Made by a program: the position numbers and the translations under genes. A model generated the notes under the pieces. That model saw only the letters and a list, made by a program, of their open reading frames with translations, was not told the origin of the DNA and made no database searches. This document shows, in pieces, positions 1 through 64,000 of a stretch of DNA of 64,000 bases; positions within the stretch are counted from its first letter, which is position 1; each line of letters begins with the position of its first letter. Source of the stretch: Candidatus Bathyarchaeota archaeon (GTDB lineage: Archaea > Thermoproteota > Bathyarchaeia > 40CM-2-53-6 > RBG-13-38-9); contig CAWECG010000005.1 of the NCBI GenBank assembly GCA_963807605.1, positions 1 to 64,000 of the forward strand, in the 5' to 3' direction.

Positions 1-1068
1 CGCAATAGCGGCATCGAAATCGCGCTTGATTTTGCCGTTCAATGCTCGCCCGATCATCCCTGGGTCAGGGAGCATCCGAAGTGGTTCGGACACCGGCCTG
101 ACGGCACCATTAAATACGCTGAAAATCCTCCGAAAAAATACAAGGACATCTTTCCGATTGATTTCGATACCGAAGACAGAGACGGCCTCTATCGCGAGCT
201 GCTCAACGTGGTGCTGTTCTGGATCCGGCGCGGCGTGAAGATATTCAGAGTTGACAATCCGCACACAAAACCGGCCGATTTCTGGGAATGGCTGCTGTTC
301 ACCGTCCGCAGGGAGTATCCGGACGTGATTTTCCTTGCCGAGGCCTTCACCCGTCCGAAACGCATGGCCAGGCTGGCGAAAATAGGGTTTACACAGTCGT
401 ACACCTACTTTACATGGCGCAACACGAAAAGCGAGCTGGAATCGTACGCGCATGAGCTGTTCTGCACCGACGTACGATATTATCTGAGGCCTAATTTTTT
501 CGCCAACACGCCGGATATCCTGCACTCCTTTCTGCAGGAGGGCGGCAGGCCCGCGTTTGTCATCAGGCTGGTTCTTGCCGCCACGCTGTCGCCCGCGTTC
601 GGCATTTACAACGGGTTTGAGCTGTGCGAGAACCGGGCCCTGGCGCCCGGGAGCGAAGAATATCTGAATTCGGAAAAATATGAGATCAAGGTCTGGGACT
701 GGGACCGGCCGGGCAATATCAAGGATATCGTGGCCCGGATCAACAGCGTCAGAAAAGAAAATCCCGCATTGCAGTCTTCGGAAGGGTTTACAATACTGGA
801 ATCAACGTGCCAGGATATCATCGCCTATGCAAAAACCTGCCCTCAAAAAAACAACCGCATAATCGTGGTCGTCAACCTCGACCCCCATCACGTCCATGAA
901 GGAACGATCGGCGTGCCCGAGGCCGTCGTCGGCAGCGGCGATTACACTGCTTACATGGTGAAAGACCTTCTGAACGATGAACAGTACTGGTGGCACGGCT
1001 ACTGGAATTATGTCAAGCTCGACCCGGCGTCAAAACCCGCCCATGTTTTCAGGATCGAGGGCGGCTGA
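1..1068 (+). CDS. glgE: Alpha-1,4-glucan:maltose-1-phosphate maltosyltransferase (GH13_3), 5'-truncated by window edge
   Basis: Frame is open from base 1 (EIALDFAVQCSPDHPWV...YAENPPKKYKDI), then FRVDNPHTKP, FLAEAFTRP, GFTQSYTYFTWRN and RPNFFANTPDIL, all GlgE hallmarks. Confidence 0.95.
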   Translation, partial: RNSGIEIALDFAVQCSPDHPWVREHPKWFGHRPDGTIKYAENPPKKYKDIFPIDFDTEDRDGLYRELLNVVLFWIRRGVKIFRVDNPHTKPADFWEWLLFTVRREYPDVIFLAEAFTRPKRMARLAKIGFTQSYTYFTWRNTKSELESYAHELFCTDVRYYLRPNFFANTPDILHSFLQEGGRPAFVIRLVLAATLSPAFGIYNGFELCENRALAPGSEEYLNSEKYEIKVWDWDRPGNIKDIVARINSVRKENPALQSSEGFTILESTCQDIIAYAKTCPQKNNRIIVVVNLDPHHVHEGTIGVPEAVVGSGDYTAYMVKDLLNDEQYWWHGYWNYVKLDPASKPAHVFRIEGG

Positions 1069-1218
1069 AGTTTGTTTTCTGGCCGGTGAAAAAAATAACC
1101 AGGTAAATGAAATGAGAAAAGAGTACGATTTTTCAAAAAATCGCTTTTAATCCGCCCCGCTCACGAGAATGCATGGAATACCGGGATTTCTTCGGGGATC
1201 GCCATAGGGAGACCTTTA

Positions 1219-2067
1219 TGAAAGCAATAAGTTTTATTATGGGCTGGTTTCTTTTTGGAGTGATCACATGGGTTCAGGCGGAAAATCTTATTCCCTCCAC
1301 TGTCAACAAAGCGCCCGATTATTACTGCACGTTGGCGGCACAGAATTATATGGAAGGCTGGGGCGTTACCAATTTCGATTGTTCGACCATAGAAGGAGGC
1401 ATCGGCACTGACGGCACCAATGAAATCGACATCGAGTATGCCCGGTGGGGAAATGCCGCCTGGCCGGACGGCAATTACACGGTGTACCCGAATTCCGGCG
1501 CAACGGTGGGTGAGACAACATTCAATTTCACCCTGGCCGGCACTTACACCACATCCTCGTTCGTGTGGACAAGCGCCAGCATCGCCTTTACGAGCCAGGA
1601 AGGTTTCAAGGCGGTTTGAGACAACAACGGAATTATCAAAAGCTGGACCTATGCTCCATCAAACCCGTTCGTCAATATTCCCCAGAGGGCAATGCCGCTC
1701 GGCATGAACCTGTGGCTCTGCAGCGGATGCGGCGGCGCGCCCAGCAATGGCCAGCCGGTCGATATTATCGTCCGCAGTTTCCAATTTATTCCTCTTGGAA
1801 CATCCGCGGGCGTAATAAAACCTCATATAGGATTGGTTGTACCGGCTGTTGTTTCGGTTGTTAATGGCAATATTCTTGTACGGCTAGATTCGTTCTGCGA
1901 ATCATGAATTACCCTTGCAGATTCTTGATACTCGTGGTCGTGTCATTCGCAAAGCAATCATACCGGCAAGTGCGAAGGGGATTTCCATACCCGGAATCGG
2001 TGCCGGCGTGCACATGGTGAATATTTCCGGATGCAGCGTTGCACGGAAGACTATTATAAGTCAATAA
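1219..2067 (+). pseudogene. Decayed secreted glycoside hydrolase (GH16-like EIDIE motif) with C-terminal secretion-type tail
   Basis: Signal peptide MKAISFIMGW..., then NEIDIEYARWG. An in-frame TGA at 1617-1619 is followed by in-frame continuation (DNNGIIKSWTYAP...MPLGMNLWL). A frameshift near 1905 leads into LQILDTRGRVIRK...GAGVHMV..., ending TAA at 2067. Confidence 0.65.
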
Positions 2068-2236
2068 TAAGGCAGAGGATAAGAATGGCGCTGTTTTTAT
2101 AGCTTGTCTGTGGAAAAATATTAATAAAAAAATATTTCTAATATAGTATTATCTAAATGGTGCAGATATGTTAAAAATGTGTATCTATATTAATATCAAT
2201 AAATTAAAAACTATGTATCAGGACAATTAATTACGG

Positions 2237-2263
2237 AAGTGTGGAATAAAATATTCCACACTT
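2237..2263. promoter_or_regulatory. Perfect 12-bp inverted repeat in AT-rich region upstream of the TIGR02147 gene (operator or terminator)
   Basis: AAGTGTGGAATA-AAA-TATTCCACACTT, followed by a T run. Confidence 0.5.
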
Positions 2264-2365
2264 TTTTATTTTCAACGCGTTTTGTTTTGCTTTGGCCGTC
2301 CACATTGTTTATTATATAACCAGGGAAGGGTATAAAAACCGTTTGGACTGGAGTAAAAGGCATCA

Positions 2366-3199
2366 ATGAAAACGCTGTTTGAATACCTTGAATACCGCGA
2401 TTATCTCAAAGACTATTACGAATGCAACAAGCAGCAGTATCCCTTTTTCTCGTACCGGTACATTTCGAGAAAAACCGGTCTCGACGCCAGTTTTTATGTC
2501 AAGGTCCTGCAAAAGCAGATGCATATTTCCGACAAGGCTGTCCAGCCTCTTGCCGATTTTCTCAAGCTGAACAAAAGGGAAACTGAATATTTCAAACTCC
2601 TTGTCAGATTCAACAGGGTAAAACAACAGGACAAGAGCAGGTTGTATTTCGAAAAGCTGATCGAGCTCCGCGAACCGAGGATAAATACGCTCGACTCGGC
2701 GAAATACGAGTTTTTCAACAAATGGTATTATATCGCGATTAGGGAACTCCTTAATTATTACCGTTTTTCCGGCGATTACAAGGCGCTTGCGGCAAAACTC
2801 AATCCGCCTATCAGCGTTCCCGACGCCCGGCATGCGATCGAACTTCTTGAAAGGCTCTCGTTAATCAAGAAAGACCCCGGCGGAGTGTACACGCTCACCG
2901 ACCAGTTCGTTACCACCGGGGAATCGTGGAATTCGATTGCCATCGAAAATTTCCAGAAACAGGCCATTGCACTTGCGGAAGAGTCGATCACCAGAATTCC
3001 CAAGAAGAACCGCGAAACGTCCACCGTCACCGTGAGCATTTCGCAGAAATGCTTTGAGGCCATGAAAGAGCGATTACGGGAAGTGCGCAAGGAATTGCTC
3101 GAAATGGCACGGCTCGACGAGAAGCCTGATGGAGTGTATCATGTGAATTTCCAGATTTTTCCTCTCACCGCCGCAGGCAGGGAGGAGAGGAAGCCATGA
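2366..3199 (+). CDS. TIGR02147 family protein (Fibrobacter-type paralogous family, DUF4423)
   Basis: LFEYLEYRDYLKDYY, FSYRYIS, WYYIAIRELL, RETSTVTVS and VYHVNFQIFPL match the family pattern; 277 aa. Confidence 0.9.
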   Translation: MKTLFEYLEYRDYLKDYYECNKQQYPFFSYRYISRKTGLDASFYVKVLQKQMHISDKAVQPLADFLKLNKRETEYFKLLVRFNRVKQQDKSRLYFEKLIELREPRINTLDSAKYEFFNKWYYIAIRELLNYYRFSGDYKALAAKLNPPISVPDARHAIELLERLSLIKKDPGGVYTLTDQFVTTGESWNSIAIENFQKQAIALAEESITRIPKKNRETSTVTVSISQKCFEAMKERLREVRKELLEMARLDEKPDGVYHVNFQIFPLTAAGREERKP

Positions 3200-4827
3200 A
3201 AAAAGACTGGTGCTTACTTGTACTGGGTTGTGCGACTTTGCTTTTGGTGGCCTGTTCGACCATGGGACCTTCCGCCGATGGATCGGGCACCGAAACGACA
3301 ACCGGCTATACGGCAACCGCCGTTTATCCGGACGGAACGCGGGCGGCAGGCGCGCTGGTGCGTGTGCGCTCAATCGACTATTTCCGGCAGATCGATTCTT
3401 CAAAAAATACCGGCATCCGGTATGACACCGTCACGGACAACGCAGGAAGGTTCCATTTCAGCAGGATGGACACGGGCAGGTTCGTCATTGAGGTCAACGA
3501 CCGCAAGAAATTTACCGTTGCGGTCAGGTGCGATATCCGGCCTGCCGACAGCCTTGTCGATCTGGGGACATGGACTGTCAGGCCGTATGCAAATCTTTCT
3601 GGTACCCTCGACACGCCCGGCGTAACCGGGGGCCTTCTGTATGTGGCCGTGCGCGGCCTTGAGAGGCTGTCCCTGACAGCAGCAAACGGGGCGTTTGTCA
3701 TCAACAACATGCCTGAAGGCAATTTCGAAATACATGTTTTCGCCGACAGTGCGGCACATGCCCATAATGTTCTTGATAATGTAAAGACCATCTCCGGAAA
3801 CACGTTTTCGGTGAAGGTCCCGTCGGGCTGGCAATATTCCCGCCTTGTCTACTTCAATACGACCGCAAGCGGTGCAGGCATTGGCGGCGATGTGACGGGG
3901 TTCCCTGTCCTTATCCGCCTTAAGGCTTCCAATTTCGATTTCACCCAGGCGGCCGATTCCGGGCGCGATCTTCGCTTCACGAAAACGGACGGTTCGCTTT
4001 TGTCACGCCAGATCGAACGGTTCAGCAGGCTTGATGGGGCGGCTGAGGTATGGGTAGGAGTGGATACCGTTCACGGTAACGACAGCAGCCAGGCTGTGGT
4101 CATGTCGTGGGGAAATCCCGCAGCATCCATGGTGTCAAACGGCCCGGCAGTGTTCGACACGGCAAACGGCTTCCTTGGTGTATGGCATTTGTCGGAAGCG
4201 GCAAACGCGACAGCATACGATGCAACGGGGAACGGCCATGACGGCATCAATGACGGCGCTTCGGATACCACCGGAATAATCGGCAATTGCAAAGCTTTTC
4301 ACGGGAACGATTCGGTGATGATCGCAGGGCTGCTCGGCATGCCGCACACCGTGACGATAAGCGCCTGGGCGCAGACATTCGCAGCCGATACCGGCTCCTA
4401 TGAGATTCTCTCGATTGGCGGGTACATTTTCATGCGCATGGACATCAACCAGGTTTTTTCAGCATCCGGTTTGTTTCATATCCGGAACGATAATTCGCCC
4501 GTTGTTACCTGGCTGATCCTTGGGGCGCAGTTTTCGCCAAAATCCGAATGGCATTACCTGACTTACTCCATTGACAGCGCCGGCCGGACGCATTCGATTT
4601 CCGTGGATGGTGCTGCGCCGACCGTGAATGCGGTGACCGATTCGGTCTATTTTTCGGGTCTGCGCGACAGCACCTGCATCGGCGCATACGCCATTGGCAA
4701 CAATCAATATAATTTCATCGGCAACATCGATGAGGTGCGCGTGAGCACGGTGGTCCGGTCGGCGGATTGGAACAGGTTATGCTACATGAACCAGAAGGAA
4801 CCGGACGCGCTTGTCAAGATGAAGTAA
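3196..4827 (+). CDS. Lipoprotein with carboxypeptidase-regulatory-like, DUF2341 and LamG/ConA domains
   Basis: Lipobox LVAC, SGTETT, FPVLIRL...DLRFTK...AEVWV (DUF2341), GVWHL and FIGNIDEVRVS (LamG). Overlaps the TIGR02147 stop (ATGA coupling). Confidence 0.85.
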   Translation: MKKDWCLLVLGCATLLLVACSTMGPSADGSGTETTTGYTATAVYPDGTRAAGALVRVRSIDYFRQIDSSKNTGIRYDTVTDNAGRFHFSRMDTGRFVIEVNDRKKFTVAVRCDIRPADSLVDLGTWTVRPYANLSGTLDTPGVTGGLLYVAVRGLERLSLTAANGAFVINNMPEGNFEIHVFADSAAHAHNVLDNVKTISGNTFSVKVPSGWQYSRLVYFNTTASGAGIGGDVTGFPVLIRLKASNFDFTQAADSGRDLRFTKTDGSLLSRQIERFSRLDGAAEVWVGVDTVHGNDSSQAVVMSWGNPAASMVSNGPAVFDTANGFLGVWHLSEAANATAYDATGNGHDGINDGASDTTGIIGNCKAFHGNDSVMIAGLLGMPHTVTISAWAQTFAADTGSYEILSIGGYIFMRMDINQVFSASGLFHIRNDNSPVVTWLILGAQFSPKSEWHYLTYSIDSAGRTHSISVDGAAPTVNAVTDSVYFSGLRDSTCIGAYAIGNNQYNFIGNIDEVRVSTVVRSADWNRLCYMNQKEPDALVKMK

Positions 4828-4875
4828 ACAGGTGGCACGATCCAGCAGGGTTAATGCTTGACAGGGGAGGGGTAA

Positions 4876-6183
4876 ATGACAGGGACGATCCGGATCGCGG
4901 GAGCGATTTTTTTCGCCGCGTTTATTGCTGTAAACGTTCATGCCCAGGCCACTGTGTCGGGCCAGGTACGGTCAACGGTAGGCGTTCCCATAAAAGGCGC
5001 AACGGTCAAACTGGTCACCTTGAATCTGACAAGGACGACCGATGATTCGGGGAAGTATGATTTCAATGTGCCGGTAGCTACCCGGCCATTTTCCGTAAAA
5101 CAGGAAAGCCCTGCTTATTCCATTATCGCCAAAGGCAGGCAGATGGACCTTACCGTGGTTCATAGTGAAAGGTTTTCGATCGGGATGTTCGATCTTTCCG
5201 GCAAATTGATCCGCACCTTGCTTGACAGACCACTCGCACCCGGCCGCCATACCATTGATCTGGGAAGCGCGGACAATTCAAACCAGCTGTACATGGTGAA
5301 AATACGGGCGGGCTCCGCCACCGCATGCTATAAATTTGCCCCCAGCATCGGGATGAATGTCGTTCAGCCTCTTATGCCGGATATTTCACCTCTGGCAAAA
5401 ACCGGGGCTGTTTCTGCCGCAGATTCCATTGTTGTGACGCATCCGGATTACTGGGGCGGGCTTGACGCCATCAATTCAAGAAAAGTTTCCTCGACCACAG
5501 GCACCCAGAACTTCAGGATGTTTCCCTTTGATACCTCGGCCACCGGCTGGTTTGCGTCAAAAATGAATTTTGTCTTCACGCCTGACACCGTCGGCGTCAG
5601 TTATTACAAGCAGAAAGTACCGGATTACGAGTTCGAGGAGCGGCAAACGCAGCGTGAGATCCAGCAATGTTTATGGCGGCTTCCTGCCGATGTCCCGTCC
5701 GGTAAAAAATATGCGACCTATAATTGCAATGTAAACGCCACTGTTACGACCGGCGTTGCGGCCACGGGCGGCAACACGCTTGGCCTTAACCCGGGGTATT
5801 GCAACAATAAACCGTGGTGGGAAATCCTGGGCGTGCAGCACCACGAAATGGTGCATTCGTACCAGCAATATTACAACACCACCGGCGCCGATGGTTTTGG
5901 AGAGGCAATACCGGACGCGATCCGCGCCCTGTGCGGGTTTTTCTACTGGCCGGCAGGCACCAAATGCTCGGGAGGGTTTGCGGGCGCGTATCAGACCGGA
6001 GGAAAATATTGGTATTACATCGAACTCAAGCATCCGGGTTTCATTTATCGGGTGATGAACGCGCCGCAGACCGGCGACATCTCGGCGAGGGTCCTCTCGT
6101 TGACTGGCGATTCCCTTTCGACAATGTGCAGGGAATGCGAAACAAGCGGGATGCCGTATACACTCGGCCGCGGGACATTCTGA
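4876..6183 (+). CDS. Secreted protein with C-terminal BSP (basic secretory protein)-type zinc metallopeptidase domain
   Basis: Signal peptide; FlgD-like segment (FDLSGKLIRTL); HHEMVHSYQ (HExxH) followed by GFGEAIPDAIR. Confidence 0.7.
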   Translation: MTGTIRIAGAIFFAAFIAVNVHAQATVSGQVRSTVGVPIKGATVKLVTLNLTRTTDDSGKYDFNVPVATRPFSVKQESPAYSIIAKGRQMDLTVVHSERFSIGMFDLSGKLIRTLLDRPLAPGRHTIDLGSADNSNQLYMVKIRAGSATACYKFAPSIGMNVVQPLMPDISPLAKTGAVSAADSIVVTHPDYWGGLDAINSRKVSSTTGTQNFRMFPFDTSATGWFASKMNFVFTPDTVGVSYYKQKVPDYEFEERQTQREIQQCLWRLPADVPSGKKYATYNCNVNATVTTGVAATGGNTLGLNPGYCNNKPWWEILGVQHHEMVHSYQQYYNTTGADGFGEAIPDAIRALCGFFYWPAGTKCSGGFAGAYQTGGKYWYYIELKHPGFIYRVMNAPQTGDISARVLSLTGDSLSTMCRECETSGMPYTLGRGTF

Positions 6184-6450
6184 AAACAACTAAAAACACC
6201 AAGGACGGCGTTTTTCACGCAGGCGCTTTCTGGGACCTGAAGCCGTAGCTCAGGGATGCTTTAGGGTTAGTGAAGTAGTATTTCTTGTTGTTGAAGATGA
6301 AGAAGATACGGCCAAGGGGGGTTCTGAGCAAGACTACTAAGGCAGACGAACAAGCGAGCGCTAACAAATTGTGAGCGTGAGCGTCTGTCTTGGTCCAGGG
6401 ATAAGAGACTTACTATTCTTGGCCAGGCACATCATGGATAGGGATTAGCG

Positions 6451-8445
6451 CTACTGTACGGATGCCCAGTATATGCCGTTGTCTGTTCCCTGCGCAACGA
6501 TGTTGCAGTAGGCGTAGGTGTTTGAGGCTGCCAGCGCCGGATATGACGGTGTTGCGCCGGGGATGTTTGTCCAGCCTGTCCATGATCCACTTGAAAGAGC
6601 CAATGTGTTATAGTATATCCCGGTGCTTGTTCCTGTCACCGCAAGATACAGAGTACCGTCATAAACAGTTAAGGCTGGTTTATTGTTAGTCGCTCCTGGA
6701 AGCGCCTCCCATGTGCCCCAAGAGCCGGAGGTCCAGACTATATGGTAGACGCCGTTATTCGTTCCTCTTACAGCCAAGTCTAATCGGTTTGTTGCAGAGG
6801 AAAGTAGTGTTGGTGAAGATGAGGTTGCTCCTGGAAGACTAGTCCACCCAGACCAGCTTCCCCCACTCAAACTCTTACTGTTATAATAGATTCCGTTAGA
6901 TGTTCCTCGCACGACAATGTTAAGGGTGGTTCCAGTAGCAGCTATTGAGGGAACATCGTTAGTAGCACCTGAAAACGCGTACCAGCCATTCCAGCCGCTG
7001 CTTGTCGTCCAGTAATTATAGTATACCCCGTTATCTAAGCCGCGGACAACTAAGTGTAATGTGCCTGAGGATGTTGCAAGAGCAGGAGACGATGAGGTTG
7101 CGCCTGGGAGTTGTTCCCAACCAGTCCAGACTCCTGTGGCTAAATTCATCATATTATGGTAGATTCCGTTGTCTGTTCCACGGACCACAAGGTGAAGCGT
7201 GCCACTCACAACCGCAGCCGCCGGAACATCACTGGTAGCACCTGGAAGAGAAGTCCATGTTCCTCCTGTCCAGCTTCCACTGGTAGTCTTCTGATAGTAG
7301 ATGCCGTTAGACGTTCCTCGGACAACCAAGTAAAACTCCGTCCCGTCACTGACCAAGGCTGGTGCTGAAGAAGTACCGCCGGGAATCTGAAAGACAACAG
7401 TGTTCGTAGCTAGGTATGGTTCGTTTGCCCAGTATCCGAAGCCTTGCGTGACACTATTACTCTGCAAGTAATTGAAAACAGTCGTTTCGTTAGTGAAGCC
7501 GAGAAGCCATATTGGCTTGGTAACATCATACGCTAGCGCGCTCACGCTGGTAGGATTATACGGTGACGCCGTTTCCCTTCTCCAATTATTTACCATCACC
7601 TGCGCCTCCAGAAGGGGATTCGGCGGGTAGGCGGCCTCAATCAAGCCCACAGACTCTAGCACGAAGCCGTCAGCGCTGTCCCCCCATAGATCAATCGCTG
7701 AAGCATACTCAGCCCGCAGCTGAATTGCAGTAGCATTTGGTTGCTCGCACACGTTGTTGTCGCTGATAAACAGGACGGCGTTTGAATTCGCAGTCTTGAG
7801 AGCATTATAGATCTTCTTTGCAGCATCGTGCAGAGACTGGTACCGAAATGCCTGGTAGCTTAATGTTGGGTAATTTGCCTGCCAGTAATTGTACGCGTAA
7901 GTTGAAGTATCAGCGAATCGACCGCTACTGTCTCCGTAGAGTATTAGTGTGTCTAGGAATATTCCGTCTGCACCTGCTGCCAGGTTTGTCTGGATTCTCG
8001 GGATTGCGACTTGGTCAATGTATGGACCGTATGGGCTGAACCAATACTCGCGGGCAACAGGGTCAGGATACATGACAGTCTTGGCAGAGTCGTTGGCGAC
8101 CTGCGCCCAAGATTCTTGGGGAGTAATTGTTGTGATCCCGTTGAAGAGCCCACCGGCGACGCTGAACTCCTTCAGGGCTGTTACATAAACCATTAGCTTC
8201 AAGCCCTGACTGTGAACCGCTGCTACATACGTACTATTAACGATGGTATCGTATGAAATAACCCATTGAACATGATTTAATTGGAATTTTCCTAAGGGAC
8301 CATTGTCACTTCCTGGACCATTGTTATTAGATTTGGTCGCCAGGATCCCTGTGAGGTTGCCTGATTGCGCTTTAGACATCAGAACTTGTGAAGAAGAAGC
8401 AACCAATATGGAAAGAAGCAGGAGTGCGACTAGTATCTTTCTCAT
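6451..8445 (-). CDS. Secreted putative glycoside hydrolase-like domain fused to a 7-repeat PLL-type lectin beta-propeller
   Basis: Signal peptide; GADGIFLD and DGFVLE TIM-barrel-like motifs; seven repeats of PGAT-x3-P...L-x-L-V-V-R-G-T-D-N-G-I-Y...W-x-G-W. Confidence 0.7.
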   Translation of the reverse strand: MRKILVALLLLSILVASSSQVLMSKAQSGNLTGILATKSNNNGPGSDNGPLGKFQLNHVQWVISYDTIVNSTYVAAVHSQGLKLMVYVTALKEFSVAGGLFNGITTITPQESWAQVANDSAKTVMYPDPVAREYWFSPYGPYIDQVAIPRIQTNLAAGADGIFLDTLILYGDSSGRFADTSTYAYNYWQANYPTLSYQAFRYQSLHDAAKKIYNALKTANSNAVLFISDNNVCEQPNATAIQLRAEYASAIDLWGDSADGFVLESVGLIEAAYPPNPLLEAQVMVNNWRRETASPYNPTSVSALAYDVTKPIWLLGFTNETTVFNYLQSNSVTQGFGYWANEPYLATNTVVFQIPGGTSSAPALVSDGTEFYLVVRGTSNGIYYQKTTSGSWTGGTWTSLPGATSDVPAAAVVSGTLHLVVRGTDNGIYHNMMNLATGVWTGWEQLPGATSSSPALATSSGTLHLVVRGLDNGVYYNYWTTSSGWNGWYAFSGATNDVPSIAATGTTLNIVVRGTSNGIYYNSKSLSGGSWSGWTSLPGATSSSPTLLSSATNRLDLAVRGTNNGVYHIVWTSGSWGTWEALPGATNNKPALTVYDGTLYLAVTGTSTGIYYNTLALSSGSWTGWTNIPGATPSYPALAASNTYAYCNIVAQGTDNGIYWASVQ

Positions 8446-8559
8446 GAAATTTTCCTACTATTAGTCTCCTCCATTCACGAGCTTCGTGTATTAACTTTGC
8501 CCTGATAGCGTGGAATATACAGTAACCATACGGTATGGTTACCTAACTTGCTAACGAGC

Positions 8560-8937
8560 TTGGTGTTGTCTGAGAACAGGCGGCAAATTGCCAGCATGGA
8601 TCCTTTTTTCAAATGAATTCTATCCACGTGCAAAATAATTGAAGATCCCATTCTCGGCGCTGGCGGCCTTCTTAAGAGCTGTTACATAAACCATTACCTT
8701 CAAGCCCAGACTGTGAACCGCTGCTACAAACGAACTATTAACGATGGTATCGCATGAAATAGCCCGTTGTTCACCTCGGACTTGGAACCCTTTCAGGTCG
8801 AAGCTTGGACTATATTTAGTTATGAGAACGCTTGTGAGATCGGCTGGCTAACCGAAGGCTCCATTAGAACGTGTTAGGTGAAGAGAAGATGTGCTCAAAA
8901 TAGCAGGAAGCAGAAAAGTGAAGACTACTCCCATCAT
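8560..8937 (-). pseudogene. Heavily deleted paralog of the 6451-8445 gene
   Basis: 8678-8765 is a near-identical copy of 8177-8264. A signal-peptide-like MMGVVFTFLLPAIL starts near 8937 and is followed by a stop. Confidence 0.6.
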
Positions 8938-9102
8938 CGCATACCCCTACAGTACTAATACCGCATGCATGTATTAACCAAGCCTATCAGGTCCTTTTGA
9001 GCTTCGCAAAGCAGAGTCATTGCCGAGATGAAAACATAGAACCAAACACAGGCTCTGAATTTGCCTGACAAACACATAAAGGATCAGAGCTGTGAAGTCA
9101 GT

Positions 9103-10104
9103 TCAGCGTGTGACAAGTCCCCAGATGCTACCGAGGCTCCCGAAAATCAACCTCGTATAAGCCAGTAAGACTATGCCGACAACTTCTTTTTTCCGAATAT
9201 TTGGTTTTTCTTTCCCATGCGTGTCGAGCTGCGATGCCAGTAGTGGGACTAAGACGGGTAACAACAGAACAAGAATGAAGACGGAGATTATGATCGGCTG
9301 CAGAGAAGAAAACAGCCTAGCGACTATTGCAGTGAGGACGAATAAGCCAACGAGAGTCGGGTCGTAAAAGGCCCTGATCCAAGCCTTCACGTTCATCTCT
9401 TTGTTCTTCACCAGCGCTCGTGACCTTCCGATTCCCCAGCGAAATCGTCTCTTAGCCTCTTCGACCAGGTTCTCCGGATATAGTGTGTGAACCTTCAATT
9501 CTTCATCAAAAATTACTCTTCCAGTGGTTTTCTTGGCATAGTCTTTCAAGCGTATATTCATATCGAAGTCCTCTCCCACTTTTATTTTCTCATCGAAGAA
9601 TCCTACAACTGACAAAACATCGGATTTGATGAACATATTTGCTCCAGGCAAAAGGGCAACTTCGAGCCCGGCACCCAAAAGGAGATTGTCAAGCAACTCC
9701 CCACATCTGTCCCAGTAATCTCCCCGAATCGATTTCAAGGGGCCGCCGACAGCTATCACATCTCCTCTGGAAGTGAAATGGGTCACGGCTCTCTCGATCC
9801 AGTTTTTGTCTACGTAGCTGTCTCCTGGAACTATCCCTATTATCGAGCCGGAGGCAACGCGCACTCCAGCATTTATGGCCCTAATCGTTCCTCCCCGCTG
9901 ATTCCTGCGAATATAACTGAGCAGTCCTCGTTTAGAGTATTCCTCCAGTATGCTCGTGGTGTTGTCAGTTGAGCAGTCATCAACACCTATTATCTCAATC
10001 CTTTCATAGGCACAAGCCAGTATGGACTCAATGCACTTCCTAATGTTTCTCTCTTCATTATAGCAGGGCACAATTATGCTGACAGACAACTCATCTGTCT
10101 TCAT
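9103..10104 (-). CDS. GT2 glycosyltransferase with C-terminal TM helices
   Basis: SIIVPCYNEE, VDDCSTD, GEDFD, RFRW. Confidence 0.9.
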   Translation of the reverse strand: MKTDELSVSIIVPCYNEERNIRKCIESILACAYERIEIIGVDDCSTDNTTSILEEYSKRGLLSYIRRNQRGGTIRAINAGVRVASGSIIGIVPGDSYVDKNWIERAVTHFTSRGDVIAVGGPLKSIRGDYWDRCGELLDNLLLGAGLEVALLPGANMFIKSDVLSVVGFFDEKIKVGEDFDMNIRLKDYAKKTTGRVIFDEELKVHTLYPENLVEEAKRRFRWGIGRSRALVKNKEMNVKAWIRAFYDPTLVGLFVLTAIVARLFSSLQPIIISVFILVLLLPVLVPLLASQLDTHGKEKPNIRKKEVVGIVLLAYTRLIFGSLGSIWGLVTR

Positions 10105-11252
10105 GCTGTCCTCCTCATGACGGATGAAACCACTTCCACATTCTTTTTCAGGAGCTTTTCAAGATCGAAATTTTCAGAAGCTTTTTTGTAAGCCCGATTC
10201 ACAAGCCTACGTGCAAGGACTTGATCCGACAGAACAAGTTCTATGGCTAAGCTCAGTTCCCCCAGGCGGAATGGTTTAACCAACAGGCCATCTTCTCCGG
10301 ACAGGATGAGGTCATTTATTCCTACAACGTCTGTAGCAACTATTACCAGTCTGCAGAACATCGCCTCGATTAGGACTCTCGGGTTTCCCTCCATGAGGGA
10401 TGGCAGAACCAGGACATCAGCGATCTGCATAAACCGGTAGACTTGCTCATGGGGAACATCTCCTACGAAAAGAACTTCGTTTTCCAAATTCATTTCGCTA
10501 ACAAGCTTTTTTAGGTTATTCCTTTCTTCTCCCGTTCCAACAATCAAAAGCGAAGCATCTAGTCCTTTCTTAAGCAGTATATCGACAGTTTGTATTAGAT
10601 CACCAATTCGCTTGATGCGATGAAGTCTCCCTACGAACAATAAGATCTTCCTATTCGTCAAACCAAAGGTCTCCCTTCGCTTTTCTTTCTCATCAATTGA
10701 AACTACTGGGACAGATTTCATGTCAACACCATTCGTGATACAAGAAACATTCTTGGCCCCCCTTCTCTTCGCTATCTCACACAACCTTCGCGATAGCCCC
10801 ACAACGACATCAGCTGAGTAAAATGTGAAGTTTTCAATAATCCTGAAGAAGTAGCTGAGACTTCTTCGACCAGTCACTAGCAATTGGTTCGACCAGTCGT
10901 ACTCGTAGGATACGACGAGGGGAACTCTGTAGATCCTAGAGAGTAACGCTGCGTGTGGGCAACCGACACCGTAGGCTCTTATCGCCGATGTAACACGAGC
11001 GTGCTTACGCAGAGTCAAGAAAGCTCTGAGATAATAGATTAGCCAGTTTAATGGTCTTGAAATACGCACCCCGCAAGGGAAATGAAGAACATCAAAGAAG
11101 CGATTCGAGTAGTTTATGGTGTCTTGAGTAACCAACCAAACCTTATCTATTTCTGAGTAACTCTCGACCTCCCTCTTCAATTCGTCGAAATTACCTCTCT
11201 TTAAGGCCAATTCTACAGAACTGTCGGTTGAGTAAGTGACTATTATTGCCAT
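10101..11252 (-). CDS. GT4 glycosyltransferase
   Basis: NGVD, LFVGRL, PSLMEGNPRVLIEAM. Confidence 0.9.
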   Translation of the reverse strand: MAIIVTYSTDSSVELALKRGNFDELKREVESYSEIDKVWLVTQDTINYSNRFFDVLHFPCGVRISRPLNWLIYYLRAFLTLRKHARVTSAIRAYGVGCPHAALLSRIYRVPLVVSYEYDWSNQLLVTGRRSLSYFFRIIENFTFYSADVVVGLSRRLCEIAKRRGAKNVSCITNGVDMKSVPVVSIDEKEKRRETFGLTNRKILLFVGRLHRIKRIGDLIQTVDILLKKGLDASLLIVGTGEERNNLKKLVSEMNLENEVLFVGDVPHEQVYRFMQIADVLVLPSLMEGNPRVLIEAMFCRLVIVATDVVGINDLILSGEDGLLVKPFRLGELSLAIELVLSDQVLARRLVNRAYKKASENFDLEKLLKKNVEVVSSVMRRTA

Positions 11253-11294
11253 ATCATATCACGTCTGCAATGCGTTAATCGATAGAGTAACAAA

Positions 11295-12518
11295 TCATGA
11301 AGATCTGGCAGTGCCAACCAGAAAAGTGTGTTCAACCAAAAATAGGTACTCGTTGAGGATCTTTTCAGCGATGACAGGCCATGAGTAATGCTCTCTCACA
11401 GTCCGGTAGGCGTTCTCTGAAAGTTCAGCACGTAGGCTTTTGTCGCCCAGAAGTCGAAATAGTCTGTCAGATAATTCTTGAGAGTCTCCGGGCGTCACTA
11501 ACAAACCGTTGACGCCGTCCTTGACTATCATCGGGACGCCGCCCACCTTCGTAGCTATTACCGGCTTCCTTGCGGCCATTGCCTCGAGCAATGCCACTGG
11601 AAATCCTTCATACAAGGAAGGGAGAACAAATATGTCGGAGATACGCAACAGTCTCTCCACGTCTCTGCGAGTACCAAGCAGGACTACACGATTTCTCAGA
11701 CCCTTTTGTAAAACCAGGTTCGTGATGAAAGATCTCTCAGGACCATCACCCACTATCAAGAGAAGCACGTTTTCCCTCTTAACTAGTTGAACGCAAGCTT
11801 GAATGAGAACGCCAAGACCCTTCGACTTTGTCAGCCTTCCAACAAAAGTGATTATCTTCGACTCCGGCTGAATCTGGCAATTGATCTCTGATAGTGGGAC
11901 AGGTTTTGCAGCTTCAAACCTCTCAACATCAACTCCATTGCCTAACAAATCGATTTTCCCGTTAACAAGGCCATACCGCGTATGAACATATCGAATATCA
12001 TCGGGAGTAAAAAGAAAAATGCCATCTGCATTTTCTAGTGATATTTCCTCCAGGAATCTCAGAATGACTTTCACTATTGACGGCCACTCCGGCTGCCGGG
12101 ACCCAAAGGCTGGCGCACTTACCAGTAACGGTCTGTTAAGAAGACGCTTCACCAATACCCCGAAAAATCCTGATGTGAAGTCATTTGCGTGCACTAAATG
12201 AATCTCATACTTGCTTACTAAGTACAAGGCTACAAAGAAGGAAAACATATTGAAAGTAAATGTCCGAAAGAGCCTCACGGGAACGTACGGGACTCGATAT
12301 ACGTGCAGAGAACTCTGGTGCTCAGTTGCTTTCTGCCCCACTCCTCTCCTCGTTATTAGGAAAAGTTCCACATTCTTTCTTTGAAGATTCTTCACCACCG
12401 CTTGTACATGCACTTCTATTCCCCCACAGCCCTCCAGCTTGAACAACGCAGGATATTCCTTCGATCCCAAGATCAATGCTCTCATGCACAATTGCTCCAG
12501 AGTTGGTGACCGCCTCAA
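11295..12518 (-). CDS. GT4 glycosyltransferase (true start probably 12486)
   Basis: GGIEVHV, NGVD, FVGRL, PSLYEGFPVALLEAMA. Confidence 0.92.
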   Translation of the reverse strand: MRRSPTLEQLCMRALILGSKEYPALFKLEGCGGIEVHVQAVVKNLQRKNVELFLITRRGVGQKATEHQSSLHVYRVPYVPVRLFRTFTFNMFSFFVALYLVSKYEIHLVHANDFTSGFFGVLVKRLLNRPLLVSAPAFGSRQPEWPSIVKVILRFLEEISLENADGIFLFTPDDIRYVHTRYGLVNGKIDLLGNGVDVERFEAAKPVPLSEINCQIQPESKIITFVGRLTKSKGLGVLIQACVQLVKRENVLLLIVGDGPERSFITNLVLQKGLRNRVVLLGTRRDVERLLRISDIFVLPSLYEGFPVALLEAMAARKPVIATKVGGVPMIVKDGVNGLLVTPGDSQELSDRLFRLLGDKSLRAELSENAYRTVREHYSWPVIAEKILNEYLFLVEHTFLVGTARSS

Positions 12519-12564
12519 TGGGTCTTTTCAGAGTGATCATACCGCGTTAGAATCCAGAGGGGAA

Positions 12565-13542
12565 TCAAGGATAGAAGATGCTAAGATAGGTAACGAGAAC
12601 TGCTATACCTCCGAAGATTGCTTCGATGGCGATTAGTATGGTAACAAGTCTTGACTCTCTGAAGCTCCCGAGTTTCATAATTACGTGAGTCAAGGATTCG
12701 GTTGGAGATCTTGGAGGTGAGAGTGTGCCGTCCCTATTTACTTGCCCGAAGCACTGGCCTCTAAACAGGTTTCTTAGCTTAATGAAGAACTCCAAAATAT
12801 ATGGAGCAAGGCAGATGATCCCCGCAACTTGCATCTCTCCAACAATGACACCAGCAGCTATAATTGCTCCAATCGCATATGTTCCGGAGTTGCCGGGAAA
12901 TATTTTTGCCGGACACCAATTAAAGACCAAAAACGCAAGTAATGTTCCAATCATAGGTGTGAGAATAACCATACCCTTCAGGTTACCGATGAGAAAGGCA
13001 CAGAGGGAGAGCGACGCAATCGCTACGAGGCCCATTCCAACTTCCAAACCATTGAAGCCTGCGAGCAAGTTAGTGAGATTAGCGGCCCCGACCACGCCGA
13101 TCGGAACAAGCAATAGCGGATAGAAAATGCCAACCTTGACAAGACCTATGAGGGGAAGCGTCATTACCCTGTCTTCGCTAACCACAAGTATCAGGGGCAA
13201 TGAAGCAATTATTGGCAGTATCACCTTGATACTGTGTTGCAGCTGCAGAATATCGTCAATCATCCCTACCATTGAGATCATGAGGATAGTTGACAAGATG
13301 CCGGTCAATTCTTTGAAGAAATCGGGAAACGCAGCCAAGGACCATAGAATACCAGCCAAATAGCCAGCTACTAAGACCAGGCCGCCCATAGTCGGGACCG
13401 AAGGTTTCTCTGGCTTATGCACGTCAACGCCTGTCACCCCTCTTTCTTTTAGTCTTCGAGCGGCTCTAGGGGTTGTGAAGTAGACGACTATGAACCCAAT
13501 AATCACGGAGATTAAGATATTAAGATACGGCCCTGGAAGCAA
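12565..13542 (-). CDS. aglH: UDP-GlcNAc:polyprenyl/dolichyl-phosphate GlcNAc-1-phosphate transferase (AglH/GPT type)
   Basis: GVDVHKP, PTMGG, GMIDD, ANLTNLLAGFNGLEVG and FNWCPAKIFPGNSG give the archaeal/eukaryal GPT signature rather than MraY/WecA. Confidence 0.8.
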   Translation of the reverse strand: MLPGPYLNILISVIIGFIVVYFTTPRAARRLKERGVTGVDVHKPEKPSVPTMGGLVLVAGYLAGILWSLAAFPDFFKELTGILSTILMISMVGMIDDILQLQHSIKVILPIIASLPLILVVSEDRVMTLPLIGLVKVGIFYPLLLVPIGVVGAANLTNLLAGFNGLEVGMGLVAIASLSLCAFLIGNLKGMVILTPMIGTLLAFLVFNWCPAKIFPGNSGTYAIGAIIAAGVIVGEMQVAGIICLAPYILEFFIKLRNLFRGQCFGQVNRDGTLSPPRSPTESLTHVIMKLGSFRESRLVTILIAIEAIFGGIAVLVTYLSIFYP

Positions 13543-13745
13543 TCATTTCTCCTCTTATCAATTGAGGCCTATCACGTAAGCTTAGGGATGGCCCACAACA
13601 TATTATCCCTTTCCATCGCTAGTAGACAATGGTTTTAAACACAACCCACTTAAGTATCGACCTAAGGCAGGCATGAGTCTTGCTGATGGATATTTCTTCT
13701 TATCGCGCGAAAGATTGGATCACAGATCCGGCTTAGGACCGGAGG

Positions 13746-15110
13746 TTGCAATACGAACGACTCAAATCGTGTAATAGCATGAGAACGCTGTTTACTCGAG
13801 CCCTGTCGTTCATTGACGAGCATCCGAAGCTCTCACTGGTATTCCTGTGCGTTATGATTGCAAAAGTCGTACTCGCCATTTTTACACCCCTTAGTGAAGA
13901 TTTCTTGAACAGTGCTTTGTTCATTGGTCCTCTGGACCTGTGGGCGCTTGTTAAGGCCGACGGCGCATATTTCCTTTGGATGTTGATGGAAAAAGGAATC
14001 TACACAGTTTGGCAGCTGCTTCCACTCGACCATCCTCCAATGCAATCGATTGCGGGTTTTTGGTACTTCATTCCCTCCCTGAGCTCTCAAGTGCTAATTT
14101 TACTCTTGAAGTTGCCTCTGATCATATTTGACGGTTTATGCGCCTTCGCGATTTACAAGATCGCCTTTTGGTACACTGGTTCGTCTAACAGGTCATTAAC
14201 CGCATCAGCCTTGTGGCTTCTCAATCCCTACGTGACAATAACATCGGAGATGTTCGGAAACTATGATGTGATAGTTGTATTCTTCTTCCTGATGAGCATT
14301 TTCTACTTCCTCAAGGGTCGGTACATTCTAACGGGTGCAACATTGATGGTCAGCACATTTCTCAAACCCTATCCAATCCTTTTGCTTCCAATCTTTATCA
14401 TAGTACTCGGAAAACAGAAGGAGGTAAAGGGCGCGCTAAAGTTTGGAGCAACAGTAATACTATTTGCAGTCGGAATTCTGATCCCCCTGCTTAGCAGAAC
14501 ATCAGCACTCAAGCCTTTAGCAGGACTTCTTGACTACTACTTCGAGAAGGGATCCACCTTCTTCATTGGATTCTTTCTTGAAACCTATGCTACGAAAACC
14601 AGCTATATTCACGTACAAATCGGATTGACTATAGTCCTCTGTGTGCTTTACATCTTCGTTATGTCCGAATTCTGGCAAACTGGGAAGAAGTCCATATTAG
14701 ATGCCATCCTGGGCTTCTGCCTAATAATTTTTGGCCTTTCATTTTGGCATCCGCAATTGCTATTATGGATTCTGCCAATCATAACATTAGACTATCTACT
14801 TAACAGAACGCCCAGGCCCTACCCCATACTATTCACATTAACTGCATTTTTATTCGAATTAATATACTTCAGCTACTATTTCGCATCCCATGGCCACAGT
14901 TTCTTTTTCATACCCGACTACAATACTCGACTGTTCGAACTGTCGCAGTTGATTCTAGGCCTTTACAAAGCCCCATTATGGATTGGACCCATCGCAATAA
15001 TGGCAAGATCCATCTTCATGAGTATCTGCATATTCTATGTAATTAGGATACTCCTCAGAAACACTCACATTACGGTCACTAACTATTCTCAGAATCACGA
15101 CTCTAGCTAA
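13746..15110 (+). CDS. GT-C membrane glycosyltransferase (GT87/PIG-M-like)
   Basis: Multi-TM protein with LKLPLIIFD, WLLNP, GNYD, KPYP and HPQLLLWILP. Confidence 0.75.
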   Translation: MQYERLKSCNSMRTLFTRALSFIDEHPKLSLVFLCVMIAKVVLAIFTPLSEDFLNSALFIGPLDLWALVKADGAYFLWMLMEKGIYTVWQLLPLDHPPMQSIAGFWYFIPSLSSQVLILLLKLPLIIFDGLCAFAIYKIAFWYTGSSNRSLTASALWLLNPYVTITSEMFGNYDVIVVFFFLMSIFYFLKGRYILTGATLMVSTFLKPYPILLLPIFIIVLGKQKEVKGALKFGATVILFAVGILIPLLSRTSALKPLAGLLDYYFEKGSTFFIGFFLETYATKTSYIHVQIGLTIVLCVLYIFVMSEFWQTGKKSILDAILGFCLIIFGLSFWHPQLLLWILPIITLDYLLNRTPRPYPILFTLTAFLFELIYFSYYFASHGHSFFFIPDYNTRLFELSQLILGLYKAPLWIGPIAIMARSIFMSICIFYVIRILLRNTHITVTNYSQNHDSS

Positions 15111-15164
15111 CTGACTCAGTAAATATAGCATCTTAGAGAAGCGAATTGCAGATAGGGAACTGAA

Positions 15165-15878
15165 ATGAGCCAAATCAAGATTCAACTGAGAACGTACTAC
15201 GACGAAATTCAAGACTACTCCAAAGGATATTCATCGAAAGCAGGACTTTACTTCAAGAAAAGAAAGATTGTGACCTTCCTTAGGCTCGCAACCTCGCCAT
15301 CAAGTCCTATGTTGGAAGTCGGGTGCGCTGATGGGTCGTATACTATGGAATTCGCTAATATGGGGTTCGCTGTAACAGGCTTGGATCTTTCACGAAGACA
15401 ATTGGAGAAGCTGAAAACTCTATGTAAGGAGGCTAATCTTAACAATATTAGCGTCGTATTGGCTGACGCTGAATACTTACCCTTCAAATCAGGCTCATTC
15501 AATATGGTCGCTTCACTCTCAACTGTCAGGTATATTCCGAACCCACAAAGGGCTATCAATGAATTTTCAAGAACAGCAGCCACAGGAGGATCGGTGGTGG
15601 TTGATTTTCCTAACAAGTACTCTCCCTATTTTCTGTTTCTCAAACGTTTACTAGTCGCACCCCATCCCCATGACAGACACTTTTCAGTCAATGAAGTAAG
15701 GCGCCTATTTGAGACTGCTAAACTCTCCTCGGTATGCTGTAAAATAATCCTTATCACTTCTAAAAGTCTCCCAGACGCTTGCCTTCCAATAATAGTATTC
15801 CTTGAAAAGATCATCGAAATGACTCCAATTCTAAACGGACTCGCGTCGATAATCGTATGTTCGGGCAGGAAGGCTTAG
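15165..15878 (+). CDS. Class I SAM-dependent methyltransferase
   Basis: LEVGCADG, GLDLS, ADAEYLPFKSGSF. Confidence 0.9.
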   Translation: MSQIKIQLRTYYDEIQDYSKGYSSKAGLYFKKRKIVTFLRLATSPSSPMLEVGCADGSYTMEFANMGFAVTGLDLSRRQLEKLKTLCKEANLNNISVVLADAEYLPFKSGSFNMVASLSTVRYIPNPQRAINEFSRTAATGGSVVVDFPNKYSPYFLFLKRLLVAPHPHDRHFSVNEVRRLFETAKLSSVCCKIILITSKSLPDACLPIIVFLEKIIEMTPILNGLASIIVCSGRKA

Positions 15879-15882
15879 CAAA

Positions 15883-16668
15883 TTGACTGCGAAGATTAGC
15901 ATTACTTTTGATGTAGAAAGCCCTGACTTAGATTCTCTCGTTATCAGAGACCTGTTGAGCCTTCTCAACAGATATCGTGCAAAAAGTACGTTCTTCGTTC
16001 TCGGCAGTTCGATTAAGCAAGATACGGGTGTAGTAAATAAGATTCTTGATGACGGTCACGAAGTAGGCTGCCACGGTTACATTCACGATCCCCCCTACAA
16101 CAGGAGAAGCTTAAGCTCGGTTCAAAATGACGTACGAGGGGCAACACGAATTCTCCAACAATTTTGCGAAGTTTCAGCATTCAGGTGCCCCTATTTCCTC
16201 CCTCACACGGGTCTAGCAATAGTTCTGGAGGATTTGAATTACTCTATTGATTCATCCGTTCCTGCTCAACGATTCGATTTCTTTGTGGGAAGAAGTAATA
16301 GATTCGAAGCCATGTTCGCTTCAAGAAGACCATATCATCCTTCGTACGCGAACATATACCGCGAAAATGAGGACAATTTGGACCTTATTGAGATACCGTT
16401 ATCGTGCTTCTTGTTGCCGCTAGCGGGCGTTACCTTGAGGAACTTTGATCTGAAAGCTTTCATGCGTATTCTAGGCATTTGTCGCCTATTCTCCAACAGC
16501 ATTGTTATGGACTTTCATCTCTGGGAGTTCAAAATCCAAGCCCCAGCAGCAATGCCATACCGTCACAGAAAGAGAATCGGCAAGGAAATGCTATCTCTAT
16601 TTCAGAATTTACTGCAAATCCTAAGTCGCAACGGTTATCCAATGGTCCCCATTTCCCAAATAAGTTGA
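15883..16668 (+). CDS. Polysaccharide deacetylase (CE4/NodB family)
   Basis: ITFDVE, TFFVLG, GHEVGCHGYIH, FRCP, FHLWE. Confidence 0.88.
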   Translation: MTAKISITFDVESPDLDSLVIRDLLSLLNRYRAKSTFFVLGSSIKQDTGVVNKILDDGHEVGCHGYIHDPPYNRRSLSSVQNDVRGATRILQQFCEVSAFRCPYFLPHTGLAIVLEDLNYSIDSSVPAQRFDFFVGRSNRFEAMFASRRPYHPSYANIYRENEDNLDLIEIPLSCFLLPLAGVTLRNFDLKAFMRILGICRLFSNSIVMDFHLWEFKIQAPAAMPYRHRKRIGKEMLSLFQNLLQILSRNGYPMVPISQIS

Positions 16669-16712
16669 GTACAGCCGTCGACAGATTTCAACACGATCAG
16701 TTGAGATACTTA

Positions 16713-17405
16713 TCATCTATGCTCCACATTGCTTTTCACCCACGCAAAGGAGGCAGATCCTCCCACGGACCTCTCAGAGTCTGCATGCCCCAGAATGAGA
16801 TACGTGAACGTCTGAACGTTAGGGATAGAAGCGACAAACCGCCCATCCCAGTAAACTTCTCTTCCTGAATAGCCAAAATGAATCTTGAAGGAATGCCAAT
16901 TGCTATCAATACTATTTTGAAGCGAATATCCAGTGCCTCCCACCTCGTCATAGTATATGAGCTGCGAGTTGACAACGCCAGCCCAACCGCCATCAATCCT
17001 CGCCAGCTTCAGTGACGCTTTCTTATCTGACAGATTATTGAGCCTTACCGAGAATTCAATAGAGCCCATCCAAGCTCCGGAGTTCACTCCTGAAGGCCAA
17101 AAGGTTACGTAGGAATGTCTTAAGAAACTGACTCCACCTGGGGGGGCGTTCAAAGTAATCTCTGAATTTTGGATGGAATAGGTACCTTTGGGAGCGTCTG
17201 TGTTTGGATATTCTCCGACAAATCGCCATAGATTTAAATTTAGTATGGGATCCGAAAAATTCTCAGTGAAGGTGTTAGGGTCGTAGGAGGGAAGCCAACG
17301 ACTCACGTTGAGTGAAAGAGTGATTGTTACTATGCCTATCAAAAAAACAATGATAAATAGGCACTGACTCCATTTCAAGGGCATTCCGGTCTTGCCACCT
17401 TTCAC
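16713..17405 (-). CDS. Membrane-anchored hypothetical protein, possible ConA/LamG-like fold
   Basis: N-terminal TM segment; WHSFKI...VYWDG beta-sandwich pattern. Confidence 0.55.
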   Translation of the reverse strand: MKGGKTGMPLKWSQCLFIIVFLIGIVTITLSLNVSRWLPSYDPNTFTENFSDPILNLNLWRFVGEYPNTDAPKGTYSIQNSEITLNAPPGGVSFLRHSYVTFWPSGVNSGAWMGSIEFSVRLNNLSDKKASLKLARIDGGWAGVVNSQLIYYDEVGGTGYSLQNSIDSNWHSFKIHFGYSGREVYWDGRFVASIPNVQTFTYLILGHADSERSVGGSASFAWVKSNVEHR

Positions 17406-17419
17406 TAGTAGAACTTGCC

Positions 17420-17908
17420 TTATCTTTGAACTCGTGCGATGTCGATGGTGAGATCCATCTCCCTAGCATATGGCCAAGTTAACAGAAATATAAGCCCTAT
17501 TATCAGCAGCTCCACAGAGTATGTTACGACAGTGAAAAGACTCGAGTAGTCCTTTAGGATCATATGTCCCCCTTCAACGGGAATGAATTCACCGAGTACA
17601 ACTAAGGCTGAAATGAGAAATAGTATGGCTGAGGCAAAGAGGAAGAGAACAGGCGGATTCTTGTCAAAGATCCGAACTCGTTTAATCGGGAGAAGCGCGT
17701 TGACGTGGGGTTCCACAAGGAGGAAGAAAACCAGAAAAGATAGGACAGCGATTACGCCAAGTAGGGGATCGCCGTTTCTGGCGAGCTGCACATATAGAAA
17801 GAAGCTTGATGAGACAATCGCGATCATTGATAGAGTCGTAGTCTTTGGATGCCTACATTTCTCAATGCACGATTTCCTGAGATAAACTCCCTTAATTCTC
17901 TGCAGCAT
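17420..17908 (-). CDS. Hypothetical membrane protein (about 4 TM)
   Basis: Four hydrophobic segments; lies directly upstream of and co-oriented with 16713-17405. Confidence 0.55.
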   Translation of the reverse strand: MLQRIKGVYLRKSCIEKCRHPKTTTLSMIAIVSSSFFLYVQLARNGDPLLGVIAVLSFLVFFLLVEPHVNALLPIKRVRIFDKNPPVLFLFASAILFLISALVVLGEFIPVEGGHMILKDYSSLFTVVTYSVELLIIGLIFLLTWPYAREMDLTIDIARVQR

Positions 17909-17993
17909 CTACTCTCTCTCTCTACACTCATCGATACCAAAGGAAACTGCACAATTCTCTGTTTGAACAAATTAAAGTTTTACACAGATCCGT

Positions 17994-19157
17994 GTGCAGC
18001 TCTTCATCATCCTTATTAGCGGTTTAGAACCAGTTGAACTGCGCATTAAGATTTTTCATGTCGCGGGGCTAAGACTTTTGAGAGCCAGCATGGCAAAGGA
18101 ATCCCCCTTCGTGACTGTCATAGTGCTTAACCACAACGGAAAAGACACCATTGAGAAATGCCTCGCCTCAGTCCTATCACAGGACTATCTTGATTACGAG
18201 GTCGTAATCGTCGATAATGCTTCAAGTGATCGGAGTCTCTCCGTGCTAGAGAAATATGCAACTCGAATCAACAAAATCCTCGAAAACTCCGAAAACCTCG
18301 GTTACGCCGCTGGAATGAACTTAGGGGCGGCAAGTGCATCAGACAAATCACGATTTCTAGCCTTCATCACCCAAGATGTCGTTTTGCCGCCTCACTGGAT
18401 CCGCAAGATGGTTCAACATGCAATCGCCAATATGGAACTGGCAGCAGTCAGCCCAAGAATCTACGATGAGTCGAAACGAGCATACATCTCTGAACTCAAA
18501 ATACTCTATCCATCAGCACATTACTATATCCCGCTGGACACCGAAAATCCCTCTCCTAAGGTAGACTTCCCAGCGGGCGAGGCGTTCCTCATGAACAAGT
18601 CTCATTTTCATAAACTTGGAATGTTCGATGCTGATTACTTTGCCTACTATGAGGATGGAGATCTCGGTTGGCGGACTAGACTAGCAGGTCTAAAGATATT
18701 ACTTGCTCCTAATGTGGAAGTGAAGCATTATAGATCTTCTGTTTTTGGACAGCACCCGCTCCGGTATCGCGTTTACCTACACGAGAAGAATAGAATATCA
18801 TCGTGTATCAAGAATCTAGGCTCAAGATCCTTACTGGCATTTCTTCTGTGCGAAGCCTTCATGCTCCTTTTTCACTTCAGCAGAACTGTGACACAGAAGG
18901 ATTCAGATGACACAGGGAAGGCATACGCTCAAGCTCTATTTTACGTCATGCGTCAGCTTCCGCGGACTCTGAAAAAGAGAAGAACCGTGCAAAAAATGCG
19001 TAGGCTTAGTGACGGAATCCTATTTCGCGACAGCTTACCTAAGGATGCGATGAGACGCCCCGGCTTAGTCTTAGCTTACTCTTCCAAGCATAAGAGGAAA
19101 GAATACTATTATCTCGTACTCCTAAGCATCGTTGCTAAAATCATACCGCCCATGTAG
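17994..19157 (+). CDS. GT2 glycosyltransferase (WbbL/GT_2_like_c type; start probably 18090)
   Basis: VIVLNHNG, VDNASSD, NLGYAAGMN, FAYYEDGDLGWR. Confidence 0.9.
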   Translation: MQLFIILISGLEPVELRIKIFHVAGLRLLRASMAKESPFVTVIVLNHNGKDTIEKCLASVLSQDYLDYEVVIVDNASSDRSLSVLEKYATRINKILENSENLGYAAGMNLGAASASDKSRFLAFITQDVVLPPHWIRKMVQHAIANMELAAVSPRIYDESKRAYISELKILYPSAHYYIPLDTENPSPKVDFPAGEAFLMNKSHFHKLGMFDADYFAYYEDGDLGWRTRLAGLKILLAPNVEVKHYRSSVFGQHPLRYRVYLHEKNRISSCIKNLGSRSLLAFLLCEAFMLLFHFSRTVTQKDSDDTGKAYAQALFYVMRQLPRTLKKRRTVQKMRRLSDGILFRDSLPKDAMRRPGLVLAYSSKHKRKEYYYLVLLSIVAKIIPPM

Positions 19158-20187
19158 CCGAGCACTGACTGTTTGTGCCTTTGAACAAGCCTCGCAGGAA
19201 CCCTGTCCCGTATGCTGTATGGACCAACCAAAAAGTCAGCATCAAAGGAAAAAAATATGCAAACTTCACTTTTTCTGCAAGAATCATCTGAACTGAGGCA
19301 ATTGCGTCAAGCGCAAGATACATCAAGACTGCGGAACCATAGACCAGACCGACATATGAGTTGGCAAAGGATAAGGTGAAGCCTAAAACGAGCCCAATAA
19401 CAAAGATTGGCGGAATCATGTAAACGGCTTTGAAAGACGAAGCAGACCTTCTTATCATCAGCGCTCTTCCTTTTCCATACGAGTAAATCTGCCTTACAAA
19501 CGGAAGGAATACATGGCGACGCTTGTGCCAAACGTACAACGATGAGACATAGACCAGCTTAAACCCGCTCTGCTTCATTCGGTGCAAGAGCTCGTTTTCT
19601 TCACATGGGATCTGCCCTGGGTCGAATAAGCCCACCGCCTCCAAGGCCGTCTTACGTAGGAAAAGGTTGCACGAAATCAATTTGGACTCATCAACCTCTC
19701 TAAATTGGGCCTCGTCATTGACTATTGAATAACGACGCACGCTGGGGCCAGTTCCAAACCACGAACTCAGTGCCATGCCTGCACATCTCTCTCGAGAGGT
19801 TGAGTCTTCTGGTGTTAGGTTTGGCCCTCCGACAGCCCCCACCGAAGCATTACTAAAGTGATTGCAGCCTTTTTCTACCCATCCTTCCGGAACTACACAA
19901 TCATCATCTGTTAAAGCGATGACATCACCAGTTGCACAAGTGACCCCTAAATTCCGCGCCTCAGATTTGTTTTTTCCCGGCGCATGAATCAGTCTAACGG
20001 GGTACTTCGAAACCTTCTCTCTAGTCGCATCATTTGAGTCGTCTACAATTATAATCTCATGGACGCTCTGGTTTTTCAGCAAAGACGTTAAACAAGCGTC
20101 AATCGTTCGTTCCGAGTTTCTTGTTGGAACTACTACCGAAACCTTCGGATTCAACTGAACCACAACCTGATGAGTGCTTTTTTCCAA
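19141..20187 (-). CDS. GT2 glycosyltransferase with C-terminal TM helices
   Basis: SVVVPTRN, ARNLG, TDDD, AVGGP, HKRR, YGKGR. Confidence 0.9.
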   Translation of the reverse strand: MEKSTHQVVVQLNPKVSVVVPTRNSERTIDACLTSLLKNQSVHEIIIVDDSNDATREKVSKYPVRLIHAPGKNKSEARNLGVTCATGDVIALTDDDCVVPEGWVEKGCNHFSNASVGAVGGPNLTPEDSTSRERCAGMALSSWFGTGPSVRRYSIVNDEAQFREVDESKLISCNLFLRKTALEAVGLFDPGQIPCEENELLHRMKQSGFKLVYVSSLYVWHKRRHVFLPFVRQIYSYGKGRALMIRRSASSFKAVYMIPPIFVIGLVLGFTLSFANSYVGLVYGSAVLMYLALDAIASVQMILAEKVKFAYFFPLMLTFWLVHTAYGTGFLRGLFKGTNSQCSATWAV

Positions 20188-20256
20188 GATACTTGGATTC
20201 TTTTCTTAGATTTCATTTCTCTCCATTGCGTAATACGGTCCAATGGCTTAGCAAAT

Positions 20257-21465
20257 CTAGGATCCACTTCTGTCGATTGAGAATAAGCCGATATGCTTCA
20301 CATATAATTCACTATAGGGACTTAATGAGAAAACCAGTAAGACGATCCCAGCAGCTGTGGGGTGCTCTCCAGATGGCAGACCCACTCCTCTCATCTGCAG
20401 AGTATCATTTATGGTCCCTTGTCCTTCCACTTGGTAGGACATGTAGCCGACTGCTGAAGACACAATAAATGGTTCTTTGCCCTCGAGTCGATAGAAGGTT
20501 TTTGGCGAAAAGGGCAATCCACTCCACAATATCTTTGCGATATCTCGTGCAACAGAGTCTTCCCCCATAATTGAGCCGGGATATCCTATTCCTCCCCCGA
20601 AAATAACAATCTTGCCCGATCCTTTGGAATCCTGTACAAAAGAGATGGACGAGTATGTTGGACCTTCTTTTGATCTGTAAATGCCGCCTAGGGCAAGGCC
20701 TCCATGTTCAATCAGGATGTCCAGATTCGGGCCCATCCACGCATGACCATAGGATAAAGCTAGACCCTTGGCGAACCCTGTCCAGTTGTCTACAATCGCA
20801 TCTGGCGACGAGAGGTTCCCGTTCCCTAACTCGTAGCCAAGCAATTTCCTTTGTCCGGAGGCGCCGATGAATCCTAATGTGCCGTTTCTATATGCTATCT
20901 CGTATCCGAATTTGTATCCTGCCCAAACCAGAACCCCGCCTCTCTCCAGCCAACTGGAGATTAGTCCACCCGTCGGGTCGTATACAGTATCGGGGAGAGC
21001 CCCTGAAGGGATAATAATGGGATCGTCTACCTCACGTAGTATTTGCTCTTTCAGTTCATCTGCGTCCACGATCTTGCTGGCAATCCCAACCTTTTCTAAC
21101 TCTATTGGAATATGATCTTTTAGACCGATCCACTCTCTCAGCCCAAGTCCTGAAGTAGCGTATCTATCGTCGAAGTAAATGCAGACCATTTTGAAGCCCT
21201 TCAAGGGCACTACGATCGGTACCGCGGCAATTCTGACGGAGCTCTTAAATGGCATCGAGTAATGGAGACTGAACGATGCATTGATATCCAAATTATTGTT
21301 ATTATCTATCTCCGAGCGGACATCATATACTTCTACGTCACCTGAAGCTTTGCTCAACTTCTTGAAATCGACATAATAAAGATAAAACGATTCGAAGATT
21401 AAAAGGCAAAGGATGACAATAGAGATTACAAGAACATCAGGCTTCCTCTGAGCTGCCGTCTTCAT
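20257..21465 (-). CDS. Membrane-anchored extracellular hypothetical protein
   Basis: N-terminal TM; central IIIPSGALP...WLERGGVLVWAG resembles a class I GATase-like fold. Confidence 0.6.
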   Translation of the reverse strand: MKTAAQRKPDVLVISIVILCLLIFESFYLYYVDFKKLSKASGDVEVYDVRSEIDNNNNLDINASFSLHYSMPFKSSVRIAAVPIVVPLKGFKMVCIYFDDRYATSGLGLREWIGLKDHIPIELEKVGIASKIVDADELKEQILREVDDPIIIPSGALPDTVYDPTGGLISSWLERGGVLVWAGYKFGYEIAYRNGTLGFIGASGQRKLLGYELGNGNLSSPDAIVDNWTGFAKGLALSYGHAWMGPNLDILIEHGGLALGGIYRSKEGPTYSSISFVQDSKGSGKIVIFGGGIGYPGSIMGEDSVARDIAKILWSGLPFSPKTFYRLEGKEPFIVSSAVGYMSYQVEGQGTINDTLQMRGVGLPSGEHPTAAGIVLLVFSLSPYSELYVKHIGLFSIDRSGS

Positions 21466-21540
21466 GAAGATGTCTCCAAACCTAACCTATTAATCTACGA
21501 ACAGCCGCAAAGATTACACCCTCGGACCTGAGGATAAAAG

Positions 21541-22953
21541 ATGTTCAGCTCGCATGGTTATCCGACGCGCGTCCTATTGATTGGATTGACCGTGAGGCTG
21601 TTACTCGCCCCTTTCTTCGTTCAATCTTATGATTTTGTTCATCTCTACTACTCCGCGTTTGACATCGTGAAGGGCATCAACCCATATGTTGTATACGATT
21701 TCGCCTACCCGCCTGTCATGCTGTACGTATTGTCTTTCCTAACCATCATCTACTTTAGAGCTGGCTTATTCTTGGAGAATTTAGGTTGGCCTTCTGCAAT
21801 AGATTGGCCGCCTTCACTGTTCAAAGCTGCGTTCATCTCGACTCCACTTATCGGGTTCGATGTCCCCCCACCTTTATTTAATCTTGTCTTCAAGATCCCG
21901 ATTTTAGTGGCAGACACGGCGGTTGCAATACTTCTCTACAAGATCTGCTACATGCAAATGATGGACATAGGTCTTGCCAAGAAATCCATGCTGCTATGGT
22001 ATCTTAACCCTCTCACAATCTGGATGAGTTCAATACATGGCGCCTTCGATTCGGTAGCTGTTTTTTTTGCACTATTTGCATTCTACCTTCTAATCAGGAA
22101 CCGATACTGTCTCGGCGCTTTCTCCCTCGGCATAGGTACTCTAACTAAGTTGTACCCCGCTTTCATCATTCCGGTAGCCTTTTCTTGGAGTCTCAGAGCC
22201 AAGCGCGCTTATTTGTTCGCGGCAGGTTTGGCAACTTCTCTTATTATCTGCCTAGCTCCACTTTTCATGACCGACAGTAAGTCTTTCTACTACGTTCTTT
22301 TTGGAACACGAAGTTCCACTCTTTTCGTGGGCGGCCTCAATCCATGGGGGGTAAAATACCTATATCAACCAATAGAGTTGTGGACATCTGCTAATCCACA
22401 GGCAATCTTTCTGACAATGAGTTTCCTTCTTGGATTCTCAATTCTACTGATCTGTATGAGAGCATGGAGAAAACCTCCCAAACAGAACATTGTCGAGATG
22501 AATCATTTTGTATTGGCGTCGTTGGCGGCGGTATACATTTTTTCTCCCGTAATAATCCAGGCACAGTACGCACTTTGGGCACTTCCCTTTCTAATAATAA
22601 ACTGCATGCCCTTCTACAGTAACCATTCATCTTCCTATGCACTCAAGATTCAGACTTTCGCATCGAGGTTCAAGTTCACTATACAACACAAGTTCTCATA
22701 CGTATTCTACCTTCACTTATTCTGGATGTCAGCCTTAGCCTTCGAAATCTCTCTGCAGGCTTTTTCTGTGGCCCTCCCAATTGTTCTGAGGACGGGCTTT
22801 TCAATGGATTTCTTCTCTGCGGTAATGGAATACTGGGTTGTCCATTCTGTCTACATTAGAGCGCTCATCTTCTTCTTGTCAGCCATGTTCTTTACAATCT
22901 CTTACCTCATTGCCCTGACGGCACCAAGACAATATCCATATTCAGCGAATTAG
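21541..22953 (+). CDS. GT-C membrane glycosyltransferase (GT87/PIG-M-like)
   Basis: RLLLAPF, YD, FAYPP, KIPILVAD, WYLNP, HGAFD, TKLYP, QYALWALP. Confidence 0.8.
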   Translation: MFSSHGYPTRVLLIGLTVRLLLAPFFVQSYDFVHLYYSAFDIVKGINPYVVYDFAYPPVMLYVLSFLTIIYFRAGLFLENLGWPSAIDWPPSLFKAAFISTPLIGFDVPPPLFNLVFKIPILVADTAVAILLYKICYMQMMDIGLAKKSMLLWYLNPLTIWMSSIHGAFDSVAVFFALFAFYLLIRNRYCLGAFSLGIGTLTKLYPAFIIPVAFSWSLRAKRAYLFAAGLATSLIICLAPLFMTDSKSFYYVLFGTRSSTLFVGGLNPWGVKYLYQPIELWTSANPQAIFLTMSFLLGFSILLICMRAWRKPPKQNIVEMNHFVLASLAAVYIFSPVIIQAQYALWALPFLIINCMPFYSNHSSSYALKIQTFASRFKFTIQHKFSYVFYLHLFWMSALAFEISLQAFSVALPIVLRTGFSMDFFSAVMEYWVVHSVYIRALIFFLSAMFFTISYLIALTAPRQYPYSAN

Positions 22954-23089
22954 TGTACAATCGTTAGGTCTAGAGCCTAGACCAGACAAACCTGTCTCAA
23001 AAGCTCTAATCAAATGCGCTTAGGTGGACGGCCCTTTTTTAGATCCGGCAGAATAGCGTCCACTCAATTTAAATTCTGCATACAAAACA

Positions 23090-24199
23090 TTGTACCGACC
23101 ACGATACACAGAGCGAGCTATTTTGGTCGAAGCTGCCCCTAGAGTTGCGGTCATCGTAATCAACTATAATGGAAAGAGGTGGCTGGATCGATGCTTGGGC
23201 AGTCTGGCAAAGACGAATTATCCGAATTACTCCGTATATCTGGTTGATAATGCAAGCACAGATGGATCTGTCAATCACGTCCGAGCAAGTTTCCCTTGGG
23301 TCAAGATTATTCAACTCCAGAAGAACTTCGGTTTCGCGAGAGGCTACAATCTCGCGATGAAGTATGTCGAGGCGGAGTATGTTGCTCTTTTGAACAATGA
23401 CACCGAGATCCTAGAACCGAATTGGCTAGGGATAATGGTGAGCGTAGCCGAGAAAGATAGCCTAGTTGGCGCAATAGCATGCAAGATTGTATTCCTTTCA
23501 AATCCAGCTATACTGAACTCTGTGGGAGGTTTCGGCATACCATATTGGCGCGGTACAGCCGACTTAGGCTATGGCGAGATAGATCAGGGGCAGTTCGATA
23601 ACCCACCGATCGAGCCTTTCTCTTTTTGTGGTGGAGCCGCCCTGATCCGGCTGGGCCTCTTCCGTGAAGCTGAGGGCTTCGACGAATCCTTTTTCGCTTT
23701 CTTTGAGGACACCGATTTCTCTTGGAGACTTCGAATTAGAGGTTATCGAATTGTTTATGTTCCAGGCGCCAAGGTTGCTCACTACTCTTCTGGGACTTGG
23801 TCGAATGAGACGGAGAAGACGTATCTCTGCAAGAGGAATTTGTTTCGGTCAATTCTAAAGAATTGTAGCAGAGACGTCCTGTTACGCTGGGCCCTTCCGT
23901 ATTATCTGCTATTCACGATCATGGCTTCAATATCTTACCTGATTGTCGAACATGCCCCACTGATGTCATTGGCACTTTTGAAGAACATTCTGTGGAATGT
24001 TTGGCACTTGAAGACCACTTATAGGAAACGAAAGCTGATACAAATGGCTCGTGAGATTGAAGATGAAATGATCCTTGTGGCAATGTACCCGCCTAGACTG
24101 TTACGAAGTCCTAGACGTGATTCCCTTGAATCCCTTCTAGGAGATACTATATTCGGCATACCGCCCAAACATTGGGCACCTCTGTCACAGACCCGCTAA
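23090..24199 (+). CDS. GT2 glycosyltransferase (WbbL-like)
   Basis: VIVINYNG, VDNASTDGS, NFGFARGYN, LLNNDT, FFAFFEDTDFSWR. Paralog of 25904-27019. Confidence 0.92.
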   Translation: MYRPRYTERAILVEAAPRVAVIVINYNGKRWLDRCLGSLAKTNYPNYSVYLVDNASTDGSVNHVRASFPWVKIIQLQKNFGFARGYNLAMKYVEAEYVALLNNDTEILEPNWLGIMVSVAEKDSLVGAIACKIVFLSNPAILNSVGGFGIPYWRGTADLGYGEIDQGQFDNPPIEPFSFCGGAALIRLGLFREAEGFDESFFAFFEDTDFSWRLRIRGYRIVYVPGAKVAHYSSGTWSNETEKTYLCKRNLFRSILKNCSRDVLLRWALPYYLLFTIMASISYLIVEHAPLMSLALLKNILWNVWHLKTTYRKRKLIQMAREIEDEMILVAMYPPRLLRSPRRDSLESLLGDTIFGIPPKHWAPLSQTR

Positions 24200-24455
24200 G
24201 TGAGCGCTTTTTTCTCAACTAACTAAAATAGGGAGGGTAATAATGTGAATGACTGTTGAAAAGGTAATGTTTTGATCTCACTGCTGGGTTATAATTGGAA
24301 TGGAAAGTATCCCATCTAAGATGTATGTACTAGCGCGCGCTTACATTTTGGTGTGTTTCCAATGGAAGCGCAGGCGCAGTCGAACGAACTCAACGGGAAC
24401 AACTAGCAAATCAGAAGACGATTAGGGTGCGGGTACTCGATGGCATCCGTCTTCT

Positions 24456-25424
24456 TTACGTGTTCAGTCTCTTACTCTCTTTCCATTCCACAAACCTTCT
24501 GAGTCCCTCTTTTAGGGAGAACTTGGGTTGGTAACCTAACACCCTCTTCGCTTTGGTTATGTCCCCGCAACTGTGCCTAACATCCCCACGTCTAGGCTCA
24601 TCATGGTTCGGTTTAACCCGCGTTACATTCATTACATCCATCAACGTTTCCGTCAACTGATTTATCGTTGCAGCGAGTCCGGTTCCCACGTTGATCACCT
24701 CTCCGGGAGCCTCTTTAGATACTGAAGCAAGAACCTGCGCTTCAACAACGTCTTCTACATACGCAAAGTCCCTTGTCTGTTCACCATCACCATGGATGAT
24801 AGGCGGTTCGCTTCTAAACAGCCTATCAACAAGCTTCGCTATGACTCCACTGTACTCTCCGGACACCTGCCTGGGACCGTAGACGTTAAAGAGACGAAGA
24901 GAGACCGTTCCGAGGCCGTAAACCTCATGGAACGCCTTGCAATATGCTTCAGCTGAAGCTTTGGAAGCGGCATAAGGAGAAAGAGGGGAAGATGGTAAGC
25001 CCTCATGCTGAGGCGTAACATTGGAATCTCCGTAGACTGCACATGAAGAAGCAAGAATGAATCTTCCAAGATTTGAGTTGAGGCTAGCCTCTAGCAGATT
25101 CAATGTGCCATTTACATTCACGTCGTGAACAGATTTAGGATCCTTAACGGACAGGGGGACTTCTATGATAGCCGCCTGGTGAAAGACGACATCGACCTCC
25201 TTGATCAGGTGTCGAACTAACTTGGGATCCCTTATGTCGCCTTTCACGAAATGAAAACTCTTCTTCCCGACATATGCTGAAAGATTTTCTTCTCTTCCAG
25301 AAACAAGATTGTCAAGAACTGTAATCTCGAGATCGTTCCTGATCAGCCTATCAACTATGTGACTGCCGATAAAGCCTGCACCGCCAGTCACTAGAGCTGT
25401 CGAATAACCCCTAGACAAAGACAA
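24456..25424 (-). CDS. NAD-dependent nucleotide-sugar epimerase/dehydratase (GalE/WbpP-like)
   Basis: TGGAGFIGSH, SSCAVYG, YAASK, FNVYGP, GDGEQTRDF. Confidence 0.93.
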   Translation of the reverse strand: MSLSRGYSTALVTGGAGFIGSHIVDRLIRNDLEITVLDNLVSGREENLSAYVGKKSFHFVKGDIRDPKLVRHLIKEVDVVFHQAAIIEVPLSVKDPKSVHDVNVNGTLNLLEASLNSNLGRFILASSCAVYGDSNVTPQHEGLPSSPLSPYAASKASAEAYCKAFHEVYGLGTVSLRLFNVYGPRQVSGEYSGVIAKLVDRLFRSEPPIIHGDGEQTRDFAYVEDVVEAQVLASVSKEAPGEVINVGTGLAATINQLTETLMDVMNVTRVKPNHDEPRRGDVRHSCGDITKAKRVLGYQPKFSLKEGLRRFVEWKESKRLNT

Positions 25425-25479
25425 TAATCCCCTTCCAAAGCACCAATCAAACCAGTTCGGGAACCATGATTACACCAAT

Positions 25480-25900
25480 TCAGAGGCTCATGAACGCGTT
25501 TTCGCCAGCCATCAGCTTTTATCCTTTAGGCAAATTTGTATCCGCAGAACAATCTTGGAATTGGTGCCTATCAGACTGTCGACTATTTGCTTCCCACATT
25601 GAATGATTGAGTTATCCAGGACTATTGTATTCTCTATCTCGCCGCCGTCAATGACAACATTGTCAACGATGGATGTGTAACGTCCGATATATGTTCCAGC
25701 GCCGATCTCGCAATTCTTACCTATAATCTCAGGGCTTCTAACGCAACATCCTTTAGGAATCACTGTTCCCTCACAAACGCCAACCCTGCCCATTATGGTC
25801 ATCTCAGCCTCAACCTTACCCCTATTGAACAGCTCCAGCTCTGATAGAACAAGCTGGTTTGCTTCGCGCGCTAAAAGACTGAGCGGTTTACCAAGAAAGG
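25480..25900 (-). pseudogene. C-terminal fragment of long-form glucose-1-phosphate thymidylyltransferase
   Basis: GKP...EANQLVL, IGAGTYIGRYTSI, EIENTIVL, IVDSLIG. Parallels the gene at 63688+, but has no N-terminal domain and a frameshifted tail. Confidence 0.75.
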
Positions 25901-25903
25901 TGT

Positions 25904-27019
25904 CTATGTCGACAAACCTTTGCGCCCAATGTTCCTCCATATCACCATCTCCAAGAAAGCCTCTCTTAAACCACTCATAAAAGAGGTATTGGCGCACGCT
26001 AGTATGCGCCGTAGGTAAACGTGTTCAGAAGGCTCACACTTCTTAATGGGCAGGTACATGCTGGAAAGTATCTCCTCCTCGCTAGTAACTCTACTGGCCT
26101 GCACTCTTAGCCGCCAAGCATATGTATACCTGAAATTGAGCAGATTCCACAGGATCGCTCTTGCGACCACGATCGCCTTCCTAGGCTCATAGATTAAGAA
26201 GCCTGCAGCGGCTATTAGGCTCAAAAGAAAATAGCTGTTTAGAGCCCAAGGGAGTGAGGAGCCGCAATTTTTGAGGATCGCAGTCAAAAGATGTCTATGA
26301 CAATAGTAGAGCCTACGTGTGTTCACGGTCTTATCTCCGAATGTACCAGAGAAATAGTGGGCAACCTTGGCTTCAGGTGCAAAAGCTACACAATATCCTA
26401 AGAGTCTCAGCCGCCAACACAATTCGGGTTCTTCACTAAAAAGGAAGAACCTGCCATCAAAGCCTCCAACCTTTACAAAGATGTTCCTCCTGATCAGGGC
26501 AGCCGCCCCACAGAATGAGAAAGGTTCGAAACTCCCAGAGTCATACTGCCTTTGGTCAAGCTCTTTTCGCCCTATGTCAACGAAGCCTCTCCAGAAGGGT
26601 ATTCCCATTCCCCCAACTGAGTCCAGTCGTGAGTGATCCTCCATTGAGACCAACTTGGAAGCGACAGCAGCGATTCTTGAATCTGCTGTAGCGGCATCAA
26701 CTAAACACTTAACCCAACTCGTATTCAAAACCTGAGTGTCAGTATTCATTAGCAGAACATAATCAGCCTCAACCTTCTCTATTGCTCTGTCATATCCCTC
26801 TGCATAACCCAAGTTCCTTCCGTAGCGGATTATCTTAACCCCTGGAAAACGTTTCTGAACATAATCCACAGATTCATCGGTACTCCCATTATCCACCAAG
26901 TAAATGTCTAGGTTTGGATAATCAGTATTAGCGATGCTTGATAGACAGTTGGGTAGCCACCTCAATCCATTATAGTTAAGTACCATCACTGCAACACGCA
27001 CGCATGCTCCACCAACCAA
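25904..27019 (-). CDS. GT2 glycosyltransferase (WbbL-like); extreme C-terminus possibly disrupted
   Basis: VMVLNYNG, VDNGSTD, NLGYAEGY, SFCGAAALIR. Close paralog of 23090-24199. Confidence 0.88.
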   Translation of the reverse strand: MVGGACVRVAVMVLNYNGLRWLPNCLSSIANTDYPNLDIYLVDNGSTDESVDYVQKRFPGVKIIRYGRNLGYAEGYDRAIEKVEADYVLLMNTDTQVLNTSWVKCLVDAATADSRIAAVASKLVSMEDHSRLDSVGGMGIPFWRGFVDIGRKELDQRQYDSGSFEPFSFCGAAALIRRNIFVKVGGFDGRFFLFSEEPELCWRLRLLGYCVAFAPEAKVAHYFSGTFGDKTVNTRRLYYCHRHLLTAILKNCGSSLPWALNSYFLLSLIAAAGFLIYEPRKAIVVARAILWNLLNFRYTYAWRLRVQASRVTSEEEILSSMYLPIKKCEPSEHVYLRRILACANTSFMSGLREAFLEMVIWRNIGRKGLST

Positions 27020-27188
27020 AGACCCTCCAATCAGGTTCAGTCACCTACTCAATATTCGGATTATGGGAACCGCCCGCCGGCGTTGCCAATATGATGCCAA
27101 TCTTCCACCAACCTTCCATTGTGAGTATAGAAGCCTTTCTGAATCATGGACCCCAGCGCGCGTAATCCTCCCTCCCTCAGCGCACGCT

Positions 27189-27349
27189 CCTTCCATTGTA
27201 GTTGATGACAACTACAGCGACTTCTGCAATCTTGGTCAATTTGCCTCTCTCTGCACCCGGGTTGTCTCAGGGTTCAAGCGCTGTGCGATATTTAATGGAA
27301 GTTTGGGTAGCCTATACTGATATTGTTATTTCATTCTTTCCACCTGACC
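27189..27349. repeat. About 160-bp dispersed repeat, copy 1 (upstream region and N-terminus of a GT2 gene on the - strand)
   Basis: Closely similar to 31175-31334; encodes EVAVVVINYNGR on the - strand. Confidence 0.85.
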
Positions 27350-27539
27350 ATGTGAGAGGACCTAGACCGAGTCGTTAAAACGATGGTTGATGGTTCTTCC
27401 GTTCTTGGATAGGGAGTCACCATTAAGGACAGGGCTAAGTGAGCCCCGCCTTGGAACCTCCCCATTTGCGCGACCTTTTGCCCATGAATGTTGAAGGCCT
27501 GATCGCTCACCTGATAAGCGCTGTATTCCGTAATTGGCT

Positions 27540-27735
27540 ACATGAAGAATTTAAACTCAGGGAGGATCATGTCAAGAACATAGAAGAATTGCTGCAATTC
27601 AGAAACGTAGAGATCCAAGAGATCCACAAAAGCATAAGTTGGCAGATCCTGAGAAAGTACGAGAATTTTCTACACAAATTATTCCCTTTAGGCACTAGGA
27701 GAAGACATTACTATGAACTGATACTCGGAGGCCTC
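27540..27735 (+). pseudogene. Orphan fragment of the coiled-coil/linker of a WsaE-like glycosyltransferase
   Basis: EIQEIHKSISWQILRKY...FPLGTRRRHYYELIL resembles EIEGSLGWQLILGY...LPPKSLRRRILEML in 34123-37128. Confidence 0.6.
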
Positions 27736-27868
27736 AGATCGGGTCCAAGCCCTTTAGAAAGAGCGCTTGATCAAAATAAGAAGACCGACAATATACATTT
27801 AAGTGAAAATCGCGACCAACATTCGAGTTCTGAATGATATCGAGGAGTAGAATAGAGGATCTATCTGC

Positions 27869-30844
27869 ATGAGATCTGGATTGAATCGAAGACTCCCATT
27901 TGATATGTTCCAGAGGTACATGCTTACAAAGGAGATCATCGATGCCGTCAAGGGAATTCGAAACGCGGCTATCTTGGATGTCGGCGGTCATCCAGGCGTC
28001 ATTTCAGACTTTTTGCCCATGGATGAAACGTACGTTATAGACTTGAAGGTTTGCAGGAAGAGAAATTTCATAAGAGCCGACTGTCAATTCTTGCCCTTTA
28101 GGAGCAGAGTTTTCGATGCCGTTACCAGCATCGATGTTTTGGATCATCTTCCTAAAGGAAAACGTCTTCCAGTTCTGTACGAACTACTTAGAGTGAGCAG
28201 ACGCTTCGTAGCCATAGCCGCCCCTTTTGATTCGGAAGACGTGAGAAGGGCAGAAGATACTCTCTACGACTACGTCGTGAATGTGCTTAGACGAGAGGAC
28301 GAGAATCTCAGGGAGCACGCCATGTATGGCCTTCCGAATCTAAATGAGCTCCGAAATTTCCTCGATTCCCAGAAGCTAGTTCATTTGGAGTTCTCAAACG
28401 GTTTCTTGAGCAGCTGGCTTCCAATGCAAATGTTGAACTTTCGCATCTCAAGTCCAGAAGTCTATCAACGGGTGAACCAACTTTACAACTTTGCATTCTA
28501 CCAGTACGACAATCTAGAACCCTCCTATCGAAAAATCATATTGATCGACAAAATTTCTAAGGACTCAACAGAACTTTCAGCTAGGACTGAGTCCATTAAG
28601 AAGAGAGAACTGGAAGACCGCTCATCGGAGAAACTCGAGCTCCTTCAGCGCGCACGCGCTAAGCTTGCCCTGGCTCTGGGCATCGCTCTGGATGAAGGTT
28701 TGCAGGGCCTATTTCGAAAGACCGTCGATCATTATGTTAAGCGACGTAAGCAATTCTTTGAGCTTGATCGTGATGAACAGTATCAGATATGGCTAAAGAA
28801 CAATGACTTGACTGAAAAGAAAGTTCTTGAAATGCAGCAGGAAATTTCAAAGCTGAGTTTCAAACCGAAGATCAGTATTGTTATGCCTGTCTACAATACG
28901 AGTGAAGAATGGCTCAAATTAGCGATAGAATCCGTTTCAAATCAATCCTATCCCAACTTGGAACTCTGCATAGTTGATGATGCCTCAACAAATGCATATG
29001 TCAGGAAGATTCTCAAGTCTTATGGCGCAAGGGATAACAGAATCAAGGTTAGATTTCTGGAAAAAAATCTCGGGATCTCTGGGGCGTCGAACGAAGCCTT
29101 AGCGATGGCTAGTGGGGATTTTGTGGGATTTTTGGACCATGATGATGAGCTTACAAAGGATGCCCTGTTTGAGGTTGTCAAGGTTCTTGATCAGAATCCG
29201 AAATTGGATTTGATCTATAGTGATGAAGATAAGAAGGATTTGAATGACCGCAGGGTTGAGCCCTTCTTCAAGCCTGATTGGTCCCCAGACCTTTTGCTGT
29301 CTATGAACTACTTATGCCATTTCAATGTGATAAGAAAGAGCTTGATAGATGAGGTTGGCGGTTTCCGCTTGGGCTTCGAGGGTAGCCAAGATTATGATCT
29401 GTTCTTGAGGGTTACGGAGTTGACCGATAAGATTGCGCACCTTCCAAGACCTCTCTACAGCTGGCGTAAAGTTCGCGGCTCCGCTGCAGCCTCGACGGAG
29501 GCGAAGCCATACGCTCGGGAGGCTTCAAAGAAGGCCTTACGCGAGGCTATTAATAGGCGTGGGCTGTCCGGAGAAGTAACAGACGGCTTTGGCGGTCACT
29601 ACCACATTCAATACTCAATCAGAGGCACACCCCTAGTGAGCATCATAATACCGACAAAGGACCGGCTTGATCTATTGAATCGTTGCATAGAGAGCATCGA
29701 GTCAAACACATTTTACAAGAACTACGAGATAGTCATCGTTGATAACGAAAGCATCGAACCCGCTACCCTTGACTATCTTAAATCTCAACCTCATACCGTC
29801 GTAAGGTTTGAGGGCCCCTTCAACTTCTCAAAGATCAATAATTTCGGTGCTAAGCATGCTAAAGGTGAACATCTACTTTTCTTGAATAATGATGTTGAGG
29901 TTGTTGATGGGGATTGGCTGGGCGCAATGCTTGAGCACTCACAGCGTACTGAGGTCGGAATAGTTGGGGGGCTCCTGCTATATCCTAGTGATGAAACCGT
30001 GCATGCTCCAAGCACAATTCAGCATGCAGGAGTGATCGTAGGGGTTGGAGGAGTGGCTGGGCACGCATTCAAGTACAAGCTGGCAGACGACTCTCAATAC
30101 TTCGATCTACACAGGGTCATTCGAAATTGCAGTGCAGTGACGGCCGCCTGTGCAATGATGAAGCGAAACGTATTCGAGGAGGTTGGCGGGTTCGATGAGA
30201 ATCTCAAGGTGGCATTCGGCGATATAGACCTCTGTCTACGTGTGAGGGAGAAGGGATACCGAATCGTCTATACACCACACGCCGTGCTGCGCCATCATGA
30301 GAGCGCAACTAGAGGCGAGATGCATCCGTTCGAGGACGAGACCTACATGATAGATCGGTGGAGAAGCTTCTTCATTAGAGGCGATCCTTACTACAACCCC
30401 AACTTGACGCTTCTCAAAGAGGACTATTCTCTTGCATCGAAAGGATCCGTCATCAGACCTCTCTCAGTGCTTTTCGACATTTACTATCTCAGACCAGATT
30501 TACGGAGGATCTGCCCTGAAGCGCGTAATGGTGATTATCAGAGGCTTATCGACTGGGCGGCCACTAGTGGCATAACAGTCGGTGCTGTGAGAGTGGCACT
30601 TCGACCCTACGGTGCCTACTATGCCTCCAATGCTTCTGATGGTGTAAAGCCGCTAGCCGCTTTGATAAATCTCTACAATTATAGGATAGAGCTCCAAAGT
30701 GGGTATCCTGAGGTTTTGAGAGGGGAATTTCGACGCTTGGTCAGCTGGGCAAATGAGGTGATTGCTAAGACTTTTGATGATAAAGCGTATACTGCCTTGA
30801 AGCCATACGAGGCAAGCTACCGTTCACTCATGGAAAGCATATGA
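27869..30844 (+). CDS. Multidomain methyltransferase-GT2-GT2 protein (WsaE/RfbC-like) with two C-terminal RxDL repeats
   Basis: ILDVGG (MT); SIVMPVYN...LDHDD...YSDEDK...FFKPDWSP...GSQDYDL (GT2 no. 1); SIIIPTKD...FNFS...LLFLNND...AVTAAC...GDPYYNPNL (GT2 no. 2). Confidence 0.9.
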   Translation: MRSGLNRRLPFDMFQRYMLTKEIIDAVKGIRNAAILDVGGHPGVISDFLPMDETYVIDLKVCRKRNFIRADCQFLPFRSRVFDAVTSIDVLDHLPKGKRLPVLYELLRVSRRFVAIAAPFDSEDVRRAEDTLYDYVVNVLRREDENLREHAMYGLPNLNELRNFLDSQKLVHLEFSNGFLSSWLPMQMLNFRISSPEVYQRVNQLYNFAFYQYDNLEPSYRKIILIDKISKDSTELSARTESIKKRELEDRSSEKLELLQRARAKLALALGIALDEGLQGLFRKTVDHYVKRRKQFFELDRDEQYQIWLKNNDLTEKKVLEMQQEISKLSFKPKISIVMPVYNTSEEWLKLAIESVSNQSYPNLELCIVDDASTNAYVRKILKSYGARDNRIKVRFLEKNLGISGASNEALAMASGDFVGFLDHDDELTKDALFEVVKVLDQNPKLDLIYSDEDKKDLNDRRVEPFFKPDWSPDLLLSMNYLCHFNVIRKSLIDEVGGFRLGFEGSQDYDLFLRVTELTDKIAHLPRPLYSWRKVRGSAAASTEAKPYAREASKKALREAINRRGLSGEVTDGFGGHYHIQYSIRGTPLVSIIIPTKDRLDLLNRCIESIESNTFYKNYEIVIVDNESIEPATLDYLKSQPHTVVRFEGPFNFSKINNFGAKHAKGEHLLFLNNDVEVVDGDWLGAMLEHSQRTEVGIVGGLLLYPSDETVHAPSTIQHAGVIVGVGGVAGHAFKYKLADDSQYFDLHRVIRNCSAVTAACAMMKRNVFEEVGGFDENLKVAFGDIDLCLRVREKGYRIVYTPHAVLRHHESATRGEMHPFEDETYMIDRWRSFFIRGDPYYNPNLTLLKEDYSLASKGSVIRPLSVLFDIYYLRPDLRRICPEARNGDYQRLIDWAATSGITVGAVRVALRPYGAYYASNASDGVKPLAALINLYNYRIELQSGYPEVLRGEFRRLVSWANEVIAKTFDDKAYTALKPYEASYRSLMESI

Positions 30845-30929
30845 AATTATTTCATTCATCAAAACGTGAGGCCGCTTCTTACGGAAGCGTAAGTTCGCTT
30901 CCTCCTTCCAATGTTAGGGATGCTTAGTT

Positions 30930-31235
30930 CTCATATACTTCGGAAGATGGATACTCACCCGTGCCATCATGTTTTATTATAGTTTTTTGGGACGCCATAA
31001 CCGTAGGACAAGCTCCTACTTGGACTGATTGAGGAGGTTTCTGGAAAATAGCGTGTCGGACAAGAGAATTCTCCAATCCGAAAACCATGCCACAACACTT
31101 GGGCAATGATCTCGTTATCAAAAACGAAGTTGTTAGAATTATCTGCATGGGGTCTTTATCGATGAAGCCACCTCCTTCCATTGTAGTTGATGACAACTAC
31201 AGCGACTTCTGCAATCTTGGACAATTTGCCTCTCT
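30930..31235 (-). pseudogene. Chimeric GT2 remnant (N-terminus of one GT2 joined to C-terminus of a DPM1-like GT2)
   Basis: The - strand reads VAVVVINYNGRRWL, then a stop, then NSNNFVFDNEIIAQVLWHGFRIGEFSCPTRYFPETSSI. Confidence 0.65.
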
Positions 31236-31334
31236 CAGCAGCCGGGTTGTCTCAGCGTTCCAGCGCTGTTTGATATTGAATGGAAGTTTGGGTAGCCTAT
31301 ACTGATATTGTTATCTCATCCTTTCCGTCTGACC
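31175..31334. repeat. About 160-bp dispersed repeat, copy 2
   Basis: Closely similar to 27189-27349. Confidence 0.85.
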
Positions 31335-31721
31335 AGCGCGCGTTCCTAGCTTTACAGGCTAGTAGAGCTCAGCGATTCGACTCCCCACTTTCCACCTCAC
31401 AGCTCCGGATGTGTCCGGCCGTCGCCTGTCCATGCAGACTATTGATCGAAGAGGCGCGGTCAGATACTTAAGTGCAGAGGCGATGTCATCGGAGGAGTCC
31501 CCAGGCAAGCCCGACACTTGTTTCGGCCAGTATTCCCGAGGAGACAAATTCTCACGACGCATCGGTGCAAGAGACACAAGCCAGTTCCGTAAGAATGCTT
31601 TCTGAGTTCTCAGAAATATATAGAACAACCAGATGAGTCACACAATATGATCTAGCTAGCAACATGTGTCCCTCTATATGAAGGAGGAGAATAGTCATGA
31701 AGAGTTGGGAGAGGGACATAA

Positions 31722-32596
31722 TTGGATCTCGTGCTGCGTCGAAGAAGGTGGATTATCCATAGAAAACTGAAAGGCCGGAAGATCAGGGATATCGTTAGTG
31801 CGCTGCGGATAAACGAGAAGACCGTTGACCGATGGTGTATCGTCCATCAGAAAGATGGGTGGGAGAGGCGGGTAGTAAAGTCTAGAAGACCACACCGATA
31901 TTACAAGACCCCACAGTCAACAGTGAACCTCATCGTCGAGCTGAGACACAGCAAACGTTGGGGGCCAAACAAGATCGAAGGATACCTAAGAAACTACAAG
32001 GTCGAAGGCAAGCGCGCGCGTCGAAGGCATCACACCTGTCAACCATAGAACCATCCATCAAATCCTAGTCGAAGACAGACTGAATAATCCTATCTCTGCA
32101 CCCAGAAAGGTCTGGGGTAAGCACAGATTCCAGCGGGAGCACAGCAACAGCCCATGGCAAGCGCGCGCTAGGCGACCATATCCGCTTCATTCCAGGCTCA
32201 AGAATCCACCACAACCCAACAACAGAGCAGGCGATCAAGCTCCTTGAAGAATACATGATACAATGCGGGAAGCCCAAACAGATACTGCCAGATAGAGGAA
32301 CCCAGTTCTATCCTGCCAGAGGAGGCAGGTCAGAGTTCACAAAGTTCTGCAGTGGAAATAGTATCGAGCATATTGTCACAAGCGTAAGGAGACCATCCAC
32401 AATCGGCAAGATCGAGTCCTTCCACAAAGCGTACGTCTGTGAGTCATGGATGTTTCCCACCCATGAAAATTTTGTGAGTTACTGGAATTACGAAAGACCT
32501 CCTCAGGGAATCAGTTATCTATATCCAGCAGACACATATTTTAGAGAGCTAAACATACTCACAGATGTGGGGGGGATAGAAGACTGGGAAGTTTGA
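31722..32596 (+). mobile_element. IS481-family transposase pseudogene
   Basis: HTH, SRRPH and WGPNKI; then RFQREHSNSPWQ, DRGTQF, RRPSTIGKIESFH and WNYERP. Frameshifts and a deletion at 32011 and 32160. Confidence 0.85.
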
Positions 32597-32788
32597 ACGG
32601 TTGGCGCTACTCTCAGTCACGCGCGCGCTTCATTGTGTGCTGATCACGCGTCTGTTCTGAGATCTCTCTGAACCTTTGATGTCCGTATTCTACTTCTCTC
32701 CAGATATCGCCCACCATCAGTGCAGCACCGAATGATTGAATTGTTGCGAAGCGAATTGACTGGCTCAGGTTACTTGTGGCGATCTTGA

Positions 32789-34111
32789 GTGATGGGAACT
32801 CTTAAGCTCGCGATCCAATATGCACGCAGGTTTGGTTTGAGGAGATCGGCCGCAGCACTTCTTCTGTACCTCAGTCGGAGATTGAACTCAGATATAGGCG
32901 TGAGCCATGTGGACGCGTTGCTCAAGTGTCGGTACTATGTGAAGAGGGAGTTGCTGAGTTATGATTTCTCGTCAACGGATAGCGCGCGCTATGTGAAGAG
33001 GGAGTTGCTGAGTTATGATTTCTCGTCAACGGATCTCGCGAAGAACAAAGCCATCATGGATAAATGGAATGCGACTTCGCCCAAGACGATATCTTGTGTG
33101 AACTGGTTTCTCCCGGACTATCATTCACCTTACGCTGGCGGTATTTATACTGCTCTGCGTTTTGCTAAGGCTTTCTCAACAGAAGGCGTATTGAACAGGA
33201 TCATCATATTTGATGGCCCCTACCATCGAGACCCTCGTGCTACAGCTTCGGAGATCAGATCTCTGTTTCCGAAAATGGGTAGACTCGAAGTCCTCGTCAA
33301 CCCTTCTAAGATACCGGACAGCACAATATGTATTGCAACATTTTGGCCGACTGCATACGTCGCGCTGAAGTTCAACAACACACAAGGCAAGTACTACCTC
33401 ATCCAAGATTTCGAGCCACTATTCTACGCAGCGGGACCATACTATGGACTTGCAGAAGCGACCTACAGATTTGGGTTCCTAGGGATCACGAATGGTCCGA
33501 GACTGAAAGAGATCTATCGAAACCAGTACGGAGGTGACGCTGAATACTTCTTTCCTACCCCAGATACGAATCTGTTCTATCCCTCGCCTGATCAGCCTAG
33601 GTCCAAGGTATCCCGCGTCTTCTTCTATGCCAGACCCGCGATGGAGAGGAATGCTTTCGACCTGGGAATCCTGGCACTGGAAAGACTCAAGAGAGCTCAT
33701 CCGGATTTGGAAATCGTTACTGCTGGCTGGGATCTGACTGCACACGAGATGCCAATCCCCGTCACGAACTATGGCTTGCTTAGCTTGAAGAAAACTGCTG
33801 AACTTTATCGGAGCTGTGACATGGGGTTGGTCTTCATGTTCACTAGGCATCCTTCGTACCTTCCAGGGGAGTTGATGGCAAGCGGATGTGTCGTCATCAC
33901 CAACAAGAATCCTGATAATGCGTGGCTGCTGCGTGACCGAGAGAACTGCCTGCTAACTGAGCCGACCGTATCCAGCATCCTGGAGACATTTGAGCTGGCC
34001 ATGGCGGATTATGATCTGCGAAGGAGTATTGTGAGGAGAGGGTCGGAGACTGTGAAGCAAACGAACTGGGACTTGGAGATACGTCGCGTCATGAAGTTCA
34101 TAACTGGCTAG
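32789..34111 (+). CDS. WsaF-like rhamnosyltransferase (GT4-type) with an internal 18-codon duplication insert
   Basis: GGIYTALRFA, IATFWPTAY, YLIQDFEPLFY, FFYARP...RNAFDLG, HPSYLPGELMASG. Confidence 0.8.
   Translation: MMGTLKLAIQYARRFGLRRSAAALLLYLSRRLNSDIGVSHVDALLKCRYYVKRELLSYDFSSTDSARYVKRELLSYDFSSTDLAKNKAIMDKWNATSPKTISCVNWFLPDYHSPYAGGIYTALRFAKAFSTEGVLNRIIIFDGPYHRDPRATASEIRSLFPKMGRLEVLVNPSKIPDSTICIATFWPTAYVALKFNNTQGKYYLIQDFEPLFYAAGPYYGLAEATYRFGFLGITNGPRLKEIYRNQYGGDAEYFFPTPDTNLFYPSPDQPRSKVSRVFFYARPAMERNAFDLGILALERLKRAHPDLEIVTAGWDLTAHEMPIPVTNYGLLSLKKTAELYRSCDMGLVFMFTRHPSYLPGELMASGCVVITNKNPDNAWLLRDRENCLLTEPTVSSILETFELAMADYDLRRSIVRRGSETVKQTNWDLEIRRVMKFITG
32935..33034. repeat. Perfect 46-bp direct repeat separated by AGCGCGCG
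   Basis: 32935-32980 is identical to 32989-33034. Confidence 0.95.
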
Positions 34112-34122
34112 GAGTCATTGGC

Positions 34123-37100
34123 TCAGAAGCCGAGCAGGCGCGGATTGATGAGGTAACAGGCATGTTCAGATTCGGTTGACAGATTCTTGTTGTAAAACGG
34201 GTCACCATTCGCAATATCATCTCTTAGCTTCTTAATGAAGTAGTTGTAGTCGGAAGACGGGAATGCCTTCCCTCTTGTTGCCCCTTCACGATGATAGAGG
34301 ACTGCATAAGGATTGTACACAATCTGGTATCCTGCCTTTCTCATTCTGATGCAAAGATCGACATCGTTTCCTCCAACCACAAGGCGTTCATCGAAACCTC
34401 CTACAGCCTTGAAGACATCTCTCCTAACAAGCATGCAGGCTGCGGTGACTGCTGAGCAGTTGCGGATCATGTGTGCTAATCCAAAGTAGCCTGGTTCGGC
34501 GTTTGGCATTCCGCGAAAAGGATGACCTGCTGTTCCTCCCAGTCCCAAGACCACGCTTGCATGTTGGATTCGACCATCGGGATAGAGCAACTTCGCTCCA
34601 ACACAGGCCACATCGTTTCTGGTGTCAAGTATCCCGACCATCTCCCCTAGCCAATCCGCTTGCATGGCCTCGGTGTCGTCGTTGAGGAACAGTAAGTAGC
34701 GTCCCCGTGCTGTGCTAGATGCGGAGTTGTTGAATTTTGCGAAGTTGAATTCATCCTCGAATCTGATGATCCTGTGGCCAAGAGATCGCAGATAATCCAA
34801 CGTTTCCGGCTTTCGACTATCGTGATCAACTACCACTATCTCGAAGTTTCTATATGCCGTTTTCTTCTGAACGCTCTCTATGCAAGTCTTCAACAAGTTC
34901 GGATTGTCATGTGTTACTATGATGATGCTTACGAGCGAGTCGCCCTTCGGGATGTACTTTACGCGGTACCATTGGTTATAGCCATCGAGGATTCCCCCAT
35001 GAATTCCTCGTCGCTCAAGAGCTTGTGCGAGCGCCTGTTTTGCCGCCTCCCTTGCTGTCGGTTTGGCTGACAAGGATAGTGCAGTCGAGGTAGGGGTCAT
35101 CCTCCAACTGTAGATGGACTTCGAGACGTGATAGATTTGGTTAGTCCTCTCGACCGCCCTCAGTGCAAGATCGTAATCTTGACTCCCTTCAAAGCCTGCG
35201 CGGAAGCTCCCGAGCTCTTCAAGAAGAGAACGTCGGTAGACTATGAAATGCGGGATGTAGTTCATCGAGAGGAATAAGTCAGGAGACCAGTCCGGCTTGA
35301 AGAAGGGATCGATTCGTTTGTCGTCAACGTCTATCTTGTCCTCATCAGAGTATATGATATGTGCGTCAGGGTGCTCATTGACGCACTTGACCACTTCATA
35401 CAGGGCTTGATCAGTCAGCTGATCATCGTGATCAAGAAACGCTACGAATTCTCCCATTGCAAGCTCTATCGCCGCGTTGGATGCCTGTGCAATACCCGAT
35501 CTCTTGCGGAGGAAACTGACTTTCACTCTGTGATCAAGTTTGCGATAGTAGTCCAGCGTTCGTGCCACGGACTGGCGCGTCGAGCTATCGTCTACTATGC
35601 ACAACTCCCAGTTCTCGTAGATCTGACATCGTACTGATTCTATTGCCGCTCTGAGACATCTATCATCAGTCTCAAAAACGGGCATGACTATGCTGACAAG
35701 TGGTTTCTTGAACATCTTCGCAATTTCCAGCCTGAGTTTCGGGATTCTCACCTGGTCTGGCGGATCGCTAGCAAGGAAGATTTGATACTGTTTATTCAAT
35801 GGAAGAGCCATGAAGGCCTTACGCGAAATGTGATGACTTGCTGGTGGCGCCGCATTCTTTCTGGAGGCTACCAATCTTGCCATCATCATGGTCTGAGAAA
35901 AGAGCATCTCCAGAATCCTGCGTCTCAGGCTCTTAGGTGGAAGCTTCTCGACCAGAAGTTGCCTGTAGCCAAGAATTAGTTGCCACCCAAGGCTTCCTTC
36001 TATTTCCCCAAGTTTGCGCTGCACTGAGTCTTTCTCGTCTGCAGTTCTGGCTAACGCTTCTCTTATTTCCCCAAGTTTGCGCTGCACTGAGTCTTTCTCG
36101 TCTGCAGTTCTGGCTAACGCTTCTCTTATTTCCCCAAGTTTGCGCTGCACTGAGTCTTTCTCGTCTGCAGTTCTGGCTAACGCTTCTCTTATTTCCCCAA
36201 GTTTGCGCTGCACTGAGTCTTTCTCGTCTGCAGTTCTGGCTAACGCTTCTCTTATTCGAGCAAGTTCGACCCAGGGACTCGACTTGTACCATTCAGCATA
36301 CCGCATCAGTCGGCGATAATCTTGATCAACACGATCGTCGACAGTATTCCCGGCCCATTCCACGAGACGACCATAGTCGCCTGCCAGAACTTCTGGAAAA
36401 GCTTGCTGGAGATCGCCTCTCATCATATACAATTGGAGAAGCACTGAAAGAGGATCGGAGAGAGATTTCGAGAGCCTGTTAATTAGCGCATTTCTTGACG
36501 CAACCGCTCGCGCGTTAGCCTTCAGGTATTCTGCCTCGCTCCCCCATATCAGCCCCTGCACTTCAGTAGAGATTTGTCGTTTTCCTGTTCGTCGTATCGG
36601 TTTGAAGGCTTCAACTCTCAGTTCATATAATTCCCTGGCCTTCTTTTCCCTAAGGTTGCCGATTCTCTCCGCTGAAGGCAGCCGCGTGATTCTGCTGAAC
36701 CCAGTCTTCAAGAGCTGGTGACTGAGTAGATCGTAATCATATCCTGAGCGGTGAAAATCTGACCAGTGACTTTGATTACCATAGAATGTCGAGGCAAGGC
36801 GGTCTAGGTCTCCAATTCTATGCTCTAGATTTTGAGTCAGAAGGTAGATGCGACATAGGGCAGAAAAGTCCGGGCAAGAGATCTCGAGCCGTGAGCCTTT
36901 CTTCATGATACGGTAGGATTCTTTGAGGAAGAGCAATCCGTCAGCGTAAGAAAGGTGCTCTAGTAGATGCGAGCAGTAAACCCCCTTAGTGACTTCCGAG
37001 TCGAAAGGCAAACACGTGGCATCCGCAACAACATCAATTCCAGGAGCAGGTCTCACGTCAACCTGGATAGCTTCCGGCCAGTGCTGGAACTGTCCGCTTC

Positions 37101-37128
37101 CAATCTCAATATGCACATCTCCTTTCAT
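34123..37128 (-). CDS. Multidomain methyltransferase-coiled coil-GT2-GT2 protein (WsaE-like)
   Basis: IEIGSG, YCSHLLEH and LEISCPDF (MT); RGDLQQAFPE repeat; 4 x 21-aa coiled coil; two GT2 domains ending GDPFYNKNL. Confidence 0.9.
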   Translation of the reverse strand: MKGDVHIEIGSGQFQHWPEAIQVDVRPAPGIDVVADATCLPFDSEVTKGVYCSHLLEHLSYADGLLFLKESYRIMKKGSRLEISCPDFSALCRIYLLTQNLEHRIGDLDRLASTFYGNQSHWSDFHRSGYDYDLLSHQLLKTGFSRITRLPSAERIGNLREKKARELYELRVEAFKPIRRTGKRQISTEVQGLIWGSEAEYLKANARAVASRNALINRLSKSLSDPLSVLLQLYMMRGDLQQAFPEVLAGDYGRLVEWAGNTVDDRVDQDYRRLMRYAEWYKSSPWVELARIREALARTADEKDSVQRKLGEIREALARTADEKDSVQRKLGEIREALARTADEKDSVQRKLGEIREALARTADEKDSVQRKLGEIEGSLGWQLILGYRQLLVEKLPPKSLRRRILEMLFSQTMMMARLVASRKNAAPPASHHISRKAFMALPLNKQYQIFLASDPPDQVRIPKLRLEIAKMFKKPLVSIVMPVFETDDRCLRAAIESVRCQIYENWELCIVDDSSTRQSVARTLDYYRKLDHRVKVSFLRKRSGIAQASNAAIELAMGEFVAFLDHDDQLTDQALYEVVKCVNEHPDAHIIYSDEDKIDVDDKRIDPFFKPDWSPDLFLSMNYIPHFIVYRRSLLEELGSFRAGFEGSQDYDLALRAVERTNQIYHVSKSIYSWRMTPTSTALSLSAKPTAREAAKQALAQALERRGIHGGILDGYNQWYRVKYIPKGDSLVSIIIVTHDNPNLLKTCIESVQKKTAYRNFEIVVVDHDSRKPETLDYLRSLGHRIIRFEDEFNFAKFNNSASSTARGRYLLFLNDDTEAMQADWLGEMVGILDTRNDVACVGAKLLYPDGRIQHASVVLGLGGTAGHPFRGMPNAEPGYFGLAHMIRNCSAVTAACMLVRRDVFKAVGGFDERLVVGGNDVDLCIRMRKAGYQIVYNPYAVLYHREGATRGKAFPSSDYNYFIKKLRDDIANGDPFYNKNLSTESEHACYLINPRLLGF
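36001..36252. repeat. Four perfect 63-bp tandem repeats encoding IREALARTADEKDSVQRKLGE
   Basis: Units at 36001, 36064, 36127 and 36190 are identical. Confidence 0.97.
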
Positions 37129-37224
37129 AGTCTGACTAGTTCTCCTATGCCTGAGAATGATTCGGTCCCTTGTAGCGCTAGCAGGAAAGGGTGACTTAAA
37201 GACAGCGCCAGGAGATCATATTTA

Positions 37225-37761
37225 GCTGTTGATTGAATCCCTCTGGCTTCAGTCCAAGTGTGTGGAGCCATTCTGCTCCTTTCTGGGTGAATAATCCTTA
37301 TTCTGCTGGAGGCTTGACGCCTTCGTATGTGAGGAGGTTCTTTATCTTGACTCGCAGTTTGACGCGTTCCCTGACCAGGAATGCTCTTCTTCTTACCTGC
37401 TCTCGGAGTGCCGCTGTCTCCTCATCAGGCATTTATGCTGAAGGTAACGCATTCAACCTTACCAACTCAGCTATCACTTTAGAGTCGACTCTATCACTCT
37501 TTATCTTTGCCTCAGCGATGTAGCGTGTCTTCTTCGGATGAGAGACAGATACGTCATAACCTTTCTTTCTCAGCTGTCTGTACAGCGGTACTACTTGATA
37601 GGAGGCTTCCATACCGATTCTATTTATTTGATAATCCGAGAGTATGAGAGAATTCTATCATTCGCCATTCTTTTCTGACTGACTATTTCACCGTCACAAC
37701 TCACGATTGTTGCATAGGTTGAATCCTTATGCACATCTAAACCGCAAAAGTAAGCGCTCAT
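37225..37761 (-). mobile_element. IS110-family transposase remnant (N-terminal DEDD domain only)
   Basis: The - strand reads MSAYFCGLDVHKDS...IGMEAS...SHPKKTRYIAEAKIKSDRVDS...LREQVRRRAFLV, with a frameshift and stops. Confidence 0.85.
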
Positions 37762-37845
37762 AGTATGGCATGAGCGCTGACGCTTACCAAAAGCTCTTCC
37801 CATACCATCGCGCTAACAACCCCCAACCTCACCCTTCTAGCGCGC

Positions 37846-38971
37846 TAGCCTCTTGCAATATTCTTGGGCTTAACATGAAGATGTATACGTGTTTTTGATC
37901 ATAAGATCGATGAGCTTTACACCCGCTCATGCCGTTTCTGGTGAAAAAGGAGTGAGCGAGTGTAAGGCTCTGTATGATCTGTTTCAGGCTTTGGATTTAA
38001 CGTTTGTAGAACAAGTCTTGGAAAGAAGCTATGGGAGAAGAAGCAGGGTCGGCAGACCCCATAGAAATTTACTTGGAATGTTCAAAGCAGAGCTCATCAA
38101 ACGGCTAAGACATATCGAAAGCTATGAGGAATTGTATCGGCTCTTGTGGAGTGACGGTGAACTCTGCAAACTCTGCGACATCAAGGAATCAGAGAATCCG
38201 TATCACCCATCAATACTTCTGAGGTTTCGACGTAGAATAGGCCCTCAAGGATTTCACCGCCTCATGAACCGTCTGATCAAACAGCTCGACCACAGCGGCA
38301 TTCTGGACTCTGAAATCCTAGCGTTAGACGCCACATTCATCAAAGCTTACAGTCGAAGAGATCCTCACAATACCCAGTGTGGATTATCTGATTCTGAAGC
38401 CAGATTACGAAAACAAGGTAGAAACGTTGTCTTAGGCTACGGCATCCATCTGGCTGTAGATGCTGATAGTGAGATGCCGGTGGCAGTCACAGTGGAACCT
38501 GCAAACGTCAACGAAAAGAAGATCGCATCCCACCTACTCCATAAGACCTTGAAGTACAAACATAGGTGGAAGAGCGTGACTGCAGACTCACAATACTCCA
38601 GCGAATCCTTCAGGGATAAGGCAAGATCCATAAGTGTTGAGCCTGTCATCCCCTACCCCAAGAACCAGATGAAAGGCAAAAGAGTTCTACGTGTTGACAG
38701 AAGATTCCACACCCACGGACCTGCAAGGCTGAGACGTCTCTACCGAAAACGATCCTCTGTTGAGAGAACCGTCTCACGATTGAAGACACACTTCGGACTG
38801 TGCCAACTTAGAACCCGAGGATTAAGAAACGTCCTGTCACATGTAGTCCTATGCTTGATCGCAATGTTGACGGCTGCTCTATCAGCGATCAAGCAAGGAT
38901 ACACCCACAGAATGCGGTCACCAGTCCAACTCATGAAATTGACAGGACTAAAGTAATATTGCAAGAGGCTG
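37846..38971 (+). mobile_element. Apparently intact IS5/IS1182-like insertion sequence
   Basis: Terminal inverted repeats (T)AGCCTCTTGCAATATT and AATATTGCAAGAGGCT(G); flanked on both sides by GCGCGC (37840-37845 and 38972-38977). Confidence 0.85.
37889..38956 (+). CDS. DDE transposase (IS5/IS1182-like)
   Basis: GRP, ILALDATFIKAYS, GYGIHLAVD, TADSQYSS, YRKRSSVERTVSRLK. Confidence 0.9.
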   Translation: MFLIIRSMSFTPAHAVSGEKGVSECKALYDLFQALDLTFVEQVLERSYGRRSRVGRPHRNLLGMFKAELIKRLRHIESYEELYRLLWSDGELCKLCDIKESENPYHPSILLRFRRRIGPQGFHRLMNRLIKQLDHSGILDSEILALDATFIKAYSRRDPHNTQCGLSDSEARLRKQGRNVVLGYGIHLAVDADSEMPVAVTVEPANVNEKKIASHLLHKTLKYKHRWKSVTADSQYSSESFRDKARSISVEPVIPYPKNQMKGKRVLRVDRRFHTHGPARLRRLYRKRSSVERTVSRLKTHFGLCQLRTRGLRNVLSHVVLCLIAMLTAALSAIKQGYTHRMRSPVQLMKLTGLK

Positions 38972-38980
38972 GCGCGCTAG

Positions 38981-39415
38981 GACTACTCCCTTGCATCCAA
39001 GGGATCTAGCATCAGACCCCTAGCGGTTCTTCTGGACATCTACTATTTCAGGCCAGAACTACAGAGGACCTATCCTGAAGCAGGTAATGGAGATTATCAG
39101 AGGCTCATCGATTTGGCGGCCATCAACGGAGTGACAGTTGACGCTGCAAGGGCGTCGCTTAGACCCTATGGCTTCTACTACGCATCTAACACTTCTGATC
39201 GCAAAAAACCTCTTGCCACCTCAGTCGATCTTTATAATTCTAGGGTAGACCTTCAAAGCATATACCCTGAGGTTTTGATGGGCGAGTTTCGAGGGCTGAT
39301 TGGGTGGGCTAATGAAGTGCTCAGCAGTGATATTAGGGATGAAGCGTATTTCGTTTTGAAGCCTTATGAGGTCAGCTACCCTTCGCTGAGTGTACGAGAA
39401 TTGGCGAATGCTTGA
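38981..39415 (+). pseudogene. C-terminal fragment of a paralog of the 27869-30844 gene, interrupted by the IS
   Basis: DYSLASKGSSIRPLAVLLDIYYFRPELQRTYPE... matches the C-terminus of 27869-30844. The preceding NPNLTLL codons lie left of the IS at about 37817-37839. Confidence 0.85.
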
Positions 39416-39799
39416 GTATTCGCAGCGACAACGAGCGATATTTCGCATACACGTCATCGAAGGTGAGGAAGTTAATCGGCGAGAAGAAAGTTATAGTGGC
39501 GATGAACCGACGGACAACGCATCGAAGAAGCTTCGCATGATCTACGCGTGCGTAGAATGTTACAGTCCTCTTGGATTCTGAGTTCGAACAGTAGCTACTA
39601 ACAAATGTTTTCAATGACGTATCACTAACATACAAGGGCAAACGTGCCCGCAATGATGGTGTAGCCGATTTCATACTCTAGACATAGGCGAGGTCGCTGA
39701 CATTGCCTAAATTCAGTTTACTTTCGAGTTTAAGCCTGTCAAATCGGATTTCACAGAAGCTGAGGATGGTCAGCGCGCACTAGACTTGAGGTGTTCTAA

Positions 39800-42439
39800 G
39801 TGAAGTATCTTACATGTGAACAAAGCAGGGGATTTTCGATAGCGGTCAAGGAATACATAAATGAATTGTCAAGAAGACACGAATATCTTTACGCGGCAGC
39901 AAGTCTCTTAATCGTTACTTCGCTGGTGTATGGAGTAATAGTCTTCTTTGGCTTTAGTCTTTCTGCTGCCACATATAACCCTGGCGTCACGTCCTCCGGA
40001 CCTTATAGCTATGAAGGAAGACGTATCGGGATGCTCCCTGTTGTAGATCCAGCTGCTGAGGGGTACCAGACCCTACCTTTAAAAAAGTTAGTGATGCAGT
40101 ACATACTTCGCGGTAAACTTCCGCTGTGGAATCCTTATCTAGCTGCCGGCACGCCACTTGCAGCAGACACTTCTTTCAGCGCTTATGCGCCTCTTCAATT
40201 TCTCAGTTTCCTTCCAAACCAGCTTTGGGATTTGCTCACTCTTACCAACTTCTGGCTTGCAGGCTTCTTCATGTTCATTTTTCTCAGAGGCCTCAAATTG
40301 AGCAAACACAGCGCCTTCGCCGGAGCTGTTTTTTATATGTTATCAGGATCATTCACATTGTACCCAAATATGTCTTGGATAAATGTGATCGTTTTTACTC
40401 CGCTTCTCTTGTTTTACACTGAAAAACTTGCTCAGAGAGCTTGCATAGAATACATCACTCTGACTAGTATAGTTGTAGCTATTTGCATTCTAGGCGGATT
40501 CCTAGAAGTGATAGCTCTCCAACTCACACTAGCAGTTCTCTATTTACTCTTCAGAACCTTCGAAGCTCGAAGAGAACATTTTTGGAAAGCTCCTGTTGCA
40601 TTCACATCATCACTTATCCTAGGTTTTGGGTTATCCGCATTTTTCACGATACCAATCTTGGAATATATTTCATACTCATTTAATGCGCATAGCACAGGAA
40701 TTGGTTTAGCAGCCGCTCCAGCCCTCATTGCAATCACTTATTTCATCCCATATTTCATAGGTGGAGTACAATCTTATTGGACAGAAGCATTTCGCGCAAC
40801 AGGGAATCCTTGGGATATAGTTACTGGCTATGTGGGTGTTACCTGTTTATTTCTGTTGTCGCTTGGAGTGATATCATTGTTTAATAAGAAGTGCAAGATA
40901 GAAAATAAGCGTCTTGTTATCTTCTTTATGATTGCGGGAATAGTTGCTCTGCTCAAAACATTTGGAGCCCCGCTGGTCAATTGGGTCGGTTATCTTCCAG
41001 TCCTAGACCGAGTATTATTTCCTCGATACTCTGGGACGATATGGGTTTTTTGTTTCGCTGCGACTGCAGCTTATGGCGTGGAGGCACTCACCTCACACCA
41101 GACAAGGCTCAAACATGTCTTGATGGCTTCTGCAGTGACCATTTTGACCGTGATATTTCTTGTCTCCTTTAATATTCCATTTTTCGTCGATGTAGCCTCG
41201 ATCGCGTACTATTATCCTTCTTGGAGATTATTGGAAGGTTTTCTGTTTCTATTCGCGATCACAATGTGTTCTACAAAAATTTGCCAGAAGCAAGACTCGA
41301 GCCAGTTCCTTGGCTTAGCGAGTATCATCATACTTGAAATGTCCTTGCATATTCCTCTGGCTCTACCTTATTCCTTCGAAGCGTGCCGTTCTCTATTTAT
41401 TCTCTCGATGACATTATGCTTAGCTGGGTGGATTTTAACAAGCGATATACACTTCACGTTTTCTCTGAGAGGCGTCAGAGTTTCAAGAACCGTCATCATG
41501 ATTTTCATCCTCTCCGTCGCTTTGTTTGGTCAGATGATTATAGCTGCCACTAGTCCCTTCGGCCTACCACGACAATACGATGCCTTTAAGACAGCTCCTT
41601 ATCTTCAGTTTCTAGGTGAAAATGCAGGATTTTCAAGAGTGTATTCACTTGACGGCGTACTTGCTCCGAACTTCGCAGGCGTTTTCGGATTATATCATAT
41701 AGGGATAATGTCAGGCATCAATATCAATTCATTCCATAGTTTCGTACTCAATAATCTTGATTCACGATCTGTTACACCAATGTTTACGGGCGCATTTAGA
41801 TTACCTGGTACCAGCTCTGTTGATGAGCTGAGGACTAACGAAAGGTTCTATAGTTTTCTCGGTGTCAAATATGTAGTTACAAATGGTACAGATCTATCTC
41901 ACATGTTTCAGCTTGTCTATAGCGATGGAATCGCTAATATCTACGAGAATCCTAACGTCTTTCCACGAGCCTTTATAGTTCACAGATACCAAGTGGCTTC
42001 TTCCTTTGAAGAAGCCCAAGACATACTAAAGAATCCGAATTTCAACCTAAGAGAGAAGGTTATTTTGGAAGGAAGCTTGCCAGAAATCGGAGTGAATGCT
42101 CTGGAACAGACGCCTTTGGCGGACAGCTCCACAGCTAAAATAGAATGTTACGAACCGGACAGGGTTTTCATTAAAGCCTTCGCCGAACATCCCGAGATAC
42201 TAATCCTTACTGATACCTTCTATCCAGGATGGGAGGCACATGTAGACGGAGTGCCAACAACCATCTACCGAGTAGACGGTCTTGTGAGAGCTGTATATCT
42301 GAGCAAGGGAGAACACACGGTAGAATTCATCTACTTCCCTGAATCGTTTAAAATTGGTTTAACGATTAGTGTCATCTCGGCTATCACCTTGATTATGCTG
42401 CTACTCATCGACAAATTCAAGTTGCAAAAATATGCTTGA
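39800..42439 (+). CDS. YfhO-family GT-C membrane protein
   Basis: PLWNPYLAAGTPLAAD, many TMs, FPRAFIV, LTDTFYPGWEAHVDG, GEHTVEF. Confidence 0.88.
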   Translation: MKYLTCEQSRGFSIAVKEYINELSRRHEYLYAAASLLIVTSLVYGVIVFFGFSLSAATYNPGVTSSGPYSYEGRRIGMLPVVDPAAEGYQTLPLKKLVMQYILRGKLPLWNPYLAAGTPLAADTSFSAYAPLQFLSFLPNQLWDLLTLTNFWLAGFFMFIFLRGLKLSKHSAFAGAVFYMLSGSFTLYPNMSWINVIVFTPLLLFYTEKLAQRACIEYITLTSIVVAICILGGFLEVIALQLTLAVLYLLFRTFEARREHFWKAPVAFTSSLILGFGLSAFFTIPILEYISYSFNAHSTGIGLAAAPALIAITYFIPYFIGGVQSYWTEAFRATGNPWDIVTGYVGVTCLFLLSLGVISLFNKKCKIENKRLVIFFMIAGIVALLKTFGAPLVNWVGYLPVLDRVLFPRYSGTIWVFCFAATAAYGVEALTSHQTRLKHVLMASAVTILTVIFLVSFNIPFFVDVASIAYYYPSWRLLEGFLFLFAITMCSTKICQKQDSSQFLGLASIIILEMSLHIPLALPYSFEACRSLFILSMTLCLAGWILTSDIHFTFSLRGVRVSRTVIMIFILSVALFGQMIIAATSPFGLPRQYDAFKTAPYLQFLGENAGFSRVYSLDGVLAPNFAGVFGLYHIGIMSGININSFHSFVLNNLDSRSVTPMFTGAFRLPGTSSVDELRTNERFYSFLGVKYVVTNGTDLSHMFQLVYSDGIANIYENPNVFPRAFIVHRYQVASSFEEAQDILKNPNFNLREKVILEGSLPEIGVNALEQTPLADSSTAKIECYEPDRVFIKAFAEHPEILILTDTFYPGWEAHVDGVPTTIYRVDGLVRAVYLSKGEHTVEFIYFPESFKIGLTISVISAITLIMLLLIDKFKLQKYA

Positions 42440-42565
42440 GGTTCTAGAGGCGGAAGGCAAATAATTAGATCTTGCTATAATCCGATAAATGATCTCACCC
42501 GTTTGCTTATCACATACAGGATGCTGTAACGATTTTAGTTCGGCGCTTGGACACTATTCAACGTT

Positions 42566-43049
42566 GCGCGCGAGACCAGGAGTATCCCTTCCAAGATTGT
42601 TATCATAAGCGACATATATCAGTACAGTCCATTGTCTGGAAGGAGGATTTGGGGCAAAATTGGCGGTTAGTGTTCCAGGCCCATTCACAGTCAAAGTAGT
42701 CGGACTTACTGTCAAGCTCGTAACACTAAGCATTCCGGATACAGAGCAAGAAGTAAAGTGATAATTTGTTGGCGGATTGGCCGTAATAGTCACCGTGTTA
42801 CCGTAGTTTGGAGGCAGACTTCCCTCCCATCGCGTTTGACCATGCGTATAGGTGTTGCTGCTACCATGTGATCGATCGACCACTGGAAGGATTCGTATTG
42901 GTGATACCAGAGCTGCATACTCTCCAATAATCCAACCGTTCCCATTCACATCCATCGTTGTAGGATTCGCGGCAACGTTCGGAACATAAACCCTTGTTGG
43001 CTAGCTTCCACCACCAGGATTCCGGTTATCATATGTCCAGCGCGCGCTT
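42566..43049 (-). pseudogene. Fragment of a surface protein (InlB-B-like repeat plus start of a clostripain/C11 domain)
   Basis: VTITANPPTNYHFTS...TLTANF, then QWTVLIYVAYDNNL, truncated; internal stop near 43001. Confidence 0.6.
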
Positions 43050-43250
43050 GCCAAATTATGAGAATAGGCTCAAGAAAACACCGATTATTTTGTAGCGACC
43101 GCAGCAAATGTCCAAATATTTTCTGGCCATTCATCAGATATGACTACTAGGTCTAAGATCTGGTGGTGTCCCAACAATTTTTAGGATAATAGCTATCGAC
43201 ATCAGTCTCATCAATTAGGACGGAACTGAAAAGCATATTTCTGCACCCGC

Positions 43251-45020
43251 TTACTTTCTCCCCTCTTGTTGTCTTTTTGGATCAGTAGCTACCTCTCCCA
43301 AGATATTGACGCGCGCGTACGTAAACGAATCTTGTGATTGCGAAATCGAGTATAAGGTGGGCTTTGCATAAATCCTGATGTTCATCAGGCCTGCATCGGT
43401 ACTAAGCAGGGTCTGCAGCTTCGAGAAATCCATGCGTGCTAGGCTAGGTGCGTCGAAGAAGTTGATCATGGGCATGTCATTCCTAAAGCTAGCTATAAGA
43501 ATCATTTGAGAGATGCATGACGTGATTCGTCCATATTGCGAGCTCACGCTGGCCAAGTAATCCAGGACAACAAAGTCTGCATGATCGATTCCATCAATGG
43601 CGCGCTCGGATGGATCATCAAAGGTTACGTTGATATTCTTCTCACTTAGTCTCAGATATGTGAGCAATACTTCTTGAGTCTTTATCCAGACGGAGGCTCC
43701 TTCAGGAACATGCGCCAAGATGAATTCCGCCGCGTTCCGATATCCAGAGTGTGGGTTTGTTACGACAGACAGGGAGGACGGCAGGATTGTGACAATCAGA
43801 CTAATGACGAGGATTGTCTTTGATACCCGTCCGAACCTGTGAGTCCTGAAATGAACCTGACCAAGCTTGTCTATCTCTCTCGCAAGCGACACTGTACCAC
43901 GAGCTGAGAGTATTGCAATTGGCACCAGTGCCGGAAGAATTACGCGAGCGTATGGTGGCCATAAAGACGAGAAATACACAAAAAATGTGGAGAACCATAT
44001 AATTAGGAGGATGTCGTCAACGCTCCTCTTGACTATCCCCCTTGCACCACCCACCACAGCAAGTGCTAGAACTGGGACGGCAACAGAACCTAGTAGGACT
44101 CTCAAATAGAAATCAGCGGTCACAAAGGGTTGGAGGTTGTTTATCATTGCTTTTGTCGGCAAAACCACGTCATTTAGGAAGATGAATCCGTGAGCGACTC
44201 GTGATGGAATGTTTAACATCATAGCAAGGAAGGCATTCAAATCTGTGTAGGGGAATGGTTCGGCGATGTAAGCTAGAAACAGCAATACGAATACGAAGAA
44301 GGGGGCAGCTGACAGCCAAAGTCCAGAAATTGCTCGCGCTAATCGTCGACTCGCACGTGTAACGAGCATATGAATATGGAGGCCGTTCTTCCAACTATCT
44401 GAAACCGCGAAGATTGGTAGGAAAACCAAGATTACGATTAACGCTTGGAAGCCATAATACTTGGTCGCAGTTGCCAGAGCTAGCAGAATCCCCCCCATCA
44501 AATAGATTGAGTTCTTTTGCTTGGCAATGGCCTGCGCGTATACGAAGATCGTGCAACTGACGAACAATGTGAAGACCATGTCGGCTAGTGCCATTCTAGC
44601 GAAGAGAAGAAAAAAACCAGTGCTCGTCAGGATGGTGGTAGCGACTGCGGCTGTTGTCAAATCATATGTGTTCCTAGTCCACACAAACGTCACAATGCAC
44701 AAGAGGAGCGCTGCTATGCCAGATGTCGCCACTGCCACGTAATCATGCACTCCGAACATTCTAAACATGATCGACACGATCAAAGAGAAGAGACCCGGAT
44801 CGTAGAACAAAAAGATCCCTCGCCCGAGGCCGCCGAAAGCAAGTGCAGACTCAACCCAGTAGAATTCATCCCAATGACAGAGACCATTCGCCGCGAAATT
44901 CCAGAAAATCATTAGGCCAGCCAGAACAAAAGGGCCGGCTACGCAGGAGATCTCAATTAAGGAAGACCTTTGAGTAATCACAACCCACCGGCTTCGAAAA
45001 TCCCTTCGCATGTCAACCAC
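43251..45020 (-). CDS. ArnT/PMT-like GT-C glycosyltransferase (GT39/GT83)
   Basis: HWDEFYW, YDPGLF, ARMALAD, ATKYYG, multi-TM, and ARVILPALVP. Confidence 0.82.
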   Translation of the reverse strand: MVDMRRDFRSRWVVITQRSSLIEISCVAGPFVLAGLMIFWNFAANGLCHWDEFYWVESALAFGGLGRGIFLFYDPGLFSLIVSIMFRMFGVHDYVAVATSGIAALLLCIVTFVWTRNTYDLTTAAVATTILTSTGFFLLFARMALADMVFTLFVSCTIFVYAQAIAKQKNSIYLMGGILLALATATKYYGFQALIVILVFLPIFAVSDSWKNGLHIHMLVTRASRRLARAISGLWLSAAPFFVFVLLFLAYIAEPFPYTDLNAFLAMMLNIPSRVAHGFIFLNDVVLPTKAMINNLQPFVTADFYLRVLLGSVAVPVLALAVVGGARGIVKRSVDDILLIIWFSTFFVYFSSLWPPYARVILPALVPIAILSARGTVSLAREIDKLGQVHFRTHRFGRVSKTILVISLIVTILPSSLSVVTNPHSGYRNAAEFILAHVPEGASVWIKTQEVLLTYLRLSEKNINVTFDDPSERAIDGIDHADFVVLDYLASVSSQYGRITSCISQMILIASFRNDMPMINFFDAPSLARMDFSKLQTLLSTDAGLMNIRIYAKPTLYSISQSQDSFTYARVNILGEVATDPKRQQEGRK

Positions 45021-45069
45021 ACACGATCACAAATCCTATTAAATAGGACTAAGGACCGAATAGCGCCTT

Positions 45070-45774
45070 GTGCTAATAAAGACGAACGACGGAATCAGAT
45101 CGCGAGCATTGATACTAACCACTATGAACGAAGCCGAGGGTCTGCATGCTATTTGGGATCAGATTCCATTTTACCTGTTTACTCGCGTGGTTGTTGTAGA
45201 TGGTTCGTCGACAGATGGAACTCTTGAATTCCTAGCTGACAAGAGATGTGAGCTATTTTCTCAGAAATCACCAGGCAGAGGGAATGCGATCAGAGAGGCA
45301 ATGGATCGTATAACAGAGAAAGTTGTTGTGCTGATGGCTTCCGATGGAAATGACAATCCTACATACATACCTCATTTATTATCTAAACTTGAAGAAGGAT
45401 ATGACCTTGTGTCTGGTTCAAGGTTCGCCAAGGGAGGAGAAAGCGATGACAGCGATGATCCTGTAAGGATAAGAAAACTTGGAAACAGACTGTTCACGAT
45501 GCTAGTGAACTTCTTCTGGAATGGTCACTTGACTGACGCAGCATACGGTCTAAGAGCTTTCCGAACTGAAGCTTGGCGACAGATGAGAGTAAAGGTTGCA
45601 AAGAATGAGACGGAATTTCTTATGAGCATCCGTGGAGCAAAGCTAAGGCTTCGGACTTGTCAGATACCTGTTGTTGAAGGAACTCGTCGAGGAGGAAAAG
45701 TGAAGGCGAAGACGGTGTTGAACAGGTTATTCGCTACTCAGACTGCTTGTCTCCGAGATTATTCGAGGGAATGA
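45070..45774 (+). CDS. DPM1-like GT2 (polyprenyl-phosphate sugar synthase); possible C-terminal frameshift
   Basis: TMNEAEG, VDGSSTDGT, GRGNAIR, SDG, VSGSRF, TDAAYGLRAF. Confidence 0.8.
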   Translation: MLIKTNDGIRSRALILTTMNEAEGLHAIWDQIPFYLFTRVVVVDGSSTDGTLEFLADKRCELFSQKSPGRGNAIREAMDRITEKVVVLMASDGNDNPTYIPHLLSKLEEGYDLVSGSRFAKGGESDDSDDPVRIRKLGNRLFTMLVNFFWNGHLTDAAYGLRAFRTEAWRQMRVKVAKNETEFLMSIRGAKLRLRTCQIPVVEGTRRGGKVKAKTVLNRLFATQTACLRDYSRE

Positions 45775-45816
45775 CTTCTAACAATCGTTTTTCCTAACCA
45801 AGTGAGGCGTGTCTTA

Positions 45817-46833
45817 CTACCTTCTGTACCATGACACTGCACCCTTGAACGGTGTTTTGAACTTGATCTTGTTTTGTGTTATCCATTCTACAGTGAGTCG
45901 CAGCCCAACTTCAAGTGGCACTTCAGGCGTCCATTCCAGAAGCTTCTTCGCTTTGGAATTATCGCAAATCAGTCTGTTTACATCGAAAGGTCGTACTCTG
46001 GAAACATCGTGTTCAAGAGCAAAGTCGGTTTTGATGAGTTGAGCGATCAGTTTCGCTAATTCTTGGATTCTTATCTCTGTTCCTGAGCCGATGTTTATTA
46101 CTTCACCTATCGCAGCCTTACTAAGCGATCCCATCATAATTGCCCGAGCAGTATCTTCTACAAAGGTAAAGTCCCTTGAACTTTCCGCATTTCCCAATCT
46201 GAGACACCCCTTGCCTTCGAGTAGTTGAATCGTTATCTCTGGAATTATGTATGGTTGAGTTATTCTTGGACCGTAGCTGTTGAAAGGTCTGAGAATCACT
46301 ACAGGGAAATCCTGTTCTTTATGCAACGTGAATACTGCTCTGTCTGCAGCAAGCTTACTGACAGCATATGTAGAGTGAGGTTGAGTAGGATGGTTCTCAT
46401 CCATAGGTATCCTTTGCGCAGTCCCATAGACCTCTGATGATGAGACGTACACGAAACGCTCCACGCATTCTGAGTTGATGGCTTGCCACAAGAGGTTTAG
46501 GGAGCCTTCGGTGTTCACCCTGAAGAATTCCTGTGGGTTGACGAAGGAATCCGGTATGAAAGGCAGAGCTGCAAGATGATATACGATTTCATGATCTTTT
46601 ATGCACCGCGAAACCTTGTGCTTGTCGCAAATGTCCACGTTCGCAATCTTCACGGGCAGATCTCTGATATACTCCTTCTTACCCGATGCAAAATTATCTA
46701 GAACCGTCACCTTGGAGCCGACGCTTACCAATTGTCTCGTGAGCGCAGATCCAATAAATCCTGCTCCGCCCGTCACAAGAACTCGGCGATCTATCAACTG
46801 CTTATATGACATAGAGACTCGCGAGTTGGTCAA
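45817..46833 (-). CDS. NAD-dependent nucleotide-sugar 4,6-dehydratase/epimerase
   Basis: TGGAGFIGS, SSSEVYG, YAVSK, RPFNSYGP, RDFTFV. Confidence 0.9.
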   Translation of the reverse strand: MTNSRVSMSYKQLIDRRVLVTGGAGFIGSALTRQLVSVGSKVTVLDNFASGKKEYIRDLPVKIANVDICDKHKVSRCIKDHEIVYHLAALPFIPDSFVNPQEFFRVNTEGSLNLLWQAINSECVERFVYVSSSEVYGTAQRIPMDENHPTQPHSTYAVSKLAADRAVFTLHKEQDFPVVILRPFNSYGPRITQPYIIPEITIQLLEGKGCLRLGNAESSRDFTFVEDTARAIMMGSLSKAAIGEVINIGSGTEIRIQELAKLIAQLIKTDFALEHDVSRVRPFDVNRLICDNSKAKKLLEWTPEVPLEVGLRLTVEWITQNKIKFKTPFKGAVSWYRR

Positions 46834-46865
46834 CTTCCAACTATTTATATCTACTCACGCTATCA

Positions 46866-47612
46866 TTGAAATTGACAATCCGACAGGAACAGGATGCAAT
46901 GCGCAAGCCAAGTCTAAGATTGTACATCCCAGATCGTGACACACTAGCTGAACTCAGGGTTTTCGACAAAGAAAAATTCGCTGACGCCCTATGGGCTTAC
47001 GTAGATGCCCCATTCATAATCAGGAAATTGTACATAAGTCGACTTTTGAACACACTGAAAATGATCCCAGAGAGGGCCTCCCCACGAATCCTAGAAATCG
47101 GCGCCGGATCGGGTATCCTGATGTGTTCCTTGAAGGCGGTAGGCGATCTTGTAGTTGGTGTCGATTCATCTGATCATCTTGCATCTGTTCGACGAATAAT
47201 GAAGCAATCGGGCTTCGACCTCGATCTGGTTAGGAGCGACGTAACGTATTTGCCTTTTAGAGAAGGGTCGATTGATTTGACTGTGGGAGTCAGCGTATTG
47301 GAGCATGTCCCGCCAGAAAATCTACGTGGTGTCATGGAAGAGATCAATACCGTTCTATCATCTTCTGGCTACTTCGTTTTGGGATACCCCATTGAAAGCC
47401 TTCTCGTGAGAGTATTCTTCCGAAGCATTGGTTTTGATTTCGTTGCGCATCACAGCTCGAAGGCGCATGAGATTCGAAAAGCAATGCTAGATGTCTTCGG
47501 CAGAATTGTCAAGGAGAAACGGATGCCACTTGGTTGGCTACCTAGCACGGTCTCATTCTACGAGACTGTCTTGGTCGGCAAGAGTTTGAATGTTGGACAA
47601 CTGATTGAGTGA
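46866..47612 (+). CDS. Class I SAM-dependent methyltransferase
   Basis: ILEIGAGSG, LPFREGSID, SVLEHV. Confidence 0.88.
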   Translation: MKLTIRQEQDAMRKPSLRLYIPDRDTLAELRVFDKEKFADALWAYVDAPFIIRKLYISRLLNTLKMIPERASPRILEIGAGSGILMCSLKAVGDLVVGVDSSDHLASVRRIMKQSGFDLDLVRSDVTYLPFREGSIDLTVGVSVLEHVPPENLRGVMEEINTVLSSSGYFVLGYPIESLLVRVFFRSIGFDFVAHHSSKAHEIRKAMLDVFGRIVKEKRMPLGWLPSTVSFYETVLVGKSLNVGQLIE

Positions 47613-48572
<960 letters not shown>

Positions 48573-48616
48573 GCATTCTATACTTACGCAGCCACTCTGC
48601 CGAACGATGATGGGCC

Positions 48617-49294
48617 TCATGTGTCGTGAAATCTTTCCCTTAACAGCGCAATAACTGCTTTCAATCCTTGTGAGACAGCGGGTAGCTTGCTCACGCCTGT
48701 CTTCCGTCCTCTGTCCTTGCAGGGAACTTCTGTGATCCGGTATCGGTTCTTCTTGGCCATCGCGTAGATGACTGGCTCGTATCCAAATCCAGTCCTCATA
48801 AAGTCCAAGTTAAGTATAGCGCTACGTCTGAAGGCGTTGAAACCACAAGTGACATCTGTGAATGTTGCCATGTAGATTAAATCCGTAAAAAGTGTGAGCA
48901 CAATGTTCAGGTATTGGCGATGAAACGACATCCTTGGTGAGCCGGCCAAGAACCTTGAGCCCTTCGCAATATCATTCTTTTTCATAATTGCCTCTACAAA
49001 CTTCGGAATTTCGGATGGATCTGAAGAGCCATCACTGTCAAGGGTAACTATGATATCGCCTGTCGCCGCTTCTATTCCCTGGCGCAAGGCAACAGCTTTG
49101 CCTCTCCCGCGTTGAATGATCACTTTTGCATCTGAACGGGTTTTCCTCGCTATTTCGAGAGTTCTGTCTTTGGAGTGACCATCTACAATAATTATTTCGA
49201 AGACTGAATCAGGTATATTCTTCAGCGTTTCGTAGATGCTCTTTTCCTCGTTCAGAGTGCACACGACCACTGAGACGAGGACAGGGTAATGCAT
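48617..49294 (-). CDS. DPM1-like GT2 (polyprenyl-phosphate sugar synthase)
   Basis: CTLNEE, VDGHSKD, GKAVAL, LDSDGS, AKGSRF, TDVTCGFNAF. Confidence 0.9.
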   Translation of the reverse strand: MHYPVLVSVVVCTLNEEKSIYETLKNIPDSVFEIIIVDGHSKDRTLEIARKTRSDAKVIIQRGRGKAVALRQGIEAATGDIIVTLDSDGSSDPSEIPKFVEAIMKKNDIAKGSRFLAGSPRMSFHRQYLNIVLTLFTDLIYMATFTDVTCGFNAFRRSAILNLDFMRTGFGYEPVIYAMAKKNRYRITEVPCKDRGRKTGVSKLPAVSQGLKAVIALLRERFHDT

Positions 49295-49365
49295 GGGTCA
49301 GCACTTCAGAATCAGATTGCCAACTCCAGTCTCCCTGGGTAGCAAGAAGTCACAGAATTCATTAA

Positions 49366-50670
49366 TTATGCATCCAGCGAGCCTCTACCTATGCCCACGA
49401 CTCTGAAGTATCCTATTGTTTTACCTCTTTCCAGAAGATTTTGTGTGTCAAGCACTAGAGGATTCCTTATGAGCTTTCTCAGTCTTTCGAAATCAAGGTC
49501 ACCGAATTCAGGTAAGTCGTTCATGATGACTATTGCATCTGCATTCTCGCAAGTTGCATAGGCATCTTCGCACAGAAGAAAGGTCTTTGACTCCAAGTCA
49601 GACTTTGAAACGTTGGGATCGAAAGCCTTGACGAAGGCTCCTTTCTGTTGCATGTCTCTGATGATTTCAAGAGCGGCAGATCTCCTTAGAGTACTGGTTC
49701 CTGACTTGTATGTGAGTCCCAGCACAGCTATGCGTTTACCACTCAGTTCGCCTACCAGTTGCTCGAGCCTATCTATAATTGATGCGTTTTGCCTCTCGTT
49801 GACATCAAGGACCGCATCGATGAGGTCGGTATTGCATCCGTATTCTCCTGCCTTCTCCTGTAGAATTCTCAGATCACGCGCCAATGTTCCGCCAGAGAAT
49901 CCAAGACCCGGCTTAAGCAAAGCCTTTGGGCCGATTCTGGAATCTGATTTTAGTGCCTCCGCTATCTTCAGGGCGTCGGCCCCGACTAAGTCGCAGATGT
50001 TTCCTACTTCGTTAGCAAAACTGATCGATGTAGCCAAGAACGCGTTGAGAGCGTGTTTGGTCATCTCAGCAGAGATCAGATCCATCTCAAAAAATTTTGT
50101 CTCTATGGGTGAGAAGAGCGCCCGGGCCTTAGCCGTTGCTGCTGGGTTGTCGCTACCTATTACTATCATCTCGGGCTTCATGAAGCGCTCAACAGCCTGA
50201 CCGAGTCTCAAGTTCTCTGGAACATAAGCCAAATTAGCTTCCCTAGAACTCCTGCAGAGTAGCGAAGCCATTTTCTTGCATGTTCCAACTGGAACTTGGC
50301 TGCTAACAATGATCGTTGGATTCGACGCGATCTCCTTGAGTCTTTCGGCGGTTTGGAGAATAACTGAAGGATCGACTCTGTCTTTGACATCGAGGGGTGT
50401 GTCGTAGGCAATCACTACATAGTCGGCCATTTCAACTGCTTCTTGCAAGGAGTTGACAAAAACCAGATTACCCCGGTTCACACCGTCCGCCAAAAGGCGG
50501 TCTAGACCGGGCTCAGATATCGGAGGTTTGCCCATCCTCAAGTCTTTGAGAGTTCTGCTACTATCATCTGTTCCTCGTACTACATAACCTAAACTAGCGA
50601 GACAGGCCGAGTAAACGCACCCCATGTGCCACAGCCCTACAACGCATACACGCACATCAGTTGTTCTCAA
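49366..50670 (-). CDS. UDP-glucose/GDP-mannose dehydrogenase family protein, catalytic Cys replaced by Thr
   Basis: GLWHMG, EPGL, PENLRLG, SAEMTKHALNAFLA, GFSGGTLARD, GLTYK. Confidence 0.85.
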   Translation of the reverse strand: MRTTDVRVCVVGLWHMGCVYSACLASLGYVVRGTDDSSRTLKDLRMGKPPISEPGLDRLLADGVNRGNLVFVNSLQEAVEMADYVVIAYDTPLDVKDRVDPSVILQTAERLKEIASNPTIIVSSQVPVGTCKKMASLLCRSSREANLAYVPENLRLGQAVERFMKPEMIVIGSDNPAATAKARALFSPIETKFFEMDLISAEMTKHALNAFLATSISFANEVGNICDLVGADALKIAEALKSDSRIGPKALLKPGLGFSGGTLARDLRILQEKAGEYGCNTDLIDAVLDVNERQNASIIDRLEQLVGELSGKRIAVLGLTYKSGTSTLRRSAALEIIRDMQQKGAFVKAFDPNVSKSDLESKTFLLCEDAYATCENADAIVIMNDLPEFGDLDFERLRKLIRNPLVLDTQNLLERGKTIGYFRVVGIGRGSLDA

Positions 50671-50713
50671 ATCCTATCTTCCGCCAGTCGTGATCAATCA
50701 AGAGATTCTATAA

Positions 50714-51601
50714 ATGATAGAAACGCTCATAAATTGTTTGCATTACGATCGGTGCCGAATAATGTCGCTAGAGAAAAAAGTTTGTTTGATTACTGGTGCT
50801 GGAAGAGGAATTGGGGGTAGCATAGCCATAGCGTTTGCGCAGCAAGGCGCAACTCTTGCCCTGTGCTCCAGAACCCTTGAGGAAGTCGAGAGGGTTGCAC
50901 AACGGACTAGGGCGATTGGCAGCTTCACAATGGCCTTCAGAACTGACGTGTCTGATTTTGATCAGATCTCAGAAACCGTATCAGAGATTGTCTCCCGTCT
51001 TGGGAAGATCGATGTCTTGATAAACAACGCTGGAATCTATGGGCCAATAGGCCCGATATGGAGAAACGACATAACTCAATGGAAAGAAACAATTGAGACC
51101 AATCTGTTTGGAACAGCACACTGCATCAAAGCAGTCGTTCCACACATGATCCGAGCTCGAAAGGGTAAGATCATCAACATCGCAGGCGGGGGGGAGGGGG
51201 CCTTCCCTAGATTCAGTTCCTACGCGTGTTCGAAGAGCGCGGTGGTAAGACTAACTGAGACTTTGGCAGATGAACTAAAGGAATTCGATATACAGGTTAA
51301 TGCAATTGCACCTGGCGCAGTAAACACAAGATTCCTGGATCAAATCTTGAAGGCGGGAGAAGACGCAGGAGCTCATTATGAGAAAGCCAAAAAACAGAAG
51401 GCTACTGGAGGTGTGCCGCCAGAAAAAACGGCCGATCTCGCGGTTTACCTAGCATCCAATGCTTCAAAGGATTTGACGGGCAGATTACTCAGTGCTGTTT
51501 GGGACAGTTGGCAGAAACTTGACATTGCCAAGATAGAAGGTACAGCCCTTTATCAAGTCCGGCGAATAGATGGAGTTCGATTCTTTGAGTCGAAAGGATA
51601 A
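50714..51601 (+). CDS. Classical SDR oxidoreductase (start probably 50763)
   Basis: TGAGRGIG, NNAG, YACSK, VNAIAPG. Confidence 0.92.
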   Translation: MIETLINCLHYDRCRIMSLEKKVCLITGAGRGIGGSIAIAFAQQGATLALCSRTLEEVERVAQRTRAIGSFTMAFRTDVSDFDQISETVSEIVSRLGKIDVLINNAGIYGPIGPIWRNDITQWKETIETNLFGTAHCIKAVVPHMIRARKGKIINIAGGGEGAFPRFSSYACSKSAVVRLTETLADELKEFDIQVNAIAPGAVNTRFLDQILKAGEDAGAHYEKAKKQKATGGVPPEKTADLAVYLASNASKDLTGRLLSAVWDSWQKLDIAKIEGTALYQVRRIDGVRFFESKG

Positions 51602-51706
51602 GCTTGAGAACTGAACTCCTAAAGGCGTGGAGTCTAGCACGTGTATGAAGTGATCGCCAAGTTCATCACAATCTGAAAATGATTCCGCATATACGAAGTT
51701 AAAATT

Positions 51707-52672
51707 TCAAATCGTCTGTTTCTTTGACGAGCACGCTTTCGCAATGTCTTTCGTCCAGTTGATCGTACGTTTAATCGCATCTTCAGATGAGATCTTAGGT
51801 TTCCATCCAAGTTTCTTTATCCGCTCCAGATCAAGTTCAACTACTGGGTTATCACCAATCCAACCACGCGACCCGCCAACATATTTTCTCTTGACATCTT
51901 TCAGCCCCATTTCTGAGATAACTAGATCTGCAACTCTGTCAACAATAGTCTGCTCTTCCATGCCAAGATTGAATGTATTGGCTTCATTCGAGGACTCCTG
52001 ATAGCCGAGCATTATTCCATTTACGCAGTCGCTAACATACAGATACTCTTTGCTCTGCTTTCCATCGCCCAAGATCTCAAGTTTGTTTGGATCCTCGAGC
52101 AGCTTGTGGACAAGGTCCCAGACGACTCCCCTACGACATCTTTCACCAACAACATTAGCAAATCTGAAGGCCCATAATCTAATCTGCGAGAATTCTGTGT
52201 AAGCTTGAGCGTAGGCTTCACATGCCAATTTAGAGGCACCGTAGAGAGAGGTCTGAACAGGAGAATAATCTTCAGGCGTAGGTCTAATTGTCGCCTCGCC
52301 GTAAATTGCAGAACTCGATGCAAACACTAGATCGCTGACACTATTCTTGATCATCGCCTCGAGAATATTTATCGTTCCGATTAGATTGTTCTCTAAGTCA
52401 GACATATGATCAGATAGACTCTCTCTTATATTCGCGTGAGCAGCCATGTGGAAAACTACGTCATTTCCTGCGATGAGTTTCTCAATCTTTTCTGCGGCCC
52501 TGATATCGACATTGTGAATAGTCAAGCGAGGATTGCCTGAGTGTTGCGCTAGGTTTTCATAACATCCACAAGTCATGTTATCCAGAACTGTAACTGAGAA
52601 TCCATCATCGAGGAGTCGATCAACCAAGTGGCTTCCTATGAAGCCCGCGCCACCTGTAACAATTGCCTTCAT
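51707..52672 (-). CDS. NAD-dependent nucleotide-sugar epimerase
   Basis: TGGAGFIGSH, SSSAIYG, YGASK, RFANVVG, GDGKQSKEY, RGWIGD. Confidence 0.92.
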   Translation of the reverse strand: MKAIVTGGAGFIGSHLVDRLLDDGFSVTVLDNMTCGCYENLAQHSGNPRLTIHNVDIRAAEKIEKLIAGNDVVFHMAAHANIRESLSDHMSDLENNLIGTINILEAMIKNSVSDLVFASSSAIYGEATIRPTPEDYSPVQTSLYGASKLACEAYAQAYTEFSQIRLWAFRFANVVGERCRRGVVWDLVHKLLEDPNKLEILGDGKQSKEYLYVSDCVNGIMLGYQESSNEANTFNLGMEEQTIVDRVADLVISEMGLKDVKRKYVGGSRGWIGDNPVVELDLERIKKLGWKPKISSEDAIKRTINWTKDIAKACSSKKQTI

Positions 52673-52745
52673 AAAACCTCAGTATCCGCAGGCTAACATT
52701 ATGATGACTGTATCCTAGAACATTTCTGTGAGCATGCAGGTGCAA

Positions 52746-53804
52746 TCAGACTAGCGATACTACGCAGTTTTTTCTGGCAGAGTCGTACAAGGCGGATGCC
52801 AATTTCTGCGACTCTAAACCATCCAAACCGTTCCCCAACGGTTCCCGGTTTTCCTTTATCGCAGTTGTGAACTCCTTCCATTCCTCGAACCAGGATTTGT
52901 CCTCGCCACGAAATTCGATTTTTTCTTCTCTGAACGGTTCAACAAATGACCTTTTCCCGAGAACTATCTGCTCGACGCCGTAGCTTCCGCCAAGCCCCTT
53001 AACCTCGATATACCCCTCCTTTCCGAAGATCTCAAAGGAGAATAAGTTTCTCCATTGCGTCCAACTCACGTGAAAAGACGCCGTCTTTCCTGTCTTCGTG
53101 CGCAGTAGACCAAATGCATTGTCCTCGACTGGAGCTATGTCCCAGTATGCCGTACTAGTAAAGCATGCAGCCTGAGAGAAATCTCCAGCGAACCATCGGA
53201 GAAGATCCAATATATGAATACCTTGGTCCAGAAGCTCACCGCCCCCTGACAACTCACACTTCGCTCTCCATTCTTTGTCGTAGTCAGGTCGACCACACAT
53301 TCCATACCTACAGCGAAGAAAGATGATGTCACCAACAAGTCCTTCGTTGACCCATTTTCTTGCTTGCTGTATGCTCGGGTGGTGGCGCAGTGTAAATCCA
53401 CATTTGAGCTTTGACCCACTTCCGCTAGCCGCATCCACGATCGCCTTTGCCTCCTCCAGGTTTCTGGCTAGAGGTTTCTCGCAGAGGACATGTTTTCTCC
53501 TCTTCAGGGCTGCGATGCTTATCGGTGCATGAAGACTGTTGGGGGTACAGACAATTATTGCCTCCAAATCCTTCCTCGCGACAGCATCTTCCCAATTGTT
53601 CATCGCTTCGCATCCTACGTCATGAGCAAGATTTCTCGCCGCATCTAAGTCATTGTCAACGACGACAACAAGTTCTGTCTCATAATGTGCCTTGACTGCT
53701 TGCGCTCGGCGCCTGCCTTGGCGGCCAGCACCAATCAACCCAACCTTCATATCATGATTTCCTTCCAACATATTGCTACAGTCATTCCGTTGTCTACGGA
53801 GCAA
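52746..53804 (-). CDS. Gfo/Idh/MocA family oxidoreductase (start probably near 53750)
   Basis: VGLIGAG, VCTPNSLH, HVLCEKP, GGGELLDQGIH, VEDNA. Confidence 0.92.
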   Translation of the reverse strand: MLRRQRNDCSNMLEGNHDMKVGLIGAGRQGRRRAQAVKAHYETELVVVVDNDLDAARNLAHDVGCEAMNNWEDAVARKDLEAIIVCTPNSLHAPISIAALKRRKHVLCEKPLARNLEEAKAIVDAASGSGSKLKCGFTLRHHPSIQQARKWVNEGLVGDIIFLRCRYGMCGRPDYDKEWRAKCELSGGGELLDQGIHILDLLRWFAGDFSQAACFTSTAYWDIAPVEDNAFGLLRTKTGKTASFHVSWTQWRNLFSFEIFGKEGYIEVKGLGGSYGVEQIVLGKRSFVEPFREEKIEFRGEDKSWFEEWKEFTTAIKENREPLGNGLDGLESQKLASALYDSARKNCVVSLV

Positions 53805-53885
53805 TACCTGAAAACACGTACCCCTTATGAAAATGTTCTTATAATTCCCGCCAGTGGTCTATTGATTCGATCTTGCGTGTCTTGA

Positions 53886-56075
53886 ATGATAATTTCTAGG
53901 AGTCCTGTGCGGCTTCCCCTAGGAGGCGGTGGCACTGATCTCGCATCCTATTACTCCAAGTTCGGAGGGTTCTTCGTCAGTGCAGCTATAGACAAGCATA
54001 ATTACCTAGCTGTAAAAGACAGATTCGAGAATGGCTTCAGGGTCAGCTACTCTACAACTGAGATCACAGACAACGTTGATAGCATTAAGCAGCCGTTAGT
54101 TAGGGAAGCACTGAAGTTACTCAACATCAATGATTCCTTAGAGATAGTCTCCATAGCCGATGTTCCAGGCCGCTCCGGTTTGGGCGGCTCCAGCAGCTAC
54201 ACCGTGGGTGTCTTGAATGCATTGCATGCTTTCAAGAGAGAGAATGTTTCACGTCAAACACTTGCCGAGGAAGCCTGCCACATAGAGATAGACTTACTAA
54301 AGGAGTCCATTGGAAAGCAGGATCAGTATGTTGCTTCCTTTGGTGGAATCAACTCCTATGAGATTGAAAGGGACGGCACTGTGAACGTGAGGCCTTTGGC
54401 CATCTCGTCTCACGGTACAGCTGAGCTAGAGAACAATCTCCTACTATTCTACACAGGGATCAAGAGAGATGCCTCACAGATACTCGGACGCCAGAAACAA
54501 GATCAAGAGAAAGGCGACAAACGAGTCATTGACACTATGCATGAGATCAAGAGGATCGGGTACCAAGTCCGAGATTCTTTGGCAAACGGAGACATACGAA
54601 ACTTCGGTGAGTTGCTCGACCTCCATTGGCGCACGAAGAAGAACCTGTCAGAGCAGATCAGCAATAGTCGTATTGACCAACTGTATGAACTCGCGATGCG
54701 GAACGGTGCCATAGGCGGAAAGGTTTGCTTTTCTCCTGAAACAATGATCAAGACAGAAGACGGTTACAAGCCGGTCAAGGAGGTAAGGGAAGGGGATAGA
54801 GTTTGCGACCATCGAAACGTGGCTCAGCGTGTGTTGCGGGTCTTCAAGAGGCATCACAAAGGCGTAATGCTAGAGTTCACGGTCAAGGGGCTCGACAACA
54901 AGATCGGAGTCACGCCAGAGCATCCGATATTCACAACTATGAAGCATCCAGGGAATCAGCGCGAGGGCAGAAAGATCGTCAACCTGCCAATCTTCAGAGA
55001 AGCGAGAGACTTCCGGAAGGGAGATGTTTTTCTGATTCCGATTGACGATACCGCAGCTGATTTGGAATACGTCGATTTCGAAACAGTCATCGAACCATCC
55101 AAATTCAGCAACAATGACATTTACGAGAACATTCCCAGGAAACTCAAGGTGGGATGGGATTTGCTAAATTTGCTGGGCTGGTACATCGCTGAAGGATCCA
55201 GAAGCAGAAAAGAGTTCTTCCTGACATTGAATGGGAAGGAGATGCCTATCGCCGAGGAGATCTTGGAGAATATCAGTCAATTATTCTCTAAAGAGGCAGT
55301 CATCGCGGCGGCCAACGGAGCTGCCAGCTCGATAATCGTTCGATGTTCCTCAATAGTTCTGAGCCAGTTCTTCGACGATTTGTGCGGTTCTGGGGCTACC
55401 AATAAGCATCTCCCGAACTTCGTTATGAAGCTACCACTTGAAAAGCAGTTCATTATGTTGCGGGCCTTGTGGCGAGGAGACGGGTGCCTGCGAACTGTGT
55501 TCGACAAAAGGTACGGTGGCAGATCTCCTGTTTGCAACTTCAAGACTGTTTCGTTCACGCTTGCCAAACAAGTTCAGCAGTTGTGTCTCAGACTGGGATA
55601 TCTGTGTAGCATCAGAAGCGAGCAATCACGGGAATGTTACATAGCCAATAACAGGAAGCCCTCCAAAACGAGCATCATGTACAATGTGACCTTGCATGGT
55701 GACGATGCTGCCGCTTTCATCGAATCAATAAGCAGAGGTTCGCCCGTCCCAGTAAGCAGAAGCAACCAGAAGCATGTCTCCCAGAAGAAGGAGTTTGTTG
55801 AGATTGACGGAATAAGATACGCTAAACGGACCGTCTTGAAGATTGAGGAGAAGAATTACGAAGGCGACGTCTTTAACCTAGACGTAGAGAATAGTCATAC
55901 GTACGTAGCCGAAGACGTGGCCGTGCACAATTGCGGCGCGGGGGGCGGGGGCTTCTTCATGTTCTACGTTGAGAACAACAAGGAGAAGCTTCGTAATGTC
56001 ATGGCGAGGGAAGGATTGAAAGAGTTAAGGTTCAGGTTTGACTTTGATGGGTCAAAGACCCTACTGAATCTGTAG
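53886..56075 (+). CDS. hddA: D-glycero-D-manno-heptose-7-phosphate kinase-like GHMP kinase containing an intein
   Basis: SRSPVRLPLGGGGTD, PGRSGLGGSS, IGKQDQY and GGKV|intein|CGAGGGG. The spliced protein would be 327 aa. Confidence 0.85.
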   Translation: MIISRSPVRLPLGGGGTDLASYYSKFGGFFVSAAIDKHNYLAVKDRFENGFRVSYSTTEITDNVDSIKQPLVREALKLLNINDSLEIVSIADVPGRSGLGGSSSYTVGVLNALHAFKRENVSRQTLAEEACHIEIDLLKESIGKQDQYVASFGGINSYEIERDGTVNVRPLAISSHGTAELENNLLLFYTGIKRDASQILGRQKQDQEKGDKRVIDTMHEIKRIGYQVRDSLANGDIRNFGELLDLHWRTKKNLSEQISNSRIDQLYELAMRNGAIGGKVCFSPETMIKTEDGYKPVKEVREGDRVCDHRNVAQRVLRVFKRHHKGVMLEFTVKGLDNKIGVTPEHPIFTTMKHPGNQREGRKIVNLPIFREARDFRKGDVFLIPIDDTAADLEYVDFETVIEPSKFSNNDIYENIPRKLKVGWDLLNLLGWYIAEGSRSRKEFFLTLNGKEMPIAEEILENISQLFSKEAVIAAANGAASSIIVRCSSIVLSQFFDDLCGSGATNKHLPNFVMKLPLEKQFIMLRALWRGDGCLRTVFDKRYGGRSPVCNFKTVSFTLAKQVQQLCLRLGYLCSIRSEQSRECYIANNRKPSKTSIMYNVTLHGDDAAAFIESISRGSPVPVSRSNQKHVSQKKEFVEIDGIRYAKRTVLKIEEKNYEGDVFNLDVENSHTYVAEDVAVHNCGAGGGGFFMFYVENNKEKLRNVMAREGLKELRFRFDFDGSKTLLNL
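54726..55931 (+). mobile_element. 402-aa intein with LAGLIDADG homing endonuclease
   Basis: N-terminus CFSPETMI, block B VTPEHPI, LLGWYIAEGS and LRALWRGDG, block F VFNLDVENSHTY, C-terminal VHN followed by Cys+1. Confidence 0.95.
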
Positions 56076-56094
56076 ACTTTGGAGCTGTTATGGT

Positions 56095-56694
56095 TTGAGC
56101 AATGAAGCTTTTGTGAGGAGGTTCCTAGCTGAATTTGCTGAGGTCGCTGAGCGCTTCCCAGTAGACGACATAGACAAGGCCATCGAACTACTCTTTGACG
56201 CCTGGAAGAATGAAGGCAAGGTCTTCATAATAGGTAATGGCGGTTCAGCCTCTACAGCCACCCACTTCGCCTGTGACCTCGCAAAGACCACCATTGTCGA
56301 GGGAAAGAAGCGATTCAAGGTCATCAGTCTAACAGATAATGTACCGCTGATCACAGCCCTGATGAATGATGAGGGCCCAGCAAGCATCTTCATAGAGCAG
56401 CTGAGAAACCTGCTGACAGAAGGCGACGTCGTCGTTGCGATCAGCGTCCACGGTGGGTCAGGTCAGGACAAGGCAGGCCCCTGGTCACAGAACCTACTCG
56501 CAGCACTACAATACGCGAAAGACAGCGGCGCGAGGACTATCGGTTTGGCGGGTTTCGACGGGGGCGCCTTCAAGAAGATGGCGGACGTCTGCATAGTCGT
56601 TCCGGCAGATTCGACACCATACGTTGAGTCCTGGCATGCAACCCTTGAGCACCTAATATCGAGCTGCCTTAAGGAGAAAATCCAGAAGACTTGA
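56095..56694 (+). CDS. gmhA: Phosphoheptose isomerase (SIS domain)
   Basis: IGNGGSASTATHFACD, TALMND, GDVVVAIS, VESWH. Confidence 0.85.
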   Translation: MSNEAFVRRFLAEFAEVAERFPVDDIDKAIELLFDAWKNEGKVFIIGNGGSASTATHFACDLAKTTIVEGKKRFKVISLTDNVPLITALMNDEGPASIFIEQLRNLLTEGDVVVAISVHGGSGQDKAGPWSQNLLAALQYAKDSGARTIGLAGFDGGAFKKMADVCIVVPADSTPYVESWHATLEHLISSCLKEKIQKT

Positions 56695-57275
56695 ATCGAG
56701 GAGTCCTTCTCGACCGTGACGGTGTAATAAACGAGCTCGTCTATCTCCCCGAGCTGGGCATAGTGGATTCACCGCTTAACCCAGAGCAGTTCAGGCTTCA
56801 GCCTGGCGCTGCCCAAGCCATCAAGACTCTTAATGATCTGGGTTTCAGGGTTGCTGTAGTCTCGAATCAGCCTGGGATCGCGAAAGGCAAGATGACCCTG
56901 AAACTCTTCGAGGAGATCACGCTGAAGATGAAGAGAGAACTGGAGCGTGAAGGAGCACACTTGGACGCTGAATACTACTGCCTTCACCATCCAGACGCTG
57001 TCAAGGATGAGTACAGGGTCAACTGTGACTGCAGAAAACCCAAACCTGGACTCCTCCTAAAGGCCACATCCGAACTTAACCTGAACCCCTCAAGTTCATA
57101 TGTGGTGGGCGACAACCTGACCGATATCAAAGCAGCCAAAGCTGCAGGGTACAACACTATCCTAATTGGAACGATGAGATGCGATCTCTGTAGGATTATG
57201 GATGAAGAAGATGCCCACCCAGACTTTGTAGTTAACAGCTTAATCAAGGCGGTTGAGATAATTCGCAGAAATTAA
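56691..57275 (+). CDS. gmhB: D,D-heptose-1,7-bisphosphate phosphatase (HAD IIIA)
   Basis: LDRDGVIN, SNQPG, CLHHP...CDCRKPKPG, VGD...DI. Confidence 0.9.
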   Translation: MNRGVLLDRDGVINELVYLPELGIVDSPLNPEQFRLQPGAAQAIKTLNDLGFRVAVVSNQPGIAKGKMTLKLFEEITLKMKRELEREGAHLDAEYYCLHHPDAVKDEYRVNCDCRKPKPGLLLKATSELNLNPSSSYVVGDNLTDIKAAKAAGYNTILIGTMRCDLCRIMDEEDAHPDFVVNSLIKAVEIIRRN

Positions 57276-57316
57276 GTGTGCGTCGACGACAGATCACACC
57301 ATGACTTGACTAGGCT

Positions 57317-58252
57317 ATGGACACCTTACACAGACGTAGTCACCGAGAGACCTCAATTCTTGTGACAGGTGCTGCCGGCTTCTTGGGCCAGCACCTTGTG
57401 GCGAGGCTCAGGCAGATGAGGCGTAGAGTTGTGGCTACGGATCTGCTGGCCGGCGGCAAGGTGATTCCTCTGGATTTACTAGACAAGGGCGTCGTAGATG
57501 AAGCCTTAAAGACGGCAGCGCCCGAGATTGTTGTGCATCTGGCTGCTAAGGTGAGCAATGATGAGAGTCTTGAAAAGCCATACGACTTCTATGTCAACAA
57601 TCTTTTAGGAACTCTAAATGTTTGTGACGCTGCGGCGCGCTGCGACGTGAAGAAGATCGTGTACCTTTCGAGCTCAGCGGTCTATGGGAACGTTGGAGAC
57701 GCGGATCTTCCCATCACTGAAGAAACTACAGTCAACCCGATCACACCGTACGCTGCAGGCAAATTATGTGGGGAGATACTGGTTAAGGAATACGCAAGCC
57801 GGACAGACATGAAACCCGTGATATTTAGGCCAACAAACATCTACGGGCCGAAGCAGACAGAGATGAGCACGATTCAGAAGTTCATAGATAGCGCGATCAG
57901 GGGAGTGCCTATCGAACTTTATGGTGATGGAAGTCATACGCGAGAGTTCGTATTTGTTGAAGACGCCATTGACGCGATCATGGCAGCGATAGATGCTAAT
58001 GAACTGAGCTTTGACAAGTTTGTCATATCCACCGGTGAGCCCATTAAATTGAGTAACCTCGCAAAAATGATCTCTGAAAAGGTTGGCGGCGCATCCGTGC
58101 GTTATGTAGAGGCTTCAAGGCCGATGTTATCTCAGAGATTTGACGTTTCAAGAGCGCAGACATGCTTGAGGTGGAGACCGGGAGTGTCGCTGGAAGATGG
58201 GCTGGCTCGGACCATTGAATGGCGGAGAGAGATCTCACCTAGTCAAACATGA
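57317..58252 (+). CDS. NAD-dependent nucleotide-sugar epimerase/dehydratase
   Basis: TGAAGFLG, SSSAVYG, YAAGK, NIYGP. Confidence 0.88.
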   Translation: MDTLHRRSHRETSILVTGAAGFLGQHLVARLRQMRRRVVATDLLAGGKVIPLDLLDKGVVDEALKTAAPEIVVHLAAKVSNDESLEKPYDFYVNNLLGTLNVCDAAARCDVKKIVYLSSSAVYGNVGDADLPITEETTVNPITPYAAGKLCGEILVKEYASRTDMKPVIFRPTNIYGPKQTEMSTIQKFIDSAIRGVPIELYGDGSHTREFVFVEDAIDAIMAAIDANELSFDKFVISTGEPIKLSNLAKMISEKVGGASVRYVEASRPMLSQRFDVSRAQTCLRWRPGVSLEDGLARTIEWRREISPSQT

Positions 58253-58407
58253 GGATTCGCTTCCAGGATGCGCCGCCCGTTCGCCTCTCTCGAGGGAAAT
58301 TTTTCGATCTCAACGATCTACACTTAAGCCACTCATTCTTGGCCATCTTGACGAGAGAAGCAAGTCGAGCACGTGTTGGAGTTACTGGGTCAATGGCGCC
58401 GGTCGTG

Positions 58408-59289
58408 CTATGTTCCAAATAGCTCCTGACGACTTCGGTACCCGGGCAGGACAGAAGGGCCTATCCTGTTGGGCCTCATCGAAGTATTCCATTTACCCTC
58501 TCCATCATATTTAGAGAGCGTGTTGGAATCGAGTATGAAAAACTGAGGATTCTCTTTGAAGTGGTCGTGGTGATAATTCCAGCCTCTCGCGCGGAGTTCC
58601 GGAGCGTATCGGGGTAGCCTCTCCCCGAAGACTCTGCGCAGGCCCTGCTCTGGTGATCTAAATCTGTAATGTCTCATTACGAATTTCTGAGGGTACACCT
58701 TTGCTTTGATCGAACTGGGGAATACTGGGTAGTGCCCTGCTGCCTCGCTGTCTGATACTTCTGGAGAGTATTTCCACGCCTTGTATCTGTAATCATCACT
58801 CCAGCTGTAATAGAGAAGCCTACTTCGAATATCAGGTTCACTCCTGAAAAAGGGAAGGTTCTTCAGAATACTAGGTTTGACGCTTTCGCGATCCTTCTCC
58901 GTAAGATAAAACTCGAAATTATCAAATTGGATAATGTTGAATCCACGTCTGTCCACTTCAGCTATCGCGTCAGACAGCTTCATTCCTGCGTCTTGTGCCT
59001 CGAGAAACTCGTCAGCGTCATTGCGCAAGATCCAATCAGGAGTGTACCTGCTAGCCATCTCATTCAGGCAAGCCAAGTCCAAATTCGGCCAACTGAAATC
59101 ACGAACTATTACTCTGTGTTCCAGCAGCCCTCTATTCGCGTATCTCTTGGCAATCTCCACCGAGCCGTCTTGGGAGCCCCCATCTACGATCACAAAAAAG
59201 ATCCCTTGTTTGTGAAGGTGGTTAAGGACCTGGCCAAGAATATCGGCCTCATTGTAAACACGCATCCCGGCGATTACGCGAACTGCCAA
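58408..59289 (-). CDS. GT2-like glycosyltransferase (Glyco_tranf_2_4 type)
   Basis: YNEADIL, VDGGSQDGS, DADEF, HYRFRS. Confidence 0.85.
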   Translation of the reverse strand: MAVRVIAGMRVYNEADILGQVLNHLHKQGIFFVIVDGGSQDGSVEIAKRYANRGLLEHRVIVRDFSWPNLDLACLNEMASRYTPDWILRNDADEFLEAQDAGMKLSDAIAEVDRRGFNIIQFDNFEFYLTEKDRESVKPSILKNLPFFRSEPDIRSRLLYYSWSDDYRYKAWKYSPEVSDSEAAGHYPVFPSSIKAKVYPQKFVMRHYRFRSPEQGLRRVFGERLPRYAPELRARGWNYHHDHFKENPQFFILDSNTLSKYDGEGKWNTSMRPNRIGPSVLPGYRSRQELFGT

Positions 59290-59550
59290 CGGCTATCCCT
59301 TAGTTATGTAACACGTGCTTTTCTATCTCTCTGCACGCAGCGTCATCTATCGATTCAATAAATCCTATGATGCCCCCATATACTCTGGGAAAAAATTGCA
59401 CAAAAAAGCTTACTGACGACACCGCCCTTGATTCTACGTCACCATCCAACATCCAGCGAACATTTTGTAAGCCATACTTAAGGCTCTCCATTGTAAGAGT
59501 TTTCAAACCTCTGTGTGAAATTAAGCAAACCGTATTCTAGAATCCGGAGG

Positions 59551-59615
59551 AACACCACAATCCTTATCGGAATGATGAAATGTGACCTCTTCAGAATGAT
59601 GAGAGAGGCGCATGC
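59551..59615 (+). pseudogene. Remnant of the 3' end of a second gmhB copy
   Basis: Encodes NTTILIGMMKCDLFRMM versus NTILIGTMRCDLCRIM in 56691-57275. Confidence 0.6.
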
Positions 59616-59634
59616 TTGGCAAAGGTGAATCATA

Positions 59635-60309
59635 ATGGAGATATTTCTAGACACCGCCAACATCAATGAGATCAAAGATATTCTCCCTTGGGGCATTATC
59701 AGCGGAATAACGACCAACCAGAAGATCTTCTGCAACGAGAAGGGCTGCAACTTCAAGGGACGCACACTCGAGATACTATCACTCTTCAACGGTCCTCTCA
59801 GCGTTGAACTGACGAAGACCGGCGGGACAGATAGGGACCTGATCGACGAAGCCGCAGCATACTCAAAATGGAACCCAAAGAATATCACGATTAAAGTACC
59901 CATGTTCAGCAACGGCAGAGGCCTCAAGATCGTCTCCCAACTTCACAAACGAAGAGTAAAGACTAACATGACCGCCCTCATGTCCACAAACCAGGTCATG
60001 TTGGCCGCCAAGGCAGGCGCCACCTACGCAAGCATATTCTACAACAGAGTCAAAGATGCGGGTGAAGATGCGGATCGGGTTGTCAGGGAATCGCGGGCTC
60101 TCCTTGACAGAATGAACACCAAAACCAAGATAATCGTCGGGAGCATCCGCAAACCCGAAGATGTCACCCAAGCAGCAATAGCCGGCGCACACATAGTCAC
60201 CATACCCTACAAGATCCTAGTGCAGATGCCCTTCCACAAGAAGACTGAGGAAACAATAGTTGAATTCGACCGAGCATGGCAAGAGTTCAAGCAGGCTGAA
60301 AAGAAGTAA
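59635..60309 (+). CDS. tal: Transaldolase (short TalC/FSA-type family)
   Basis: IFLDTAN, GITTN, PLSVE (Glu), IKVP (Schiff-base Lys), TYASIF (Phe), GSIR. Glu and Phe favour transaldolase over FSA. Confidence 0.85.
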   Translation: MEIFLDTANINEIKDILPWGIISGITTNQKIFCNEKGCNFKGRTLEILSLFNGPLSVELTKTGGTDRDLIDEAAAYSKWNPKNITIKVPMFSNGRGLKIVSQLHKRRVKTNMTALMSTNQVMLAAKAGATYASIFYNRVKDAGEDADRVVRESRALLDRMNTKTKIIVGSIRKPEDVTQAAIAGAHIVTIPYKILVQMPFHKKTEETIVEFDRAWQEFKQAEKK

Positions 60310-60359
60310 TAGCCGCCATAAACTGTCCTGTGCCATCTCAATAGAAGGATTATAGGAAA

Positions 60360-61678
60360 TGCGCAGGAAAACCCACGGCTTTAGTCGTGGGATGAATTGC
60401 GTTTCAGAGTGAGATGCCAGATGTTTAAATTTTGTTCAAAACATGTATTTGTTGATGGTTGAGATGCTTCTAGCCTACAAGTACCGTATATACCCTAAGG
60501 TGGGGCAGGGAAGGCTGATGAAAAGCCACCTGTCCGCATTGTGTGAGCTATACAACACACTTAGGGACCTGAAGATTGGTACTTGGAAACAGGAGCATGT
60601 CAGCCTGAGCAGAACCGACTTGAGGCTGAAGGCGCTAGGGCTTAGACGAGAAGACGAGAATCTTCAGGGAATACATAGTCAGGTTGTCCAGAGCGTTGCT
60701 ACAAGGCTTGCGGAGATCATTCAAGAACTACTTTGAGGGTAGAGCAAGATTTCCCAAAAATAAACATCCAAAGAAGTATCTCTCTCTCACCTATCCACAA
60801 TCAGGCTTCAAACTATGCAACAGTAAACTGTACCTCTCGGGGATAGGGGATGTCCGAATCTTCATGCATAGACTGGTGGAAGGTCAAGTCAAAACTTTGA
60901 CTGTGAAGTACAATGCTGGACAGTGGTATGTGGTATTCGCCTGCAAAATTCCAGATCAGGAGAAGACCCCCATCGAGAAGATTCCTGATGGACGGATCAA
61001 AGGGGGAGACATAGGGCTGATTAAGTTCCTAACGCTTTCAGATGCAACCACAATGGAGCCACCGAGATTTCTGAGAAAGTCTGAGGATAAGATCAAGAGG
61101 CTGCAGCGAGTAATGTCAAGAGCAAAGAAGGGTTCAAGAAATAGGAGAAAGCTGGCTTTGAGACTGGCAAAGCAACACCATCATGTAGCATGTCAGAGAG
61201 CTGATTACCAAAACAAGACGCTAGCAACGCTGTACAAAACCGCTGATATCCTATTCTTGGAAAGACTGGCTGTAGCTAACATGGTAAAGAACCACTGCCT
61301 AGCCAAGAGCCTCCAAGACGCTTCGCCCGGAAGGTTCTTCCGTAAGGCACAATTCAAAGCCAACCTACTCGGTAAATGGTTCATGCCGGTCGACCCATGG
61401 GGTACTACACAATTCTGCCACAACTGCCTATCATGGGTGGCGAAAGACCTGAGCGAGAGAGATCATATGTGTCCGAATTGCGGTGAGTCGATTCCAAGAG
61501 ACGAGAATTCAGCTAAACTAATCAAGAAGATTGGTCTGTCAGGCTTCAAACCCGACTATGCCCACGGACGGTGGGTGAATACGCCCGTAGAGTCTAAGCC
61601 TCTGCCATCCCTAAGGGGAATGGTAAGCAAAGATGTTGAAGCGGGAAGCCCACGGCTTTAACCGTGAGAGGATGTCAC
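60360..61678 (+). mobile_element. IS200/IS605-family tnpB-only (IS1341-type) element
   Basis: Left hairpin CCCACGGCTTTAGTCGTGGG (about 60372-60391) and right end GAAGCCCACGGCTTTAACCGTGAGAGGATGTCAC. Confidence 0.88.
60443..61661 (+). pseudogene. tnpB: TnpB RNA-guided nuclease, frameshifted near 60710
   Basis: AYKYRIYP...HSQVVQ in one frame. RSFKNYF...FPK, GGDIGL, FLERL, CHNC/CPNC and RDENSA follow in the next frame. Confidence 0.88.
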
Positions 61679-61689
61679 AGGCCCAAATC

Positions 61690-62448
61690 TTGAGAGCCCT
61701 GATTCTGGCGGGAGGCTATGCAAAAAGGATGTGGCCTCTCACGAGGGACATCCCAAAAACCCTGCTTACTATTGACGGCCGACCTGCGATAGACTACCTC
61801 GTAGAGCGGCTAGTCGAAGCCAAGATGACTCGCATAGTTGTGTCTACAAATCTGAAATTCAAACCTCAATTCGAGGCTTGGCTCCAAGGTAGACAAGACA
61901 GCAACGTTGAGATCGTGGCAGAGAGTTCAACAAGGGAGGAAGAGAAACTTGGTGCAGTCAAAGCACTAGCGGAACTCGGTCCAGGACTGGAATCTGATGA
62001 CTATTTGATAATAGCTGGCGACAACATATTCAATACTAGATTGAATGGCATAATCAACTTCTACAAACGGAAGAGAGCTTCTGTAGTGGCCATCATAAAG
62101 GCTAACAACGAGGACGAGGTCAAACTAGGCTCTTCAGTCCTGCTCGCTAATGACATGAGGATAACCAGTTTTGAGGAAAAACCATCCCAACCTAGAAGTA
62201 TGCTTATTGGCGCGTGTATCTACCTCATGTCTAAGGACACCATTTTGAGATCCATCGAATATTTGAGTCAAGGTGGAAGAACAGATGAACCTGGCAACTT
62301 CGTAGCTTGGTTATGTAAAAAGGAGCCTGTATACGGATATGTGCTACAAGGGCGTCTCTGGGACATCGGCACGATCGAAAGCTACGAGCGACTCAAACAG
62401 GAATTCGCTGGCCCAGAAGTGAATTCATCTACGAAAACAACCATATGA
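61690..62448 (+). CDS. Sugar-phosphate nucleotidyltransferase (HddC/NTP_transferase-like); TTG start just after the IS end
   Basis: ALILAGGYAKRMWPLT, PKTLL, EEKLG, AGDN, FEEKP, WDIGT. Confidence 0.88.
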   Translation: MRALILAGGYAKRMWPLTRDIPKTLLTIDGRPAIDYLVERLVEAKMTRIVVSTNLKFKPQFEAWLQGRQDSNVEIVAESSTREEEKLGAVKALAELGPGLESDDYLIIAGDNIFNTRLNGIINFYKRKRASVVAIIKANNEDEVKLGSSVLLANDMRITSFEEKPSQPRSMLIGACIYLMSKDTILRSIEYLSQGGRTDEPGNFVAWLCKKEPVYGYVLQGRLWDIGTIESYERLKQEFAGPEVNSSTKTTI

Positions 62449-62660
62449 AACAATCCAAAGAATGACATAAAGGGCTTCATTGATCCTCGAATATTCTCAA
62501 CCTGCCATCTCTGCAATTGCACGCCTATGTGAAGTTTCTATTTAGTTCCTTCTCCTCGCCGGGATATCGTAAGGGCATGCACCTATTCGCCCACAGGTGG
62601 AGCATTATGGCTTCGCATCCAGGAGAGAAAGACAGAAGAGAGGCCTTCACATAGGCGCGC

Positions 62661-63158
62661 CTACTTTTCAAAGCTCGGATTTTTCAACCAGTCCCGGAGC
62701 ATCCTCTTGTAGTTAGCACCGATAGGTTTGATCCTGTCGATATTGTCGGCTTCAAACCATGTATATCGTGAAAGTTCAGGCGTCGGTGTAGGATTTCCAG
62801 ATCTCCATTCTGCGGCTATACAAATTGCTATGTCATGGCGAGAAGGCAATCTTACAGGGTATAACCCCACAAAATAGGGCTTGTGAATTTTCAGTCCACT
62901 TTCTCTGCATTGACGTATTGCGGTCTGGCTGAATGATTCTCCACGAGTAATTCTTCCTCCAATCAAAGCCCAGACATTCTTGTACGGCTGGATTGTTCGC
63001 CAGCCCATCAGAAATCTATGCTCAGTCCAGACTATTGTGTCAACACATGGAATTGGCATCTTTCCAGTAACTTCACGCCAACAATCCTCACTTATCAGAC
63101 ATGATCTTTGAGGCGGCATATCCATGTCACATATGGAGATCAGAATGAGTAGAATCAT
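62661..63158 (-). CDS. NUDIX hydrolase (GDP-mannose mannosyl hydrolase-like)
   Basis: MPIPCVD, WALIGGRITRGESFSQTAIRQCRESG. Confidence 0.75.
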   Translation of the reverse strand: MILLILISICDMDMPPQRSCLISEDCWREVTGKMPIPCVDTIVWTEHRFLMGWRTIQPYKNVWALIGGRITRGESFSQTAIRQCRESGLKIHKPYFVGLYPVRLPSRHDIAICIAAEWRSGNPTPTPELSRYTWFEADNIDRIKPIGANYKRMLRDWLKNPSFEK

Positions 63159-63507
63159 TCACTAAAAGACGCATAAGAGACTTTCTTCAAAATCAACTGA
63201 TTCATCGCCAACTTTGGCCAGTAGTAGTCAGCCAGCGTAACAATTTGTATGCAAAACACACGCTTAGCCAGCATGTACTGCTATCTCGTATAGCATGTTA
63301 GCGACCCCCCTCATATGCGCATTACCTGTTCAAATGTTCATTAAAATAGGCACTAGAACAAGCACTGTTTCCTGAGTATTGACTACTAAACCTTCAATAT
63401 TACTCAATAACAATAGTATATTCTGACCAGTTCTGGGCAACTACTGTTTTTGTACATTTGAACAGAACTGTGAACATTTGAACGCTAGTCTGAACGAAGT
63501 GAACAGA

Positions 63508-63687
63508 ATGCGTCCTCCAGTACCTGAAGCCACCAGAAGAGCGGTCGTTGGCTTATGGCTTAAACTGGTCGCCTTCGGAGAAATAGCCGCAAGTACGGGT
63601 GTCAGCTTCAGCACAGTCTCAAACATTATAGAAGAAGAAAAGAAGAGAGCTCCTGATCTTGGGAGCCTGAGGCAAGTAATGGTCTGA
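63508..63687 (+). other. Short HTH-like ORF or fragment
   Basis: VVGLWL...EIAASTGVSFSTVSNIIEE has an HTH pattern; probably truncated. Confidence 0.4.
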
Positions 63688-64000
63688 TTACATGCTTACG
63701 AAGGTGTTTTCGCCGATTATCAGTCTGTATCCCTTGGGCAGGTCGACATCATTCGAGACGATCCTAGAACCTCTGCCTACCAAGCTATCAACTATTCTCT
63801 TGTTGCATTCGATAGTCGTATCGTTAAGAATTATTGAGTTCTCAACCTCGCCGCCCTTGATCGTTACTTTGTCTCCGATGGATGTGTAAGGCCCCACGTA
63901 TGTTCCCGGCCCAATCTCACAACCTGCACCGATTATGAGTGGCCCCCTCAGAACGCTCTTTGACTTAATCACGGTGCCCTCCGCAATGGCTATCTTTCCC
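63688..64000 (-). CDS. Glucose-1-phosphate thymidylyltransferase (long form), C-terminal part; runs off the window
   Basis: RGPLIIG, IGPGTYVGPYTSIG, EVENSIIL, RIVDSLVG, RLIIGENT. Confidence 0.85.
   Translation of the reverse strand, partial: GKIAIAEGTVIKSKSVLRGPLIIGAGCEIGPGTYVGPYTSIGDKVTIKGGEVENSIILNDTTIECNKRIVDSLVGRGSRIVSNDVDLPKGYRLIIGENTFVSM

Follow-up and report, generated by a model that had tools for sequence, protein, structure and literature searches.

The short GC palindrome that recurs in the genome of this Candidatus Bathyarchaeota archaeon (Bathyarchaeia; 40CM-2-53-6; RBG-13-38-9; here G000) is new sequence at rejoined DNA breaks, and the match of these scars to the template of a structured RNA suggests that a telomerase-like enzyme, not described so far, glues DNA ends together. 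Our preferred reading, to which we assign a probability of roughly three in four, is that a candidate AEP ribonucleoprotein copies its RNA template onto 3' ends, and that the self-complementary tails join these ends. The window, the whole stretch of DNA that was analysed, comprises 64,000 nt (contig CAWECG010000005.1, positions 1-64,000, forward strand, assembly GCA_963807605.1), and the scar motif under study is the exact 10-mer GC palindrome AGCGCGCGCT.

What can be discerned from the distribution of the motif? The earlier note had called for a genome-wide count against a Markov model, and this count reveals enrichment: G000 holds 106 exact copies against 1.4 expected under an order-2 model, which places AGCGCGCGCT at the top of its palindromic 10-mers. 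A minor phase of the scar adds 30 copies to these 106 of the major one. The copies cluster in accessory regions and avoid coding DNA, with only two of the 106 in long ORFs (150 aa or more) as compared with 67% in the local control. Within the window, 11 alternating GC runs of at least 7 nt fall between 24301 and 43400, while a scan of 1-24300 and 43401-64000 returned none. The exact 10-mers reported at 24332, 32160, 32981 and 43039 are all in place, and the variants lie at, or 1-2 nt away from, the positions given for them. The sites are as follows:

24332..24341, no strand: exact scar AGCGCGCGCT, intergenic
27155..27188, no strand: two variant scars; homology to 31172-31335 starts within the second
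28647..28660, no strand: decayed GC tract, in frame, in a 991-aa methyltransferase/GT2 ORF
31335..31344, no strand: variant scar where a 164-nt duplicated segment ends on the right; the paralog runs on into unrelated bases
32001..32029, no strand: IS481-like pseudogene in which a 9-nt GC patch separates the two copies of a 10-nt direct duplication
32160..32169, no strand: exact scar; at this point the IS481-like paralog has about 46 nt instead
32620..32629, no strand: 9-nt GC run just past the IS481-like remnant
32935..33034, + strand: 8-nt patch (32981-32988) flanked on either side by one copy of a 46-nt perfect duplication
37809..37816, no strand: short GC tract where homology to C5:72979-73088 ends
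37839..37845, no strand: left half of an IS-split scar; 4-bp duplication GCGC at 37842-37845
37846..38971, + strand: IS (DUF772 + DDE_Tnp_1) inserted at the scar centre
38972..38978, no strand: right half of the IS-split scar; the fragment that comes next is a paralog of 30420-30563
39772..39781, no strand: variant with one CG-to-CA change, intergenic
42566..42572, no strand: short GC tract close to where a gene fragment ends on one side
43039..43048, no strand: exact scar where the same gene fragment ends on its opposite side
43309..43318, no strand: ACGCGCGCGT, minor phase; agrees with the template in the intact C3 copy of the primase-RNA pair

That the palindrome is written rather than inherited follows from comparing filled with empty sites. 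Among 447 GC runs, 97 touch an end of paralogy (control 14 +/- 4), only 8 lie inside paralogous segments (control 79), and the motif is absent from 114 of 145 paralog flanks. Since the motif avoids genes and marks where paralogous segments end, while being absent from their partners, it is written de novo at the junctions. In the window, paralogs confirm it as extra sequence between duplicated copies at 32011 and 32981, the latter duplication and its patch (32935-33034) amounting to 18 extra in-frame codons in a WsaF-like glycosyltransferase ORF; as a replacement at 32160, for 46 nt of the IS481-like paralog; and as the point where homology stops at 27179 and 31335 (the two ends of the 164-nt paralogous segment) and at 37809 (end of homology to C5:72979-73088). 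No paralog was found against which to test 24332, the left side of 27155, 28647, 32620, 39772, 42566, 43039 or 43309, and the variants at 25865 and 25992, in intact-looking ORFs, may be chance occurrences. In the scar flanks examined, no palindromy extends past the 10-mer, as hairpin capping would leave. A library or assembly artefact is hardly credible, since the motif recurs in a lineage-patterned manner in more than 25 separate assemblies, its scars decay with a transition bias, and some scars are common to paralogs after duplication or are interrupted by IS copies that duplicated their target.

The same comparison bears on the two alternatives that the earlier note had entertained, a transposase footprint and a HIP1-like pre-existing recombination site. 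HIP1 is spread genome-wide, coding DNA included. A footprint would accord with the presence of the motif at both ends of two related IS families in G000; however, paralogs lack the motif at the breakpoint, and the IS are not found in most motif-rich genomes, including all of family f29. The IS at 37846..38971 uses scars rather than causing them, as it targets scars that already exist. A HIP1-like site is contradicted by insertion de novo and by the avoidance of ORFs; a search for C5 methylases in three motif-rich genomes (G000, G212 and G103) found no intact one. Thus, we regard both alternatives as very improbable.

Several other candidate writers were set aside. Ku occurs in G000 and 10 motif-poor f2 genomes and in no other motif-rich genome, which rejects Ku/LigD end joining; the LigD polymerase shows the same distribution, except that G047 has a short match, and the LigD ligase of G000 is a split gene. 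A reverse transcriptase was dismissed, as G000 has no RVT_1 match. A Dpo4-type polymerase matched the motif pattern on 5 genomes and failed on 301, while family-B polymerases, DNA ligases and TopA showed no pattern with the motif. A second, 260-aa AEP family occurs in motif-poor genomes, has its first catalytic Asp changed in G000 and bears no template-like sequence at the end of its gene. A tRNA as template was rejected, and subtracting the genes of the motif-free G005 from those of G000, using 30% of G212, left no candidate.

The earlier note had also proposed an undescribed activity that adds a defined (GC)n oligonucleotide at breaks. This proposal is supported, and a candidate enzyme and template can now be named, both encoded outside the window. 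The candidate is a stand-alone AEP of about 260 aa with a PriS fold; its predicted structure (pLDDT 89) finds its best matches in archaeal PriS structures (E about 1e-10), and its DxD and SGxxGxH motifs and third Asp (D96, D98, H154, D205) are invariant. The replicative PriS of G000 is a separate 419-aa gene. Across loci the candidate has no conserved neighbour, hence no PriL partner. There is a precedent for such an activity in the N-terminal domain of PolpTN2, a PriS-like domain which reverse-transcribes RNA in vitro without a PriL part (PMC3973330).

The last codons of the AEP gene are overlapped by a putative structured RNA of about 105 nt, which has no Rfam match and is located at the 3' end of the gene in all 53 of 53 near-full loci. 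Its predicted pseudoknot covaries, with two-sided changes in 15 of 19 pairs and much lower values in slid controls. Comparison of the loci thus shows that gene and RNA are linked and that the predicted RNA structure covaries.

The presumed template of this RNA varies between loci, and its 4-nt palindromic core is shown to match the local scar for GCGC, AGCT, GATC and GGCC. The top palindrome, taken blindly, numbers 82 against 2.1 expected at loci with a GCGC template, 12 against 0.4 with AGCT (permutation p 0.002) and 8 against 0.3 with GATC, the last repeated in a second locus, although template classes mostly coincide with clades, so that loci are not independent in these counts. The excess in the pooled TGCA class is not significant (p 0.27). 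For GGCC, the scar ACGGCCGGCCGT was forecast from the G031 template prior to the search; it has 15 exact copies in the congener G052, a single copy in G031, on the contig of the AEP gene, and none in G000. In genome-wide tests, TGATCGATCA, from the G313 template, has 8 copies but also 4-5 in genomes without that template, a weak result, and GTGCATGCAC, from the G314 template, was negative. The base before the run also follows the template, with A-G 80 against T-G 19 for GCGCUA and A-G 1 against T-G 12 for CGCAUA. G000 itself has two AEP-RNA copies, whose templates, GCGC-UA and CGCG-UA, match the phases of its 106 and 30 scars; the major-phase copy is a broken gene, while the one on C3 is intact.

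The presence profile of the AEP gene, patchy and often broken, at first fits the motif poorly, because G031 has the gene without the GCGC motif. The RNA was detected in 7 of 33 motif-bearing panel genomes, and not in G052, G212, G103, G188 or G002 even with looser filters; as the intact gene is rarer still, loss of the element must be assumed. The many scarred genomes that now lack it would also suit an enzyme of the host, be it replicative PriSL, Dpo4 or a family-B polymerase, that tails ends with GC-rich sequence by itself and relies on microhomology to join them, in which case the RNA match would be incidental; Saccharolobus PriSL indeed joins microhomology ends with GC-biased insertions of 1-2 nt (PMC12019639). 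However, such an enzyme would not switch its scar to AGCT, GATC or GGCC along with the RNA template, no PriS column separates motif-rich from motif-poor genomes, and Dpo4-type enzymes are common in the latter, which makes this explanation decidedly unlikely.

How would the AEP and its RNA, as makers of the scars, proceed? A free DNA 3' end would pair with the RNA template at the latter's 3' edge, over one base or a few, and the AEP would then reverse-transcribe the template, adding for example T-A-GCGC, with realignment yielding further cores. As the core is palindromic, the tails of two ends could pair, and filling and ligation by host enzymes would leave prefix-core-core-prefix'. Most scars hold two cores, some GATC and TGCA tracts three to four. 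In-phase joining with T-A-(GC)n is seen in 56 of 76 clean half-junctions, and a single extra A occurs 12 times after a templated T and twice after other bases. Any two ends could be joined in this way, giving deletions, duplications, truncations and captured fragments, and as the element is mobile and often lost, scars would outlast it. Alternatively, the element may write the sequence although its evolved task is the production of free repeat DNA, either in defence, like DRT10, or in order to replicate itself; host end joining would then capture the oligonucleotides at breaks, the scars being a by-product. Template matching fits this equally well, and a patchy, often broken gene without a conserved neighbour, in G000 near a KAP NTPase gene and a helicase gene, would be in keeping with it. 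However, the one-base register match per junction and the surplus of symmetric junctions relative to mixed-phase ones are better explained by priming on a broken end, and we consider capture unlikely. Among the conceivable roles of the end-primed ribonucleoprotein, namely repair, DNA capture and defence, we take the joining of breaks that the numerous mobile elements of this genome inflict as the likeliest.

To our knowledge, the only known enzymes that carry an RNA template of their own and write a defined repeat from it are telomerase and DRT10, both reverse transcriptases, and most archaeal lineages lack Ku. We hold it rather probable, judging from sequence comparison, that the element represents a reprogrammable, Ku-independent end joining by a primase-fold ribonucleoprotein, and that RNA-templated end healing thereby arose a second time, independently. 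If true, primase-based repeat writing would be an independent invention of this chemistry in archaea and would add a route of double-strand-break joining there. The scars record rearrangements and their relative ages. As the system consists of one protein of about 260 aa and an RNA of about 105 nt with natural template variants, the claim is directly testable, and it may offer a programmable tool for DNA tailing or joining.

In the open-access papers covered, no primase-RNA system is described. Telomerase (TERT + TR) makes interstitial telomeric insertions at double-strand breaks (PMC2246262), and the likeness extends to a structured RNA whose internal template adjoins a pseudoknot and to template-defined repeats at repaired breaks, recognized by comparing filled with empty sites. 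The candidate protein, however, has an AEP/PriS rather than a reverse-transcriptase fold, its core is palindromic, so that two tails can be joined, and it is archaeal and mobile, with no telomeres known. DRT10 likewise pairs a prokaryotic enzyme with an adjacent ncRNA whose template dictates tandem-repeat DNA (bioRxiv 10.1101/2025.10.16.682844); it is, however, a protein-primed reverse transcriptase with a SLATT effector and a role in antiviral defence, whereas here an AEP is apparently primed on DNA ends, has no conserved partner and leaves its products in the chromosome. HIP1 of cyanobacteria shares the strong over-representation of a short GC-rich palindrome with patchy, lineage-specific variants (PMC4390886, PMC5861425), but has a link to methyltransferases and has been proposed to originate in repair-driven point change, whereas the present motif keeps out of genes and enters the DNA by insertion at junctions. 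PolpTN2 (PMC3973330) differs in being a plasmid replication primase with no cognate RNA reported. AEP enzymes that join ends, namely Saccharolobus PriSL (PMC12019639, PMC3333859), AgaPP (PMC11724360), IEE and the LigD polymerase domain, also extend and anneal 3' ends via a few GC pairs; in no description do they come with a dedicated RNA template or insert a fixed sequence, and their insertions are mostly 1-2 nt or locally templated.

What are the GC palindromes that the earlier note placed at the junctions of rearrangements? Its positions for four exact 10-mers and their variants were confirmed in the window, which forms the beginning of contig C5 in a genome of 2.65 Mb (G000) that homologous loci assign to the Bathyarchaeia, and carries at 24-43 kb a glycosylation island with IS remnants. 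Across this genome 106 exact copies of the 10-mer are present where 1.4 would be expected. They are part of a larger set of alternating GC runs, 447 in all, which are 7-15 nt long (commonest length 8) and concentrated in accessory regions; ORFs of at least 150 aa hold 2 of the 106 exact copies, compared with 67% of nearby positions. When the genome is compared with itself, 97 runs touch the ends of paralogous segments (control 14 +/- 4), compared with 8 in their interior (control 79). The paralog is without the motif at the matching point in 114 of 145 flanks, the other 31 being IS ends or post-scar copies. Among the two-sided junctions are replacements (6, 6, 17, 46 and 252 nt) as well as duplications (10 and 46 nt), and several captured segments have a scar at both ends. 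The scars noticed earlier are real, and the motif is new sequence, inserted de novo at junctions. The junctions keep register: a templated T is followed by A and then the run (12 cases), the run directly follows an A (20) or continues in phase after G or C (24), and a single untemplated A follows a base other than a templated T in 2 cases. This register rule fits a fixed template that is met by one paired base or more, rather than plain A-tailing.

Across some 300 genomes of the class, motif-rich lineages are scattered (most of f1, 5/5 of f29, some of f17, f9, f10 and f26), with most others at background; this patchiness tells against an artefact and favours a mobile cause. Ku/LigD, Dpo4, PolB, ligases, TopA, PriS variants and C5 methylases all failed as the cause of the scars, as did tRNA as their template. 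G000 holds the sole Ku found in family f1, in a Ku-LigD operon with a ligase gene split in two (L015:10209-12822; C1:589.6-592.2 kb). Its Sulfolobus Dpo4-type Y-family polymerase (L084; C3:667.3 kb) is of a type common across the class alongside DinB-type copies. A second PriS-like AEP family of ~260 aa (L034:1276-2049) adjoins a DNA ligase in family f2 and has Asn for the first catalytic Asp in G000.

The candidate is a stand-alone AEP, a primase-polymerase with an RNA element at its 3' end. In G000 these are:

C3:72237-73127, stand-alone AEP gene
C1:380242-380350, RNA copy 1, template GCGC-UA, gene broken
C3:72270-72376, RNA copy 2, template CGCG-UA, gene intact

At least 140 proteins of ~260 aa make up the AEP family, which has a PriS fold and in which the catalytic residues are invariant. 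Overlapping its last codons is an element of ~105 nt, to which Rfam has no match, composed of a 5' strand, a hairpin, a single-stranded stretch with an A-rich end, and a second stem, the loop of which is paired to that 5' strand. The hairpin is closed by CUGA and GAUGA, K-turn-like to judge from box C/D motifs. Covariation appears as two-sided changes in 15 of 19 pairs, G-U pairs among them (slid controls 3-6), the structure being read from the same sequences and the slid control partly favourable by construction. Gene and RNA are linked: with a model built from 23 sequences, the RNA is present on the same strand at 53/53 near-full AEP loci with downstream room, some of them redundant. No RNA adjoins a gene copy in G191 that is more distantly related, and AEP loci share no conserved neighbour gene. 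Matches to the model occur in 11 of 80 genomes: seven that are motif-rich, three from f22, and G031; every other motif-poor genome is without one.

The single-stranded stretch carries a variable 4-nt palindromic core, and the scars match it. From the GGCC core of the G031 element, the scar ACGGCCGGCCGT was predicted ahead of the search; the congener G052 has 15 exact copies, and 44 with one mismatch (control 5); G031 has one exact copy and one variant, both on the contig that carries the AEP gene; and G000 has no exact copy. G052 (L281) bears 83 GC scars beside its GGCC ones with neither RNA nor gene detectable, which suggests two past visits by different elements. With flanks pooled by template, in classes that mostly coincide with clades, a blind search for the top palindrome gave, for the GCGC class, GC runs (82 vs 2.1); the AGCT class yielded AGCTAGCT (12 vs 0.4; permutation p 0.002) and the GATC class GATCGATC (8 vs 0.3). 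A second GATC locus has three GATC-type tracts within 8 kb; both GATC loci nest within the GCGC clade, which marks this template as a recent switch. Where templates are of the GC kind, the base that precedes the run also agrees with the RNA (A-G 80 vs T-G 19 for GCGCUA; 1 vs 12 for CGCAUA), and in G000 the two RNA copies correspond to the two scar phases, major (106) and minor (30). A UGCA-template copy (L342:1961-1976) contains a four-unit TGCA tract within its own second stem, as if scarred by the element itself. Counts of the control word TCGCGCGCGA are high, at 13-26 copies, in G106, G116, G136, G138, G144 and G176 of f22, a family that also holds the AEP gene or RNA; the excess may reflect another scar phase or base composition.

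Against the template reading, the top palindrome of the pooled TGCA class is not significant, though two TGCA loci have local tracts nonetheless, and of two genome-wide template-scar tests one was weak and one negative. As the RNA was not found in the scar-bearing G052, G212, G103, G188 and G002, this reading requires either hit-and-run loss or carriers missing from the assemblies; AEP gene fragments in G003, G007, G009, G013, G111 and G115 fit loss of the element.

The earlier note had also considered a transposase footprint. The window IS (37846-38971) and a related family, both DUF772 + DDE_Tnp_1, enter scars at the centre with a 4-bp GCGC duplication, possibly using them as safe landing sites. 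Full copies in G000 number six beyond that of the window and seven of the related family, and relatives in G001, G002, G008, G047, G052 and G260 also sit within GC runs; neither family was found in most motif-rich genomes. G000 also has (CA)n tracts of up to 116 nt, unusually long for a prokaryote, beside a repeated CTCACCAGCT element (C3:39707, C1:520645, C4:19365), and a dense ORF cluster at C4 ~480-655 kb that by eye resembles IS200/IS605 TnpB and is a possible source of breaks.

From these sequence comparisons, we put at roughly three in four the probability of a mechanism in which the AEP and its RNA write the scars onto broken DNA ends and so join them. A DNA end would be caught by short pairing with the template, which the AEP would reverse-transcribe, an activity with precedent (PMC3973330), with optional realignment; the palindromic tails could then pair with each other, leaving fill-in and ligation to the host. 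No description of such a system was found in the literature searched, and as far as that literature shows it would be new in kind. In its proposed working it resembles telomerase healing a break (PMC2246262) and DRT10 (10.1101/2025.10.16.682844), but it belongs to neither, since it is without an RT domain; from PriSL end joining (PMC12019639) it differs in having a dedicated template.
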